Assembly: GCF_030684315.1 (NCBI RefSeq)
Contig: NC_081391.1
Span: forward strand, 13,307,342-13,371,341
Direction: 5' to 3'
From: Stegostoma tigrinum
Taxonomy: Eukaryota
Length of the DNA: 64,000 bases
The notes under the pieces were generated by a model. The model had not been told where the DNA came from, ran no database searches, and saw nothing but the letters and a program-made list of their open reading frames with translations. Positions 1 through 64,000 of this stretch are shown piece by piece; the first letter of the stretch is position 1, and every line of letters starts with the position of its first letter. The position numbers were made by a program, and so were the translations under genes.

Positions 1-21
1 TCCCTGGAGGACAGCAGTTAG
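1..21 (+). CDS. 3' end of exon 4 of an upstream ferritin copy (copy 0, truncated by window edge)
   Basis: TCC CTG GAG GAC AGC AGT TAG = SLEDSS*, identical to the exon-4 ends of the other copies; followed by the same 3' UTR with AATAAA at 149-154. Confidence 0.9.
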   Translation, partial: SLEDSS

Positions 22-1329
22 TGTGGCCTGGAGTACTGTCTGCTTGGTCTGAATGCATTCCCCACTTCACCCTGGACAACCTGTCTCCTTCCAGGGAGAA
101 GGGACTTGGAGCAAAGAATGTGATGGCTGTACCAGCTGAATGGGAATGAATAAAATCATGTATTGATCTTGTTTATTGTCCATCATTCAGAGCACTGGAT
201 ATTTTGGGAAATGTCTTATTGAGCGTGAAGGCAGTCCTCTTTCTGTAGTTTGGCTGACCCAATTACTAATTGGACATGAAAACAACTTTTCAATGGATGT
301 ATTTACTAACTCTCGATCATTGCACAGTAACTAGTTGGACTTGCTTTTTCTCATGACACAGACTCAAGACTTTCCCCTCTTAATAGGATGAGGTTGGTGT
401 TTCCACAATTGTGGGATGGAAAATCTTCCAGAGGTCAATTAGTACACTTCTGGATACTGTAGGTTCAATTGTAGTTCAGAACTTGTCTTCCTTTTTGAAA
501 CAGGAAGTTCCCGTACCTTCTCTAAGGGATAAACCAGACGCCCATTCCATAGAATCTGGGATATCTACGTTCAATGCCAGGTTTCCCTTCCTACAGCCTC
601 CACTCAGTCACCACGAGCAATGAGATTTGTCACTCGGACACTAATCTAATGGGAAGACAAGTCTGTGATCTGGAGGCTGGATCAGTTGACAAAATGCTGG
701 CGGGAGTAGATATATCAAGTTCTGCTCTCAATCCAGTTGCAGGAACCAGCTAAGTTAGGAAAGACACAGGCTTGATTCATCTGGTGTAACCTCCCCAGCG
801 AGGCCCTACCATGACCAGTATTTTCTATTCTCAGCGTTGTTGTTTTTGGCCTCCTGTGGATGTAGCCTAGGGATCTTGGAGCCGGTTATGGATCAAAGCA
901 GGACCAGCACTGGAGGCCTGTGACCTTCTCTTTCTCCCCATCTCTTGTTCCAGCTAACTGCAGTTGCACCCCCTGCCTGGTTCAATCCCTCTTGACAGTT
1001 CTGAGGAAGGGTGGCTGGACTCACTGTGGGTTGGCTTTTTCATTCCTCCATCTGAGTAACATAGCCCGCTCCATCTTTGCTCACGAAGGAGTCAGTCCAC
1101 ACTGGCGCTGAGCTTTTCCCAATAGCAATCCAAAATTGTCTTTAATGTGGCATCCTCCCCTTCTTCCTCCACCACACCCCCCTTCTCTTCCCAGCGTTCA
1201 CTCCAACAAGCTACCCAGCCCAGATCTGGGAAAATTCAGCACAAACGTTTGCAGAAGCCACTTACCAACAGGTCAGCTGGAATTCCCCTGATCTGTATGA
1301 GATTACAATGTCTGCTCTTGATGCTAACC

Positions 1330-1600
1330 TCCTGCTCAGGGACACCCTGTTCCCTTAATCCCACATTTCCCATGGCTAATCTAACAAATCCGAATGCCCC
1401 TTGTCACTGTCAGCAATTATCTTTGCCAATCGACCTAATCTGCAACCCATTGGACTAGGGGAGGGAGTCGGAGCAGATGGTGGAAATCCATGCAGACGCA
1501 GGGAGAATGTGCAAACTCCACGCATGTTGCCAAAGGCTCGAATTGAACCAGAGTCCCTGTGGCTGTGACGTATCAGTGCTCACCACTGAGCCCCCATCAC
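1330..1600 (-). mobile_element. Degenerate tRNA-derived SINE (HE1/V-SINE-like)
   Basis: Reverse complement reads GGCTCAGTGGTGAGCACTG...CAGGGACTCTGGTTCAATTCGAG...GTGGAGTTTGCACATTCTCCCTGCGTCTGCATGGATTTCC, i.e. A/B-box tRNA head plus the V-SINE-type core as recalled. Boundaries approximate; paralogous copy at ~59195-59465. Confidence 0.7.
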
Positions 1601-1649
1601 GTCCAAAAGTACCAAACAAAAGGGGGAAGCTGTTGCACAGTCATCAAGT

Positions 1650-1932
1650 CGTACATCATGGAAATAGACTCTTCTGCCCACACAGTCCCTACACACCAGG
1701 TTTCCAAAACTCTGTAGTGCCATTTGGCCCATCTTCCTCGAAGCCATTCCTTCCCCCATAAGTGTCCAAATGTCTCATCAAAGTGGTAATTATACGCACC
1801 TCTCCCGCTTCTTCTGGCAGCTCGTTCCATACACACACACACCACCCTCTGTGTGAAAACATGGTCCCTCATGTCCCTTTTAAATTTTTGCCCCTCTCCC
1901 CTCAAACCGATGCCCTCCAGTTTTGGACTCCC
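1650..1932 (-). mobile_element. CR1/HER1-like LINE 3' fragment
   Basis: Minus ORF 1597-1905 begins RGEGQKFKRDMRDHVFTQRVV, matching the CR1 ORF2 C-terminal FR.D.R..FFTQRVV motif; homologous pieces recur in the other spacers (~9660-9945, ~26990-27280). Confidence 0.65.
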
Positions 1933-1939
1933 CTAATCT

Positions 1940-2335
1940 GTCCCAGCATGCTTTTTATATAAAGTCAATCTCGAGTGTGCCAAGGGCAAGGCTACGTTTA
2001 GTGCTCAGCAACAGTTACACTTCAGGAGGTGGTGATGAGCTGCTTATTACAGTCCACCTGGTGTAGGAGAGACCGGAATGATGCTGCTGCTGCTGCTGAG
2101 GAGGGGCTTCTGGGATGTTCATTCACAAACAGGGATATTGTTCCAGGTCAGGATGGTGATAGATTTACATGGAGCTGCTTCAGTGTTGCTGGGCCTGCAC
2201 TGAGCTATAATTGTGAACAATCCCAGCACTATTAATTAATACTTCCTCACTCCGGTCTTAAAGATCGCAGACAGGTTTTGGACAGTCAGGAAGGAGTTGA
2301 GAAGTTCACAGCAGAATTCCTAGCCTGTGACTTCC
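1940..2335 (-). mobile_element. Old LINE (L2/CR1-group) 3' remnant, repeated upstream of most copies
   Basis: Block recurs at ~9950, ~18132, ~27298, ~36585, ~44186. Minus strand contains ACCATCCTGAC(C/T)TGGAAC...CCTACACCA...GCAGCTCATCACCACCT, which I recall as a shark LINE 3' end. Family assignment is from memory, not a search. Confidence 0.5.
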
Positions 2336-2926
2336 CAGTTTCTGAGCTGTTCATTCCACAGAATGTAATGTAAATAGCTGCAGAAACTCTCTGCTTCAAA
2401 ACATGCTGGAGTTAAGTACCAGTTGTCCTTGAAATTGTTAAGAACTGAATACAGAGATAAAAATGTTGAACATACAATACATTTCCAACAGCTGACAACT
2501 GGGCCATTTAAATATAGAGGCCTGAGGCCGACTGTGCGCCTGAGGCACTCAGAATATTTAAAGTTTTAATTTTCGAACTCGGTTTCGTGAGATCTAAAGT
2601 CAATGACAATCTGGCAGATTCAAAATGGATCCTTTAAGGACATCAGTTTCCTGTATTAAATGGTCCGGAAGCACATGAATTTTGTTGCTGCACAGCGATA
2701 GGAAAATGTTTACTGTCAACAAAATCTGGCCATTTCTCATTGGGCTCCAACACTGTCGTTCAAAAGGTACAAAGAGTAATCCCTCAGAGTAACAAACTGA
2801 CAGAATTCAGCAAATCTGTGATGAGCGAGTCTTCATACATAAACGCAGATACAAAAGTGAAGTTCTCGAGTCTATTTTATTCTCATTTTCAGGTTAATAA
2901 ACTTATACAATTTGTTCTTGCACAGG

Positions 2927-3114
2927 AGGTCAAAGGTCAGTCAGCAATTCCATCATCGACCAGTTGTCAATTCTGATCGGTTTCTGGATCCAATTCCCAT
3001 CCTGCACTGATTGGACGTGGCAACTGATCAATTGAGTAACAAGAGTAATTGGCCATCACTGATGATGCCATTTCCTGCTTCACAAAGTGAGGGTCTGCTC
3101 CTGGAGCATAAATA
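2927..3114 (+). promoter_or_regulatory. Core promoter of ferritin copy 1: DR1 site, inverted CCAAT boxes, TATA variant
   Basis: AGGTCAAAGGTCA at 2927-2939; CTGATTGG ~3007-3014 and AATTGGCC ~3047; CATAAATA at 3107-3114, about 100 nt before the ATG; same layout in the paralogs. Confidence 0.7.
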
Positions 3115-4029
3115 ACGTCCTAAGAGAATGCTGTTTTAGGTGTAGTTGGTTTTCTTTTTCTAGTTATAATTTGATTGTGAAGGAAAAGGAAAGTTGTTTC
3201 TATCACAAGATGGCCTCCCAGATCAGTCAGAACTATCACCAGGATTGTGAAGCTGCTGTCAACAAGCAGATTAATGTGGAGCTCACTGCCTCCTATCTCT
3301 ATCAGTCTTTGGTGAGTGTCCCTGTAGTGTTGGATTTAAATCTGTTATGAAGTGAACTTTTTCTTAAAAAACTAGATTAACACTCTTGTAGACTTTTCTT
3401 TGTATCTCTTGCCTATTTCTTGAGTCAGGGTAAATGTGATGACAATGGGATATGATACTGATATGCAGCAACTGAGGCCCCAGTTGTCTCAATGATATAG
3501 GGAGGGTGAAGCATCTTGTGATTTATCTTAAAATTCCTTTTAGGGCTGTGATTGCCTATAACTGACCGTGGTTCTCCATAATTTTCTAAACTACTGTCAA
3601 GTTTTGATGATCAAGATAACATTTGGCTAATTACCTTTTTTAAATCTGCCTTGATGTATCTATTTTAATTTTCAGCATGTAAATAAACAAACAAACATAC
3701 TGATTTTGGTATTTACAATGAAGTGTTGTAGTAATTTGACCAATCAGATTTGGTTAAGCTGAACTCTAGTCCTCCAGGTAAAACAGGCTGCTACCTACTT
3801 AAGTAGGTCTCCTATATTTTGGCTTCTTGTACTCTATCATGAGGTGGGTTTGATCCATCACTTCACAACCTATAGATAGTTGACTTGTGGGTGCCCTGCA
3901 CCCACCCCCGCCCCACCAGGGCTGCTGGAACATGCTGAGGCTATTGACCCAGAGGTGAAGAAATAAATGTTCTTCCTTTACCATTTAACCAGATAAAGAA
4001 ACAAACTGGCTCCTCCCACCATGTGGTGG

Positions 4030-4260
4030 TGCCCCTGTGCCCTTCCAAGGGGTAGAATGTGTTCAGAAGGTGTTGCAGTCCCCTTGGTGAGTGCTGCAGG
4101 GGACCTGGTAGATAATGGACCCTGAAAGGAGGTGGTGAATGCAGTCCCCATGAAGTGGGCTGCTCTGTCCTGGATGGTGTCTGCTTCTTGCATGTGGCAG
4201 CTCCACTTCTTCAGACACATGGAGAATATTCATCACTCTCTGGGCTTGTGCTTGTTGGAG
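4030..4260 (-). mobile_element. LINE (L2/CR1-group) remnant in intron 1
   Basis: Minus ORF contains [13 protein letters not shown], resembling the post-RT (L)DTIQDKAARLIG segment of L2-type ORF2; homologous blocks in intron 1 of copies 3, 4, 6, 7, 8. Confidence 0.45.
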
Positions 4261-5907
4261 CGAAGCTGCCTCTAAATGACATGAGGATCAAGCCCCTATA
4301 ACCTACCTTTTTGGGAGGTGGAACAGCTTTAACTAGTGAACCAATTGTTGGGTTTTAGTCACTGACCACTGTCCCAACTCAATAGGGAATCTTGTGTGCT
4401 GATAATAAAATCCCCACTATTCTACACCTTCTATGACTTAACTACCCCATTAAACCACTTTTTTTTAACTTTTTTTGTTTTTATTTGAGGATTAAACTAA
4501 CTTTTCACCAGGATTCCACCCAAGAACGAAATCTTCTTTTGAAGAAGTCAATAGACTACTCCTAATCAACAATAACTTGTTGGATTGTGAATCTCAGTTG
4601 AAAAGTGAGTGAAATGAGTGGGGAAACAATAGTTTAGATCTTGGAATAAGCTAAATTGAGCTCTCCAGCTTTGCAATCTATAGATCATGTGACTTGTTCA
4701 TAGTCCTGCAGATACTATTAGGTCTCCTGAACATTCGATCTTGTTTCAGTTGTGAATTTTTTTAATGCTTTGCTTTGCAAGCTTCTGGCAACCTGAGTGC
4801 ACTGCATAAACAAATGTGATAAACTATTGCTGCAACAAGCCAAAGGCTATCACTGGGCAGGCTCTCCTTTAGCACCAAGATTCTCCAAATTGCCCTCATT
4901 CTCCTGCATACTGCAAACAGCATCTCTTGTAGAGCTGCTTTATGTAAAGAAAAAATACAGTACATCTGATCCAACTGGTTGCAGAAGACCTGTACCTACT
5001 CGCTACATTCATGTCCAGCATCTGCATGCTACTCTAGCACCAGGGGAGACATGTAATGACTTGAAGTTGCCTGACCCTGTGCACATCCTGCATTCCAGCT
5101 CCTGGCACTTGGTTAAACCCTATTCAGTTACCACTTCCATCCAATTCTGGAGGCTAGATGGCAGAAATGTGCATTCAGCTTTTCTATCTAGGCTGTGCCA
5201 GACCCACACCCCCAAACAATTCAGCAGGGTTTATAAACCCAAACACTGAAATTGTATCTTACATGGAAGAAGCTGGGGTTGTTTGGTTTCCTCCAATTAA
5301 AGGAGCTGCTGGCTAACTTTGCAACACCATTAGTGAACATTGTAAGGTGTCAACAATTTTCAGCTGATTGAATCATTAGTTTGCTTTAGACTAAACCAGT
5401 CCTCCAGTTCTGAGCATGAGAAATGGGGTCAATGATGTGTTTAATGGGCTTTAACTTTTGTTCTCCCTTCCAGATGTCCTACTTTGACCGGGATGATGTT
5501 GCCCTCGCCCATGTCTCCCGGTTCTTCAAAGATCAGTCCCAAGAGAAGCAGGAACATGCAGAGAAGCTGCTGAAATTCCAGAATCAGCGTGGAGGCAGAG
5601 TCCTCCTCCAGGATGTGAAGGTTGGAGTTTTTGGTGGGGGGTTGTGTGGCAGTGTGCAGGAATGGCAGCTCATGGTGTTTTCTGTCATTAGTGACAGGAT
5701 TTTCACGTGGTAAAGGGTGTGTAGGTTAGAGTTGGAGAACTTAGGCAGTGGGGAGGAGATGTGAGAAATGGCTGCTTGTGGTGAGGTTTCATGTCCTGAA
5801 AGAAAGTGAAAACTGTTCTTGTTTGGCTCCCCTCCTTTTGACTAAAAGGGAAGATCCTCGAAACAAGCCTCTTGGCTCCCCTCCACCTGCTGCTTCTCCA
5901 CACCGCG

Positions 5908-5929
5908 CCCCCCCCCCCCCCCCCCCCCC
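5908..5929. repeat. Poly(C) homopolymer in intron 2
   Basis: Run of ~22 C; similar C-rich tracts at ~18040, ~27280, ~44108, ~60886, ~62880. Confidence 0.9.
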
Positions 5930-6846
5930 ATGCTGACCCAACAAACACCAAACCACATTCATCCCATTTACTGCACTTGGTCTCCAGCCCCCATGGCATT
6001 GGTAGTTGTCTAGAAGCTGCTTCAATATTGCAGCAGTAGATGCCTCCCCCACTGCCCCACCCCCCCATATTATTTTTCCACTACCCTCTCGGCAAAGGAT
6101 TCCTCTAACCTGCTTACTCCTCACATCAGTGCCCTCTGGTCTTAATGTCTCTTTCTCCCCACCCCCTCATAGCAGACACTCCCCATCTACTATCAAGACT
6201 CCACACTAATCAAATGCCATCACAGAAACATCTCAACTGACTTCACTCTGGGGATTGGAGTGAGAAATCTAATCTCTCCTTTTAATGGATTTTTCAGTCT
6301 TGGGGCAACATCCTAGTGACCCCTTCCAGTGCCATTGTGGCTCTGGTCACCACACTGTATTCCACGTTTGCATGGCCAATGCTGCAAAGTTTGTGACAAG
6401 ACTGGAGTCCCTGGACTGCACCCCAGGAAATGGGGACAGGCATTGTGGAAGCCAACTTCCCCATCCTGTCTACACTTATGGATCCTTGAAATATCTTTAG
6501 TCTTGTGCTCTTGGTTCCTTTATTGTCAACATATTGCTGTCCCTTCAATGAATTAAATAGTAGTGCTGATTTTCATCATTCAGGTCAGTCCTATATGAAG
6601 CAATAGGCCCAGGTTGAAGTCCCACTTGTGCTTATGCTCCAAGCCTAGGGACAGTACCACTGCATAACAAGCCCCGGGCTCAAGTTGTGAATATCCTCCT
6701 TGGGATGCCATCAGATGGGCACTGACAATTCTGTGCAAGCATAACTCTTATCCCCACTATGACCTGGTCATGAATTGACTCTCCTTTCGGAAGAAGCAAA
6801 TAGGGCTAGGTGAAAGGAATTCTTAAATAACTGATCTGGGCTTCAG

Positions 6847-7092
6847 GGATGGCAGTGGTTAGCACAACTGCATCAGTGCTTGGGGCACAAGCTTAATTCT
6901 GGCCTCTGGTGACTGACTGGAATTTACATGTTCACCACATCTCTACATAGGTTTCCTCCCACAGTCCAATGATGTGCAGGTTAGGATAGGCCATGAAAAA
7001 TGCAGGATTACATGGCTAGGTCTAGGACCAGGTTGGATGCTCTTCAGATGGTCATGAGTGGGCAGAATGGCCTGATGCATGCTGCAGGGATT
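6847..7092 (+). mobile_element. Degenerate HE1/V-SINE-like element at the 3' end of intron 2
   Basis: CAGTGGTTAGCAC head, GGTTTCCTCCCACAGTCCAA.GATGTGCAGGTTAGG core and GAATGGCCT...GGGATT LINE-type tail. Present at the same position in every copy (~15375, 23958, 33696, 41917, 50003, 56808, 63834), so it predates the duplications. Confidence 0.65.
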
Positions 7093-10000
7093 TTTGTTTC
7101 TGAGGCTTAACTGTCCTTCTGTCCATCCTCAGAAGCCAGAGAGGGATGAGTGGGTAACAGTCTGCAGACAATGCAGGTTGCCCTGGATCTGGAGAAGAAT
7201 GTGAACCAGAGTTTGCTGGATCTACACCAACTCTCCACAGCCCAGACTGACCCTCATGTAAGCTTCACCACTTCATTCTCATCACTGCGAGACCCTCAGG
7301 GTAACACTTCATTGGTTGGTCTGTGTGGATTGGAAATTCACAGGTGTGCACTGATCACTTCGGGTCCATGCTGCTGAGCAGTTGTTACATGGTGATCAGT
7401 AATGAAGTGAAATGGGAGTTTGGAAGGCAATCCATTGGGAGTGATGAAGTGATATTGGCCATTGAATTCCCATTCTCACTTGGGAGCATTACAGTGGAAT
7501 GATCATTGTCCATCACCATCCAACTCAGCTCCACTTCACAAACAGCAAGATGGAGCAGCTGAAATCCTATTGTCATCACCGACACAGATTTTCCAGGTGT
7601 TAGCTAAATTTTCAGGGCTGTCTGGAACTAGTATGGTAAAGCCTGTTTTTCAGTGGGAATTCTGAAATTGTCTTGGATAGTGTTAATGCACCCAGTTGTC
7701 ATATTCCTCTGTTGCAGCTGTGTGACTTCCTGGAGACTCACTATTTGGATGAGGAGGTGGAGATCATCAAGCAACTCGGGGACTACATCACCAACCTGAA
7801 GCGCCTGGGAGCCCCTGAGAATGGGATGGGAGAGTACCTGTTTGACAGGCTCTCCCTGGAGGACAGCAGTTAGTGTGGCCTGGAGTACTGTCTGCTTGGT
7901 CTGAATGCATTCCCCACTTCACCCTGGACAACCTGTCTCCTTCCAAGGAGAAGGGACTTGTGTAGCAAAGAATGTAATAGCTGTACCAGCTAAATGGAAA
8001 TGAATAAAATTATGTATTGATCTTGCTTATTGTCCATCATTCAGAGCTCTGAATACTTTGGGTGATAGCTCTTGCTTGAAGCCAGTTCTCTTCTGTAATT
8101 TGATTGGTCCAATTTCTAATTGGACTGGGCAACCCTTCACGGAATCGCTCACTATCCCCACATTAGAATGTAACTAGATGGAGTGTTTTTTTGGTTATTC
8201 CTGTGGAAATTGAAGGTGCTTCTCCTCCAAATAGGATAAGGTTGGGATTTGTCAATTGTGGCATTGGCTTTCTTCTAGAGGACAATTAGTGCGCTTCTGG
8301 ATATGGTGGGTTCAACTGTAGCTCAAAGCAATTGTCTTCCTCTGGTGCCAGGAAGCTCCCACACCGTCCAAAGAGACTTCTCTACCCAGCCTGATAGAAT
8401 TTGGGATAGTGGTGTTCAATTGCACATTTCCCTTGAAATCTCTTCCCCGCCTCAGCCATCCTGCGTACTCAATTATTGCCTGAATGATGACAGCAACAAA
8501 AAGTGAAGACAGCCCTTTATCAACTGACCCAGCTGCCTGATCACAAAGGTCTAAAGGAAGAGGCCCAGCAGGCTCTGATTTCAATCCAGCTGGCGGAAGC
8601 AGCAGAGCTGTGAAACAATCTCGATGGCCTGGTATATCTCTTTTTTTTTTCCCCATTGGGCCCTACCCTGACCAAAACACACTATATTCTCAGTATTGTT
8701 ACTTTTTGGTTTCACCATCCCAAACTGTGGCTGGAGCTCCTTCTCTTCCGCCTCTTCCCCGCTTCTCTTTCCCCCCGCCCGCAACCCAACCTCTTCTTTC
8801 TTTTCTTTCCACGTGCCCCCAGCAGCCTTAACCTTCACCACAGCCCCTTCCCCTGGGAGTCAGCTCAAGACATTCACCTGAACTGGACTGGATTATCATG
8901 TAGAGCCTCATTGCCGCTTACAGCAGGATAACAGGGACCTGGGAATAACACAGCAATGCACCTGGTTAAATGCTGCTGTTTGATTGGCTCTTGTTGCTAA
9001 AGCCAGCATTGAGCGCACTAAGCTGCTCCCTTGGTGAACATTATTCCTGATGCAGGTTGATTGGGTGAAATCACATTGAAGGAGCAAAGTGGCTCGGAGA
9101 GGAGACATGGAGATGCTGACTTTCCTTTACGGCTGCTTCTTTTATCTTTCAAGGTGTCAGAGATCATGGGTTCGTGAGGGGGCTATCAGAGACATCCTGA
9201 GGATTGTTCCAGGGAGTTTTGTAGCGAGTGCACACTGCAGCCTTCATAGAGGTTGGCGGGGGGGGAGGGGTTGCTGCAGAGTCAAAAGGCACTCAACATA
9301 TTTGTTCCACCACATAAAGCAATTTATTTTCGGTGAATAAGTCTGGGCTACAGTAACCCTCAAGTGCAGGAAGGGACCATTAGGCCCATTAAATCTGCAT
9401 CGACCTTCTGAACAGCATCCTCTTTAGACCCAACCCCTTTGCCTTAACTCCACATTTCCCACGGCGAATCGACCTAGTCTGCAGGCCCCTGCTCACGATC
9501 GACAATCTGCAAATCATTGGGCTGTGTGAGGAAACTCAAGCACCTGGAGGTAATCCACGCAGGCCATCACCCATGGGTAGAATCGAACCTGGGTCCCTGG
9601 CACTGAGCCGCCAAAGCATTCTAAAGTACCAAAGGAAAGGAATACACTGCGGCAAACTACATCATGGGAATAGACTCTGCAGCCCAGCCCGAACTTGCAG
9701 ACCAGGTTTTCATAAACTGTGTAGTGCCATTTGCCTACATTTGGCCCATCTTTCTCTAAACCGTTCCTTTCCATGTAAATCTCCAAATGTCACTTAAATG
9801 TTGTAATTCTATCCACCTCGACCACTTCCTCTAGCAGCTCGTTCCACACACGCACCACACTATGTGTGAAAATGTTGTCACTCACACCCCTTTTAAATCT
9901 TGCCCCTCTCCCCTCAAACCAATGCCCTCTAGTTTTGGACCCCCCCTACCCTGTCCCAGCATGCTTTTTATATACAGTCAATCTTGAGTGTGCCAATGGC

Positions 10001-10911
10001 AAGGCTACATTTAGTGCTCAGCAACTCTTACACTTCAGGAGGTGGTAATGAGCTGCGTATTACAGTCCACCTGGTGTCGGAGAGACCGGAATGATGCTGC
10101 TGCTGTTGCTGAGGAGGGGCTTCTGGGATTTTCATTCACAAACAGGGATATTGTTCCAAGTCAGGATGGTGACAGAGTTACATGGAGCTGCTTGAGTGTC
10201 GTTGGTGCTGCCTCCAGCGAGAACATTGTAAACTATTCCAGCACTACTCCCAATTTCAGCCTTATTGAGGGTGGGCAGGTTTTGGAAACTCAGGAGTTGA
10301 GTACTTCCTGACAGAATTCCCAGCATCTGAATTCCCAGTTTCTGAGCTGTACCATCTACAGAACGCAATGTAAACAGGACCAGAAATTGCTCACTTGGAA
10401 ACATGCTGGGGTTAATCGCTAGTTCTACTTCAACCAACGAAAAACGAAACTGGGAGACAGAAATGTTCAACGTGCGATACATTTCTAGCAGCAACTGAGA
10501 CATAGAGGCCTGAGGCCTACTGTGTAGAAGAGGCACTCAGCACATTTAGCGTTTTGCTTTTCAAACTGGGCCTTCAAGGTCAAGGTCAGGGAGATCACAT
10601 CAGATGCAGATTGGATCCACAAAGTACATCAGTTGCCTGTTTTAGATGATCCAAAAGCACATTATTTCTGTTGCTGCACAGAAATAGGAAAATGTTCAGA
10701 TCAACCAAATCGAGCCAGTTTTCAAAGGGCTCCAACACCAACGTTCCAAAATTATGACGACTAATCCCTCAGAATAGCAATCCGACAGAATTCTGCAAAT
10801 CTGTGATGAGTGTGTCTTAACGCACAACCTCAGATACAGACATGAAGTTTTAGAGTATATTTTATTCTCATTTTCAGGGAGATGTCCTTCCAGAATTTGC
10901 ACTTGTGCGGG

Positions 10912-11100
10912 AGGTCAAAGGTCATTTCAGCAATTTCATCATCAACCAGTTGTCAATTCTGATTGGTTTTTTGACCCGATTCCCATCCTGCACTGATTGG
11001 ATGTGGCAGCTGATCAAGTGATTAACAAGAGTGTTTGGCCATCACTGATGATCTCATTTCCTGCTTCATAAAATGAGTGTTGGCTCCTGGAGTATAAATA
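10912..11100 (+). promoter_or_regulatory. Core promoter of copy 2 (DR1, CCAAT, TATA)
   Basis: AGGTCAAAGGTCA 10912-10924; CTGATTGG; TATAAATA 11093-11100. Confidence 0.7.
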
Positions 11101-11186
11101 GAGTCCCACGGGAGGGATGTTTATTGTTGCTTTTAACTTTGTCATTTTTGTGGTGAGGAAAATAAAGCAAGCTTTTCCTTTATAAG

Positions 11187-14100
11187 ATGGCCTCCCAGAT
11201 CAGTCAGAACTATCACCAGGATTGTGAAGCTGCTGTCAACAAGCAGATCAATGTGGAGCTCACTGCCTCCTATCTCTATCAGTCTTTGGTGAGTGGTGTC
11301 TCTGTTGGGTGAAACATACTTCTGTTCTGTTGAAGTAACCTCTTCCCCTTGGATGTAATTAAGTTGTCTATCTTCTAGACTGAGTTTTGTGGCTCCTACC
11401 TCTTTCTCAATGCAGGATGAGTGTGATGTTACTGTAACAATAGTTTGGTGTCTAATGTTACTCTAACTTGGGTCCCAGTTGGTTGTCAGTGAGATGTGGA
11501 GGGTGGAGTGTTCTTGTAGTTACTTGCCTGTCCCATGATGGTGCTGTGACTGGTGGTAATTATCGCTTCCTGTGACTGTTTGTTTGAAACTTGAGGGAAC
11601 AAAATTAAAAATGAATTGGGACTCACCATTGTGGGAATGGAAGCACCATCAGCTAGTCACTGCTTTTCTTTTCCCTCTTGTATCCTTGTTTCTATTTGAA
11701 TCTTGTGGGGATCTGAAGTAAACCTGCCAATTGATACTGAGAATCTTGGTTTCCTATTGCAATCAGCTTAGAATAGGCTTGTTCTAGCCCTACAGAGCGG
11801 GGCCGAGAGGTGGCAAATGGAGTTTAATGCAGACAAGTGTGAGGTGATGCACTTTGGTAGGAGTAACCGGAAGGCTAAGTACAGCGCTAAGGGTAAGATT
11901 CTTGGTGGTGTAGATGAGCAGAGAGATCTGTTGATAGATAGACATGGATTGTTGAAAGTTGCCACCCAGGTTGACAGGGCAATTAAGGTAGTGTTTTGTT
12001 TTCTATTAATAGAAGACTGAGTTCTGGAACCAAGAGGTTATGGTGAAGCTGTACAAAACTCTGGTGCAGCTGCACTTGGAGTATTGCGTACAGTTCTGGT
12101 CACTGCATGAGAAGGATGTGAAGCTTTGGAAAGGGTGTAGAGGAGATCTGCTAGGATGTTGCCTGGTATGGAGGGAAGATCTTATGAGGAAAGGCTGAGG
12201 GACTTGAGGCTCTCTTCATTAGAGAGAAGAAGGTTGAGAGGTGACTTAATTGAAACATATAAAATAATCAGAGAGGGCTAGTTAGGGTGGATAGGGAGAG
12301 CCTTTTTCCTAGATGGTGATGGTGAGCATGAGGTGGGGTAGCTTTAAATTGAGGGCTGATAAATATAGGACAGATGTCAGAGGTAGTTTCTTTACTCAGT
12401 AAGGGAATGCAATGCTTTGCCTGTGACAGTAGTAGATTTGCCCACTTTAGGTACACTTAAGTCATCATTGGATAAGCAAATGGGCGTACATGGAACAGTG
12501 TAGGTTAGATGGGCTTGAGATCAGTATGACAAGTCGGCACAACATCAAGGGCTGAAGGGCCTGCACTTGGCTGTTATGTTCTATGCTCAGATTAAACTGG
12601 GTGAGGTTGTGACTCTTATCTGATTAAGCAGATCTCCATTTGAAATCTACCTTGCTTTTCTTCATACTCATGAGGTGGGTGTGGGCTGTCTGTATGTCAA
12701 GTGTTGGAGCTTTTCAAAGGCACAGCACTGCCATGGGGCTGAGAATGTACTGACCCAGTGACTCTGGTAAAAAGTTTATGCCCGTTGTATTTGGCCTGAT
12801 TCTAAACTAACTGGCCCCTCTTTCCCCAGGTGGGGTGCTTGTGCCCTTCCAAGGGGTAGAATGTGTTTAGAAGGTGTTTACGTAACCTTAGTGTTTGTTG
12901 CAGGGTGCTCTCTGGGCTTGTCCCTGTCAGCAGGAAGTCCCCTCCTGATGAGGGTCAAGCCCCTGTCAGCCCCACTTTGGGAGGGGGAACAGCTTTCATT
13001 GAGCCAGCAGTTGGGTTTTAATCACTGACCCATTGTCCCAACACCCCTTGTAAGCATGTGCCAGGAATGAAATCCTTACTATTCTACATCTTCTAACTGC
13101 ACATTTAAATCGCAAAGATAAATTGTGCTTGTGTGTGCATTTGAGAATTGAAGCAACTTTTTTCAGCAGGATTTGTAAGAATGTGCTTGTTACTGGCTGC
13201 TTCCAATAGCAGACCTGCTAAACCTCAATACATTGAATTGTGAACATCCTGGTTTAGAAATCTACAGGACTTTGCCTGTTGGATTAAGTCAACAGTGGTT
13301 TTTCCAGGTTAATGAGGGATCTTGTCTGGAGAGTAGTTGATCTGCAGATCACTGTCATATTTGTCATGTGATCAGTTTGTTTTGTCAGTCTTTCTTTCAT
13401 GTGTAATGGTACAAGTTGCTAGCAGTCTGAGTCAGTGCAGCTGTTTTAGATGCAGCAGTAAACTGTTGCAGTAACAATCCAAAGGCTGTCCTTAGGCAGG
13501 CTTTCCTTGGCAGATTCTTGGAGCTAACGTCCTTCATTCATCTCCTCATGCACCCGCAGGCACCCCTATACTGCAGTTCTTGTCAAACTAATAGATACAG
13601 TGCATCCAATTGCATTGATCCTGACTAAGCAGAAAATGTGCTTCTTCCTAGCTGTTAATTGCAGTGTCTAGGATCTGTTTTCTGGTCTTTGCCAAAGCAG
13701 CAATACAGTGCCCTGCAGCTGTTCTATTGGTGTACATCCTGCGCTCCAGCCCCTGGCACTGCTTGAAACCCTATTCAATCAAAGTTTTATCCCATTTCTG
13801 GTGGAGGTTAATCAGTAAAAACATCAATTCACACTTGTTCTCACCAAATGCTGTGCCAGACCCTCCTGGGCAATTTGCCAGGAGTTTCAAACCAAAATAA
13901 AACACATGGTATTTACAGCTTACCTGGAGGAAGCTGGGATTGTTTTGATTTTTCCAATTCAACAGCAACTGCTCCAAACTGGGTTCTGAATTGTTAATGC
14001 ATCAGGTACTTAACAGCTTATTGTCAGTTTGATTTTGAGAATGCTCAAGTAGCCCTGTAGTTCTGAACTGAAATTGGACCATGACGTGTTAATGGACTTT

Positions 14101-16383
14101 ACCGTGTTCTCCCTTCCAGATGTCCTACTTTGACCGGGATGATGTTGCCCTTCCCCATTTTTCCCAGTTCTTCAAACATCAGTCTCAGGAGAAGCGGGAA
14201 CATGCAGAGAAGCTGCTGAAATTCCAGAATCAGCGTGGAGGCAGAGTCTTCCTCCAGGATGTGAAGGTTGGAGTTGGGTGGGGTGGGGAATGGGATGGTA
14301 ATGGCTGCTCTTATGGTGTGGTTTCAAGTCAGTGACAAGGTTTTCATTTGAGTCAAAACTTTGTTCAGCCTGATTGATCTCCTTTTTGAAGCCAGTGTGG
14401 AAAGAAGCCCTTTGGCCCACCATGTCTATGCTGACCCCACAAACACTAAACAACATTAATCCCACTTAGCTGCCCTTGGTCCACAGGCCACTGTCCTGGC
14501 ACTAAGTACTTGTCCAGCTGGACCCTAAACTGATCTTGAGTCGCAGTTTCCACCACCATCCAACCCTTTATGTGGTTCATCTCATATATTTCAAACAGCC
14601 CCTCAGAGGGGTGGGGGGTGGGGTCAAGTTTCCTCCAATCCCCTCTAACCTGCTTACTCCTCAAACCTGGTTTCTCTCCGGTGTTGGTGTCTGCCATGGG
14701 GAAGACATTCCATCAACTCGCCACTCTCTATTCTTCAATAGTTACATCAGGTCGCTCCCTCAGCCTTTCCTGCTCCTCAAAACCCCAGCCTACCTAACAT
14801 CCAATCAATGGATCTTGGGCAACCTCACCAGCATCCCCCTGCAGTGCCATCCTGTCCAGGTGACTGGTGAGGCCAAAGAGGAATAATGTGGTGACCAGAA
14901 AAACAAACTGAGGAGACTGGTCCCCTTCCTGTTCCACCCCACCCAACTAATAGAGGTTGCTTGCCCTCTGTCACTGTTACACCCTGTTGACCTTGTCTGA
15001 ACTTTGAGGGATCTATGGTTTTGGGCCTTTCTTAACTGTTAGCAGCACAACACACTTTGCAAACACCTCGCTGTCCCTTTGATGAATTAAATAGCCGTGA
15101 TGTTTCTGATCATCCTGCTCGGGCATGTATGAAGCCACCAGCACAAGTGGTACTTGAACCTTGGCCTTGTCAGCCAGAGACAGGGGCACTACCACTGTAC
15201 CATGACAGCATTTAGGATTCACTTGTGAATATCCTCGCAATTCCATCAGATGGACCCTGATGCAAATCTTGTCATTATCCCCCACAATGACCTGTTATTC
15301 AACTTCCTCCTTCAGATCAAGGACCGACAGGCAAGGTGAAAGCAATTCTGAAGGAACTGTTCTTCAGCTGTGCTCCAGGGCTGCCTCAGGGGCTAGCAGT
15401 GTTCTCAGTGCTAGGGACACAGGTTTTGATCTGGCCTCTGGTGAGGGACTGGTGTTTACATGTCCTCCCCATGTCTGCGTTGGTGTCCTCATAGGATAAG
15501 GGGATTGGCCATCTGAAATGCAGGGTTACAGGAATAGGGTGGGAGAATGACGAGTTGGGATCCCTTTCAGAGCAGTTACAGACTGATCCACGTTGTAAAG
15601 ATTCTGAAGCTTAACTGTCCAACTTTCCTTCCTCCAGAAGCCAGAGAGGGATGAGTGGGGTAACAGCCTGCAGGCAATGCAGGTTGCCCTGGATCTGGAG
15701 AAGAATGTGAACCAGAGTTTGTTGGATCTACACCAAGTCGCCACAGCCCAGACTGACCCTCATGTAAGCTTCACCTCCTCATTGACTTCACTGCTAGGCC
15801 CTCAGGGCAACACGTTCATTGGTTGGTCTTTTGTGGATTAGAAATTCAGTTAGACTTTGTTTTTGTGCAGATGACATGGATCACTTCAGATCCATAGTGA
15901 TTACAAAATCATTGCTGAGCAGTTGAGTCCAAGTGTGTATTTTAACTTGTAAACCTGTGGGGAGGACTGAGGGGATATTGGTCACTGAATTCTCATTCAG
16001 GACCACTGCAGTGGAATGACTTTTATCCATCACAAGTTAACTCTGCTCCAGTAAATAAACAGCAAGATGAAACAGCTAAAAAGCAGTTGTCCTCTTTGCA
16101 CAATTTCTCCAGGCGTTGGCTCAAGACATCCCTGACCATCTCCCTCCATATGCATGTTTTTCAGTGGGAATTCTGAAGTTGTCTTGGATAGTGTTAATGT
16201 ACCAAGTGTCATATTCCTCTGTTGCAGCTGTGTGACTTCCTGGAGACCGACTATTTGGATGAGGAGGTGAGGATCATCAAGCAACTCGGGGACTACATCA
16301 CCAACCTGAAGCGCCTGGGAGCCCCTGAGAATGGGATGGGAGAGTACCTGTTTGACAGGCTCTCCCTGGAGGACAGCAGTTAG
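11187..16383 (+). CDS. Ferritin copy 2 (lineage B), intact 176 aa; exons 11187-11288, 14120-14266, 15638-15763, 16228-16383
   Basis: Four in-frame exons of 102/147/126/156 nt with GT-AG junctions at the canonical vertebrate ferritin intron positions; TAG at 16381-16383; AATAAA 16511-16516. Private changes ETDY and EEVR in exon 4. Confidence 0.92.
11790..12588 (+). mobile_element. 5'-truncated CR1 LINE in intron 1 of copy 2
   Basis: Reads [19 protein letters not shown]...; ends in the TGTTCTATG-type tail; broken frames. Confidence 0.85.
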
Positions 16384-18907
16384 TGTGGCCTGGAGTACTG
16401 TCTGCTTGGTCTGAATGCATTCCCCACTTCACCCTGGCCAATCTGTCTCCTTCCAGGGAGAAGGGGCTTGTAGCAACGAACGTAATGGCTGTACCAGCCG
16501 AATGGAAATGAATAAAATGATCTCTTGATCTCAGTTCCTGTGCATCATTTTGAGCCCATTGATACCTCTCTTTGGTCAAGCAAGCTTTCTTGCCTTACTT
16601 CACCACTGCTTTTCCCCAACCCCCATGGACAGACTGCAGGCCAATGGGAGCCAGTTGGGGTTCAAATGGGGCCTGTGACCGACCCTTACTACAGCCATCA
16701 ACTGGTGGCCCTGCTGACCAGTTCACTTTGTCACTGAAGTCTGCTGCTCCTCCCAGGGGACCTTGGGTTTTCTGAACTTGCTTGGTTCAACTGCATAGAT
16801 TTGTTTTTTCCCCGGAAGGAATCCAAAATTCCTTCAAGTGGCTTCCTCAGTTTGTTGCTTTCTTTCCTTCGCCCAGGGCTCAGGCCCTCCCCATAACTGG
16901 AAGTCCACCAGCCCTGAGCTGGGCAACTTCAGCCCAAACATTCTCAACAGTCACATTCCAGAGAATCATCTCCAGATTCTCTGGGGCTACTTGATTGATA
17001 GTGGATGCTCCTGATACCATAAATACAAGGATTGGTGACCTGGGGCTTGGATGATAGCCCATGGTTCAAAATACTCCCATTTGGTTTATGCTTGCAGCTA
17101 CAACAGGCCTCTGACTGAAGGGTTTGTACAAAAAGCTGCTGCCTTGTTTCTTGGAACCTTTCCATGGGCTGATTGAGTTTTTTTGACCCAGTGAGGGAGC
17201 AGGGATTTCTGGGGAAGGTGGGGACTGTCTCCTTTAGTCAAGATGCCTGGACATGCTGACTTTGCTGTACAGCTGTTTCCTTGATCATTCAAGGTGTCTG
17301 ATCATGGGTTAGGGAGGGGGTGATCAGAGACAGCCCAGAGATTGTCTTGTTTTGGCACGAGTGCACACTGTAGCCTTCAGAAGAGTGTGGGTCATTAAGG
17401 TACTGAATATATTTGTTCCATCACAAAAATCCTTGTTGTTTGGCCCAGTCTCTATCCTTGGTGATAGAACCCCTGCTCTCTGGCAAGAGGCCATTTGACC
17501 CAGGTAGCCTCAACCTTCTGACCAGCATCCTGCTCAGTCCCACCCCAGTCCTTTAACCCTGTGTCTTCCCCATGGCTAATCCAGCTTGCCCCTTGTCAAA
17601 ATCTCCAACTTAGCATTGCCTATCCACTTGACCAGCAAATAGTTCAGATGGTGGGTGGGAAACCAAACAGACACTGTAAATGTACAAACTCCCCAGGGTG
17701 CCCTAAGGCTGTAATAAATCCCATGTCGCTGTGAGGTAAGTGCTTGTTACTGAGCCACTGTCTCACCCTAAAGTACCGAACAAAGGAATATGCTGTTGCA
17801 TTCTGTCAGAGTCCTACAGCAGAGATACAGGTTGTTTGGCTCAAACCGTCCAGGCCGAGCAGTGTTCCAAATCTGAACTAGTTGTGTTTGCCCCATATCC
17901 CTCAACCAGTCCTTTCCCTGGAAATCACCAAATGTCTTTTAACAACTGCAATTGCACCCACTTCTCCTGCTTCATGTAGCAGCTCATTCTTGACAAACCA
18001 TTTTCTGTGGGAAAAGCTCTTCTTCAGCTTCTTTCTCTACCCCCCCCCCCCCCCACCCCGACCCCGACCAACCCCACATGCTTGTGTGTGAAAACATTAC
18101 CCCTCCCTCCTGTAGTTTTGGACTCCCCTACCCTGTCCCAGCATGCTTACTGTATGCAGTCAATCGTGAGTCTGCCAAGGGCAAGGCCACATTTAGTGCT
18201 CAGCAAGTGTTACACTTCAGGAGGTGGTGATGAGCTGCTTATTACAGTCCACCTGGTGTAGGAGAGACCGGAATGATGCTGCTGCTGAGGAGGGGCTTCT
18301 GGGATTTTCATTCACAAACAGGGATATTTTCCCAAGTCAGGATGGTGACAGACTTACATGGAGCTCCATTGCGTGTTGTTGGTGCTGCCTCCAGCCAGAA
18401 CATTGAAAACTGTTCCAGCATTACTCACTCCTAACTTCAGTCTTATTGATGGTGGACCGGCTTTGGAAAGTTACAAGTTGTGTAATCACAACAGAATTCC
18501 CTGCCTCTGACTTCCCAATTTTTGAGCTGTTCACTCTACAGAATGCAATGAAAACTGTAACAGATACTGTCACCTTGGAAACATGCTGGCGTTAAGCGCT
18601 GATTCAACTTCAACAATGTAAAACCAAACATGGAGACAGAAATGTTCAATGTGCGATACATTTCGGGCAGCAGCTGAGACATAGAACCCTGAGGCCTACT
18701 GTGTATAAGAGGCACTCAGCACATTTAGCATCTTGCTTTTCAAACTGGGCTTCATGCGACCCTAAGTCACGGTGATCACAGCAGATTCAGAATGGATCTA
18801 CAAAGGACATCGGTTGCTTGTATCAGACAATCCAAAAGCACGTTATTCTGTCACTGCACAGAAATAGGAAAATGTTCATATCAACCAAATCAGGGCATTT
18901 TACAAGG

Positions 18908-20366
18908 ATGAGGATAGCAAAGGTCATTACCCTGTTCAGAGGATAGCAAATGTGGTTCCCCTGTGCAAGAAGGGGAGTAGAGACAAACCTGGTAATTGTA
19001 GACCAGTCAGCCTTACCTCAGTTGTTGGTAAAGTGTTGAAAAAGGTTATAAGGGATAGGATTTATAATTATCTCAAAGAATAAATTGGTTAGGGATAGTC
19101 AGCACGGTTTTGCGAAGGGAAGGTCGTGCCTCACAAACCTTATTGAATTCTTTCAGAAGGTGAGCAAACAGGTATTTGAGAGTAAACCGGTTGATGTGGT
19201 GCATATGGATTTCAGCAAGTCGTTCGATAAGGTTCGCCACAGTAGGCTATTGTACAAAATGCGGAGGAATGGAATTGTGGGAGATATAGCAGTTTGGATC
19301 GGAAATTGGCTTGCTGAAAGAAGACAGAGGGTGGTAGTTGATGGGAAATGTTCATCCTGGAGACCAGTTACTAGTGGTGTACTGCAAGGGTCGGTGTTGG
19401 GTCCACTGCTGTTTGTCATTTTTATAAATGACCTGGATGAGTTTGTAGAAGGATGGGTTAGTAAATTTGCAGACGACACTAAGGTCAGTGGAGTTGTGGA
19501 TAGTGACGAAGGCAGCTGTAGGTCGCAGAGAGACATAGATAAGCTGCAGGGCTGGGCTGAGAAGTGGCAAATGGAATTTAATGCAGACAGGTGTGAGGTG
19601 ATGCACTTTTGTAGGAGTAACTGGAAGGCAAAGTACAGGGCTAATGGTAAGATTCTTGGTGGTGTAGATGAGCAGAGAGATCTCGGTGTCCATGTACACA
19701 GATCCTTGAAAGTTGCCACCCAGGTTGACAGGGTGGTTTAGAAGGCATACAATGTTTTGGCTTTTACTAATAGAAGGATTGAGTTCCAGAACCAAGAGGT
19801 TATGGCGAAGCTGTACAAAACTCTGGTTAGGCCGCACTTGGAGTATTGTGTACAGTTCTGGTCACCCCATTATAAGAAGGATGTAGAAGCTTTGGAAAGG
19901 GTGCAGAGGAGATTTACTAGGATGTTGCCTGGTATGGAGGGAAGGTCTTACGAGGAAATGCTGAGGGGCTTGAGGCTGTTTTCATTCGAGAGAAGAAGGC
20001 TGAGAGGTGACTTAATTGAAACATATAAAATAATTCGAGGGTTGGATAAGGAGAGCCTTTTTCCTCGGATGGTGACAGCGAGCACGAGGGGGCATTGCTT
20101 TAAATTGAGGTGTGAACGATATAGGACAGATTTCAGAGGTAGTTTCTCTACTCAGAGTAGTGAGGGAATGGAACGCTTTGCCTGCAACGGTAGTAGATTC
20201 ACCAACTTTAGGTACATTTGAGTCGTCATTGGACGAGCATATGGACGTACATGGAATAGTGTTGGTTAGATGGGCTCCATATCGGTATGACTGGTCGGCA
20301 CAACATCGAGGGCCGAAGGGCCTGTACTGTGCTGTAATGTTCGATGTTTTATGTTCTATATTCTAT
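18908..20366 (+). mobile_element. 5'-truncated CR1 LINE (RT domain) inserted upstream of copy 3
   Basis: ORFs 19085-19741 and 19757-20221 carry [44 protein letters not shown]; in-frame TAG at 19739; (ATGTTCT)-like tail to ~20366; interrupts the CAAA(G)GGCTCCAACAC sequence that is contiguous in copy 2 (~10723-10740). Confidence 0.93.
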
Positions 20367-20550
20367 GGCTCCAACACCAACGTTCTAAAGTTATGACGAC
20401 TATTCCCTCAGATTAACAATCCGACGAAATTGTGCAAATCTGTGATGACTGAGTCTTAACGCACAACCTCAGATACACAAGTGAAGGTTTAGAGTATATT
20501 TTATTGTCATTTTGTGGCAAATACATTTTCAGAATGTGCACTTGTACAGG

Positions 20551-20737
20551 AGGTCAAAGGTCATTCAGCAATTCCATCATCGGCCAGTTGTCAACTGTGA
20601 TTCGTTTCTGGATCCAGTTCCCATCCTGCACTGATTGGACGTGGCAGCTGATCAACTGATCATCAAGGTGATTGGCCATCACTGATGATGTCATTTCCTG
20701 CTTCATAAAAAGAGGGTCTGCCCCTGGGGTATAAATA
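20551..20737 (+). promoter_or_regulatory. Core promoter of copy 3 (DR1, two CCAAT, TATA)
   Basis: AGGTCAAAGGTCA 20551-20563; CTGATTGG and GTGATTGG; TATAAATA 20730-20737. Confidence 0.7.
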
Positions 20738-20822
20738 GAGTCCCACGGGAATGATGTTGATTGTTCTTCCTAATTTTGTTATTTTGGTGGTGAGGAGAAT
20801 AAAAGAAATTTATTGTCACAAG

Positions 20823-23800
20823 ATGGCCTCCCAGATCAGTCAGAACTATCACCAGGATTGTGAAGCTGCTGTCAACAAGCAGATTAATGTGGAGCTCACT
20901 GCCTCCTATCTCTATCAGTCTTTGGTGAGTGCTGTCTCTCGGGGTTAAACATATAAATCTGTTCTGTTGAAGTAAATTCTTTGCCTGGCCTCTAGTGAAG
21001 CTGACAATCTAGTAGATTGAGGTTTTGTGGCTCCTACCTAAATATCAGTTCAGGATAGAGGTGGTGTTACTATCACGATGGTGTAGGATACTGATGTATG
21101 TTAACTCAGGTCCCAGTTGGCCTTCAGTGGTATCTGGAGGGTAAAAGCCTCTTGCTTTTTTTTTCTTTCTGACACAAGTTTCCTGACTTCATTTGCCTGA
21201 TCTCTGTGGTGGTCCTAAACAAACATGCTGATTTTTTTTAACACTGACAATAACAATAACTTCCCTGTTGCAGTGGCCCTTGTTAGTCTGAACAAACCTG
21301 AGGCTAGTCTGTGACTGGTATCTATTTTATGTAGATCTCCTTCATTGAGGCTGACTTGGCTTTACTTGTATTTATTCAAGAGGTGGGTGTGGCCTATCCC
21401 GTTCCTACTGAGAGTAGATCTGCCGTGTGTGAGAAATGTTGGATCCCCTCTCTGCCCCCTCTCCTCCCCACCCCACCCCACACTGGGGCTGCAGGAATGT
21501 GCTGAGGCTATTAGCCCAGTGACATTGAAGAAATGGAGGTTGTTCCCATATCATTTAGCTTGACCTAAAACAAAATGTCCCCTCTATCCCGGTGGTGATG
21601 TGACTGTGCCCTTCCAAGGGGTAGAATGTGCTTGGAAGGTATGTGTTGAAGTAACCTTGGTGAGTGCTGCAGGGGACCTGGTAGGTAATGGACCCTGAAA
21701 GGAGGTGGTGAATGCAGTCCCCATGAAGTGGGCTGCCCTGTCCTGGATGGTGTCTGCTTCTTGCATGTTGTAGCTCCCCTTCTACAGACAGACGGGGAAT
21801 ATTCATCTCTCTTTGGGCTTGTGCCTCTTGGAAGGAAGTTGTCTTGTAAGGAGGACTAAGTCCCTATAAGCCTCACTTGGGAGGTGGGACCGCTTTAATG
21901 GTGAGCCAGTTGTTGGGGTTTAATCACTGTGTCCCAACTCTATTGGCACATGCTTCCCAAGGATAAAATCCCGACTATCTTCTGCCACAACTTGTAACTA
22001 CCCACTGAAACCACAGATATTTGCTTGCCTGACTGTGGTTTTTGGATTTGAGGATTAAAGTAACTTTACAGGAGTCCTTCCCCAGAATGTAATTCTTAGC
22101 TTATGCTTCCAATAGCGAGCATTAGCTCTTAAACCCTTGCATCGAATTGTGAACATGACAGTTTAGATATGAGTCACATGGGCTGAAAACCTACAGGATT
22201 TTTTGCCTGTTTGGGTAAAGTCAGGGCAAGTGTTTTTCCAGGTTACTGTTTTCACTAGTGACGTTATGTACAGGCCACTAATAGTTGACATTTGATCATT
22301 TGTTTTGCAATTTGTTTCAGTCATGTGACTTGGTGCAAGTTTCTGACAGCCTGAGTTTGCACTATTTAGGCAGAGCAATAACCCACTGCTGCAACGATCC
22401 AAAGGCTGTTACTGGGCAGGCTTTCCTCGGCATTATCTTAGTGCCAAACTCCATACTGGAGACAGCACACCTTTGTAGAGTTCATGTGTACACTTACATC
22501 CCAATCTCATTGATCCTGGGTTTGCAGAAAACATGCTCCCTACTAGTCGTTGACTACAGCAGGGTTTCAACATCTTTTTTCCAGTTTTCCCCAAAGGCAA
22601 AACATAGTGCCTTGCGTCTTGTAGTTGAGAACTGGAATGGGGAGTGAGCAAGTGATGTCTGATGTAATTTTAACTTGATCTTCCAGATGTCCTACTTTGA
22701 CCAGGACGATGTTGCCCTCGCCCATTTCTCCCGGTTCTTCAAACATCAGTCCCAGGAGAAGCGGGAACATGCAGAAAAGCTGCTGAAATTCCAGAATCAG
22801 CGTGGAGGCCGAGTCCTCCTCCAGGATGTGAAGGTTGGGGTTGGGTGGTGGGGGAAGTGCAGGGGGGAATGGCTGCTCTTGCGGTGTCATCTCCAGTGAC
22901 AAGATTTTCAGATCCTGAGCGAGTGTGAGAAGTTCTTTTGCTTGGCTTCCCTGTTTGCTCTCCTCCATCTCCAGTGTTTCAGCATTTATGCAAGCCCTCT
23001 GGTCCACCAGGCCTATGCTGACGCAGCAAAGACCGAACTGTACTCACCCTGTACTTGGTCCAGGCCCTACTATACCCTAGTGTTTAGCACTCGCCCAGCT
23101 AGTCCTTTAAACAGTGCTGCAGTAGCCGTTTCCAGCACTTTGTTCTTCCGTTCCCCAACACACCCACCAAATTTCCTCCAATCCCCTCTATCCTGCTTCC
23201 TCAAACCTGTGCCCTCTGGTCTGAGTGTCTGCCATGGGGAAGACATTTTCCCCATCTACTGTCCAGACTTCCTTGTCTTCCATCAAACAACCACCTCAGC
23301 CTCACCTGCTCAAAGGAAAACCCCCAGCCCATCCAATCTCTCTCCTCAATGGATTTTCTGTCTTGGCGAAACAACCTGGGGACCCTCACCAGCACCCCCT
23401 GCAGTAGCATCCTGTCCTTCTGACCAGTGAGGCCAACGATAGAATGCAGCAGAGACAGGAAGAACAATTTTCATAAAATGTGTTCAAAGGACTTGTCCCT
23501 GTGCTGTTCCTGACAACCCTGCCCCAAACTAACACATGTTACTTGGCCTATGTCCCCTTTCACACACAGTTTGCCTTGTGTGAGCATTGAGGGATCGATG
23601 ATCCTGTGTTTATTGTAAGCACATTACTGCCCCCCACAATGAATTCAAGTCATGATGGTTCTGACCATGCTGCTCGGGCATGTATGAGGCCACAAGCACA
23701 AGTGAGACTTGAACCTCAGCCTTGTCAACCGGAGCTTGGGACACTACCGCTACTTCCCCCACAGCCCTTGGGATTCACTCCTGAATATCCTTTTTAAGAC

Positions 23801-24985
23801 TCCAGCAGATGGACACTGGTGCAAATGACTAATCTGGTACATTTTTATTCCCTGTGGTACAAGGATACGTTCCTGAGCTTCCGGCTTCAGGTCAAGGATA
23901 AATGGGGCAAGGTGAAAGGAGTCACCAAGTAGCTAATGTTTTCTTTACCTGGACTTCAGGGATGGCACAGTGGCTCAGTGGTTGGCACTGTTGACTCAGT
24001 GCCAGGGGCACCAGTTTGGTTCTGGCCTGTGACGAGAATTTAAACGTTATCCCAAAGCATGGCTTCCCCACACAGTAGAAAAGAGGATTGGCAACTTGAA
24101 ATGCAGGTTACACGAACAGGGTGGGAATGGGACCAGATGGGATGCTCTTCAGCAGTTATGGTCTCAATGGGGTGAATGGCCAGCTCCCATGCTGCAGGGA
24201 TTCTGTTTCTAAAGCTTACCTGTCCTTCTCTCCATCCCCAGAAGCCAGAGAGGGATGAGTGGGGTAACAATCTGCAGGCAATGCAGGTTGCCCTGGATCT
24301 GGAGAAGAATGTGAACCAGAGTTTGCTGGATCTCCACCAACTCGCCACAGCACAGACTGACCCTCATGTAAGCTTCACCTCCTCATTCACATCACTGCTA
24401 GACTCTCAGGGTAATGTTTCATTGGTTGGTCTGTGTGGATTGGAAATTCACTAATGTAACACTTTCCATCCATTACTTTCCTGAACTATTGTAACATTGA
24501 TCACTTGGGATCATACTGATTACAATGAGGTATAAGGGGAATTTGATCTATAATCTAGTGGAAGTGCTGAAATGACGTTGGCCACTGAGTTCTTCGTTAG
24601 TATCATTGCAGTGGAATGATCATTGTCCATCACAATCCAACTCAGCTCCATTTCACAAACAGCAAGATGGAGCAGCTGACATGTTGTCCTCACTGGCATA
24701 AATTCTCCAGGTGTTAGCTCGCTTTTCAGGGCTGTCCAGAGCTAGTCATGGCTAAGTCTGTCTTGCAGAGGGAATTCTGAAATTGTCTTGGATAGTGTTA
24801 ATGTACCAAGTGTCATATTCCTCTTGCAGCTGTGTGACTTCCTGGAGACTCACTATTTGGATGAGGAGGTGGAGATCATCAAGCAACTCGGGGACTACAT
24901 CACCAACCTGAAGCGCCTGGGAGCCCCTGAGAATGGGATGGGAGAGTACCTGTTTGACAGGCTCTCCCTGGAGGACAGCAGTTAG
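20823..24985 (+). CDS. Ferritin copy 3 (lineage C), intact 176 aa; exons 20823-20924, 22687-22833, 24242-24367, 24830-24985
   Basis: Exon lengths 102/147/126/156, GT-AG junctions, no stops; private DQDD and WGNNL. Confidence 0.92.
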
Positions 24986-26653
24986 TGTGGCCTGGAGTAC
25001 TGTCTGCTTGGTCTGAATGCATTCCCCACTTCACCCCATGCAATCTGGCTCCTTCCAGGGAAAAGGGGCTTGTAGCAAAGCATGTAATAGCTGTACCAGC
25101 TGAATGGGAATGAATGAAATGTATTGATGTTGCTTCTTGTCCATCATTGAGACCCTTGATATTAAAGAGCTTTTGAGAGTTTCAAGCCTGTAATTTTGGC
25201 AAATGAAATTATTAATTTGACAAAATATTTCCCTGGTCTTCCCTCCAACACCACCGCAGCATCAGTCTCGGAATTCCTGTGGAACTTCCTCTAAGTTATG
25301 AATCGAAGTTATTCCCCCAGCCAGAACTTGAGGTTGGGGCCTGCGGGGTGTAAAATCAGTTTGTACTATTATCTCACACCCAGGTATGATGAATACAGGT
25401 GCAGCTAAAATTTTCATTGCTCTCAAAAGAGAAAACACCCCTGCTTGGCCGAAAGAAAGACTTGACACCCACTTTCAGAGAAACAGGGCTGTTGGATGCT
25501 TTATGTTCATGTCTAGTTTGGTTAGCAACAGCTTCCCTGTCAACCTCCACCAACCGAGACTGATTGCTAAAGTCCACACAAATCACAAGTTGATGCCAAT
25601 GTAAATTCTGTGCCAGCTGGCTCAGCTTGCCGCAACAAGAGCTTAAGGGAAGAGACCCAGCAGCGTCCCCCCTCTAGCCTTGTGGAGGAACCAGCAATGC
25701 TGGGAGCAATAAACTTAAACTTAGCAATGGGGATCTGACACACCTGGTCTATTCTATTGAAATCAATGTTATTACTTTCTCCGGACAGTGCATCCTAGAT
25801 TCACTGAGACCCAGTTGAGGTTCAAGCCAAGACCAGCCCTGTGGCCTCCTGACCCCCACCACCAACTGCCTGCCTCAGGACAGCCATCAGCAGTTGCTCA
25901 CAATGACCAGTTCATTTGTTCCTTCGCCTGAGGAACATGCGCTGCTCTCCCAGGCGATATGGATTAAATCCCCATTGTAGCTCGACAAGAAAGCTCACAC
26001 GGGGGGAACCATTTCCCAGGAGTAATCCAAAGCTGTCCTAATGTGGTTTTGCTCCATTTACTTCCTTGCTCTCTGCCAAGTCTTGGTCAGAAACCCCACC
26101 ACGCCTAGGAATAAACTTCAGGCCAGCCAGCCCAGAGATGGGAATATTCAGCACAAGTCTGCTTGAAAAAATTCACCTGAACTGGATGCACTTAATGCGA
26201 CCGACAGCAGGATAACAGTGACCTGGGAATGACACAGCAACGCTCCTGGTTAAATGTTGCCATTTGATTGGCTCTTGCTGCTAAAGCCAGCATTGAGCGC
26301 ACTCAGCTGCTCCCTTGTTCCTCTGAGCTTCCCCCACGGGGAGCGTTCCTCCTGATGCAGGTTGATTTCACCCGATCACATTGAAGGAGCAGTGTGACTC
26401 AGGGAGGAGACCTGCAGATGCTGACTTTCCTGAATGGCTGCTTCCTTTATCTTTCGAGGTGTCAGAGATCGTGGTTTAGGGAGGGGGCTATCAGAGACAT
26501 CCTGGGGAATGTTTCAGGGAGTTTTGTAGCGAGTGCACACTGCAGCCTTCACTGAGGGTGTGGGTCTTTAAGGCACAGAATGTATTTGTTCCACCACGTA
26601 GAGTTTTATTTTAAACCATCTTGAGTCTTGCGTGTAGAATCCCTGCAGTGCGG

Positions 26654-26733
26654 GAAGAGGTTGTTCAGCCCATTTAGTCTGCACTGATCCTCTGAAGAGG
26701 TTGTTCAGCCCATTTAGTCTGCACTGATCCTCT
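26654..26733. repeat. 40-bp perfect tandem duplication
   Basis: GAAGAGGTTGTTCAGCCCATTTAGTCTGCACTGATCCTCT twice; single at the homologous sites ~36025 and ~52795. Confidence 0.9.
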
Positions 26734-27733
26734 GAACAGCATCTTGTTCAGACACACCCTGCCTTCTTACGCCATCTTTCCCACGGCCACTCCAAAATAA
26801 ACTGCATGTCTTTGGACTGTGGGAGGAGGCCCACACAGGCACGGGGAGGATGTGCAGCCTCCACACGTGACTGGAATTGACCCCAGGTCCCTGGCACTAT
26901 GAGGCAGTAATGCTGACCATTAAAATACCCTGCCATCCAAAAGTTACAAAAAACAGGAACACTCTGTTGCACAGAATTAGAGTGAATGACTCATTTCTTA
27001 CGGAAACAGACCCTTCGGTCCTACCCGTCCATGCTGACGGGGTTTCCCAACCTGACATAGTCCCACTTGCCTGCCTTTGGCCCATATCCTTCTAAACCAT
27101 TCCTTTCCATGTAAATCTCCAAATGTCACTTAAATGTTGTAATTCTAACTACATCCACCACTGTCTCTGACAGCTCGTTCTAAACATACACACCACCTTC
27201 TGTATGAAAATGTTGCCCCTCATGTCCCCATCAAATCTTACCCCTCTCCCCTCAAACCGATGCCCTCTAATTTTGGACGCCCCCCCCCCCCCCCGATCCT
27301 GTCCCAGCATGCTTTTTATATACAGTCAATCTTGAGTGTGCCAACGGCAAGGCTACATTTAGTGTTCAGCAACTGTTACACTTCAGGAGGTGGTGATGAG
27401 CTGCTTATTACAGTCCACCTGGTGTAGGAGAGACCGGAATGATGCTGCTGCTGTTGCTGAGGAGGGGCTTCTGGGATCTTCACTCACAAACACTGATATT
27501 ATTCCAAGTCAGGATGGTGACGGATTTACTTGGAGCTGCTTCAGTGTCACTGGGGCGGCATTGAGCTGGAAAATTGCAAGCTTCTCCAGCATTATTCCCA
27601 ACTTCAGTCTTATCGATGGTGGACAGACTCTGGAAAGTCTGAAGTAGAGTTATTCACAACAGAATTCCCAGACTCTGACTTGGTCTCAAAGCCATGAGCA
27701 CATGAATTAGGACTGACCTCTGCCCATGGTTTC

Positions 27734-29142
27734 TTAGAAAATAGAACCTAGAACAGTGCAGCACAGTTCACGCCCTTCAGCCCACGATGTTGTTTCGAAC
27801 TTTTATCCTAAACCCAAGGCCTATCTCACCTCCACTACCTTATACTATCATCCATATGCTTATCTAATAGCCGCTTAATTGCCCCTAACGAGGCCGACTC
27901 CACGACACTCTCTGGCAATGCATTCCACGCCCCAGCCACTCTCTGAGTAAAGAACCTGCCTCTGACATCCACCCTATATCTACCTCCACTCACTTCAAAA
28001 CTATGCCCCCTCATAATAGCTAACTCCATCCTAGGAAAAAGTCCCTGGCTGTCTAATCTGCCTATACTTATGATCATTTTGTACACCTCTATAAAGTCAC
28101 CTCTCATCCTTTGTTCTGAAGAGAAAAGCCCTCGTTCTCTAAACGTTTCTTCGTAAGATCTTCCCTCCATTCCAAGCAACATCCTGGTAAATCTCCTCTG
28201 CACCTTTTCTAACACTTCCACATCTTTCCTGGAATGAGGTGACCAGAACTGGTCACAATACTCTAGATGTGGCCAAACCAGGCTTTTGTATAGCTGGAGC
28301 ATAACTTCACAGCTCTTGAACTCAATCCCTCTATGAATGAAAGCTAACACACCACATGCCTTCTTAACAACTCTATCCACCTGACTGGCAGCTTTCAGGG
28401 AACTGTGGACATGAACCCCGAGATCCATCTGCTCCTCCACACTGCCAAGAATCTTTCCGTTAACCCTGTGTTCTGCTTTCAAATTTGTCCTTCCAAAATG
28501 AATCACTTCACGCTTTTCAGGGTTAAACTCCATCTGCCACTTCTCAGCCCCACTCAATACCCGACCAATGTCCTTTTGTAACCTAGAACAGCCCTCCACA
28601 CTATCCACAAGTCAAATCACCTTCGTATCTTCCAAAAACTTACTAATCCGCCATTCCACTCCTACATCCAAATCATTTAACAAAATCATAAATAAAAGAG
28701 GACCCCGAACAGACCCTTGAGGTACACCACTCGTAACTGAGCGCCATGTTGAATATTTTCAGTCAACTGTCACCCATGTCTTCTATGGGTCAGCCAATTC
28801 TGAATCCAATCTGCCACATTTCCCCCGTCGCATGCCTCCTGACTTTCTGCATGAGCCTGCCATGGGGAACCTTATCAAAAGCCTTACTTCAATCCATGTA
28901 TCCCACATTCACTGATCTACCTTCATCCACATGTTTGGTCATCCCTTCAAAGAATTCAATCAGATTTGTGAGGCATGATGTACGCCTCACAAATCCACAC
29001 TGGCCGTCACAAATCATACTGTGCCTGTGCAAGTGATAATTAATTCTGTTTCTTAGAGCCCTTCCCATTAATTTGCCCACCACTGGCATAAGACTAGCTG
29101 GCCTGTAATTTCCAGGGTTACCCCATTCCCTTTTTTGAACAC
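27734..29142 (-). mobile_element. 5'-truncated CR1 LINE (RT domain), minus strand, upstream of copy 4
   Basis: Minus ORFs 28889-29170 (PGNYRPASL..SCLTNLIEFF) and 27835-28608 (WQMEFN..HLEYC.QFWSP..FFTQRV); TGTTCTAGGTTCTA tail at ~27735-27755; empty homologous site at ~37005. Confidence 0.92.
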
Positions 29143-30206
29143 ATGAATAATATTCAAACTTGTCATTCAAAGCTAAAAGATAGCACTAGATTGCATCCTG
29201 CTTTTTGAAGCAGATATTGAGTGAAAGTAACTTGCTTCCACCAATCTGTACATCAGTGCTGTGATCATACTCGAACGTTCATTGGGGATCCTCAATTCCC
29301 AAAGCCTCACAGACCACCAGTCCATGGGAGGCTGCTCCATTCAACGCAGTTTCTGAGCCATACATTCTACAGAATGTAATGTAAACAGGACCAGCAACTC
29401 TCCACTTGGAAACATGCTGGACTTAAGCTCTCGATTTACTTCATTCAATTAAAAACCAAACTTTGCGAAAGAAAGTTTGCATGTGCTATACATTTCCAGC
29501 AGCAATGTAGACAGGGAGGTGTGAGGTCTACTATGCAGGAGAGGCACTCAGCACATTTAGCACCTTGCTTTTCAAACTGCACTTCATGAACCCAACGTCA
29601 AGGAGATCACAGCAGATTCAGAATGGATCCACAAAGGAATGAGCTTCCTGTATGAGGTAACCCAAAAGCACATTGTTTCTGTCGCGGCACAGCAATAAGA
29701 AAATGTTTACTGTTAACAAAATCTGGCCATTTTTCAATGGGCTCCAACGCTGTTATTCAACAAGTACAAAGACTAATCCCTCAGAGTAACAAACTGACAG
29801 AATTCTGCCAATCTGTGATGAGTGTGTCTTAAGATATAATTTCAGATACAATCTTGAAGTTTTAGAGTATATTTTATTGTCATTTTCACAGAGAAATATT
29901 TCCAGGATTTGCACTTGTGCAGGAGGTCAAAGGTCAGTCAGCAATTCTATCATCGACCCGTTGTCAATTCTGATCGTTTTCTGGATCCAATTCCCATCCT
30001 GCACTGATTGGACGTGGCAGCTGATCAATTGATGAACGAGAGTGATCGACCATCACTGATGATCTCATTTCCTGCTCAAGAAAATAAAGGGCTGCTGCTC
30101 GAGTAAAAAAAATGTCCCAAGAGAGTGATGTTTATGGTGTAGTTGGTTATCTTTCCAAGTTTGTTATTTGATTTTGGAGGAAAAGGAAAGCTATTTTCTT
30201 CATAAA

Positions 30207-33200
30207 ATGGCCTCCCAGATTCGTCAGAACTATCACCAGGATTGTGAAGCTGCTGTCAACAAGCAGATTAATGTGGAGCTCACTGCCTCCTATCTCTATC
30301 AGTCTTTGGTGAGTTTTGTCTTGATGGAGTTAAAATTAAATCTATTCTGCAAAAATGAGCTGATCCTCTTGTTTCAAATTAACTTCATAGTCTTGTAGAT
30401 TTGAGGTGTTTCAGTTTGCACCTTTAAAAATCATTTTGGGATAAATGTGATGCCCTTTGGTGACAATGGATTTTGATATTGATGTACAGTATCTAATTCA
30501 CCAGCTGGGATTGAGTGATAGATGGAGGGCAAATTGTTCTGTGAATTATTTTACAATTTACTGCCAGGCCTTTGCCTGGTGGTAACTGTCATTTTCCTCC
30601 CCAGAATTGACCAGACTTTACTAAAATTAGATGTAATGGTGTTGGGAGTTGTATGCACCCCTTGGCTAGTCATCCTGTAACATTTTAATATACCTTGATC
30701 ACACTTACTTTGTGCTCTGATCCTAAATACACATCATGCCAGTTTCCATTCTGTGATGGAGAATGATGGCAGTGACTGGCTTCTCTGAGCATATGCACGT
30801 GTAACTTGCATTGAGGAGGCCTCAGATGTGGACTAGTTGGCTTTCTGCATTCTCAGTTCATGAATGGACTGTTAGTGGTCAGGAAGTCACTTGTTGTCCA
30901 TTCCTCCAATACATCAATGCTCTCCTGTGAGTGCATGCACAGGGTGTCTGGAATAACCTGAGGTCTTCACTTCACCAAAAAAGGTGAAGAATTGGAGTTT
31001 CAAATTCCCACGGTATGGGAAATGGTGCCTTTCTCCAGGGAGCACTGTGCCTATGGCCTCTCAAAATGGCAGGCTATAATGGTTTGGAAATGTTGAAGCA
31101 GCTTTTGAAGGCTGCTAGGTACCTGGTAGATAGTGGACACTAGGAGTGCATTCACTCACTCCCTTCAATGAGGTGGGCTGCTCTGTCCTGCATAGTGTCT
31201 GCTTTGTGCATGTTGCAGCTCCACTTCTTGGGGGGAAAAAGGGAGAATATTCATCCCTCGTGGGGCTTATCACTGAGAAGCATTCTCTTCCCACGCTTTC
31301 AGGATGAAATCCCTGTACCCTTCCCTTTAGCAGGTGGGAACAGCTATCACCAATAAGCCTGTTGGGTCTTAACTGTCAGTGGTGTCCCATATCAATTGGG
31401 CAGCATGTGCCCAAACAACCCACTATTGTACATCTGTAAGATGCAGCTACCCAAGTAAAGTCAGAGAAAGTTGCATAACTGTTTTTAGACGAAAGAAACT
31501 TCTCAGCCTGATCAGTAGGAACTAGATAACCTGCTCTAACAAGGTGTAGAGCTGGATGAACACAGCAGGCCAAGCAGCATCGGGGGAGCAGGGAAGCTGA
31601 TGTTTTGGGCCTGGACCCTTGAGAAATGGGGAGGGGAAGAGGTCCCTGAAATAGCAAGGGGTGGGGAGGTGGATGGATGAGGGATCAAGAAACAGGTGGT
31701 GAGGAGACTCCGGTCTGAGGTAAGGATGGAGCCAATAAAGTCAAGTGAGTTGGGTAGGCCTGTCCAGGGAGGTGGGGATGGGGTTTGAGGTGGCGGGGGA
31801 GGTGGGGTGGGGTGGTGTGGGGAAGTAGGTGGGAGGAAGGATGGACAAGTTAGGGAGGTGGGGACTAGCTGAGCTGTGACTGGGGGAAGGGAGATCTTTC
31901 AGCTTAAGTCCTCACTGATACCATTGGGCTGCAGGGTTCCCAAGCAGAATACAAGGTGCTGTTCCTGCAACCTTTGGGTGGCATTGGAGGCCCAGAATGA
32001 ACATCAACTGTCCCCTCCTGCTCCTCTGGAGGGGAAGTAGTTTGTGACTGGGAGGTGCAGCTGCTGATCACGAGCCCAGCATAGGCACTCCACAAAGTGG
32101 TGTCAAGCCTCTGCTCGGCTTTCCTGATGTAGAGGAGGCCACGTTAGGAACAGTGGGTACAGTATATCTCACTGCAGATGTGTAGGTCCACTTCTTCTTG
32201 ATGTGGAAGGTCTTGGGGCCTGGGATGAGGGGAGGTGTAGCACAATCTGTGTGGCAGGAAAAAAGCCCTGGCTAGTGGAATGGACAAGGGAATCAGTGGT
32301 CTCTCCAGAAGGCAGCTAAGGTTGGGGAGGTAAAAAAATGTCTTTGTCAGATCGTAGATGGGATAAGTGCCAGAGGATGCTGCACTGGATCCTGTCATTG
32401 AGGTGGTACTGAAGGATGAGAGGATTCTGTTTTGGTTGTGTGCGGGATAAGATGCAAGACCGGTTGTGTTTTTCTTCCACTAAAGGGAAGTTACGCTCCC
32501 TCGGAAAACGAGGACATCTGGGATGCCCAGGAGTAGAATGCCTCCCCTCAGGGCTGGAGGTGAAGGAATTGGATTAGGGGATGGCGTTTTCCTTCCACAG
32601 GAAGGTGGGTAAGGTGTATTCTAGGTAGCTGTAGGAGTCAGTAGGTTTGAAATAGATCAAAGATTGATCGACAAACTTAAGGTTGAGGTAGAAGGCTCTA
32701 ATGAATTAGAGGAACCGTTCAAGCTCCTTGTGGGATGTAATGGAGGAAGATGTGGAGTTTATGGCCCATCTCCCTGTAGAAGGATTGTTCCACATATCCT
32801 AACAGAAGCAGGCACAGCCTGGGCCCATGCAGGTACCTATGGCCACCCCCTTCCTCTGTAGGAGGTGGGAGGAATTGAAGGAGAAGTTAGGGGTGAGGAT
32901 GAGTTGGCTAGTGGACAAGGTTGTTGGTGAATGAGGACCAGTCAGGCCTGCAGGATGAGAGAAGCAGAGGGCCTTCGGCTATCTCCATGGGGAATGGATG
33001 AGGTTGGAGGCTGTGGGTGGGAGGTCATCTCCAGTGAGGTTGTAGATGGACGAGGAGATGGTTTGGTGGTCAGGGGTGGAGTCATGATCAAGGGCGGGGT
33101 GGTAGGAGGTATCGGCTGCTCTTCCACACAACTACATGTGGAACTCCAGCTCCTGGCATTTCCTTAAACCCTGTTCAGTCACGAACTTCATCCAATTCTG

Positions 33201-34771
33201 ATGGTGCTTAGAGTGGAAATGTTCTTCTCTCTACAGACAAGAACAGGCCTGGGCACCTCAGGTTTTTGTCAAGGAATTTTAAAAAGTGTTTGCCTGGTTA
33301 CCAGGAGGAGGCGAGGGTTGTTCTTGATGATCCTTGAACTGGAGCCACTGGCTCATTGGACAATGGTTCTCATCCACCTTGATGTATTCAAAAAAGTCAT
33401 GTTTATTGACTTCTCAATTTGATTGAAGGCTAAACCAGTCATGTCTGGCACCAATTGTATGATGCTTAATGGGTATAACTTGTTTTCTCCCAGATGTCCT
33501 ACTTTGACCGGGACGATGTTGCCGTCCCCCATGTCTCCCAGTTCTTCAAAGATCAGTCCCAGGAGAAGCAGGAACATGCAGAGAAGCTGCTGAAATTCCA
33601 GAATCAGCATGGAGGCAGTCCTCCTCCAGGATGTGAAGGTTGGTGTTGGGTTTTTGGGGTGGGGGGAGTTGGGTGGTAGAGAGTGGCTGCTCCTCAGGGA
33701 TGGCACAGTGACTCAGTGTTTCCCATGCATGCCTCAGTGCCAGGGATCCAAGTTTGGTTCTTGGTTCTAGGCTCCAGTGAATGACTGACGTTTACTTGCT
33801 CTTGCCATGTCCACATTGGCTTCACGGTTCAATGATGTGTGGGTTAGAAGGATTGCCATTTAAAATGCAGGGTTACACGAATAAGAAGGGACTTGTAGCG
33901 ACGAATGTAGTGGCTGTGCCTGCCGATTGGGGATGAATAAAATGATGTCGTGACCTTGGTTATTGTCACCATGACTCAAATAGCCTGTTCCCATGCTGCA
34001 GAGATTGTGAAGCTTACCTGTCCTCTCTCCATCCGCAGAAGCCAGAGAGGGATGAGTGGGGTAACAGCCTGCAGGCAATGCAGGTCGCCCTGGATCTGGA
34101 GAAGAATGTGAACCAGAGTTGGCTGGATATGCACCTAGTCGCCACAGCCCAGACTGACCCTCATGTTAGCCTTCCCACCACCTCATTCTGATCACTGCTG
34201 GGCCCTCAGGGCAACACCTCATTGGTCTTTTGTAGATTAAAATTCACTCGGATACTTGGATCACAATGTAATATCTGAACAGTATGTTCATTTAATCAAC
34301 ATCAAAGCAGCTCAGCTATGAGCTGAAATGGGAATTTGGATTCACTACCAGGAGTGATGTTGGCCAATGAATTCACTCTCAGGGCCACTTGCATTAGAAT
34401 GATCATCGTCTGTCACAGTTCAGCTCAGCTCCATTTCACAAACAAGAAGGTGCATCTGGAACGTTACTGTCCTCACTGGCGCAACATCTCCTAGATGTCA
34501 GTGGCTTTTCCAGCTGTCGAGGGCCAGTTATGGTGGGGTCTGTTTCGCAGTGGGAATTCTGAAAATTTCCTGGATCATGCAAATGTACCAAGTTGCCATA
34601 ATTCCTCTGTTGCAGCTGTGTGACTTCCTGGAGACCCACTATTTGGATGAGGAGGAGGAGATCATCAAGCAACTTGGGGACTACATCACCAACCTGAAGT
34701 GCCTGGGAGCCCCTGAGAATGGGATGGGAGAGTACCTGTTTGACAGGCTCTCCCTGGAGGACAGCAGTTTG
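30207..34771 (+). pseudogene. Ferritin copy 4 (lineage D) pseudogene; exons 30207-30308, 33494-33638, 34039-34164, 34616-34771
   Basis: 2-nt deletion in exon 2 (GGCAGTC vs GGCAGAGTC; 145 nt); stop codon TAG changed to TTG (frame open to 34861); excess substitutions (QHGG, QSWLDMHL, EEEE, KCL); TATA decayed to TAAAAAAAA at ~30104; DR1 still intact at 29924-29936. Confidence 0.88.
31538..33115 (-). mobile_element. Degenerate Penelope-like retroelement (RT + GIY-YIG) in intron 1 of copy 4
   Basis: Minus-strand translation gives TSSIPHGD (~32980-33005; cf. YTSIPH), GVAIGTCMGP (~32821-32850; cf. GVAMG..MGP) and IYCTHCS*RGLLYIRKAEQRL (~32105-32168; cf. GIY-YIG VIY..C..C...YIGETKRRL); terminal pLTR-like segment at 31540-31625. 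Confidence 0.8.
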
Positions 34772-37653
34772 TGTGGCCTGGAGTACTGTCTGCTTGGTCT
34801 GAATGCAGTCCCCACTTCACCCTGGACAACCTGTCTCCTTCCAGGGAGAAGGGGCTTGTAGCAAAGAATGTAATGGCTGTACCAGCTGAATGCAAATGAA
34901 TAAAATGATGTGTTTATCTTGGTTCTTGTCCATCATTCAGACAGCTGGATGCTGTCGGCTTTCACCAATAGGCCTATGGGAAGAGATATCAGGCTCTGCT
35001 TTCTACCCAGGTGCAGGAAACAGCTCAGTTGGGACTGAGATGAGTTCAACCTGACTCGTATCCTCCCAATGGGCCCTGACATGACCAGCATATTCTGTTT
35101 TTCATTTGCTGCCTTTATCCCATGTGGACACAGCCTAAAGTTACTGGGAGCGAGTGAAGGTTCAAACCCAGGCCAGTACTGGTGGGCTGTGACCTACCCT
35201 GCCTTGTTCCAGCCTACTGTAGTTGATTGCACTGAACGGTTCATTCCTCTTTTCATGGGAGTTAAATATGCTGCTACCCTGAAGGGACCTTGGCGTAATT
35301 ACCCTTAGCCTCGAGTCAATTCTCCTAGGAGCATTCTGAAGCTGGCCTAATGTGGCTTTTGTCAGTTTACTTTCTCTGACCTGTTCCAACACCTTCATTC
35401 CTTTTCTCACCCCTCCCACCACCCCACTCCTAGCAATAAACTTCCACCCTGCCAGTCGACAGCTGGGAAAATTCAGCCCCAACATTGACAGCACCCATTT
35501 TCCATGGAGTTGGCTCAGGAAATTATCCTGAACTGTTACATGCTCATGTATGAACTCAATACCACTTACAGCAGGATCAGTGTGTCTTTGGGAGTAACAC
35601 AGCAACACTCGTGGTTCAATGCTGCCATTTGATTGGCTCTTACTGCTAAAAGCAGCATTGAGTGCACTAAGCTGCTCCCTTGGTTCCTCTGTGCTTCCCC
35701 TACGGGGAGGGTTACTCCTGATGCAGGTAGATTACAACCGATCACATTGAAGGAACAGTGTGACTCAGGGAGGAGAACTGGAGATGCTGACTTTCCTGTG
35801 CAGCTGCTTCCTTTACCTTTTCGAGGTGTCAGAGAGATGATGGGTTGAGGAGGGGGTTATCGGAGACAGCCTGAGGATTGTTTCAGGGAGTTTTGTAGCG
35901 AGTGCACGCTGCAGCCTTCACTGAAGGTGTGGGTCGTTCAGGCACTGAATGTATTTGTTCCACTACATAAAGTGTTTTATTTCAAACAATCCTGAGTCTT
36001 GGCTGTAGAATCCCCGCAGTGCGGGAAGAGGTTGTTCAGCCCCTTTAGTCTGCACTGATCCTCTGAACAGCATCTTGTTCAAACACACCCTGTCTTCTTG
36101 CCCCCAATCTTTCTATCCCACAGCCGTTCCAAAATAAACTGCATATCTCTGGACTGTGGGAGGGAAGGAACCCCCACAGACACGGGGAGGATGTGCAGCC
36201 TCCTGAGAGTTGCCCATGACTGGAATGACATGTGGGTCCCGGGCACTATGCAGCAGTAGTGCTCGTCATTAAGAAACCATGCCACCTAAAGTAACAAAAA
36301 CAGAAGCACCCTGTTGCATATGATGAGAGTCGCAAACACATTCATTACAGAAATAGACCCCATTGCCCCTGCTGATGAGGTTTCCACGTTTGGCCCATTT
36401 CCCTTTAATGCCATTCCTTTCCATGTAAATCAGCAGATGGCTTTCAAATGTTCTAATTATGCCACTTCCTCTAACAGTGTATTTCATATACAGATCACCC
36501 TCTGTGAGGATAGAGTTGGCCTTCTGGTTCCCTTTCACATCTTTCCCCTCAAACCCATGTCTTCTAGTTTTGGACTCCCCTACCATGTCCCAGCATGCTT
36601 TTTACATACCGTCAACCTTGAGTGTGCCAGTGGCAAGGCTACATTTAGTGCTCAGCAACTGTTACACTTCAGGAGGTGGTGATGAGCTGCTTATTACAGT
36701 CCACCTGGTGTCGGCGAGACCGGAATGATGCTGCTGAGGAGGGGCTTCTGGGATTTTCAGTCACAAGCAGGGGTATTGTTCCAAGTCAGGATGGTGACGG
36801 ATTTACATGGAGCTGCTTGAGCAATGTTGGGGCTGCATTGAGTCAGCAAATTGTAAAGTATTCATTAACACTTCCTAACTGTGGTTTTGACGATGATGGA
36901 CAGGCTTTGCAAAGTCAGCAGTTGAGTTATTCACAACAGAATTCCTCGCATCTGACTTGCTCTTAAACCCATGACGATTCACAAGGTGTGATCTCAGACC
37001 ATGGTTTATGTATAATATTCATACTTGTAAGTTAATCTAATAGGACGAGACTGCAACCTGGTATTTGAAGCAGATATTGAGACAAAGTAACTTGCTTCCA
37101 CCAGTCTGTACATCAGTGCTGTGATCATACCCCAACATCTTCAATTCCCAAAGCCTCACAGGCCACCAGTCCATGGGAGGCTGCTCCATGCAACACAATC
37201 AAGGTTGCCTGTGCTACACATTTCCAGCAGCAATTTAGACAGGGAGGCCTAAGGCCTACTGTGTAGAAGGAGACACTCAGCACATTTAACGATTGCCTTT
37301 CAAACTGGGCTTCATGAGACCCAATGTCAAGGAGATCACAGCAGGTTCAGAATGGATCCACAAAGTACATCAGTTACACGTACGAGATGACCCAAAAGCA
37401 CATTCATTCTGTTGATGCACAGCAGTAGGAAAATGTTTAATGTCAACAAAATCTAGCCATTTTGCAATGGACTCCAACACTGTCATTCGAAACATATGAA
37501 GACAAATCCCTCAGAGTAACAAACTGACAGAATTCAGCAAATCTGTGATGAGCGTGTCTTAATAGTTAACCTCAGATACTCAAGTGAAGTTGTAGAGTAT
37601 ATTTTATTGTCATTTTTAGGTTGATATACTTACCGAATTTGTACTTGTGCAGG

Positions 37654-37841
37654 AGGTCAAAGGTTAAGCAGCAATTCTATCATCGACCAGTTGTCAATTC
37701 TGATCGGTTTCTGGATCCAATTCCCATCCTGCACTGATTGGATGTGGCAGCTGATCAAGTGATTAACAAGAGTGTTTGGCCATCACTGATGATCTCATTT
37801 CCTGCTTCAGAAAATGAGTGTTGGCTCCTGGAGTATAAATA
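37654..37841 (+). promoter_or_regulatory. Core promoter of copy 5 (DR1 with 1 mismatch, CCAAT, TATA)
   Basis: AGGTCAAAGGTTA 37654-37666; TATAAATA 37834-37841. Confidence 0.65.
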
Positions 37842-37927
37842 GAGTCCCACGGCAGGGATGTTCACTGTTGCTCTTAGCTTTGTTATTTTGGTGGTGAGGA
37901 AAATAAAGCAAGCTTTTCCTTTATAAG

Positions 37928-40900
37928 ATGGCCTCCCAGATCAGTCAGAACTATCACCAGGATTGTGAAGCTGCTGTCAACAAGCAGATTAATGTGGAGC
38001 TCACTGCCTCCTATCTCTATCAGTCTTTGGTGAGTGGAGTCTCTGTTGGGTGAAACATACTTCTGTTCTGTTGAAGTGAACTCTTCCCCTTGGATGTAAT
38101 TAAGTTGTCTATCTTATAGACTGAGTTTTGTGGCTCCTACCTCTTTCTCAATGCAGGATGAGTGTGATGTTACTGTAACAATAGTTTGGTGTCTAATGTT
38201 ACTCTAACTTGGGTCCCAGTTGGTTGTCAGTGAGATGTGGAGGGTGGAGTGTTCTTGTAGTTACTTGCCTGTCCCATGATGGTGCTGTGACTGGTGGTAA
38301 TTATCGCTTCCTGTGACTGTTTGAAACTTGAGGGAACTAATTTAAAAATGAATTGGGACTCACCATTGTGGGAATGGAAGCACCATCAGCTAGTTACTGC
38401 TTTTCTTTTCCCTCTTGTATCCTTGTTTCTATTTGAATTTTGTGGGGATCTGAAGTAAACCTGCCAATTGATAATGAGAATCTTGGTTTCCTATTGCAAT
38501 CAGCTTAGAATAGGCTTGTTCTAGCCCTACAGTGATGGGCTGAGAGGTGGCAAATGGAGTTTAATGCAGACAAGTGAGGTGATGCTCTTTGGTAGGAGTA
38601 ACCGGAAGGCAAAGTACAGCGCTAATGGTAAGATTCTTGGTAGTGTAGTTGAGCAGAGAGATCTTGGTGTCCACGTACACAGATCCTTGAAAGTTGCCAC
38701 CCAGGTTGACAGGGCTGTTAAGGCAGTGTTTTGGCTTTTATTAACAGAGGGATTGAATTCTCTAACCAAGAGGTTATGGTGAAGCTGTACAAAACTCTGG
38801 TGTGGCAGCACTTGGAGTATTGTGTACAGTTCTCGTTGCTGCATTATAAGGATGTGGAAGCTTTGGAAAGGGTGCAGAGGAGATCTACTAGGATGTTGCC
38901 TGGTATGGAGGGAAGGCCTTATGAGGAAAGGCTGAGGTACTTGAGGCTGTTTTCATTGGAGAGAAGAAGGTTGAGAGGTGACTTAATTGAAAGATATAAA
39001 ATAATCAGAGGGGTAGATAGGGAGAGCCTTTTCTGTGGATGGTGACGGCGAGCATGAGGGGGCATAGCTTTAAATTGAGGGGTGATAGATATAGGACAGA
39101 TGTCAGAGTTAGTTTCTTTACTTGGTGGCAAGGGAATGGAATGCTTTGCCTGCGACAGTAGTAGATTTGCCAATTTTAGGTACACTTAAGTCGTCATTTG
39201 ACTTTAGCATATGGACTTACATGGAATAGTGTAGGTTAGATGGGCTTGATCGGTATGACCAGTTGGTGCAACATGAAGGGCCTGTACTGTGCTGTTATGT
39301 TTGAAGTTCAGATCAAACTGGGTGAGGTTGTGACTGGTATCTGATTAAGCAGATCTACTTTGCTTTTTTTCACACTGATGGGGTGGGTGTGGGCTGTCTG
39401 TATGTCAAGTGTTGGAGCTTTTCAAAGGCACAGCACTGCCATGGGGCTGAGAATGTGCTGAGGGTACTGACCCAGTGACTATGGAAAGAAGCTTATCCCT
39501 GTTGTGTTTGGCCTGACTCTAAACTAACTGGCCCCTTTTTCCCCAGGTGGTGGAGTGCCTGTGCCCTTCCAAGGGGTAGAATGTGTTTAGAAGGTGTTAG
39601 AAGTAACCTAAGTGAGTGTTGCAGGGTGCTGTCTGGGCTCGTGCCTGTCAGCAGGAAGTCCTGTCATGATGAGGATCAAGTCCCTGTCAGCCCCACTTTG
39701 GGAGGTGGGAACGGCTTTCATTGAGCCAGCAGTTGGGTTTCAATCGCTGACCCATTGTCCTAACACACCTTGTAAGCATGTGCCAGGAATGAAATCCCTA
39801 CCATTCTACATCTTCCAAGTGCCCATTTAAATGACAATGATAAATTGTGCTTGGGTGTTTGCATTTGAGAATTAAAGCAACTTTTTTCAGCAGGATTCGT
39901 AAGAATGTGATTCTAAATGGCTGCTTCCAATAGCAGACCTGCTAAACCTGAATATGTTGAATTGTGAACATCCTAGTTTAGAAATCTACAGGACTTTGCC
40001 TGTTGGATTAAGTCAACAGTGGTTTTTCCAGGTTATTGTTTTAATGAGTGATCTCCCCTGGAGAGTAGTTGATCTGCAGGTCACTGTCATATTTGTGATG
40101 TGATCAGTTTGTTTCTTTCATGGGTAATGGTACAAGTTCCCAACAGTCTGAGTCAGTACAGCTGTTTTAGATGCAACAATCCAAAGGCTGTCCCTTGGCA
40201 GGCTTTCCTTTGGACTTTTCTGGCCTTTGTCAAAGGAGCAATACAGTGCCCTGCAGCTGTTCTATTGGTGTACATCCTGCACTCCAGCTCCTGGCATTTC
40301 TTGAAACCCTATTCAATCACTAATTTATCCCGTTTCTGGTGGAGGTTAATCAGTAAAAACATCAATTCACATTTGTTCTCACCAAATGCTGTGCTAGACC
40401 CCCTTGAGCAATTTACCAGGAGTTTCAAACCAAAATAAAACACATGGTATTTACAGCTTATCTAGAGGAAGCTGGGATTGTTTTGGTTTTTTCCGATTCA
40501 ACAGCAACTGTTCAAAACTGGGTTCTGAATTGTTAATGCATCAGGTACTGAACAGCTTACTGTCAGTTTGACTTTTTAGAATGCTCAAGTAGCCCTATAG
40601 TTCTGAACTGAAATTGGACCATGACTTGTTAATGGGCTTTCCCTTGTTCTCCCTTCAAGATGTCCTACTTTGACCGGGACGATGTTGCCCTTCCCCATTT
40701 TTCCCGGTTCTTCAAACATCTCTCCCAGGAGAAGCAGGAACATGCAGAGAAGCTGCTGAAATTCCAGAATCAGCGTGGAGGCGGAGTCCTCCTGCAGGAT
40801 GTGAAGGTTGGAGTTGGTTGGGCTGGGGGATGGGATGGTCATGGCTGCTCTTGTGGTGTGGTTTCAAGTCAGTGACAAGGTTTTCATTTGAGTCAAAACT

Positions 40901-42924
40901 TTGTTCAGCCTGTTTGATCTCCTTTTTGAAGCCAGTGTAGAAAGAAGCCCTTTGGCCCACCATGTCTATACTGACCCCACAAACACTAAACCACATTAAT
41001 CCCATTTACCTGCCCTTGGTCCACAGGCCACTGTCCTGGCACTAAGTACATGTCCAGCAAGGCCTTAAACTGATCTGGAGTAGCTGGCTGTCTCCACCAC
41101 CATCCAAACCTTTATGTGGTTCGTCTCATATTTCTAACCCCCCCTCAGAGTGGGTGAGGAGGGTGAAGAGAGTTTCCTCCAATCCCCTCTAACCTGCTTA
41201 CTCCACAAACCTGTATTCTCTCTGGTCTTGCTGTCTGCCATGGGGAAGACATTCCATCAACTCGCCACTCTCTCCAATAATTACATCAGGTCACTCCCTC
41301 AGCCTTTCCTGCTCCACAGAAAATCCCAGCCTTTCTAACTTCCAATCAATGGCTCTTGGGCAACCTCACCAGCATCCCCCTGCAGTGCCATCCTGTCCTT
41401 GTGACTGTTGAGGCCCAAGAGGGAATAATGTGGTGACCAGAAAAACAAACTGTGAAGACTGGTCCCCTTCCTGTTCCACCCCACCAAACTAATAGAGGTT
41501 GCTTGCCCTCTGTCACTGTTACACCCTGTTGACCTTGTCTGAACTTTGAGGGATCTATGGTTGTGGGCCTTTCTTAACTGTTAGCAGCACAACACACTTT
41601 GCAAACACCTCGCTGTCCCTTTGATGAATTAAATAGCTGTGATGTTTGTGATCATCCTGCTCAGGCATGTATGAAGCCACCAGCACAAGTGGTACTTGAA
41701 CCTTGGCCTTGTCAGCCAGAGACAGGGGCACTAACACTGTACCATGACAGCATTTAGTATTCACTCGTGAATATCCTCGCAATTCCATCAGATGGACCCT
41801 GATGCAAATCTTGTCATTATCCCCCACAATGACCTGTTATTCAACTTCCTCCTTCAGATCAAGGACCGACAGGCAAGGTGAAAGCAATTCTGAAGGAACT
41901 GTTCTTCAGCTGTGCTCCAGGGCTGCCTCAGGGGCGAGCAGTGTTCTCAGTGCTAGGGACACAGGTCTGGATCTGGCCTCTGGTGAGGGGCTGGTGTTTA
42001 CATGTCCTCCCCATGTCTGCGTTGGTGTCCTCATAGTATAAGAGGATTGGCCATCTGAAACGCAGGGTTACAGGAATAGGGTGGGAGAAGGACGGTTTGG
42101 GTTCCTCTTCAGAGCAGTTACAGACTGATACACATTGTAGAGATTCTGAAGCTTAACTGTCCTTCTTTCCCTCCTCCAGAAGCCAGAGAGGGATGAGTGG
42201 GGTAGCAGCCTGCAGGCAATGCAGGTTGCCCTGGATCTGGAGAAGAATGTGAACCAGAGTTTGCTGGATCTACACCAAGTCGCCACTGCCCAGACTGACC
42301 CTCATGTAAGCTTCACCTCCTCATTGACTTCACTGCTAGGCCCTCAGGGCAACACGTTCATTGGTTGGTCTTTTGTGGATTCGAAATTCAGTTAGACTTT
42401 GTTTTTGTGCAGATGACATGGATCACTTCAGATCCATAGTGATTACAAAATCATTGCTGAGCAGTTGAGTCCAAGTGTGTATTTTAACTTGTAAACCTGT
42501 GGGGAGGACTGAGGGGATATTGGTCACTGAATTCTCATTCAGGGCCACTGCAGTGGAATGACTTTTATCCATCACAAGTCAACTCTGCTCCAGTAAATAA
42601 ACAGCAAGATGAAGCTGCTAAAAAGCAGTTGTCCTCATTGCACAATTTCTCCAGGCATTGGCTCTAGTCATCCCTGACAATCTCCCTCATATGCACGTTT
42701 TTCAGTGGGGATTCTGAAGTTGTCTTGGATAGTGTTGATGTACCAAGTGTCATGTTCCTCTGTTGCAGCTGTGTGACTTCCTGGAGACTCACTATTTGGA
42801 TGAGGAGGTGGAGATCATCAAGCAACTCGGGGACTACATCACCAACCTGAAGCGCCTGGGAGCCCCTGAGAATGGGATGGGAGAGTACCTGTTTGACAGG
42901 CTCTCCCTGGGGGACAGCAGTTAG
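37928..42924 (+). CDS. Ferritin copy 5 (lineage B), intact 176 aa; exons 37928-38029, 40660-40806, 42180-42305, 42769-42924
   Basis: In-frame exons, GT-AG (exon 2 acceptor AAG instead of CAG); private KHLS, GGGV, WGSS, SLGDSS; AATAAA 43052-43057. Confidence 0.88.
38528..39308 (+). mobile_element. 5'-truncated CR1 LINE in intron 1 of copy 5 (paralog of 11790-12588)
   Basis: ORFs 38564-38782 and 38731-39045 with [25 protein letters not shown]; same intronic position as in copy 2. Confidence 0.85.
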
Positions 42925-44959
42925 TGTGGCCTGGAGTACTGTCTGCCTGGTCTGAATGCATTCCCCACTTCACCCTGGCCAATCTGTCTCCTTCCAGGGA
43001 GAAAGGACTTGAAGCAAAGAATGTAATGGCTGTACCAGCTGAATGGAAATGAATAAAATGATCTCTTGATCTCAGTTACTGTGCATCATTTTGAGCCCAT
43101 TGATACCTCTCTTTGGTCAAGCAAGCTTTCTTGCCTTAGTTCACCACTGCTTTTCCCCAACCCCCGTGGACAGACTCCAGGCCTATGGGAGCCAGTTCGA
43201 GTTCAAATGGGGCCTGTGACCTACCCTTTGTACAGCCATCAACTGGTGGCCCTGCTGACCAGTTCACTTTGTCACTGAAGTCTGCTGCTCCTCCCAGGGG
43301 CCCTTGGGTTTTTCTAAACTATCTTGGTTCAACTGCATCGATTTGTCTTTCCCCAGAAGGAATCCAAAATTCCTTCAAGTGGCTTCCTCAGTTTTTTGCT
43401 TTCTTTCCTTCGCCCCGGGCTCAGTCCCTCCCCATAACTGGAAGTCCACCAGCCTTGAGCTGGGGAAATTCAGCCCAAACATTCTGAACAGTCACATTCC
43501 AGAGAATCATCTCCAGTTTCTCTGGGGCTACTTGATTGACAGTGGATGCTCTTGATACCATAAATACAACGATTGGTGACCTGGGGCTTGGATGATAGCC
43601 CACGGTTCAAAATACTCACATTTGGTTTAAGCTTGCAGCTACAACTGGCCCTTGACTGTTGAAGGGTTTGTACAAAAAGCTGCTGCCTTGGTTCTTGGAA
43701 CCTTTCCATGGGCTGATGAAATTTTTTTTGACCCAGTGAGGGAGCAGGGATTTCTGGCGAAGGTGGGGACTGTCTCCTTCAGTCAAGATGCCTGGACATG
43801 CTGATTTTCCTGTACAGCTGTTTCCTTGATCATTCAAGGTGTCCTATCATGGGTTAGGGAGGGGGTGACCAGAGACAGCCCAGAGATTGTCGTGAGTTTT
43901 CGCGCAAGTGCACACTGTAGCCTTTAGGGAGAGTGTGGGTCATTAAGGTGCTGAATATATTTGTTTTGTTTGCCCCATATCCCTCAACCATGCCTTTCCC
44001 TGGAAATCACCAAATGTCTTTTAACAACTGTAATTGCACCCACTTCTCCTGCTTCGTATAACAGCTCATTCTTTACATAAACCATTTTCTGTGGGAAAAG
44101 CTCTTCCACCCCCCCCCCCCCCAACCCCACATGCCTGTGTGTGAAAACATTACCCCTACCACCTCTAGTTTTGGACTCCTCTACCATGTCCCAGCATGCT
44201 TTTTATATACAGTCGATCTTGAGTGTGCCAATGGCAAGGCCACATTTAGTGCTCAGCAAGTGTTACACTTCAGGAGGTGGTGATGAGCTGCTTATTACAG
44301 TCCACCTGGTGTAGGAGAGACCGGAATGATGCTGCTGCTGAGGAGGGGCTTCTGGGATTTTCATTCACAAACAGGAATATTTTCCCAAGTCGGGATGGTG
44401 ACAGACTTACATGGAGCTCCATTGCGTGTTGTTGGTGCTGCCTCCAGCCAGAACATTGAAAACTGTTCCAGCATTACTCACTCCTAACTTCAGTCTTATT
44501 GATGGTGGACCGGCTTTGGAAAGTTACAAGTTGTGTAATCACAACAGAATTCCCTGCCTCTGACTTCCCAATTTTTGAGTTGTTCACTCTACAGAATGCA
44601 ATGAAAACTGTAACAGATACTGTCACCTTGGAAACATGCTGGCGTTAAGCGCTGATTCAACTTCAACAATGTAAAACCAAACATGGAGACAGAAATGTTC
44701 AACGTGCGATACGTTTCTAGCAGCAGCTGAGACTTAGAACCCTGAGGCCTACTGTGTATAAGAGGCACTCAGCACATTTAGCATCTTGCTTTTCAAACTG
44801 GGCTTCATGCGACCCTAAGTCACGCTGATCACAGCAGATTCAGAATGGATCTACAAAGGACATCGGTTGCCTGTATCAGACGATCCAAAAGCACGTTATT
44901 CTGTTGCTGCACAGAAATAGGAAAATGTTCATATCAACCAAATCAGGGCATTTTACAAA

Positions 44960-46420
44960 GATGAGGATAGCAAAGGTCATTCCCCTGTTCAGAGGATAGC
45001 AAATGTGGTTCCCCTGTGCAAGAAGGGGAGTAGAGACAACCTGGTAATTGTAGACCAGTCAGCCTTACCTCAGTTGTTGGTAAAGTGTTGAAAAAGGTTA
45101 TAAGGGATAGGATTTATAATTATCTAGAAAAGAATAAATTGGTTAGGGATAGTCAGCACGGTTTTGTGAAGGGAAGGTCGTGCCTCACAAACCTTATTGA
45201 GTTCTTTCAGAAGGTGAGCAAACAGGTATTTGAGAGTAAACCGGTTGATGTGGTGCATATGGATTTCAGCAAGTCGTTCGATAAGGTTCGCCACAGTAGG
45301 CTATTGTACAAAATGCGGAGGAATGGAATTGTGGGAGATATAGCAGTTTGGATTGGAAATTGGCTTGCTGAAAAAAGACAGAGGGTGGTAGTTGATGGAA
45401 AATGTTCATCCTGGAGACCAGTTACTAGTGGTGTACTGCAAGGGTCGGTGTTGGGTCCACTGCTGTTTGTCATTTTTATAAATGACCTGGATGAGTTTGT
45501 AGAAGGATGGGTTAGTAAATTTGCAGACGACACTAAGGTCAGTGGAGTTGTGGACAGTGACGAAGGATGCTGTAGGTCGCAGAGAGACATCGATAAGCTG
45601 CAGAGCTGGGCTGAGAAGTGGCAAATGGAGTTTAATGCAGACAGGTGTGAGGTGATGCACTTTTGTAGGAGTAACTGGAAGGCAAAGTACAGGGCTAATG
45701 GTAAGATTCTTGGTGGTGTGGATGAGCAGAGAGATCTCGGTGTCCATGTACACAGATCCTTGAAAGTTGCCACCCAGGTTGACAGGGTGGTTTAGAAGGC
45801 ATACAACGTTTTGGCTTTTATTCATCGAGGGATTGAGTTCCAGAACCAAGAGGTTATGGCGAAGCTGTACAAAACTCTGGTTAGGCCGCACTTGGAGTAT
45901 TGTGTACAGTTCTGGTCACCCCATTATAAGAAGGATGTAGAAGCTTTGGAAAGGGTGCAGAGGAGATTTACTAGGATGTTGCCTGGTATGGAGGGAAGGT
46001 CTTACGAGGAAATGCTGAGGGACTTGAGGCTGTTTTCATTCGAGAGAAGAAGGCTGAGAGGTGACTTAATTGAAACATATGAAATAATTAGAGGGTTGGA
46101 TAAGGAGAGCCTTTTTCCTAGGATGGTGACAGCGAGCACGAGGGGGCATTGCTTTAAATTGAGGTGTGAACGATATAGGACAGATTTCAGAGGTAGTTTC
46201 TCTACTCAGAGTAGTGAGGGAATGGAACGCTTTGCCTGCAACGGTAGTAGATTCGCCAACTTGAGGTACATTTCAGTCGTCATTGGACGAGCATATGGAC
46301 GTACATGGAATAGTGTAGGTTAGATGGGCTCCATATCGGTATGACTGGTCGGCACAACATCGAGGGCCGAAGGGCCTGTACTGTGCTGTAATGTTCTATG
46401 TTTTATGTTCTATATTCTAT
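44960..46420 (+). mobile_element. 5'-truncated CR1 LINE upstream of copy 6 (duplicate of 18908-20366)
   Basis: ORFs 45085-45795 and 45811-46323 nearly identical to those of the first copy, with the same internal TAG and the same insertion site. Confidence 0.93.
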
Positions 46421-46604
46421 GGCTCCAACACCAACGTTCAAAAGTTATGACGACTATTCCCTCAGATTAACAATCCGACAGAATTCCGCAAATCTGTGAT
46501 GACTGAGTCTTAATGCACAACCTCAGATACACAAGTGAAGGTTTAGAGTATATTTTATTGTCATTTTGTGGCAAATACATTTACAGAATGTGCACTTGTA
46601 GAGG

Positions 46605-46792
46605 AGGTCAAAGCTCATTCAGCAATTCCATCATCGACCAGTTGTCAACTGTGATTCGTTTCTGGATCCAGTTCCCATCCTGCACTGATTGGATGTGGCA
46701 GCTGATCAACTGATCATCAAGAGTGATTGGCCATCACTGATGATGTCATTTCCTGCTTCATAAAAAGAGGGTCAGCCCCTGGGGTATAAATA
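46605..46792 (+). promoter_or_regulatory. Core promoter of copy 6 (DR1 with 1 mismatch, CCAAT, TATA)
   Basis: AGGTCAAAGCTCA 46605-46617; TATAAATA 46785-46792. Confidence 0.65.
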
Positions 46793-46877
46793 GAGTCCCA
46801 CGGGAATGATGTTGATTGTTCTTCCTAATTTTGTTATTTTGGTGGTGAGGAAAATAAAAGAAATTTATTGTCACAAG

Positions 46878-49800
46878 ATGGCCTCCCAGATCAGTCAGAA
46901 CTATCACCAGGATTGTGAAGCTGCTGTCAACAAGCAGATTAATGTGGAGCTCACTGCCTCCTATCTCTATCAGTCTTTGGTGAGTGCTGTCTCTCGGGGT
47001 TAAACATATAAATCTGTTCTGTTGAAGTAAATTCTTTGCCTGGCCTCTAGTGAAGCTGACAATCTAGTAGATTGAGGTTTTGTGGCTCCTACCTAAATAT
47101 CAGTTCAGGATAGAGGTGGTGTTACTATCACGATGGTGTAGGATACTGATGTATGTTAACTCAGGTCCCAGTTGGCCTTCAGTGGTATCTGGAGGGTAAA
47201 AGCCTCTTGCTTTTTTTTTTCTTTCTGACACAAGTTTCCTGACTTCATTTGCCTGATCTCTGTGGTGGTCCTAAACAAACATGCTGATTTTTTTTAACAC
47301 TGACTATAACAATAACTTCCCTGTTGCAGTGGCCCTTGTTAGTCTGAACAAACCTGAGGCTAGTCTGTGACTGGTATCTATTTTATGTGGATCTCCTTCA
47401 TTGAGGCTGACTTGGCTTTACTTGCATTTATTCAAGAGGTGGGTGTGGCCTATCCCGTTCCTACTGAGAGTAGATCTGCCGTGTGTGAGAAATGTTGGAT
47501 CCCCTCTCTGCCCCACCCCACCCCACACTGGGGCTGCGGGAATGTGGTGAGGCTATTAGCCCAGTGACATTGAAGAAATGGAGGTTGTTCCCATATCATT
47601 TAGCTTGACCTAAAACAAAATGTCCCCTCTATCCTGGTGGTGATGTGACTGTGCCCTTCCAAGGAGTAGAATGTGCTTGGAAGGTATGTGTTGAAGTAAC
47701 CTTGGTGAGTGCTGCAGGGGACCTGGTAGGTAATGGACCCTGAAAGGAGGTGGTGAATGCAGTCCCCATGAAGTGGGCTGCCCTGTCCTGGATGGTGTCT
47801 GCTTCTTGCATGTTGTAGCTCCCCTTCTACAGACACATGGGGAATATTTATCTCCCTCTGGGCTTGTGCCTATTGGAAGGAAGTTGTCTTGTAATGAGGA
47901 CTAAGTCCCTATAAGCCTCACTTGGGAGGTGGGACCGCTTTATTGGTGAGCCAGTTGTTGGGGTTTAATCACTGTGTCCCACCTCAACTGGCACATGCTT
48001 CCCAAGGATAAAATCCCGACTATCTTCTGCCACAACTTGTAACTACCCACTGAAACCACAGATATTTGCTTGCCTGAGTGTGGTTTTTGGATTTGAGGAT
48101 TCAAGTAACTTTTCAGGAGTCCTTCCCCAGAATATAACTCTTAGCTGATGCTTCCAATAGCGAGCATTAGCTCTTAAACCCTTACATCGAATTGTGAACG
48201 TGACAGTTTAGATATGAGTCACATGGGCTGAAAACCTACAGGATTTTTTGCCTGTTTGGGTAAAGTCAGGGCAAGTGTTTTTCCAGGTTACTGTTTTCAC
48301 TAGTGACGTTATCTACAGGCCACTAATAGTTGACATTTGATCATTTGTTTTGCAATTTGTTTCAGTCATGTGACTTGGTGCAAGCTTTTGACAGCCTGAG
48401 TTTGCACTATTTAGGCAGAGCAATAACCCACTGCTGCAACGATCCAAAGGCTGTTACTGGGCAGGCTTTCCTCGGCATTATCTTAGTGCCAAACTCCAAA
48501 CTGGAGACAGCACACCTTTGTAGAGTTCATGTGTACACTTACATCCCAATCTCGTTGATCCTGGGTTTGCAGAAAACATGCTCCCTACTAGTCGTTGACT
48601 ACAGCAGGGTTTCAACATCTTTTTTTCCAGTTTTCCCCAAAGGCAAAACATAGTACCTTGCGTCTTGTAGTTGAGAACTGGAATGGGGAGTGAGCCAGTG
48701 ATGTCTGATGTAATTTTAACTTGATCTTCCAGATGTCCTACTTTGACCGGGACGATGTTGCCCTCGCCCATTTCTCCCGGTTCTTCAAAGATCAGTCCCA
48801 GGAGAAGCGGGAACATGTAGAAAAGCTGCTGAAATTCCAGAATCAGCGTGGAGGCCGAGTCCTCCTCCAGGATGTGAAGGTTGGGGTTGGGTGGTGGGGG
48901 AGTGCAGGGGGGAATGGCTGCTCTTGCGGTGTCATCTCCAGTGACAAGATTTTCAGATCCTGAGCGAGTGTGAGAAGTTCTTTTGCTTGGCTTCCCTGTT
49001 TGCTCTCCTCCATCTCCAGTGTTTCAGCATTTATGCAAGCCCTCTGGTCCACCAGGCCTATGCTGACCCAGCAAAGACCGAACTGTACTCACCCTGTTCT
49101 TGGTCCAGGCCCTACTATACCCTAGTGTTTAGCACTCGCCCAGCTAGTCCTTTAAACAGTGCTGCAGTAGCCATTTCCAGCACTTTGTTCTTCCGATCCC
49201 CAACTCACCCACCAAATTTCCTCCAATCCCCTCTATCCTGCTTCCTCAAACCTGTGCCCTCTGGTCTTAGTGTCTGCCATGGGGAAGACATTTTCCCCAT
49301 CTACTGTCCAGACTTCCTTGTCTTCCATCAAACAACCACCTCAGCCTCACCTGCTCAAAGGAAACCCCCCAGCCCATCCAATCTCTCTCCTCAATGGATT
49401 TTCTGTCTTGGGGAAACAACCTGGGGACCCTCACCAGCACCCCCTGCAGTACCATCCTGTCCTTCTGACTAGTGAGGCCAACGATAGAATGCAGCAGAGG
49501 CCGGAAGAATAATTTTCATAAAATGTGTTCAAAGGACTTGTCCCTGTGCTGTTCCTCACAACCCTGCCCCAAACTAACACATGTTACTTGGCCTATGTCC
49601 CCTTTCACACACAGTTTGCCTTGTGTGAGCATTGAGGGATCGATGATCCTGTGTTTATTGTAAGCACTTTACTGCCCCCCACAATGAATTCAAGTAATGA
49701 TGGTTCTGACCATGCTGCTCGGGCATGTATGAGGCCACAAGCACAAGTGAGACTTGAACCTCAGCCTTGTCAACCGAAGCTTGGGACACGACCGCTACTT

Positions 49801-51032
49801 CCCCCACAGCCCTTGGGATTCACTCCTGAATATCCTTTTTAAGACTCCAGCAGATGGACACTAGTGCAAATGACTAATCTGGTACATATTTATTCCCTGT
49901 GGTACAAGGATATGTTCCTGAGCTTCCGGCTTCAGGTCAAGGATAAATGGGGCAAGGTGAAAGGAGTCACCAAGTAGCTAATGTTTTCTTTATCTGGACT
50001 TCAGGGATGGCACACTGGCTCAGTGGTTGGCACTGTTGACTCAGTGCCAGGGGCACCAGTTTGGTTCTGGCCTGTGACAAGAATTTAAACGTTATCCCAA
50101 AGCATGGCTTCCCCACACAGTAGAAAAGAGGATTGGCAACTTGAAATGCAGGTTACACGAACAGGGTGGGAATGGGACCAGATGGGATGCTCTTCAGCAG
50201 TTATGGTCTCAATGGGGTGAATGGCCAGCTCCCATGCTGCAGGGATTCTGTTTCTGAAGCTTACCTGTCCTTCTCTCCATCCCCAGAAGCCAGAGAGGGA
50301 TGACTGGGGTAACAGTCTGCAGGCAATGCAGGTTGCCCTGAATCTGGAGAAGAATGTGAACCAGAGTTTGCTGGATCTACACCAACTCGCCACAGCACAG
50401 ACTGACCCTCATGTAAGCTTCACCTCCTCATTCACATCACTGCTAGACCCTCAGGGTAACATTTCATCGGTTGGTCTGTGTGGATTGGAAATTCACTGAT
50501 GTAACACTTTCCATCCATTACTTTCCTGAACTATTGTAACATTGTAATCAGTATGATCCCAAGTGATCAATGAGGTATAAGGGGAATTTGATCTATAATC
50601 TAGTGGAAGTGCTGAAATGACGTTGGCCACTGAGTTCTTCATTAGTATCATTGCAGTGGAATGATCATTGTCCATCACAATCCAACTCAGCTCCATTTCA
50701 CAAACAGCAAGATGCAGCAGCTGACATGTTGTCCTCACTGGCACAAATTCTCCAGGTGTTAGCTCGCTTTTCAGGGCTGTCCAGAGCTAGTCATGGCTAA
50801 GTCTGTCTTGCAGAGGGAATTCTGAAATTGTCTTGGATAGTATAAATGTACCAAGTGTCATATTCCTCTGTTGCAGCTGTGTGACTTCCTGGAGACTCAC
50901 TATTTGGATGAGGAGGTGGAGATCATCAAGCAACTTGGGGACTACATCACCAACCTGAAGCGCCTGGGAGCCCCTGAGAATGGGATGGGAGAGTACCTGT
51001 TTGACAGGCTCTCCCTGGAGGACAGCAGTTAG
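46878..51032 (+). CDS. Ferritin copy 6 (lineage C), intact 176 aa; exons 46878-46979, 48733-48879, 50287-50412, 50877-51032
   Basis: In-frame exons with GT-AG junctions; private EHVEK, RDDWG, ALNLE. Confidence 0.92.
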
Positions 51033-53057
51033 TGTGGCCTGGAGTACTGTCTGCTTGGTCTGAATGCATTCCCCACTTCACCCTGGGCAATCTGGCTCCA
51101 TCCAGGGAGAAGGGACTTGTAGCAAACAATGTAATGGCTGTACCAGCTGAATGGGAATGAATCAAATGTATTGATGTTGCTTATTGTCCATCATTGAGAC
51201 CCTTGATATTAAAGAGCTTTTGAGAGCTTCAAGCCTGTAATTTTGGCTAATGAAATTATCAATAATTTGACAAAATATTTCCCTGGTCTTCTCTCCAACA
51301 CACCCCCGCCTCAGTCTCGGAAATCCCGAGGAACTTCCTCTGTTATGAATCAAAGTTATTCCTCCAGCCAGAGCATGAGGTTGGGGCCTGTGGGGTGTAA
51401 AATCACTTTGTACTATTATCTCACACCCAGGAATGATGAATACACGTGCAGCTAAAATTTTGTATTGTTTTCAAAAGAGAAAACACGCCTGCATGTGCAA
51501 AAGAAAGACTTGACACCCACTTTCAGAGAAACAGGGCTGTTGGATGCTTATTTTCATGTCTAGCTTGCATAGCAATAGCTTCCCTGTCAACCTCCACCAA
51601 CCTAGACTGATGCTAAAGTCAACTGAAATCACAAGTTGATGCCAACATAAATTATGTGCTGGCTGGCTCAGCTTTCCTCAACAAGAGCTTAAGGGAAGAG
51701 ATCCATCAGCGACCCCCTCTCTAGCCTTGTGGAGGAGCCAGCAATGCTGGGAGCAATAATATTAAACTTAGCAACTGGGATCTGCCACACCTGGTCTATT
51801 CTACTCCAATCATTTTTATTACTTTGTGCTGAGAGTGCATCCGAGAACTTGAGGTTGGGGCCTGTGGGCAGGAAAATCACTTTTTGCTATTATCTCACAG
51901 CACGTACAATGAATACACATGCAGTTAAGATTCTCGGTGAGCCAGTTGAGGTTCAAGCCAAGACCAGCCGTGTGCCCTGCTGACCACCGCCACCAACTGC
52001 CTGCCTCAGGACAGCCATCAGCAGTTGCTCACAGTGACCAGTTCATTTGTTCCTTCGCCTGAGGAATATGTGCTGCTCTCCCCGGGGATGTGGATTAAAT
52101 ACCCATTGTAGCTCGACAAGAGAATTCACACGGGGTGAACCGTTTCCCATGAGTAATCCAAAGCTGTCCTAATGTGGCTTTGCTCAGTTTACTTCCTTGC
52201 TCTCTGCCAAGTCTTGGTCAAAAACCCCACCACGCCTAGTAATAAACTTCAGGCCGGCCAGCCCAGAGCTGGGAATATTCAGCCCAAGTCTGCTTGAAAA
52301 AATTCACCTGAGCTGGATGCACTTAATGGCACCTACAGCAGGATAATAGTGACCTGGGAATAACACAGCAACGCTCCTGGTTAAATGCTGCCATTTGATT
52401 GGCTCTTGCTGCTAAAGCCAGCATTGAGCCCACTAAGCTGCTCCCTTGGTTCCTCTGAGCTTCCCCCACGGGGAGGGTTACTCCTGATGCAGGTTGATTT
52501 CACCCGATCACATTGAAGGAGCAGTGTGACTCAGGGAGGAGAACTGGAGATGCTGACTTTCCTGAATGGCTGCTTCCTTTATCTTTCGAGGTGTCAGAGA
52601 TCGTGGTTTAGGGTGGGGGCTGTCAGAGACATCCTGGGGAATGTTTCAGGGAGTTTTGTAGCGAGTGCACACTGCAGCCTTCACTGAGGTGTGGGTCTTT
52701 AAGGCACTGAATGTATTTGTTCCACCACATAAAGTGTTTTATTTTAAACAATCTTGAGTCTTGGCTGTAGAATCTGTGAATCCGTGCAGTGCAGGAAGAG
52801 TTTGTTCAGCCCATTTAGTCTGCACTGATCCTCTGTCCTCTGAACAGCATCTTGTTCAGACACACCCTGTCTTCTTGCCCCCATCTTTCTATCCCACAGC
52901 CATTGCAAAGTAAACTGCATGTCTCTGGACTGTGGGAGGAAAGGAACCCACACAGACACGGGGACGATGTGCAGCCTCGTCAGAGTCGCCCATGACTGAA
53001 AGTAACAAAAACAGGAGCAGGTGGTGAGAAAAGTAAAGCAAGCTTTTCCTTTATAAG

Positions 53058-56000
53058 ATGAGTTCCCAGATCAGTCAGAACTGTCACCAGGATTGTGAAG
53101 CTGCTGTCAAAAGGCAGATTAATGTGGAGCTCACTGCCTCCTATCTCTATCAGTCTTTGGTGAGTGCTGTCCCTGTGGGGTTAAAACTTGATCTATGATG
53201 TTGAAGTAAATGGTTTCTCTTGAATTTAATTAACTGGACCCTCTCTCTTTGTAGATTGAGTTTTGTAGTCCTTTCCTAAATATTAATTCAGGATAAGGGC
53301 AATGTTACTATACCAATGGAGTTTGATAATGATGTACTCTGAAGCTGGGTCCCAGTTGGGCTTCAGAGATATGTGGAGGATGAAGTGTCCCTGGAGAAAT
53401 TTGCCAGTTTGGTGTTTGAATTGGCAGTAGATGTCATTCCCTCTAAGATTACCAAATGTTGGTAGGGTTACTTCAGAAAGGTATTATATTGATCAGACTG
53501 TGGGACTAGAATCACCCACTGGCTAGTTACCCTCTTTCTGACAGGTTTAAGTATCTGATTTTATATTTGCTTGCTTTTGTGGTGATACTTAAATATCAAT
53601 TCTGATATTGACAATGATAATTCCCTATTGCAGTCTGCTGTGGCTAATCCGAGCAAACCTACTTGAGGTTAGGCTGTGAGTGACTGGTATCTGACTTTTT
53701 AAAGTAGATCTCAGATGAGGCCTGCTTGGCATTTTGCACTCTCATCATGAGATGGGTGTGGCCTATCCCTGAACCTGTAGAAAGTTGATCTGCTTTAGTG
53801 TGTGGCGTGTTGAAGCTTCTGCAAACCATGTTTGCCTCCTGCCCCCTCACCCACACCCTGCATCCCCTCGAGCTGCTGGAGTCTGAGATTCATGGTCCAG
53901 TCTCTATGCCATCCTGATAGGGAACAAACTGTCCCCTTTAGCCAGGTGGCAGTGAACCTGTAACTTTCCAATGGGTAGAATGTTTCAGACAGTAGGAACA
54001 GCGGATGCTGGAGAATCTGAGATAACAAGGTGCAGAGCTGAATGAACACAGCAGGCCAAGCAGCATCAGAGGAGCAGGAAGGCTGATGTCTTGGGGCATG
54101 ACCCTTCTGAAGGTGGGCCTAGGCCCAAAACAGCAGCCTTCCTGCTCCTCTGCTTGGCCTGATGTGTTCATCCAGCTCTACATCATCGTATCTCAAGGGG
54201 TAGAATGTGTTTGGAAGGTGTGTGTTGAAGTAACCTTGGTGAGTGCTGCAGGGGACCTGGTAGATAATGGACCCTGAAAGGAGGTGGTGAATGCAGTCCC
54301 CATGAAGTGGGCTGCTCTGTCCTGGATGGTGTCTGCATCTTGAATGTTGTAGCTCCACCTCCACAGACACATGGAGAATCTTCTTCACTCTCAGCTTTTG
54401 TCTGTTAGAAAGAAGATGCCTCATGACAGATGGATGAAGCCCGTATAAACTCCATTTGGGAGGTGGGTACAGCTTTCATTGGTGAGCCAGTTGACGGGTT
54501 TTAATTACTGACCAGGGTCCCAATTCCCTTGGGGAACACGTGTGCCAATTATAAAATCCTTCCTATTCTCTCCTGCCACAGCTTGTTCCTACCCCGTTAA
54601 ACAGACAAGAAATTTTGTTTGACTGCTTCTACATGAAGACAATAACTTCCCACCAGGCTTCCTCGACAACAAAACTCTTAGCTCCTGTTTCAAATATCAG
54701 AAGAATAGCCCTTCATAAACCTCAAGGCATTGGATTGTGAATATCTCGGTTCGGAAGTGAGTCACATGTGGGTGGACAAACAACAGAACGGTGCCAGCTG
54801 GGATAAGCCAAACTTTGTTGTCCAGCTTTGTGTTAACTAGTGACGTTAGATCAGCCATTATCTGTAGATACAGGTCACATTGGTTCTTTCTCTCCAATAT
54901 TTGACCTTCCCTCAGTTTGATTCAATTTGTTTTGTTCATGTGACCCTTGTTCTCCCCCTTCTGGATGTGAGTGCACTAATTTTAGTGTGCTATAAACTAT
55001 AACTGCAACAATCCAGAGGCAGTTACTGGGTAGGTTTTCCTTTGCACTATCTTGTTGTCGCTTTCTCTCATTCGCCTCTATTATATCTTGTAGTCATAAA
55101 ATATACCGTACATTCAATCTCCCTGGTTTTGAGGCCACAGAAACCTTGCTTCTTCCTGGTTATATTGTTACAGCAGTGTCTAACATGTATTTCCATGCCA
55201 GCCCCAAAGGAGCAATAGTGTTGCAGCTCCGCTACTCAAGTATAGCCTGCACTCCAGCTCCTGGTGCTTGTTTCAGCTGTTTTTTAGGCTCTAAATTTGT
55301 CCAATTCAAATGAAGGTTAGTGAGTGCAAACATGGCTGGATACAAGAAGAGCTATAATGCTGTGCCAGGCAGCCTGAGCAATTTACTGTTTGTTTTAAGC
55401 CAAACTTTTGCCAGTTTCCAACAGGAAATTGGGATTGTTCTGTTTGATCCCAGTTGAAGGATCTGCTGGACAGCTGGACATCATTGGGTTCTCAAACATG
55501 TTCACATACCAGGCAGTTAGTTTGCTGCAGAAGGCTGAACTAGAATTTGGAGTCAGTGCTGTGTTTAATGGGCTTTAACATGTTATCTCCCTTCCAGATG
55601 TCCTACTTTGACCGGGATGATGTGGCCCTCCCCCACTTCTCCAGGTTCTTCAAAGATCAGTCCCGGGAGAAGCAGGAACATGCAGAGAAGCTGCTGAAAT
55701 TCCAGAATCAGCGTGGAGGCCGAGTCCTCCTCCAGGATGTGAAGGTTGGAGTTGGGTGGGAGGGTTGCAGCTGTGGAGGAGAGAATGGCAGCTCTTGTGG
55801 TGCTGCGTCCTGTTGGGATGTGAAAATCCTCTTTTGGCCTGGCTTCCCTGTTTGATTTCTTTTGAAGGCAGTTTCTAAACAAGCCCTATTGTCCACCGTG
55901 TCTATGCTGCCCACAAACATCAAACTACATTAACACAATTTCCTGCACTTAGTCCACAGCCGACTATCTTCTGGCATGAAGAAGTTGTTGAGATTAGGCT

Positions 56001-57788
56001 TCAATGTTGCTGGAGTAACTGCCTCCACTGACCCCTCAGGTAATGCATCCCATACCTCTCCCACCCTCCATTGGGTGGGTGGGTCCTCCAATCTCCTCAA
56101 ACCTGTGCCATCTGGTCTTCATGTCTGCCATGGGGACTGTGTATTGTCCATCCTCCCTGATCTTCCACACTTCCATCAGATCACCATCCCAGGCTATCCA
56201 ACCTCCCTCTCATCATTGTATTTTTGTTGTCTTTTTTTGCTTCCATCTTGGGCCAACATCCTGATGACCCTCACCTGTACCCCCTGCAGTGCCACCTTGT
56301 CCCTCTGATGGTGGTTCTGGTCACCACACTACATTCCATCTTTGGTCTGGCCAATGCTGCCATGTTTGTGGCAAGACTCATCCTTTCTACTGAGCCCCAA
56401 ATCATGGAGACCAGCATCATGTCAGCCCCTTCCCCACTCTGTCTACCTTTGCTGAACCTTGAGGGATGGACTTGGGCATTTGTTGCTTGTCCCTTTTACT
56501 GTAAGCACATTGCTCCCTTCAATGAATTAAATAGTAGTGATGTCTGATCATCCTGCTCAGACATGGATGAAGCCACCAGCACAGGTGAGACATAGATGCC
56601 TGGCCTGCAAGGTGCAGATTGGTACTCTACCTCAAGAGCCCTTGAGACTAAGGTGTCAATGTCCTGATCTAAACGCCAAATGGGCACTGGTGCAAACAGT
56701 TGAACTTTGTGTGAAATAAATCCCTAGCCCACAATGACTTCATGCTTCAGATCAAGGATAAATGGAGCAAAGTGAAGTCACTTCACAAGTAATGAATGTG
56801 GGTTTTAGGGGTGGCACAGTTGCTCAGTGCCAGGGACACAGGTTTAGCTCTGGCCTCTGATGACTGGTGCTTACATGTTCAGGTTTCTTCCTACAGTCCA
56901 AATATGGGCAGGCTGGGTGAAGTAGCCATGGGGGAATTGCAGTGCGAATGGCTCAGGTAAATCTGAGATCTTCTTCAGAAGGTTGATTGCAGACTCAATG
57001 GGCTGAATGGCCTGCTCCCATGCTGCGGCGAGTCTCTGATTCTGAAGCTTAACTGTTCCTGTTTCCATCCTCAGAAGCCTGAGAGGGATGAGTGGGGTAA
57101 CAGTCTGCAGGCAATGCAGGTTGCCCTGGATGTGGAGAAGAATGTGAACCAGAGTTTGCTGGATCTACACCAACTCGCCACAGCCCAGACTGACCCTCAT
57201 GCAAGCTTCACCTCTTCATTCTCATCACTGCCATGCCTCCTCAACTTCATTGGTTGGTCTTTGTGGAGTGGAAATTCGCAGACGTAACTTTGTCCAGATG
57301 CTACATTGTACCTTTGTCATCATAATTATGATGACAATGTTAAACTGCTCAACACCGAACTGAAATAGGAATTTGGATTACAGTCTAGTGGGAATGCTGA
57401 TGTGATTTTTGGCTGCTGAATTGGGGATTGTTGCACTATACAATACAACTTGGAGATCTTTAAGAAGGTGAGATGAAGCAGCTGAAATGTCCTCACTGGC
57501 ACAAATTCTCCACCTGTTAGCTAGATTTTCAGGGATGTCTAGAACTAGCTATGGCTCAGTCTTTTTCAGTAGGAATTGTGAAGTTGTCTTGGATAGTATA
57601 AATGTACCAAGTGTCATATTCCTCTGTTGCAGCTGTGTGACTTCCTGGAGACTCACTATTTGGATGAGGAGGTGGAGATCATCAAGCAACTCGGGGACTA
57701 CATCACCAACCTGAAGCGCCTGGGAGCCCCTGAGAATGGGATGGGAGAGTACCTGTTTGACAGGCTCTCCCTGGAGGACAGCAGTTAG
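53058..57788 (+). pseudogene. Ferritin copy 7 (lineage E): open frame but promoter deleted and GC donor; exons 53058-53159, 55598-55744, 57075-57200, 57633-57788
   Basis: Exons are in frame ([20 protein letters not shown]...), but only ~38 nt of the paralogous 5' UTR remain upstream with no DR1/CCAAT/TATA; intron-3 donor is CAT|GCAAGC instead of CAT|GTAAGC. Functional status uncertain. Confidence 0.6.
53984..54193. mobile_element. Short Penelope-derived inverted-repeat insertion in intron 1 of copy 7
   Basis: Inverted arms (~54019-54106 / ~54108-54194) homologous to 31538-31625; flanked by CAATGGGTAGAATGT (53969-53983) and CAAGGGGTAGAATGT (54194-54208), a site that is single in the paralogs. 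Confidence 0.75.
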
Positions 57789-59717
57789 TGTGGCCTGGAG
57801 TACTGTCTGCTTGTTCTGAATGCATTCCCCACTTCACCCTGGGCAACCCGTCTCCTTCCAGGGAGAAGAGGCTTGTAGCAAAGAATAATGGCTGTACCAG
57901 CTGAATGCAAATGAATAAAATCATTTATGATCTTGCTTATTGTCCATCATTCAGAGCACTGGATATTTTGGGAAATGTCTTATTGAGCTTGAAGGCAGTT
58001 CTCTTTCTGTAATTTGGCTGACCCAATTACTAATTGGACATGAAAACAACCTTTCAATGGATGTATTTACTCACTCTCGATCATTGCACAGTAACTAGAC
58101 GGACTTCCTTTTTCTCATGACACAGGAGACTCGAGACTTTCCCCTCTAAGTAGGATGAGGTTGGTGTTTCCCCAATTGTGGGGTGGAAAATCTTCCAGAG
58201 GTCAATTAGTACACTTCTGGATACTCTAGGTTCAATTGTCGATCAGAACTTGTCTTCCTTTTTGAGACAGGAAGTTCCCGTACCTGCTCGAAGGGATAAA
58301 CCAGACGCCCATTCCATAGGATGTGGGATATCTACGTTCAATGCCAGGTTTCCCTTCCTGCAGCCTCCCCTCAGTCACCACGAGCAATGAGATTTGTCAC
58401 TCGGACGATAATCTAATGGGAAGACAAGTCTGTGATTTGGAGGCTGGATCAGTTGACAAAATGCTGGCGGAAGTAGATATATCAAGTTCTGCTCTAAATC
58501 CAGTTGCAGGAACCAGCTAAGTTAGGAAAGACACAGGCTTGACTCATCTGGTGTAACCTCCCCAGTGAGGCCCTACCATGACCAGTATTTTCTATTCTCA
58601 GCATTGTTGTTTTTGGTCTCCTGTGGATGTAGCCTAGGGATCTTGGAGCCGGTTATGGATCAAAGCAGGACCAGCACTGGAGGCCTGTGACCTTCTCTTT
58701 CTCCCCATCTCTTGTTCCAGCCAACTGCAGTTGCACCCCCTACCCGGTTAAATCCCTCTTGACATTTCTGAGGGAGGGTGGCTGGACTCACTGTGGGTTG
58801 GCTTTTTCATTCCTCCATCTGAGTAACATAGACCGCTCCATCTTTGCTCAAGAAGGAGTCAGTTCACACTGGGGCTGAGCTTTTCCCAAGAGCAATCCAA
58901 AATTGTCTTTACTGTGGCATCCTCCCCTTCTTCCTCCTCCTTTCTCCACCACACCCCACTTCTCTCCCAGCATTCACTCCAACAAGCTGCCCAGCCCAGA
59001 TCTGGGAAAATTCAGCCCAACCGTTCACAGAAGCCACTTACCAAGAGGTCAGATGGAATTCCCCTGATCTGTATGGGATTCCAATGTCTGCTCTCGATGC
59101 TAACAACAAGAAGTTTTAGTTTTTGCTGTAGAATACCTCAATGCGGGCAGATGCCATTCAGCTCATTAAATTTGTAATGACCTACTGAGCAACCTCCTGC
59201 TCAGGGACACCCTATTCCCTTAATCCCACATTTCCCATGGCTAATCTAACAAATCCGAATGCCCCTTGTCACTGTCAGCAATTATCTTTGCCAATCGACC
59301 TAATCTGCAGGCCACTGGATTAGGGGAGGGAGTCGGAGCAGATGGTGGAAACCCATGCAGACACAGGGAGAATGTGCAAACTCCACTCATGTTGCCAAAG
59401 GCTCGAATTGAACCAGAGTCCCTGTGGCTGTGACGTATCAGTGCTCACCACTGAGCCCCCATCACGCCCAAAAGTACCAAACAAAAGGGGGAGGCAGTTG
59501 CACAGTCATCAAGTCGTACATCATGGAAATAGACTCTTCTGCCCACACAGTCCCTACACACCAGGTTTCCAAAACTCTGTAGTGCCATTTGGCCCATCTT
59601 CCTCGAAGCCATTCCTTCCCCCATAAGTGTCCAAATGTCTTATCAAAGTGGTAATTATACGTCTATTTTATTCTCATTTTCAGCTTGATAAACTTATACA
59701 ATTTGTTCTTGCACAGG

Positions 59718-59900
59718 AGGTCAAAGGTCATTCAGCAATTCCATCATCCACCAGTTGTCAATTCTGGTTTCTGGATCCAATTCCCATCCTGCACTGATTG
59801 GACGTGGCAACTGATCAATTGATTAACAAGAGTGATTGGCCATCACTGATGATGTCATTTCCTGCTCAAAAAATGAGGGTCTTCTCCTGGAGTATAAATA
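59718..59900 (+). promoter_or_regulatory. Core promoter of copy 8 (DR1, two CCAAT, TATA)
   Basis: AGGTCAAAGGTCA 59718-59730; TATAAATA 59893-59900. Confidence 0.7.
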
Positions 59901-59995
59901 GAGCCCAATGGCATTGCTATTTTAGGTGTAGCTGATTTTCTTTCTATATTTATAATTTGGTTTTGTTGGATAAGGAAAGCTGTTTCTATCACAAA

Positions 59996-62602
59996 ATGGC
60001 CTCCCAGATCAGTCAGAACTATCACCAGGATTGTGAAGCTGCTGTCAACAAGCAGATTAATGTGGAGCTCACTGCCTCCTATCTCTATCAGTCTTTGGTG
60101 AGTGCTGTCCCTGTGGGGTTGGAGTTACTTCTGTTATGAAGTGAACTGTTTTTTTTTAAAACAAACTAGATTAATACTCTTGTATAATAAAATGTGAGGC
60201 TGGATGAACACAACCAGGCCAAGCAGCATCTCAGGAGCACACATTTAGCTTTTGTGCTCCTGAGATGCTGCTTGGCCTGCTGTGTTCATCCAGCCTCACA
60301 TTTTATTATCTTGGAATTCTCCAGCATCTGCAGTTCCCATTATCTTTAACACTCTTGTAGACTTGTTTGTTTTTTTTGTATCTCTCTTAGCTATTTCTTG
60401 ATTCAGCGTAAATGTGGTGATAATGGGATATGATACTGATATGCAGCAACTGAGGCCCCAGTTGTCTCAATGATATATGGAGGGTGAAGCATCTTGTGAT
60501 TTATCTTAGAATTCCTTTTAGGGCTGTGATTGCCTATAACTGGCTGTGGCTCTCCATAATTTTCTAAACTACTGTCAAGCTTTGATCCAGATAACCATTG
60601 GCTAACTACCTTTTTAAATCTGCCTTGATGTATCTGCTTTAGTTTTGTGCATGTAAATAAACAAACATACTGGTTTTGGTATTTACAATAAGGTGTTGTA
60701 GTAATTTGACAAATCAGATTTTTTTAAGCTGAACTGAAGTCCTTGAGGTTAGACAAGCTGCTCCCTGCTTAAGTAGGTCTCCAATATTATTTTGGCTTTC
60801 TGTGCTCTATATAATGAAGTGGGTTTGATCCATCACTTAACAACCTATAGAAAGTTGACTTGTTATAGGTGCCTGCCCCCCCTGACCCCCCCCCCCCCCC
60901 CCCCCCCAAAGGGGGCTGCTGGAACATGCTGAGGCTATTGACCCAGAGGTGAAGAAATAAATGTTCTTCCTTTACCATTTAACCAGATAAAGAAACAAAC
61001 TGGCTCCTCCCACCATGTGGTGGTGCCCCTGTGCCCTTCCAAGGAGTAGAATGTGTTCAGAAGGTGTTGAGGTCCCCTTGGTGAGTGCTGCAGGGGACCT
61101 GGTAGATAATGGACCCTGAAAGGAGGTGGTGAATGCAGTCCCCACGAAGTGGGCTGCTCTGTCCTGGATGGTGTCTGCTTCTTGCACGTTGCAGCTCCAC
61201 TTCTCCAGACACATGGAGAATATTCATCACTCTCTGGGCTTGTGCCTATTGGAAGGAAGTCCTATCTAGGGACATGAGGATAAAGTCCCTATAACTACCT
61301 TTTTGGGAGGTGGGAGTAGCTTTAACTAGTGAACCAATTGTTGGGTTTTAGTCACTGACCACTGTCCCAACTCAATAGGGAATCTTGTGTGCTGATAATA
61401 AAATCCCCACTATTCTACACCTTCTACAACTTAACTACCCATTTAAACTACTTTTTCAACTTTTAGTTTGTATTTGAGGATCAAACTAACCTCTCACCAG
61501 GATTCTACCAAAGAACAACTTCTTCTTTTGATGTCAATAGACTATTCCTAATCAGCAGTAACTTGTTGGATTGTGAATCTCAGTTGACAAGTGAGTGAAA
61601 TGAGTGGGGAAAACAATAGTTTAGCCTCTTGGAATAAGCTAAATTGAGCTCTCCAGCTTTGAACAAGTCAATCTATAGGTCATACAGTCCTGCAGATACC
61701 ATTAGGTCTCCTGAACATTTGATCTTGTTTCAGTTGTGAATTTTAATGCTTTGCTTTGCAAGCTTCTGGCAACCTGAGTGCATGGCATAAACAAATGTGA
61801 CAAACTATTGCTGCAACAAGCCAAAGGCTGTCACTGGGCAGGCTCTCCTTTAGCACCAAGATTCTCCTAATCGCCCTCATTCTCCTGCATACTGCAAACA
61901 GCATCTCTTGTAGAGCTGCTTTATGTAAAAAAAAAAATACAGTACATCTGATCCAATTGGTTGCAGAAGACCTGTACCTACTAGCTATATTAATGTCCAG
62001 CATCTGCATGCTACTCTAGCACCAGGGGAGACATGTAATGACTTGAAGTTGCCTGACCCTGTGCACATCCTGCATTCCAGCTCCTGGCACTTGTTTAAAC
62101 CCTATTCAGTTACCACTTCCATCCAGTTCTGGAGGCTGGATGGCAGAAATGTGCTTTCAGCTTTTCTGTCTAGGCTGTGCCAGACCCACACGCCCAAACA
62201 ATTCAGCAGGGTTTACAAACCAAAACACTGAATTTGCATCTTACATGGAAGAAGCTGGGGTTGTTTGGCTTCCTCCAATTAAAGGAGCTGCTGGCTAATT
62301 TTGTAACACCATTAGTGAACATTGTAAGGTGTCAACAATTTTCAGCTGATTGAATCATTAGTTTGCTTTAGACTAAACCAGTCCTCCAGTTCTGAGCATG
62401 AGAAATGAGGTCAATCATGTGTTTAATGGGCTTTAACATGTTATCTCCCTTCTAGATGTCGTACTTTGACCGGGATGTTGTTGCCCTCGCCCATGTCTCC
62501 CGGTTCTTCAAACATCAGTCCCAGGAGAAGCAGGAACATGCAGAGAAGCTGCTGAAATTCCAGAATCAGCGTGGAGGCAGAGTCCTCCTCCAGGATGTGA
62601 AG
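59996..62602 (+). CDS. Ferritin copy 8 (lineage A), partial: exons 59996-60097 and 62456-62602; exons 3-4 lie beyond the window
   Basis: Both exons in frame with GT-AG; introns closely match copy 1; private DRDVV. Confidence 0.85.
60185..60345. mobile_element. 161-bp Penelope-derived palindromic insertion with 14-bp target duplication in intron 1 of copy 8
   Basis: Arms 60184-60241 and 60253-60309 are near-perfect reverse complements; flanked by TTAATACTCTTGTA (60171-60184) and TTAACACTCTTGTA (60346-60359); empty site in copy 1 at 3377-3390. Confidence 0.85.
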
Positions 62603-64000
62603 GTTGGAGTTTGGGAGGGGGGCGTGGTGTGGTGTGCAGGAATAGTAGCTCATGGTGTTTTTGGTCACTAGTGACAAGATTCACATGTGGTAAAGGATGT
62701 GAAGGTTGGAGTTGGAGAAAGCAGGCAGTGGGGAGGAGATGTGAGAAATGGCTGCTTATGGTGTGGTTTCATGTCCTGAAAGAAAGTGAAAACTGTTTTG
62801 TTTGGCTCCCCTCCTTTTGACTAAAAGGAAAGAAATCCCAGAAACAAGCCTCTTGGCTCCCCTCCACCTGCTGCTTCTCCCCCCACCCCCCCCCCCCCCC
62901 CCAACCCATGCTGACCCAACAAACACCAAACCACATTAATCCCATTTACTGCACTTGGTCTACAGCCCCCATGGCATTGGTAGTTGTCTAGAAGCTGCTT
63001 AAATATTGCAGCAGTAGATGCCTCCCCCACTGCCCCACCCCCCCATATTATTTTTCCACTACCCTCTGGGCAAAGGATTCCTCTAACCTGCTGACTCCTC
63101 ACATCAGTGCCCTCTGGTCTTAATGTCTCTTTCTCCCCACCCCCTCATAGCAGACACTCCCCATCTACTATCAAGACTCCACACTAATCAAATGCCATCA
63201 CATAAACATCTCAACTGACTTCACTCTGGGGATTGGAGTGAGAAATCTAATCTTCCTTTTAATGGATTTTTCAGTCTTGGGGCAACATCCTGGTGACCCT
63301 TCCAGTGCCATTGTGGCTCTGGTCACCACACTGTATTCCACCTTTGCATGGCCAATGCTGCAAAGTTTGTGACAAGACTGGAGTCCCTGTACTGCGCCCC
63401 AAGAAATGGGGAAGGGCATTGTGGAAGCCACCTTCCCCATCCTGTCTACACTTATGGATCCTTGAAATATCTCTAGTCTTGTTCTCTTGGTTCCTTTATT
63501 GTCAACATATTGCTGTCCCTTCAATGAATTAAATAGTAGTGATGCTTTTGATCATTCAGGTCAGTCCTATATGAAGCCATAAGCACAAGTGGGACTTCAA
63601 CCTGGGCCTATGCTCCAAACCTAGGGACAGTACCACTGCATTACGAGCCCTGGGATTAAGTTGTGAATATCCTCCTTGGGATGCCATCAGATGGGCACTG
63701 ACAATTCTGTGCAAACATAACTCTTATCCCCACTATGACCTGGTTGTGAATTGACTCTCCTTTCGTAAGAAGCAAATAGGGCTAGGTGAAAGCAATTCCT
63801 TAAATAACTGATCTGTTCTTCCTAAGGACTTCAGGGATGGCGGTGGTTAGCACAAATGCATCAGTGCTTGGGGCACGAGCTTAATTCTGGAGTTTACATG
63901 TTCACCACATCTCTACATAGGCTTCCTCCCACAGTCCAAAGATGTGCAGGGTAGGATAGGCCATGAAAAATGCAGGATTACATGGCTGGGACTAGGACCA

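Follow-up and report, generated by a model that had tools for sequence, protein, structure and literature searches.

The presence of many closely spaced ferritin genes in a shark genome raises the question of what so large a number of copies could be for. The window considered here, a 64-kb stretch of Stegostoma tigrinum DNA, holds nine ferritin units, all on the + strand, with start-to-start distances of 6.2 to 9.6 kb. An original prediction made from this sequence had described nine four-exon units on one strand, 6 to 10 kb apart, four of them clearly intact. Strand, spacing, and the four intact copies (copies 2, 3, 5, and 6) were borne out. The count of nine also held, but only seven units are complete four-exon genes, the other two being cut by the window ends.

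Structure and surroundings of the array

Each of the four clearly intact copies has a promoter. Copy 2 (11187..16383; exons 11187-11288, 14120-14266, 15638-15763, and 16228-16383) encodes 176 aa and is preceded at 10912..11098 by a DR1 element (10912), two Y-boxes (10959 and 10993), an E-box (11007), and a TATA element (11093); removal of all three of its introns was seen in sequencing run X6. DR1, Y-box, E-box, and TATA elements also precede copy 3 (20823..24985; exons 20823-20924, 22687-22833, 24242-24367, and 24830-24985; promoter 20551..20735), copy 5 (37928..42924; exons 37928-38029, 40660-40806, 42180-42305, and 42769-42924; promoter 37654..37839), and copy 6 (46878..51032; exons 46878-46979, 48733-48879, 50287-50412, and 50877-51032; promoter 46605..46790). 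Copies 1 and 4 are frameshifted. The former (3210..7873; exons 3210-3311, 5474-5620, 7133-7257, and 7718-7873) carries a 1-base deletion in exon 3 and lies downstream of DR1 (2927), Y-box (3007), and TATA-like (3107) elements at 2927..3112. The latter (30207..34771; promoter elements at 29924-30023) carries a 2-base deletion in exon 2 and has lost its stop codon. Copy 7 (53058..57788) has an intact frame and a GC donor at intron 3 and is without upstream promoter elements. At the left edge, the preceding copy contributes an exon 4 tail with its stop codon (1..21); when the window was extended, this copy proved broken (no ATG, frameshift in exon 2). At the right edge, copy 8 (59996..64000; exons 1 and 2 at 59996-60097 and 62456-62602; promoter 59718..59898 with DR1, Y-box, and TATA) is complete and intact if extended 844 bases beyond the window. 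Two spacers contain LINE reverse-transcriptase fragments (PF00078; 19052..19738 and 45034..45792), the second of which was duplicated together with the ferritin unit. All of these features are on the + strand.

The array had been predicted to be open at both ends, with at least nine copies. Extension agrees with this: the window is a slice of an array, A1, in which at least 159 four-exon ferritin genes (about 170) lie on one strand across 1.42 Mb. A1 genes give Pfam matches to the ferritin domain (PF00210), and their exon lengths (102/147/126/156) are identical to those of the H gene. A second ferritin array, A2, with about 230 motif matches, lies 5.5 Mb from A1. The sequence analyzed covers 58% of A1 and a minor part of A2, and the residue, IRE, and promoter counts given below refer to 63 intact full-length A1 copies and 33 intact A2 copies. 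Among four-exon A1 models, 28/92 (∼30%) are broken. Growth and decay of the array may have proceeded by unequal crossing-over in multi-gene blocks. No gene was identified in the left flank of A1 in 150 of 3864 candidate frames scanned.

The single H gene, on contig C20, has a 5' IRE and lies tail-to-tail with BEST1; A1 has neither trait. The M-type gene, also single, has an IRE and an intact ferroxidase center and is located at the edge of A2 (C50:21.61 Mb). A comparison of FTL-type with FTH1-type synteny had been proposed as a check, and the A1 locus turned out to adjoin neither BEST nor GYS. GYS genes are present on C20 and C33, and a BAX-like gene lies 12 Mb away. C50 carries RUVBL, BAX-like, DRAM/TMEM150-like, SAPS, and Snf7 genes, and we take it, via the human gene map, to be a 19q13-type chromosome. 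In a search for an L-type gene, 20 loci flanking the H gene and both GYS genes yielded no ferritin exon. The "FTL" placed on the FTH1a chromosome in PMC13214024 was likewise not found here among 150 scored of 1640 candidates. A 16-mer match on C34 was attributed to chance, there being no ferritin alignment at that site.

Residues, IREs, and promoters of the two arrays

Ferroxidase ligands include Glu62 and Gln141, and the replacement found in light chains is E62K (PMC6929972; PMC10114856). Lys62 and Glu141 occur together in 63/63 A1 copies; in the window, Lys62 is present in 8/8 copies with exon 2 and Glu141 in 7/7 with exon 4. The ferroxidase-site change claimed for the array is thus shared by its members, with "disabled" being a prediction from residues: the A1 subunit is predicted to be without ferroxidase activity. 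A1 retains His65 (62/63) and Glu27; in contrast, the inactive ferritin mutant of the literature is the double mutant E62K/H65G. The light chain of Xenopus tropicalis (P0212) has a set identical to that of A1 (Glu27/Lys62/His65/Glu141). All seven ferroxidase ligands (Glu27, Tyr34, Glu61, Glu62, His65, Glu107, and Gln141) are present in 33/33 A2 copies. The three-fold iron entry pore (His118/Cys130/Asp131/Glu134) is invariant in A1 (63/63). Of the nucleation-cluster positions (57/60/61/64), two or three are acidic in A1; platypus L is acidic at all four and most reptile L at three. The A1 protein begins at the ferritin core and has no signal peptide. A single-sequence AlphaFold2 model of P0095 was set aside (mean pLDDT, 42).

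In human H, NCOA4 binding requires Arg23 (PMC4592949). Lys, Gln, or Asn occupies position 23 in every A1- and A2-type row that has this column, while almost all H, M, and L rows have Arg there. Arg-to-Lys is a conservative change, and Arg23 is retained by most non-mammalian L chains, so residue 23 alone is no predictor of NCOA4 binding.

The predicted lack of an IRE was confirmed by a hairpin test that was positive for the H and M genes and negative for both arrays (0/63 A1 and 0/33 A2). An Rfam scan of the 64-kb window gave 0 matches, and the genome has two IRE matches, one on the H gene of C20 and the other on the M gene of C50. Promoters with Y-box and TATA elements are common to A1 and A2. 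The Y-box was found in 58/63 A1 and 30/33 A2 copies (1 and 0, respectively, in intron controls) and is absent from the single H and M genes. The nuclear-receptor promoter of the original prediction was partly upheld: DR1 lies upstream of 7/8 window copies, but it is not a shared trait, occurring in 38/63 A1 and 0/33 A2 copies. As the copies are related, none of these promoter counts are independent. An NR5A site was rejected (0/49 A1 and 1/33 A2), and a TGATGTCA-like motif was not counted, being present in 24/63 intron controls too.

Expression and proposed function

In run X6, only exons are covered, and GT..AG joints mark each of the three introns, for A1 and A2 alike. This run has no tissue on record and was judged to be RNA from exon-only cover and joints alone; DNA run X8 has no splice joints. 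The expression check suggested for the array yields correctly spliced A1 transcripts, and many paralogue variants are found among the RNA contigs. Runs X1 and X4, which come from other organisms and have small shares, were excluded as evidence, and contig depths were used neither as copy number nor as expression level. Purifying selection is indicated by dN/dS values of 0.30 (49 A1 copies) and 0.27 (33 A2 copies). All five intronless copies examined are closest to A1 (n = 1) or A2 (n = 4), none to H or M; a sixth candidate locus gave no match. This suggests that the processed copies derive from the arrays, which we count toward germ-line expression.

Given an amplified array with Lys62/Glu141, no IRE, spliced transcription, and purifying selection, it is reasonable to infer high-dosage, iron-independent expression, as originally proposed. 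Transcripts of ferroxidase-intact A2 in run X6 favor a two-subunit iron store over recruitment to an iron-free role. Our preferred reading, with a probability of roughly 0.55, is that non-catalytic A1 and catalytic A2 subunits co-assemble into 24-mer cages that stockpile iron in growing oocytes. A2 would oxidize Fe(II), and A1, its entry pore kept, would act like a light chain in stability and mineral core capacity. With the IRE absent from both arrays, translation would escape IRP repression and be independent of cell iron, and hundreds of Y-box/TATA copies would supply dosage for the oocyte, a single cell type of very large size. Replacement of Arg23 in both arrays might also reduce NCOA4-driven turnover and make the store longer lasting, although this step is weakly inferred. 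More tentatively, sharks may possess their own egg heavy/light division, which would have evolved over 250 million years ago and independently of tetrapods. It would comprise two IRE-free arrays, amplified separately and totalling about 400 genes, only one of them catalytic, with cages escaping NCOA4-driven ferritinophagy and the array copy ratio setting the subunit ratio. The expansion now tied to ferroptosis and longevity would in that case represent maternal iron provisioning.

The original prediction left room for the role being undescribed, but the expansion had already been reported. Sahm et al. (bioRxiv 10.1101/2024.09.09.611499) described it together with ovary-specific expression of the largest Greenland shark cluster, and Yang et al. 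(PNAS 2026; PMC13214024) tied it to ferroptosis and longevity. As in A1, the published clusters are huge one-chromosome tandem clusters of intron-containing, mostly full-length genes, shared among sharks. Their copies are labelled by similarity (FTH1b, or FTL and FTH1), without a catalytic/non-catalytic division. In the text consulted, neither paper refers to ferroxidase residues or the IRE, with 0 occurrences of "ferroxidase" and "IRE" in PMC13214024 and 0 of "iron" in a further text search. The literature searched contained no account of a catalytic/non-catalytic split, of IRE loss, or of the replacement of the arginine that binds NCOA4; the papers found on elasmobranch ferritin and ferroxidase did not concern these genes. 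The expansion is published but unexplained, and the IRE-free split would offer one mechanism, an egg iron store. Database labels for these genes ("middle," "heavy," and "higher" subunit) mask the predicted functional split.

Origin of A1 and alternative explanations

Lys62 subfamilies range from sevengill to carpet sharks; those of Heptranchias, Mustelus, Cetorhinus, Carcharodon, Chiloscyllium, Hemiscyllium, and Stegostoma form one clade (100/100) in an IQ-TREE tree of 38 of 78 rows, with columns 62 and 141 excluded. The ferritin tree called for earlier settles this clade but not the placement of A1. A non-H branch that includes A1 and M is supported (99/96), the A1+A2 grouping has support of 68/74, and A1 and tetrapod L form a polytomy. 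AU tests reject none of the alternatives (A1+L, p 0.29; A1+A2+L, p 0.26; A1+H, p 0.41). Within A1, Glu141 is found only in carpet sharks, so that this residue, at least, is convergent. We consider A1 a probably convergent light-chain-like partner, and its split from A2 would lie within cartilaginous fishes.

That A1 is instead a true orthologue of tetrapod FTL, Lys62 having arisen once before the shark/bony vertebrate split, seems doubtful and would alter only the origin. Lys62, Leu173, and the C-terminal pattern are common to both, as presumably is the 19q13-type chromosome; A1 and L group together in the FastTree tree (support, 0.35), the AU test permits this grouping, and no better L-like gene was found among 150 scored of 1640 candidates. 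A1 and A2, however, have in common Lys23, the arrangement of the promoter, and the missing IRE, and their synonymous-site divergence from each other (pS, 0.45) is lower than that of either from M (0.59 to 0.61). Moreover, Glu141 is restricted to carpet sharks within A1, and Lys62 recurs in one lizard M-type gene (3 changes). Function is a separate matter, and here recruitment of A1 for a bulk protein job (egg storage or structure, or other ligand binding) in cages of its own is unlikely. The lost catalytic residue, the only partly acidic nucleation cluster, the DR1 element confined to A1, and the 5.5-Mb distance from A2 would all suit such a job, but the pore is invariant, the A1 change is exactly that of light chains, and catalytic A2 appears in the same run.

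A somatic antioxidant or ferroptosis-tuning system, which is one reading of PMC13214024, we regard as quite improbable. Some Greenland shark copies are also expressed in fin and blood (PMC13214024), and a weak A1-like spliced contig occurs in run X4, from another organism. Yet the largest Greenland shark cluster is reported to be ovary specific, the processed copies come from the arrays, and high copy numbers are also reported in sharks without extreme lifespan (PMC13214024); if replacement of Arg23 has any effect, it would be to detach the arrays from ferritinophagy. It is very improbable that most of the copy number stems from a few functional genes through neutral runaway amplification or assembly inflation. 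Blocks separated by 127 kb share 99.7% identity, and part of A2 matches unplaced contig C216 at 98 to 99.7% identity, such that exact A1/A2 copy counts may be inflated; broken models are frequent, and a promoter-less subfamily was repeatedly copied. Against this, the 63 intact A1 copies comprise 61 distinct coding sequences, and 0/79 A1 gene bodies have a partner at ≥99.9% identity (median to the nearest neighbor, 98.6%). Constraint at dN/dS near 0.3 and the paralogue variants in RNA contigs point the same way, as do ferritin clusters of 43 to 180 member sequences in other sharks and the two published assemblies of other sharks.

Under the preferred reading of a two-subunit egg iron store, A1 would be a second, probably independent, Glu62-to-Lys subunit and so a natural experiment on what light chains are for, and it bears on the origin of tetrapod FTL. 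Tetrapod FTL also has Glu141; it differs in being one copy (versus about 170), in carrying an IRE, and in its BAX-FTL-GYS1 neighborhood, while A1 has Lys23, a nucleation cluster less acidic than that of platypus L, and a position not beside GYS. Ferritin M of fishes and amphibians belongs to the same non-H branch, and an IRE-bearing M-type gene lies on the contig of A2, but M has the full set of ferroxidase ligands together with the IRE and Arg23, and A1 has none of these three traits. The FTH1 trait set (intact ligands, 5' IRE, and tail-to-tail BEST1) is missing in A1. Yolk ferritins of snail and schistosome, as described, resemble A1 in being IRE-less and in being directed to the egg, as proposed for A1; they differ in being invertebrate and of independent origin. 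They are secreted proteins; A1 lacks a signal peptide. Ferritin is known from amphibian eggs and fish ovaries (PMC1488847). Separately, amphibian FTL carries the database label "light chain, oocyte isoform."

Extent and reality of the array

Exon mapping of the window recovered seven complete four-exon ferritin genes, all on the + strand, together with two partial units, namely the tail of an eighth (1-21, +) and exons 1 and 2 of a ninth (copy 8; 59996-62602, +), which proves intact once the sequence is extended past the window end. Numbered from left to right, copies 2, 3, 5, and 6 combine an intact gene with a promoter; copy 7, which lacks a promoter, keeps an open frame and has a GC donor; and copies 1 and 4 are frameshifted. 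The nine four-exon units and four clearly intact members of the original prediction were thus recovered, although two units are cut by the window ends. In a self-comparison of the window, the repeat unit measured 6 to 10 kb, with copies 70 to 97% alike, and two spacers contained LINE fragments. A promoter-less open-frame subfamily has been duplicated on at least five occasions (window positions 52700-57788 and G000:C50:13,168,102, 13,408,271, 13,498,281, and 13,573,062).

The window occupies G000:C50:13,307,342-13,371,341, and the array containing it (A1) spans 12.987 to 14.404 Mb of contig C50 in a 3.2-Gb genome. Searching for an array-specific exon-4 motif that spans the Glu141 codon gave 159 exact matches, on one strand only, and every A1-motif place among the first 100 matches listed falls in A1. 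Because the motif recovers 88/96 exon-4 models in sampled DNA, A1 is estimated at about 170 copies; the predicted tandem array is real, but its minimum of nine fell far short. Gene models drawn from about 58% of the array numbered 100 (92 four-exon; 64 defect-free, 63 of these full length). A second array (A2), with genes on both strands, occupies 19.95-21.56 Mb of C50 and is also represented in part on an unplaced contig (C216). Across the genome the A2 motif matches 234 places, of which at least 4 lie outside A2, and 33 of 54 sampled models are intact. A2 holds a large inverted duplication at L124-L142 (G000:C50:20.60-20.79 Mb), where successive + strand genes have mirror-image - strand counterparts that carry corresponding defects. 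A2 may be incomplete at its left part, because 32,993 N bases lie at or near it (L103-L122; G000:C50:19.87-20.07 Mb).

Assembly duplication, raised with the original prediction, does not explain A1, since the 63 intact copies comprise 61 distinct coding sequences, no gene body with a partner (n = 79) has a neighbour at ≥99.9% identity (median, 98.6%), and other sharks possess ferritin protein clusters of 43 to 180 members. One A1 copy is 100% identical to a database protein named Stegostoma tigrinum. The exact count is nevertheless soft, because two 40-kb A1 stretches lying 127 kb apart (L163-L170 and L171-L178) are 99.7% identical and C216 is 98 to 99.7% identical to A2 DNA; these blocks may reflect either recent duplication or haplotype duplication.

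Ferroxidase residues, IREs, and promoters

With residue numbering anchored on solved heavy (H) chains and database mammalian H proteins, Lys62 and Glu141 were present in all 63 intact A1 copies. Among the other ligands, Glu27 and Glu107 are invariant, and His65 (62/63), Tyr34 (61/63), and Glu61 (59/63) are nearly so; the three-fold pore is invariant, and two or three positions of the nucleation cluster are acidic. All seven ligands are present in the 33 intact A2 copies (33/33). In the available text of two papers, Glu62 and Gln141 are parts of the ferroxidase centre, and E62K together with H65G abolishes activity (PMC6929972; PMC10114856). Tetrapod light (L) chains in our alignment carry Lys62 (11/11) and Glu141 (10/11), and the Xenopus tropicalis light chain has exactly the A1 residue set at this site. 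The disabled site originally proposed is therefore shared as a residue pattern, whereas the disabling itself is a prediction: A1 would be a subunit without ferroxidase activity that, however, keeps His65. By its residues A1 would work like a light chain; FTL membership is not established. Four A2-type ray proteins (P0059, P0078, P0096, and P0116) have several ligands changed, so catalysis may have been lost independently in additional lineages.

The Rfam model of the IRE, an iron-sensing switch, gave two sites genome-wide (82 candidates scored): one on the single H gene of C20, which stands tail-to-tail to a bestrophin gene, and one on a single middle (M)-type gene that borders A2 on its right. 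A hairpin test that recovered both found no IRE upstream of A1 (0/63) or A2 (0/33) genes, bearing out the predicted absence. Y-box promoters (A1, 58/63; A2, 30/33; intron controls, 1 and 0; shuffles, <1) and TATA boxes (49/63 and 23/33) occur in both arrays, and DR1, a nuclear-receptor-type site, in 38/63 A1 and 0/33 A2 copies, these counts not being independent because the copies are related. A nuclear-receptor promoter is thus frequent in A1 but is not the trait that the two arrays share. Promoters with Y-boxes and E-boxes are typical of oocyte genes.

Origin of the array

A tree of 38 rows, with columns 62 and 141 excluded, contained an A1-type clade (100/100; Heptranchias, Mustelus, Cetorhinus, Chiloscyllium, and the Stegostoma genome), an A2-type clade (97/91) including a sawfish and a chimaera gene, and a tetrapod L clade (100/99). 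A1, A2, and L form a polytomy inside the non-H branch (99/96), and AU tests rejected none of the alternative A1 placements. C50 carries RUVBL, BAX-like, DRAM/TMEM150-like, SAPS, and Snf7 genes, a set that we take to be that of human 19q13, the FTL chromosome. Human FTL is linked to GYS1, whereas a shark glycogen synthase gene lies at G000:C20:18.98-19.04 Mb, 0.9 Mb from the H gene, and a stricter search, which can miss matches, found none on C50.

Glu141 of A1 is convergent with L, because within the A1 type it is limited to carpet sharks. At position 23, Lys is common to A1 and A2 (with Gln or Asn instead in some proteins of mackerel sharks), and Arg is found in H, M, and most L; five A1 copies have Lys-Arg in place of Asn-Lys at 22-23, restoring Arg23. 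In human H, Arg23 is essential for NCOA4 binding, according to the accessible part of PMC4592949. An origin of A1 from A2 within cartilaginous fishes is favoured by the Lys23, the promoter layout, and the loss of the IRE that they share and by their lower synonymous distance. Between the arrays, dS is 0.68; inside each of them, dN/dS is 0.30 (A1, 49 copies) and 0.27 (A2).

Expression, proposed role, and related loci

Sequencing run X6, from the organism in which every sampled sequence word occurs, covered only the exons of window copy 2, with GT..AG joints at all three introns, so at least one copy is expressed, as the original prediction had supposed; run X8 covers introns and has no joints. 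Of 714,730 X6 contigs, 37,300 align to the copy 2 stretch, with many paralogue variants. An A2 gene showed the same pattern in X6, a run of unrecorded tissue in which some contigs belong to both the A1 and the A2 sets and contig depth is not read as an expression level. Five processed (intronless) pseudogenes on C11, C5, C2, and C17 (L179, L180, L181, L182, and L041) are array-derived, with the best match in A2 for four, in A1 for one, and in H or M for none, a pattern that fits strong germ-line transcription. A sixth candidate locus gave no ferritin alignment; a further processed-copy candidate lies at C43:36.44 Mb.

A1 belongs to a shark ferritin expansion that is already published, and the array as such is therefore not new. 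The available text of Sahm et al. (bioRxiv 10.1101/2024.09.09.611499) gives 155 "FTL" and 179 "FTH1" copies, grouped in three clusters that show synteny between the Greenland and the white shark and of which the largest has ovary-specific expression; that of Yang et al. (PMC13214024) gives 59 FTH1b copies in two clusters, with more copies in sharks generally, and ties them to ferroptosis. Neither text, as available, discusses ferroxidase residues or IREs. Our literature search, conducted without most subscription journals, figures, or bioRxiv supplements, found no paper on a catalytic/non-catalytic split. Whether the family had been described, which the original prediction could not tell, is thus answered for the expansion. 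What appears new is the anatomy, a whole light-chain-like array paired with a whole catalytic array, both IRE-free and co-transcribed. As the most likely function we see an iron store of maternal origin made up of mixed cages, at slightly better than even odds (about 0.55).

Two single divergent ferritins lie near A2. The four-exon gene at G000:C50:21.5915-21.6019 Mb (L032:1490-1760 and L033:170-1910; +) keeps its ferroxidase ligands intact and lacks an IRE; its upstream region is GC-rich, and its reading frame is extended at the N terminus by ∼55 residues in which Arg, Leu, Gly, and Ser are abundant. This extension resembles a mitochondrial targeting peptide, here on a gene with introns; mammalian mitochondrial ferritin, by contrast, is intronless. 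The other, at G000:C50:21,570,729-21,580,354 (L030-L031; -), has Lys61 and Gln65, a changed three-fold pore, a TATA box, and no IRE, making it a second case in which ferroxidase ligands were lost, by other changes.

Follow-up and report, generated by a model that had tools for sequence, protein, structure and literature searches.

No iron-responsive element detected in a tandem ferritin array of the zebra shark whose promoters carry a 12-mer of the human ferritin H element

The 5' iron-responsive element (IRE) counts as a standard feature of cytosolic ferritin genes in vertebrates and has been used to separate genes from pseudogenes (PMC4117605), and breakage of the IRE of human FTL leads to unregulated overproduction (PMC11719527). 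The stretch of zebra shark DNA analysed here, 64 kb in length and called the window below, holds ferritin genes most of whose promoters contain a 12-mer that is identical to the 5' arm in the IRE of human ferritin H. This raises two questions: do the mRNAs of these genes carry an IRE, and is the 12-mer the remnant of one or a working site of promoter DNA?

The window is a head-to-tail ferritin array on the + strand. It contains eight copies (c1–c8) at a spacing of 6.2–9.6 kb, together with the last codons of a ninth copy at positions 1–21. All eight copies have a layout of four exons and three introns, and an intact frame of 176 codons is found in five of them. Relatives of the array proteins carry PF00210, and among those with a solved structure frog M ferritins come out best. 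The ferritin domain, the length of about 176 amino acids and the four exons with three introns of a vertebrate cytosolic ferritin are thus all present. The nearest proteins are RefSeq models of the zebra shark itself: the c7 protein is identical to P0218 (176/176) and that of c2 is nearly identical to P0186 (174/176). The copies are as follows, with c2 given exon by exon.

2927..7873, + strand: c1, from the DR1 repeat of the promoter to the stop codon; ATG at 3210, 12-mer at 3071; 1 nt deletion (frameshift) in exon 3
11187..11288, + strand: c2 exon 1 (coding), ATG at 11187; 87 contigs of sequencing run X6 join it to the beginning of exon 2
14120..14266, + strand: c2 exon 2; contains Lys59 (E62K in human H numbering)
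15638..15763, + strand: c2 exon 3
16228..16383, + strand: c2 exon 4; contains Glu138 (Q141E in human H numbering); AATAAA at 16511
20551..24985, + strand: c3; ATG at 20823, 12-mer at 20694, TATA box at 20730; 176-codon frame intact
29924..34771, + strand: c4, a probable pseudogene; ATG at 30207, variant 12-mer at 30068; 2 nt deletion in exon 2, TATA box degraded
37654..42924, + strand: c5; ATG at 37928, 12-mer at 37798, TATA box at 37834; intact
46605..51032, + strand: c6; ATG at 46878, 12-mer at 46749, TATA box at 46785; intact
53020..57788, + strand: c7; ATG at 53058; frame intact, promoter module gone, about 40 nt of leader in common with the other copies
59718..62602, + strand: c8; ATG at 59996, variant 12-mer at 59858, TATA box at 59893; promoter and exons 1–2, then the window edge

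The block with c2 and c3 (10472–21142) is duplicated as that with c5 and c6 (37211–47197), with 84–96% identity over long stretches. The DNA upstream of c7 (51500–53020) matches the 3' flank of c3 (25453–26861), and the history of c7 reads as a deletion that fused the c6 flank to a leader of which the final 40 nt are left. The donor of exon 3 in c7 is GC. Among c2, c3, c5, c6 and c7, third-position differences are 0.035 in exon 1, 0.015 in exon 4, 0.09 in exon 2 and 0.067 in exon 3. Exons 1 and 4 are thus near-uniform whereas identity between leaders is only 65%, which makes it likely that gene conversion has acted on the array in patches. Intron 1 and the spacers also contain broken retroelement-like pieces (11790–12585, 19106–20358, 27735–28996, 38527–39308 and 45259–46400), recognized by eye from ORF fragments resembling reverse transcriptase. 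The RefSeq models P0004, P0005, P0021 and P0024 fuse exons of adjacent copies, P0024 reading as c5 plus c6, and the array is probably both mis-annotated and under-counted in RefSeq.

Seven of the copies keep a common promoter module, for which the features of c2 are given below. The names DR1, inverted CCAAT box and ETS-type site are putative assignments by likeness to consensus motifs. The 5' leader, and with it the term 5' UTR, derives from the position of the TATA box, as TATA + 30 to the ATG.

10912..10924, + strand: DR1, AGGTCA-A-AGGTCA, a perfect direct repeat and nuclear-receptor-type site
10980..11001, + strand: longest invariant promoter run, 22 nt, in 7/7 promoters, with an inverted CCAAT box (ATTGG at 10996) at its end
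11055..11064, - strand: invariant run CATTTCCTGC in 7/7 promoters, with a minus-strand GGAA core; ETS-type candidate
11057..11068, + strand: the 12-mer, which the human ferritin H IRE has as its 5' arm; here no loop or 3' arm comes after it
11093..11100, + strand: TATA box TATAAATA, identical in c3, c5, c6 and c8
11123..11186, + strand: inferred 5' leader, 64 nt, 30% GC, without IRE or upstream ATG

The DR1 lies about 180 nt 5' of the TATA box. It is perfect in five of the seven promoters (2927, 10912, 20551, 29924 and 59718) and has one mismatch in the remaining two, and no perfect DR1 was found outside the promoters on either strand of the 64 kb window. A second ATTGG follows about 38 nt 3' of the first in four promoters (c1, c3, c6 and c8). 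At the GGAA site the minus strand reads GCAGGAAATG in all seven, which fits a GGAA core with purine-rich flanks. The TATA box has a C at its first position in c1 and is degraded in c4. From its start to the ATG there are 93–103 nt in the seven copies, or 85–95 nt when counted from the end of the box, in line with the roughly 85–100 nt given in an earlier note on this DNA, which had been written from the letters of the sequence. That note had also described the 5' UTRs as AT-rich and divergent, and the inferred leaders (63–73 nt) indeed have 27–34% GC and a mean pairwise identity of 0.65. Over the 200 nt that precede the TATA box the corresponding identity is 0.875, and at the beginning of intron 1 it is 0.62. 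Invariant columns amount to 115/157 in the upstream promoter, 9/12 in the 12-mer, 10/24 between the 12-mer and the TATA box and 21/64 in the leader. A search for the promoter pattern in viral contigs gave no match.

No IRE was found in this DNA. The SIREs rules (PMC2896125) were coded as a scan, which with canonical loops gave no hit on the + strand of the 64 kb, spacers included, while as a control it detected a canonical IRE upstream of ten of 26 ferritin loci. When any loop was allowed, the region from −200 to +10 around the eight ATGs yielded six geometries with the loops TCACAA, TGATTG or CATAAA. None of these loops is canonical, none lies in a leader and all are upstream of the TATA box; the 16 SELEX loops were covered solely through this any-loop scan near the genes. 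The motif CAG[A/T]G is absent from all seven inferred leaders and from the sequence after the 12-mer, and no CAGWGH hexaloop occurs there. A GAGTGT 'loop' was considered and rejected, being confined to the sister copies c2 and c5 and having neither C8 nor a stem.

Covariance models gave the same picture. At the gathering score, Rfam gave no match of any kind in the full 64 kb, and at E ≤ 10 the region 10000–11400 gave nothing but one chance miRNA match (mir-5365), which was rejected because its 20 bits fall below the cut-off of 70. At its gathering score Rfam recovered only two of the 20 control loci submitted to it, so that its negative is weak when taken alone. Our own covariance model, built on eight control IREs, matched 20 of the 26 control loci (eight training rows, one identical to one of these and 11 held out). 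In the window it gave 19 matches, the best with 13.1 bits (E = 0.62), and all of them lie away from the 12-mers, TATA boxes and leaders. At the 12-mer, neither the rule scan nor either covariance model found the five-pair upper stem, C8 bulge and closed lower stem of an IRE. The controls are the 26 of 41 metagenome ferritin loci that combine a near-complete match with upstream sequence (15 were left out); the 41 loci show 43–67% identity and none is near enough to be itself a shark gene. Folding energies were of no help: the z-scores for the region of the 12-mer are −0.21 (c2), 0.75 (c3) and 0.05 (c1), a true control IRE also has −0.17, and MFE z-scores thus fail to discriminate IREs. Among the control loci themselves, six ferritin leaders (L001, L002, L008, L016, L020 and L021) have IRE-like matches of 21–28 bits with our own model. 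They were missed by the canonical rule scan and the five tested are also below the Rfam cut-off; possibly they have variant loops or stems.

The earlier note had reported no IRE hairpin between the TATA box and the ATG, and had proposed SIREs and Rfam searches as a check and an upstream exon with a canonical IRE as the finding that would speak against it. The searches bear the claim out and extend it to the whole + strand of the window. Since the spacers before all eight copies were scanned, no upstream exon within the window supplies a canonical IRE. Only an exon outside the window or a non-canonical element could do so, and we regard it as very likely that the main mRNA has no IRE.

Transcripts in which exon 1 is spliced onward are seen in sequencing contigs. 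Four of ten candidate runs were mapped as contigs onto 10300–11780, of which X6 is the only RNA-like one, with 87 contigs in which the last letters of exon 1 are followed directly by the first of exon 2; X8 is DNA-like. Overlapping, collinear X6 contigs cover 11100–11287 and with it both leader and exon 1, which is cover rather than a counted bridge, as none of those listed has 31 letters on either side of the AG before the ATG. Among the loose ends listed for X6 there is no splice joint upstream of the ATG, and the best supported ones just before the ATG (39 contigs) resemble the leader type of c1 and c8 and not a foreign exon. X6 also partly covers 11050–11099, upstream of the TATA box, and 10500–10599. 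This cover may reflect minor upstream starts or read-through; such starts would still form no IRE. There is no X6 cover at 11000–11049 or in intron 1, and the summed depth drops steeply 5' of the ATG. Neither the depth of contigs nor gaps in their cover can map a start site or rank expression, and this pattern is not counted as evidence. Extensions at the N-terminus of RefSeq models were considered as proof of an upstream exon and rejected, as they read through the leader.

The same runs contain other ferritins. The exon 1–2 junction of a ferroxidase-competent shark ferritin type is present in 37 contigs of X6. P0109, P0119, P0146 and P0163 represent a separate shark ferritin type with a full ferroxidase site, and an X1 contig with a P0109-like exon 1–2 junction extends 159 nt before the ATG. 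In X4, two ferritin contigs begin upstream of the ATG, one by 88 nt and the other by about 76 nt. The P0109-type gene is a candidate for an IRE-bearing housekeeping ferritin.

The 12-mer is exact in five of the eight copies (c1, c2, c3, c5 and c6, at 3071, 11057, 20694, 37798 and 46749). Its first nine letters are retained in c4 and c8, and it is absent from c7 along with the entire promoter. It is on the sense strand, 129–139 nt before the ATG, and begins 35–36 nt and ends 23–24 nt 5' of the TATA box, a spacing that is fixed in 7/7 promoters, all paralogues of this array. An A-rich run follows. The earlier note had placed it upstream of the TATA box in most copies, followed by A-rich sequence without loop or 3' arm, and both the alignment and the IRE scans agree. 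They show the 5' letters of an IRE including the bulge C, while the partner strand is absent. The identity with the FTH1 arm claimed there also proves exact: a human ferritin H IRE oligonucleotide contains the 12-mer letter for letter (PMC9965622), whereas the ferritin IRE probe of another study has a U where the window has a C (PMC5561112). Compared with the Rfam IRE_I consensus, 11 of the 12 letters are the same, and the sole mismatch, U to C in the window, creates the GGAA core. With up to one mismatch the 12-mer has seven matches in the window against 0.71 expected, but these are not independent, five being paralogous copies of one site and two (17963 and 41305) lying outside the promoters.

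The 12-mer is probably a working site of promoter DNA, putatively of the ETS type. This assignment is favoured because the invariant run opens 2 nt before the 12-mer and closes 4 nt short of its end, thereby omitting its last four letters, as a footprint centred on GGAA would sooner than the arm of an IRE. The segment in which an IRE would have its loop and 3' arm is poorly conserved (10/24). How far the match to the IRE arm could be fortuitous was estimated with random 32-mers drawn from the rest of the window, the target being 32 nt in length. Such 32-mers share an exact 12-mer with the 300 nt upstream of c2 (counted from its ATG) at a frequency of 4.4e-4 (102640 trials). For any of the seven promoters this becomes 2.1e-3, with a Markov estimate of 2.6e-3, while within the zone from −180 to −100 no case was found (0/102640). 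A match of 11/12, as seen with the consensus, has a chance of 1.9% in any register and 0.4% in 5'-arm registers. Allowing for a few IRE variants, chance would produce the match to H at near 0.1–1% and that to the consensus at about 2%. As chance is about 0.04–0.3% per target, descent from an IRE is retained as a minority view. We nevertheless judge coincidence the somewhat more probable origin; these odds are judgements and not computed values. Because the array lies outside the H clade (see below), the exact match is moreover to the IRE of a distant paralogue.

The reading towards which we lean, if with some reserve, is therefore that of an L-like, IRE-free ferritin array in which an ETS-type DNA site resembles the arm of the H IRE by coincidence. 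A rather less likely course of events is that the 12-mer is the 5' arm of an ancestral IRE, kept as a GGAA factor site when a new TATA box downstream moved the start. Transcription would have jumped past the IRE, the loop and 3' arm would have decayed and an IRP-independent array would have been amplified, turning an RNA element into a DNA element; the mRNA would be equally free of an IRE. An exact match would seldom arise by chance (4.4e-4 to 2.6e-3 per target, or 0.4% for 11/12 in 5'-arm registers), which speaks for such a descent, as do the sense orientation, the distance of 129–139 nt to the ATG, close to the −144 of the dolphin H-chain IRE (PMC2603009), and the fact that the only letter differing from the Rfam consensus is the one that creates GGAA. 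By eye, and without significance, the N-AAAATG that follows the 12-mer in most copies resembles ACAGTG in four of six letters with one insertion. It would however require two events, loss of the old promoter and gain of a new TATA box, compared with a single deletion in the leader, and there is no trace of a 3' arm and, by eye, no older TATA-like box 30–60 nt upstream of the 12-mer. The invariant block also reaches 5' of the arm (CCATCACTGATGAT, then CA), where an IRE has no counterpart. The loop-like GAGTG is confined to the sister copies c2 and c5, the match was spotted post hoc with several IRE variants available, and the genes of the array are not of the H type.

It is improbable that the 12-mer has no function and is a neutral remnant or passenger, alike between copies through recent duplication or gene conversion of the promoter. 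Its conservation (9/12) equals that of the surrounding promoter (115/157), so that conservation does not single it out, and the near-homogeneous third positions of exons 1 and 4 (0.035 and 0.015) point to conversion. Yet ten invariant letters in 7/7 promoters stand beside a stretch with 10/24 and a leader with 21/64, and leaders and intron starts have drifted to 0.62–0.65. The earlier note had left the choice between an ETS site and a decayed IRE. The former fits the conservation; the latter, as a functionless relic, is unlikely because unconstrained neighbouring sequence has diverged to 62–65% identity between copies. Lowest in our estimation stands retained iron regulation, by a distal non-coding first exon spliced at the AG before the ATG or by a non-canonical IRP-binding hairpin. 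An AG abuts the ATG in six of the eight copies, in some after a pyrimidine-rich run, and the RefSeq models P0005 and P0181 extend upstream of the ATG, that of P0005 mapping about 600–750 nt upstream to a region with slight X6 cover. Against this, no spacer contains a canonical IRE on the + strand and the covariance model finds none, the any-loop geometries are only six in eight copies and all upstream of the TATA box, c4 and c8 have AA before the ATG, and the X6 contigs run collinearly from leader to exon 1 with no joint listed.

The proteins set the array apart from H chains. Lys59 (E62K) is present in all eight copies and Glu138 (Q141E) in all five intact ones, while the other ferroxidase ligands, five in all, are kept (positions from PMC4117605). 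The earlier note was silent on this missing ligand, as it was on precedents of IRE-less ferritins. E62K is the L-chain state, and the array subunit would be expected to have reduced ferroxidase activity. In a tree of 59 rows selected from 231 proteins, the 12 rows with Lys59 group together (100/100); they come from sevengill, horn, cat, smooth-hound, mackerel and carpet sharks. This clade is the one to which the array belongs. It lies outside the H clade (96/89), and neither the grouping nor the complete ligand set of an H chain is found. It is also separate from the three amphibian L chains in this tree, which has no mammalian L rows, and joins the other shark ferritins at only 94/73, with deeper joins weak. 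From sequence, the L-like state of the array looks convergent with that of tetrapod L chains. Protein clusters of 43–76 members around array-type proteins indicate arrays in several sharks.

Some further observations were made on these proteins. The shark-wide E62K clade, with Q141E in addition in carpet sharks (P0003, P0100, P0214 and P0019), is annotated only as 'middle' or 'heavy subunit-like'. Sharks and rays also have a ferritin of 216–234 amino acids with an Arg/Gly/Leu-rich N-terminal extension (P0061, P0063, P0067, P0070, P0071, P0072, P0077 and P0079) that resembles, by eye, a mitochondrial targeting sequence. Several of these proteins are encoded on contigs equal in length to those with the array genes. 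Its four rows in the tree form a 100/100 clade, and it is possibly a mitochondrial ferritin with an origin separate from that of mammalian FTMT. P0129, a ferritin of 176 amino acids with 72% identity to the shark protein, comes from a record of 866 nt under the name Aeromonas veronii and is probably a mislabelled vertebrate sequence.

The account that we prefer, an L-like array with a fortuitous resemblance to the IRE arm, would then work as follows. The promoter would consist of the DR1, one or two inverted CCAAT boxes, the GGAA (ETS-type) site, where the 12-mer would act as DNA, and the TATA box. Transcription would start just 3' of the TATA box, producing an mRNA with a short AU-rich leader and no IRE. 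As no IRE was found in the array DNA, we infer that the array escapes IRP control: IRP1 and IRP2 would have no target and exert no repression, and output would be set by transcription and gene copy number. The DR1 would presumably suit expression in liver or gut. The L-like subunit probably enters mixed shells together with shark subunits that are ferroxidase-competent. In the simplest history, the IRE-bearing part of the leader would have been lost with the promoter left in place.

On the less likely reading by co-option, an array that supplies a convergent, ferroxidase-dead subunit by transcription and blind to iron would be a second vertebrate route to H/L-type shells. Shark-wide ferritins that are intact, spliced and amplified without an IRE would let the purpose of the IRE be tested by nature itself. 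They would also be a vertebrate instance of what has been reported for invertebrates, where loss of the IRE is paired with loss of ferroxidase. Should the 12-mer have been co-opted, it would be a clear example of an RNA element reused as promoter DNA; if not, the result is a useful but modest annotation of shark genes. In the literature searched, largely open-access and judged from listings, no paper on shark ferritin arrays or the IREs of their genes was found.

Ferritin mRNAs without an IRE and tandem expansion of ferritins are each known already. Mammalian FTMT and Fthl17 are not known to have an IRE. FTMT is in addition intronless and mitochondrial (PMC11719527). The family and the four-exon layout are common to the array and the vertebrate genes with a 5' IRE (RF00037, IRE_I; human FTH1; salmon H1/H2 and M1–M3), but all five salmon isoforms carry the element and none of the eight shark copies does (PMC4117605). 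In human FTH1 the 12-mer belongs to the 5' arm of the IRE, whereas in the shark it stands upstream of the TATA box with neither loop nor 3' arm, at −129 to −139 on the sense strand and so near the position of the dolphin element. Amphibian L chains share with the array Lys at E62 and Glu at Q141, although the two do not group in the tree, and mammalian L mRNA, unlike that of the array, keeps its IRE (PMC2896125).

Closer parallels come from other lineages. Ferritin isoform 2 of the chiton Acanthopleura granulata is likewise a soma-type mRNA without a 5' IRE; it uses another start site and is taken as constitutively translated (PMC7850002). There, however, one gene makes both isoforms and keeps the IRE, while in the shark whole genes of an array are without it and the ferroxidase site has changed. 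For invertebrates it has been stated that 'nearly all atypical ferritins lack' the IRE (PMC8395497), and sponge HdF2, from the same source, pairs E62K with IRE loss just as the shark array does. HdF2 is a minor, TATA-less and far more diverged single gene, in contrast to the shark genes, which keep the other five ligands, have a TATA box and are amplified. Tandem amplification is shared with fthl27 of the hadal snailfish, which has 14 copies in an expansion linked to oxidative-stress tolerance (PMC10746142), but which represents a different lineage and a young expansion.
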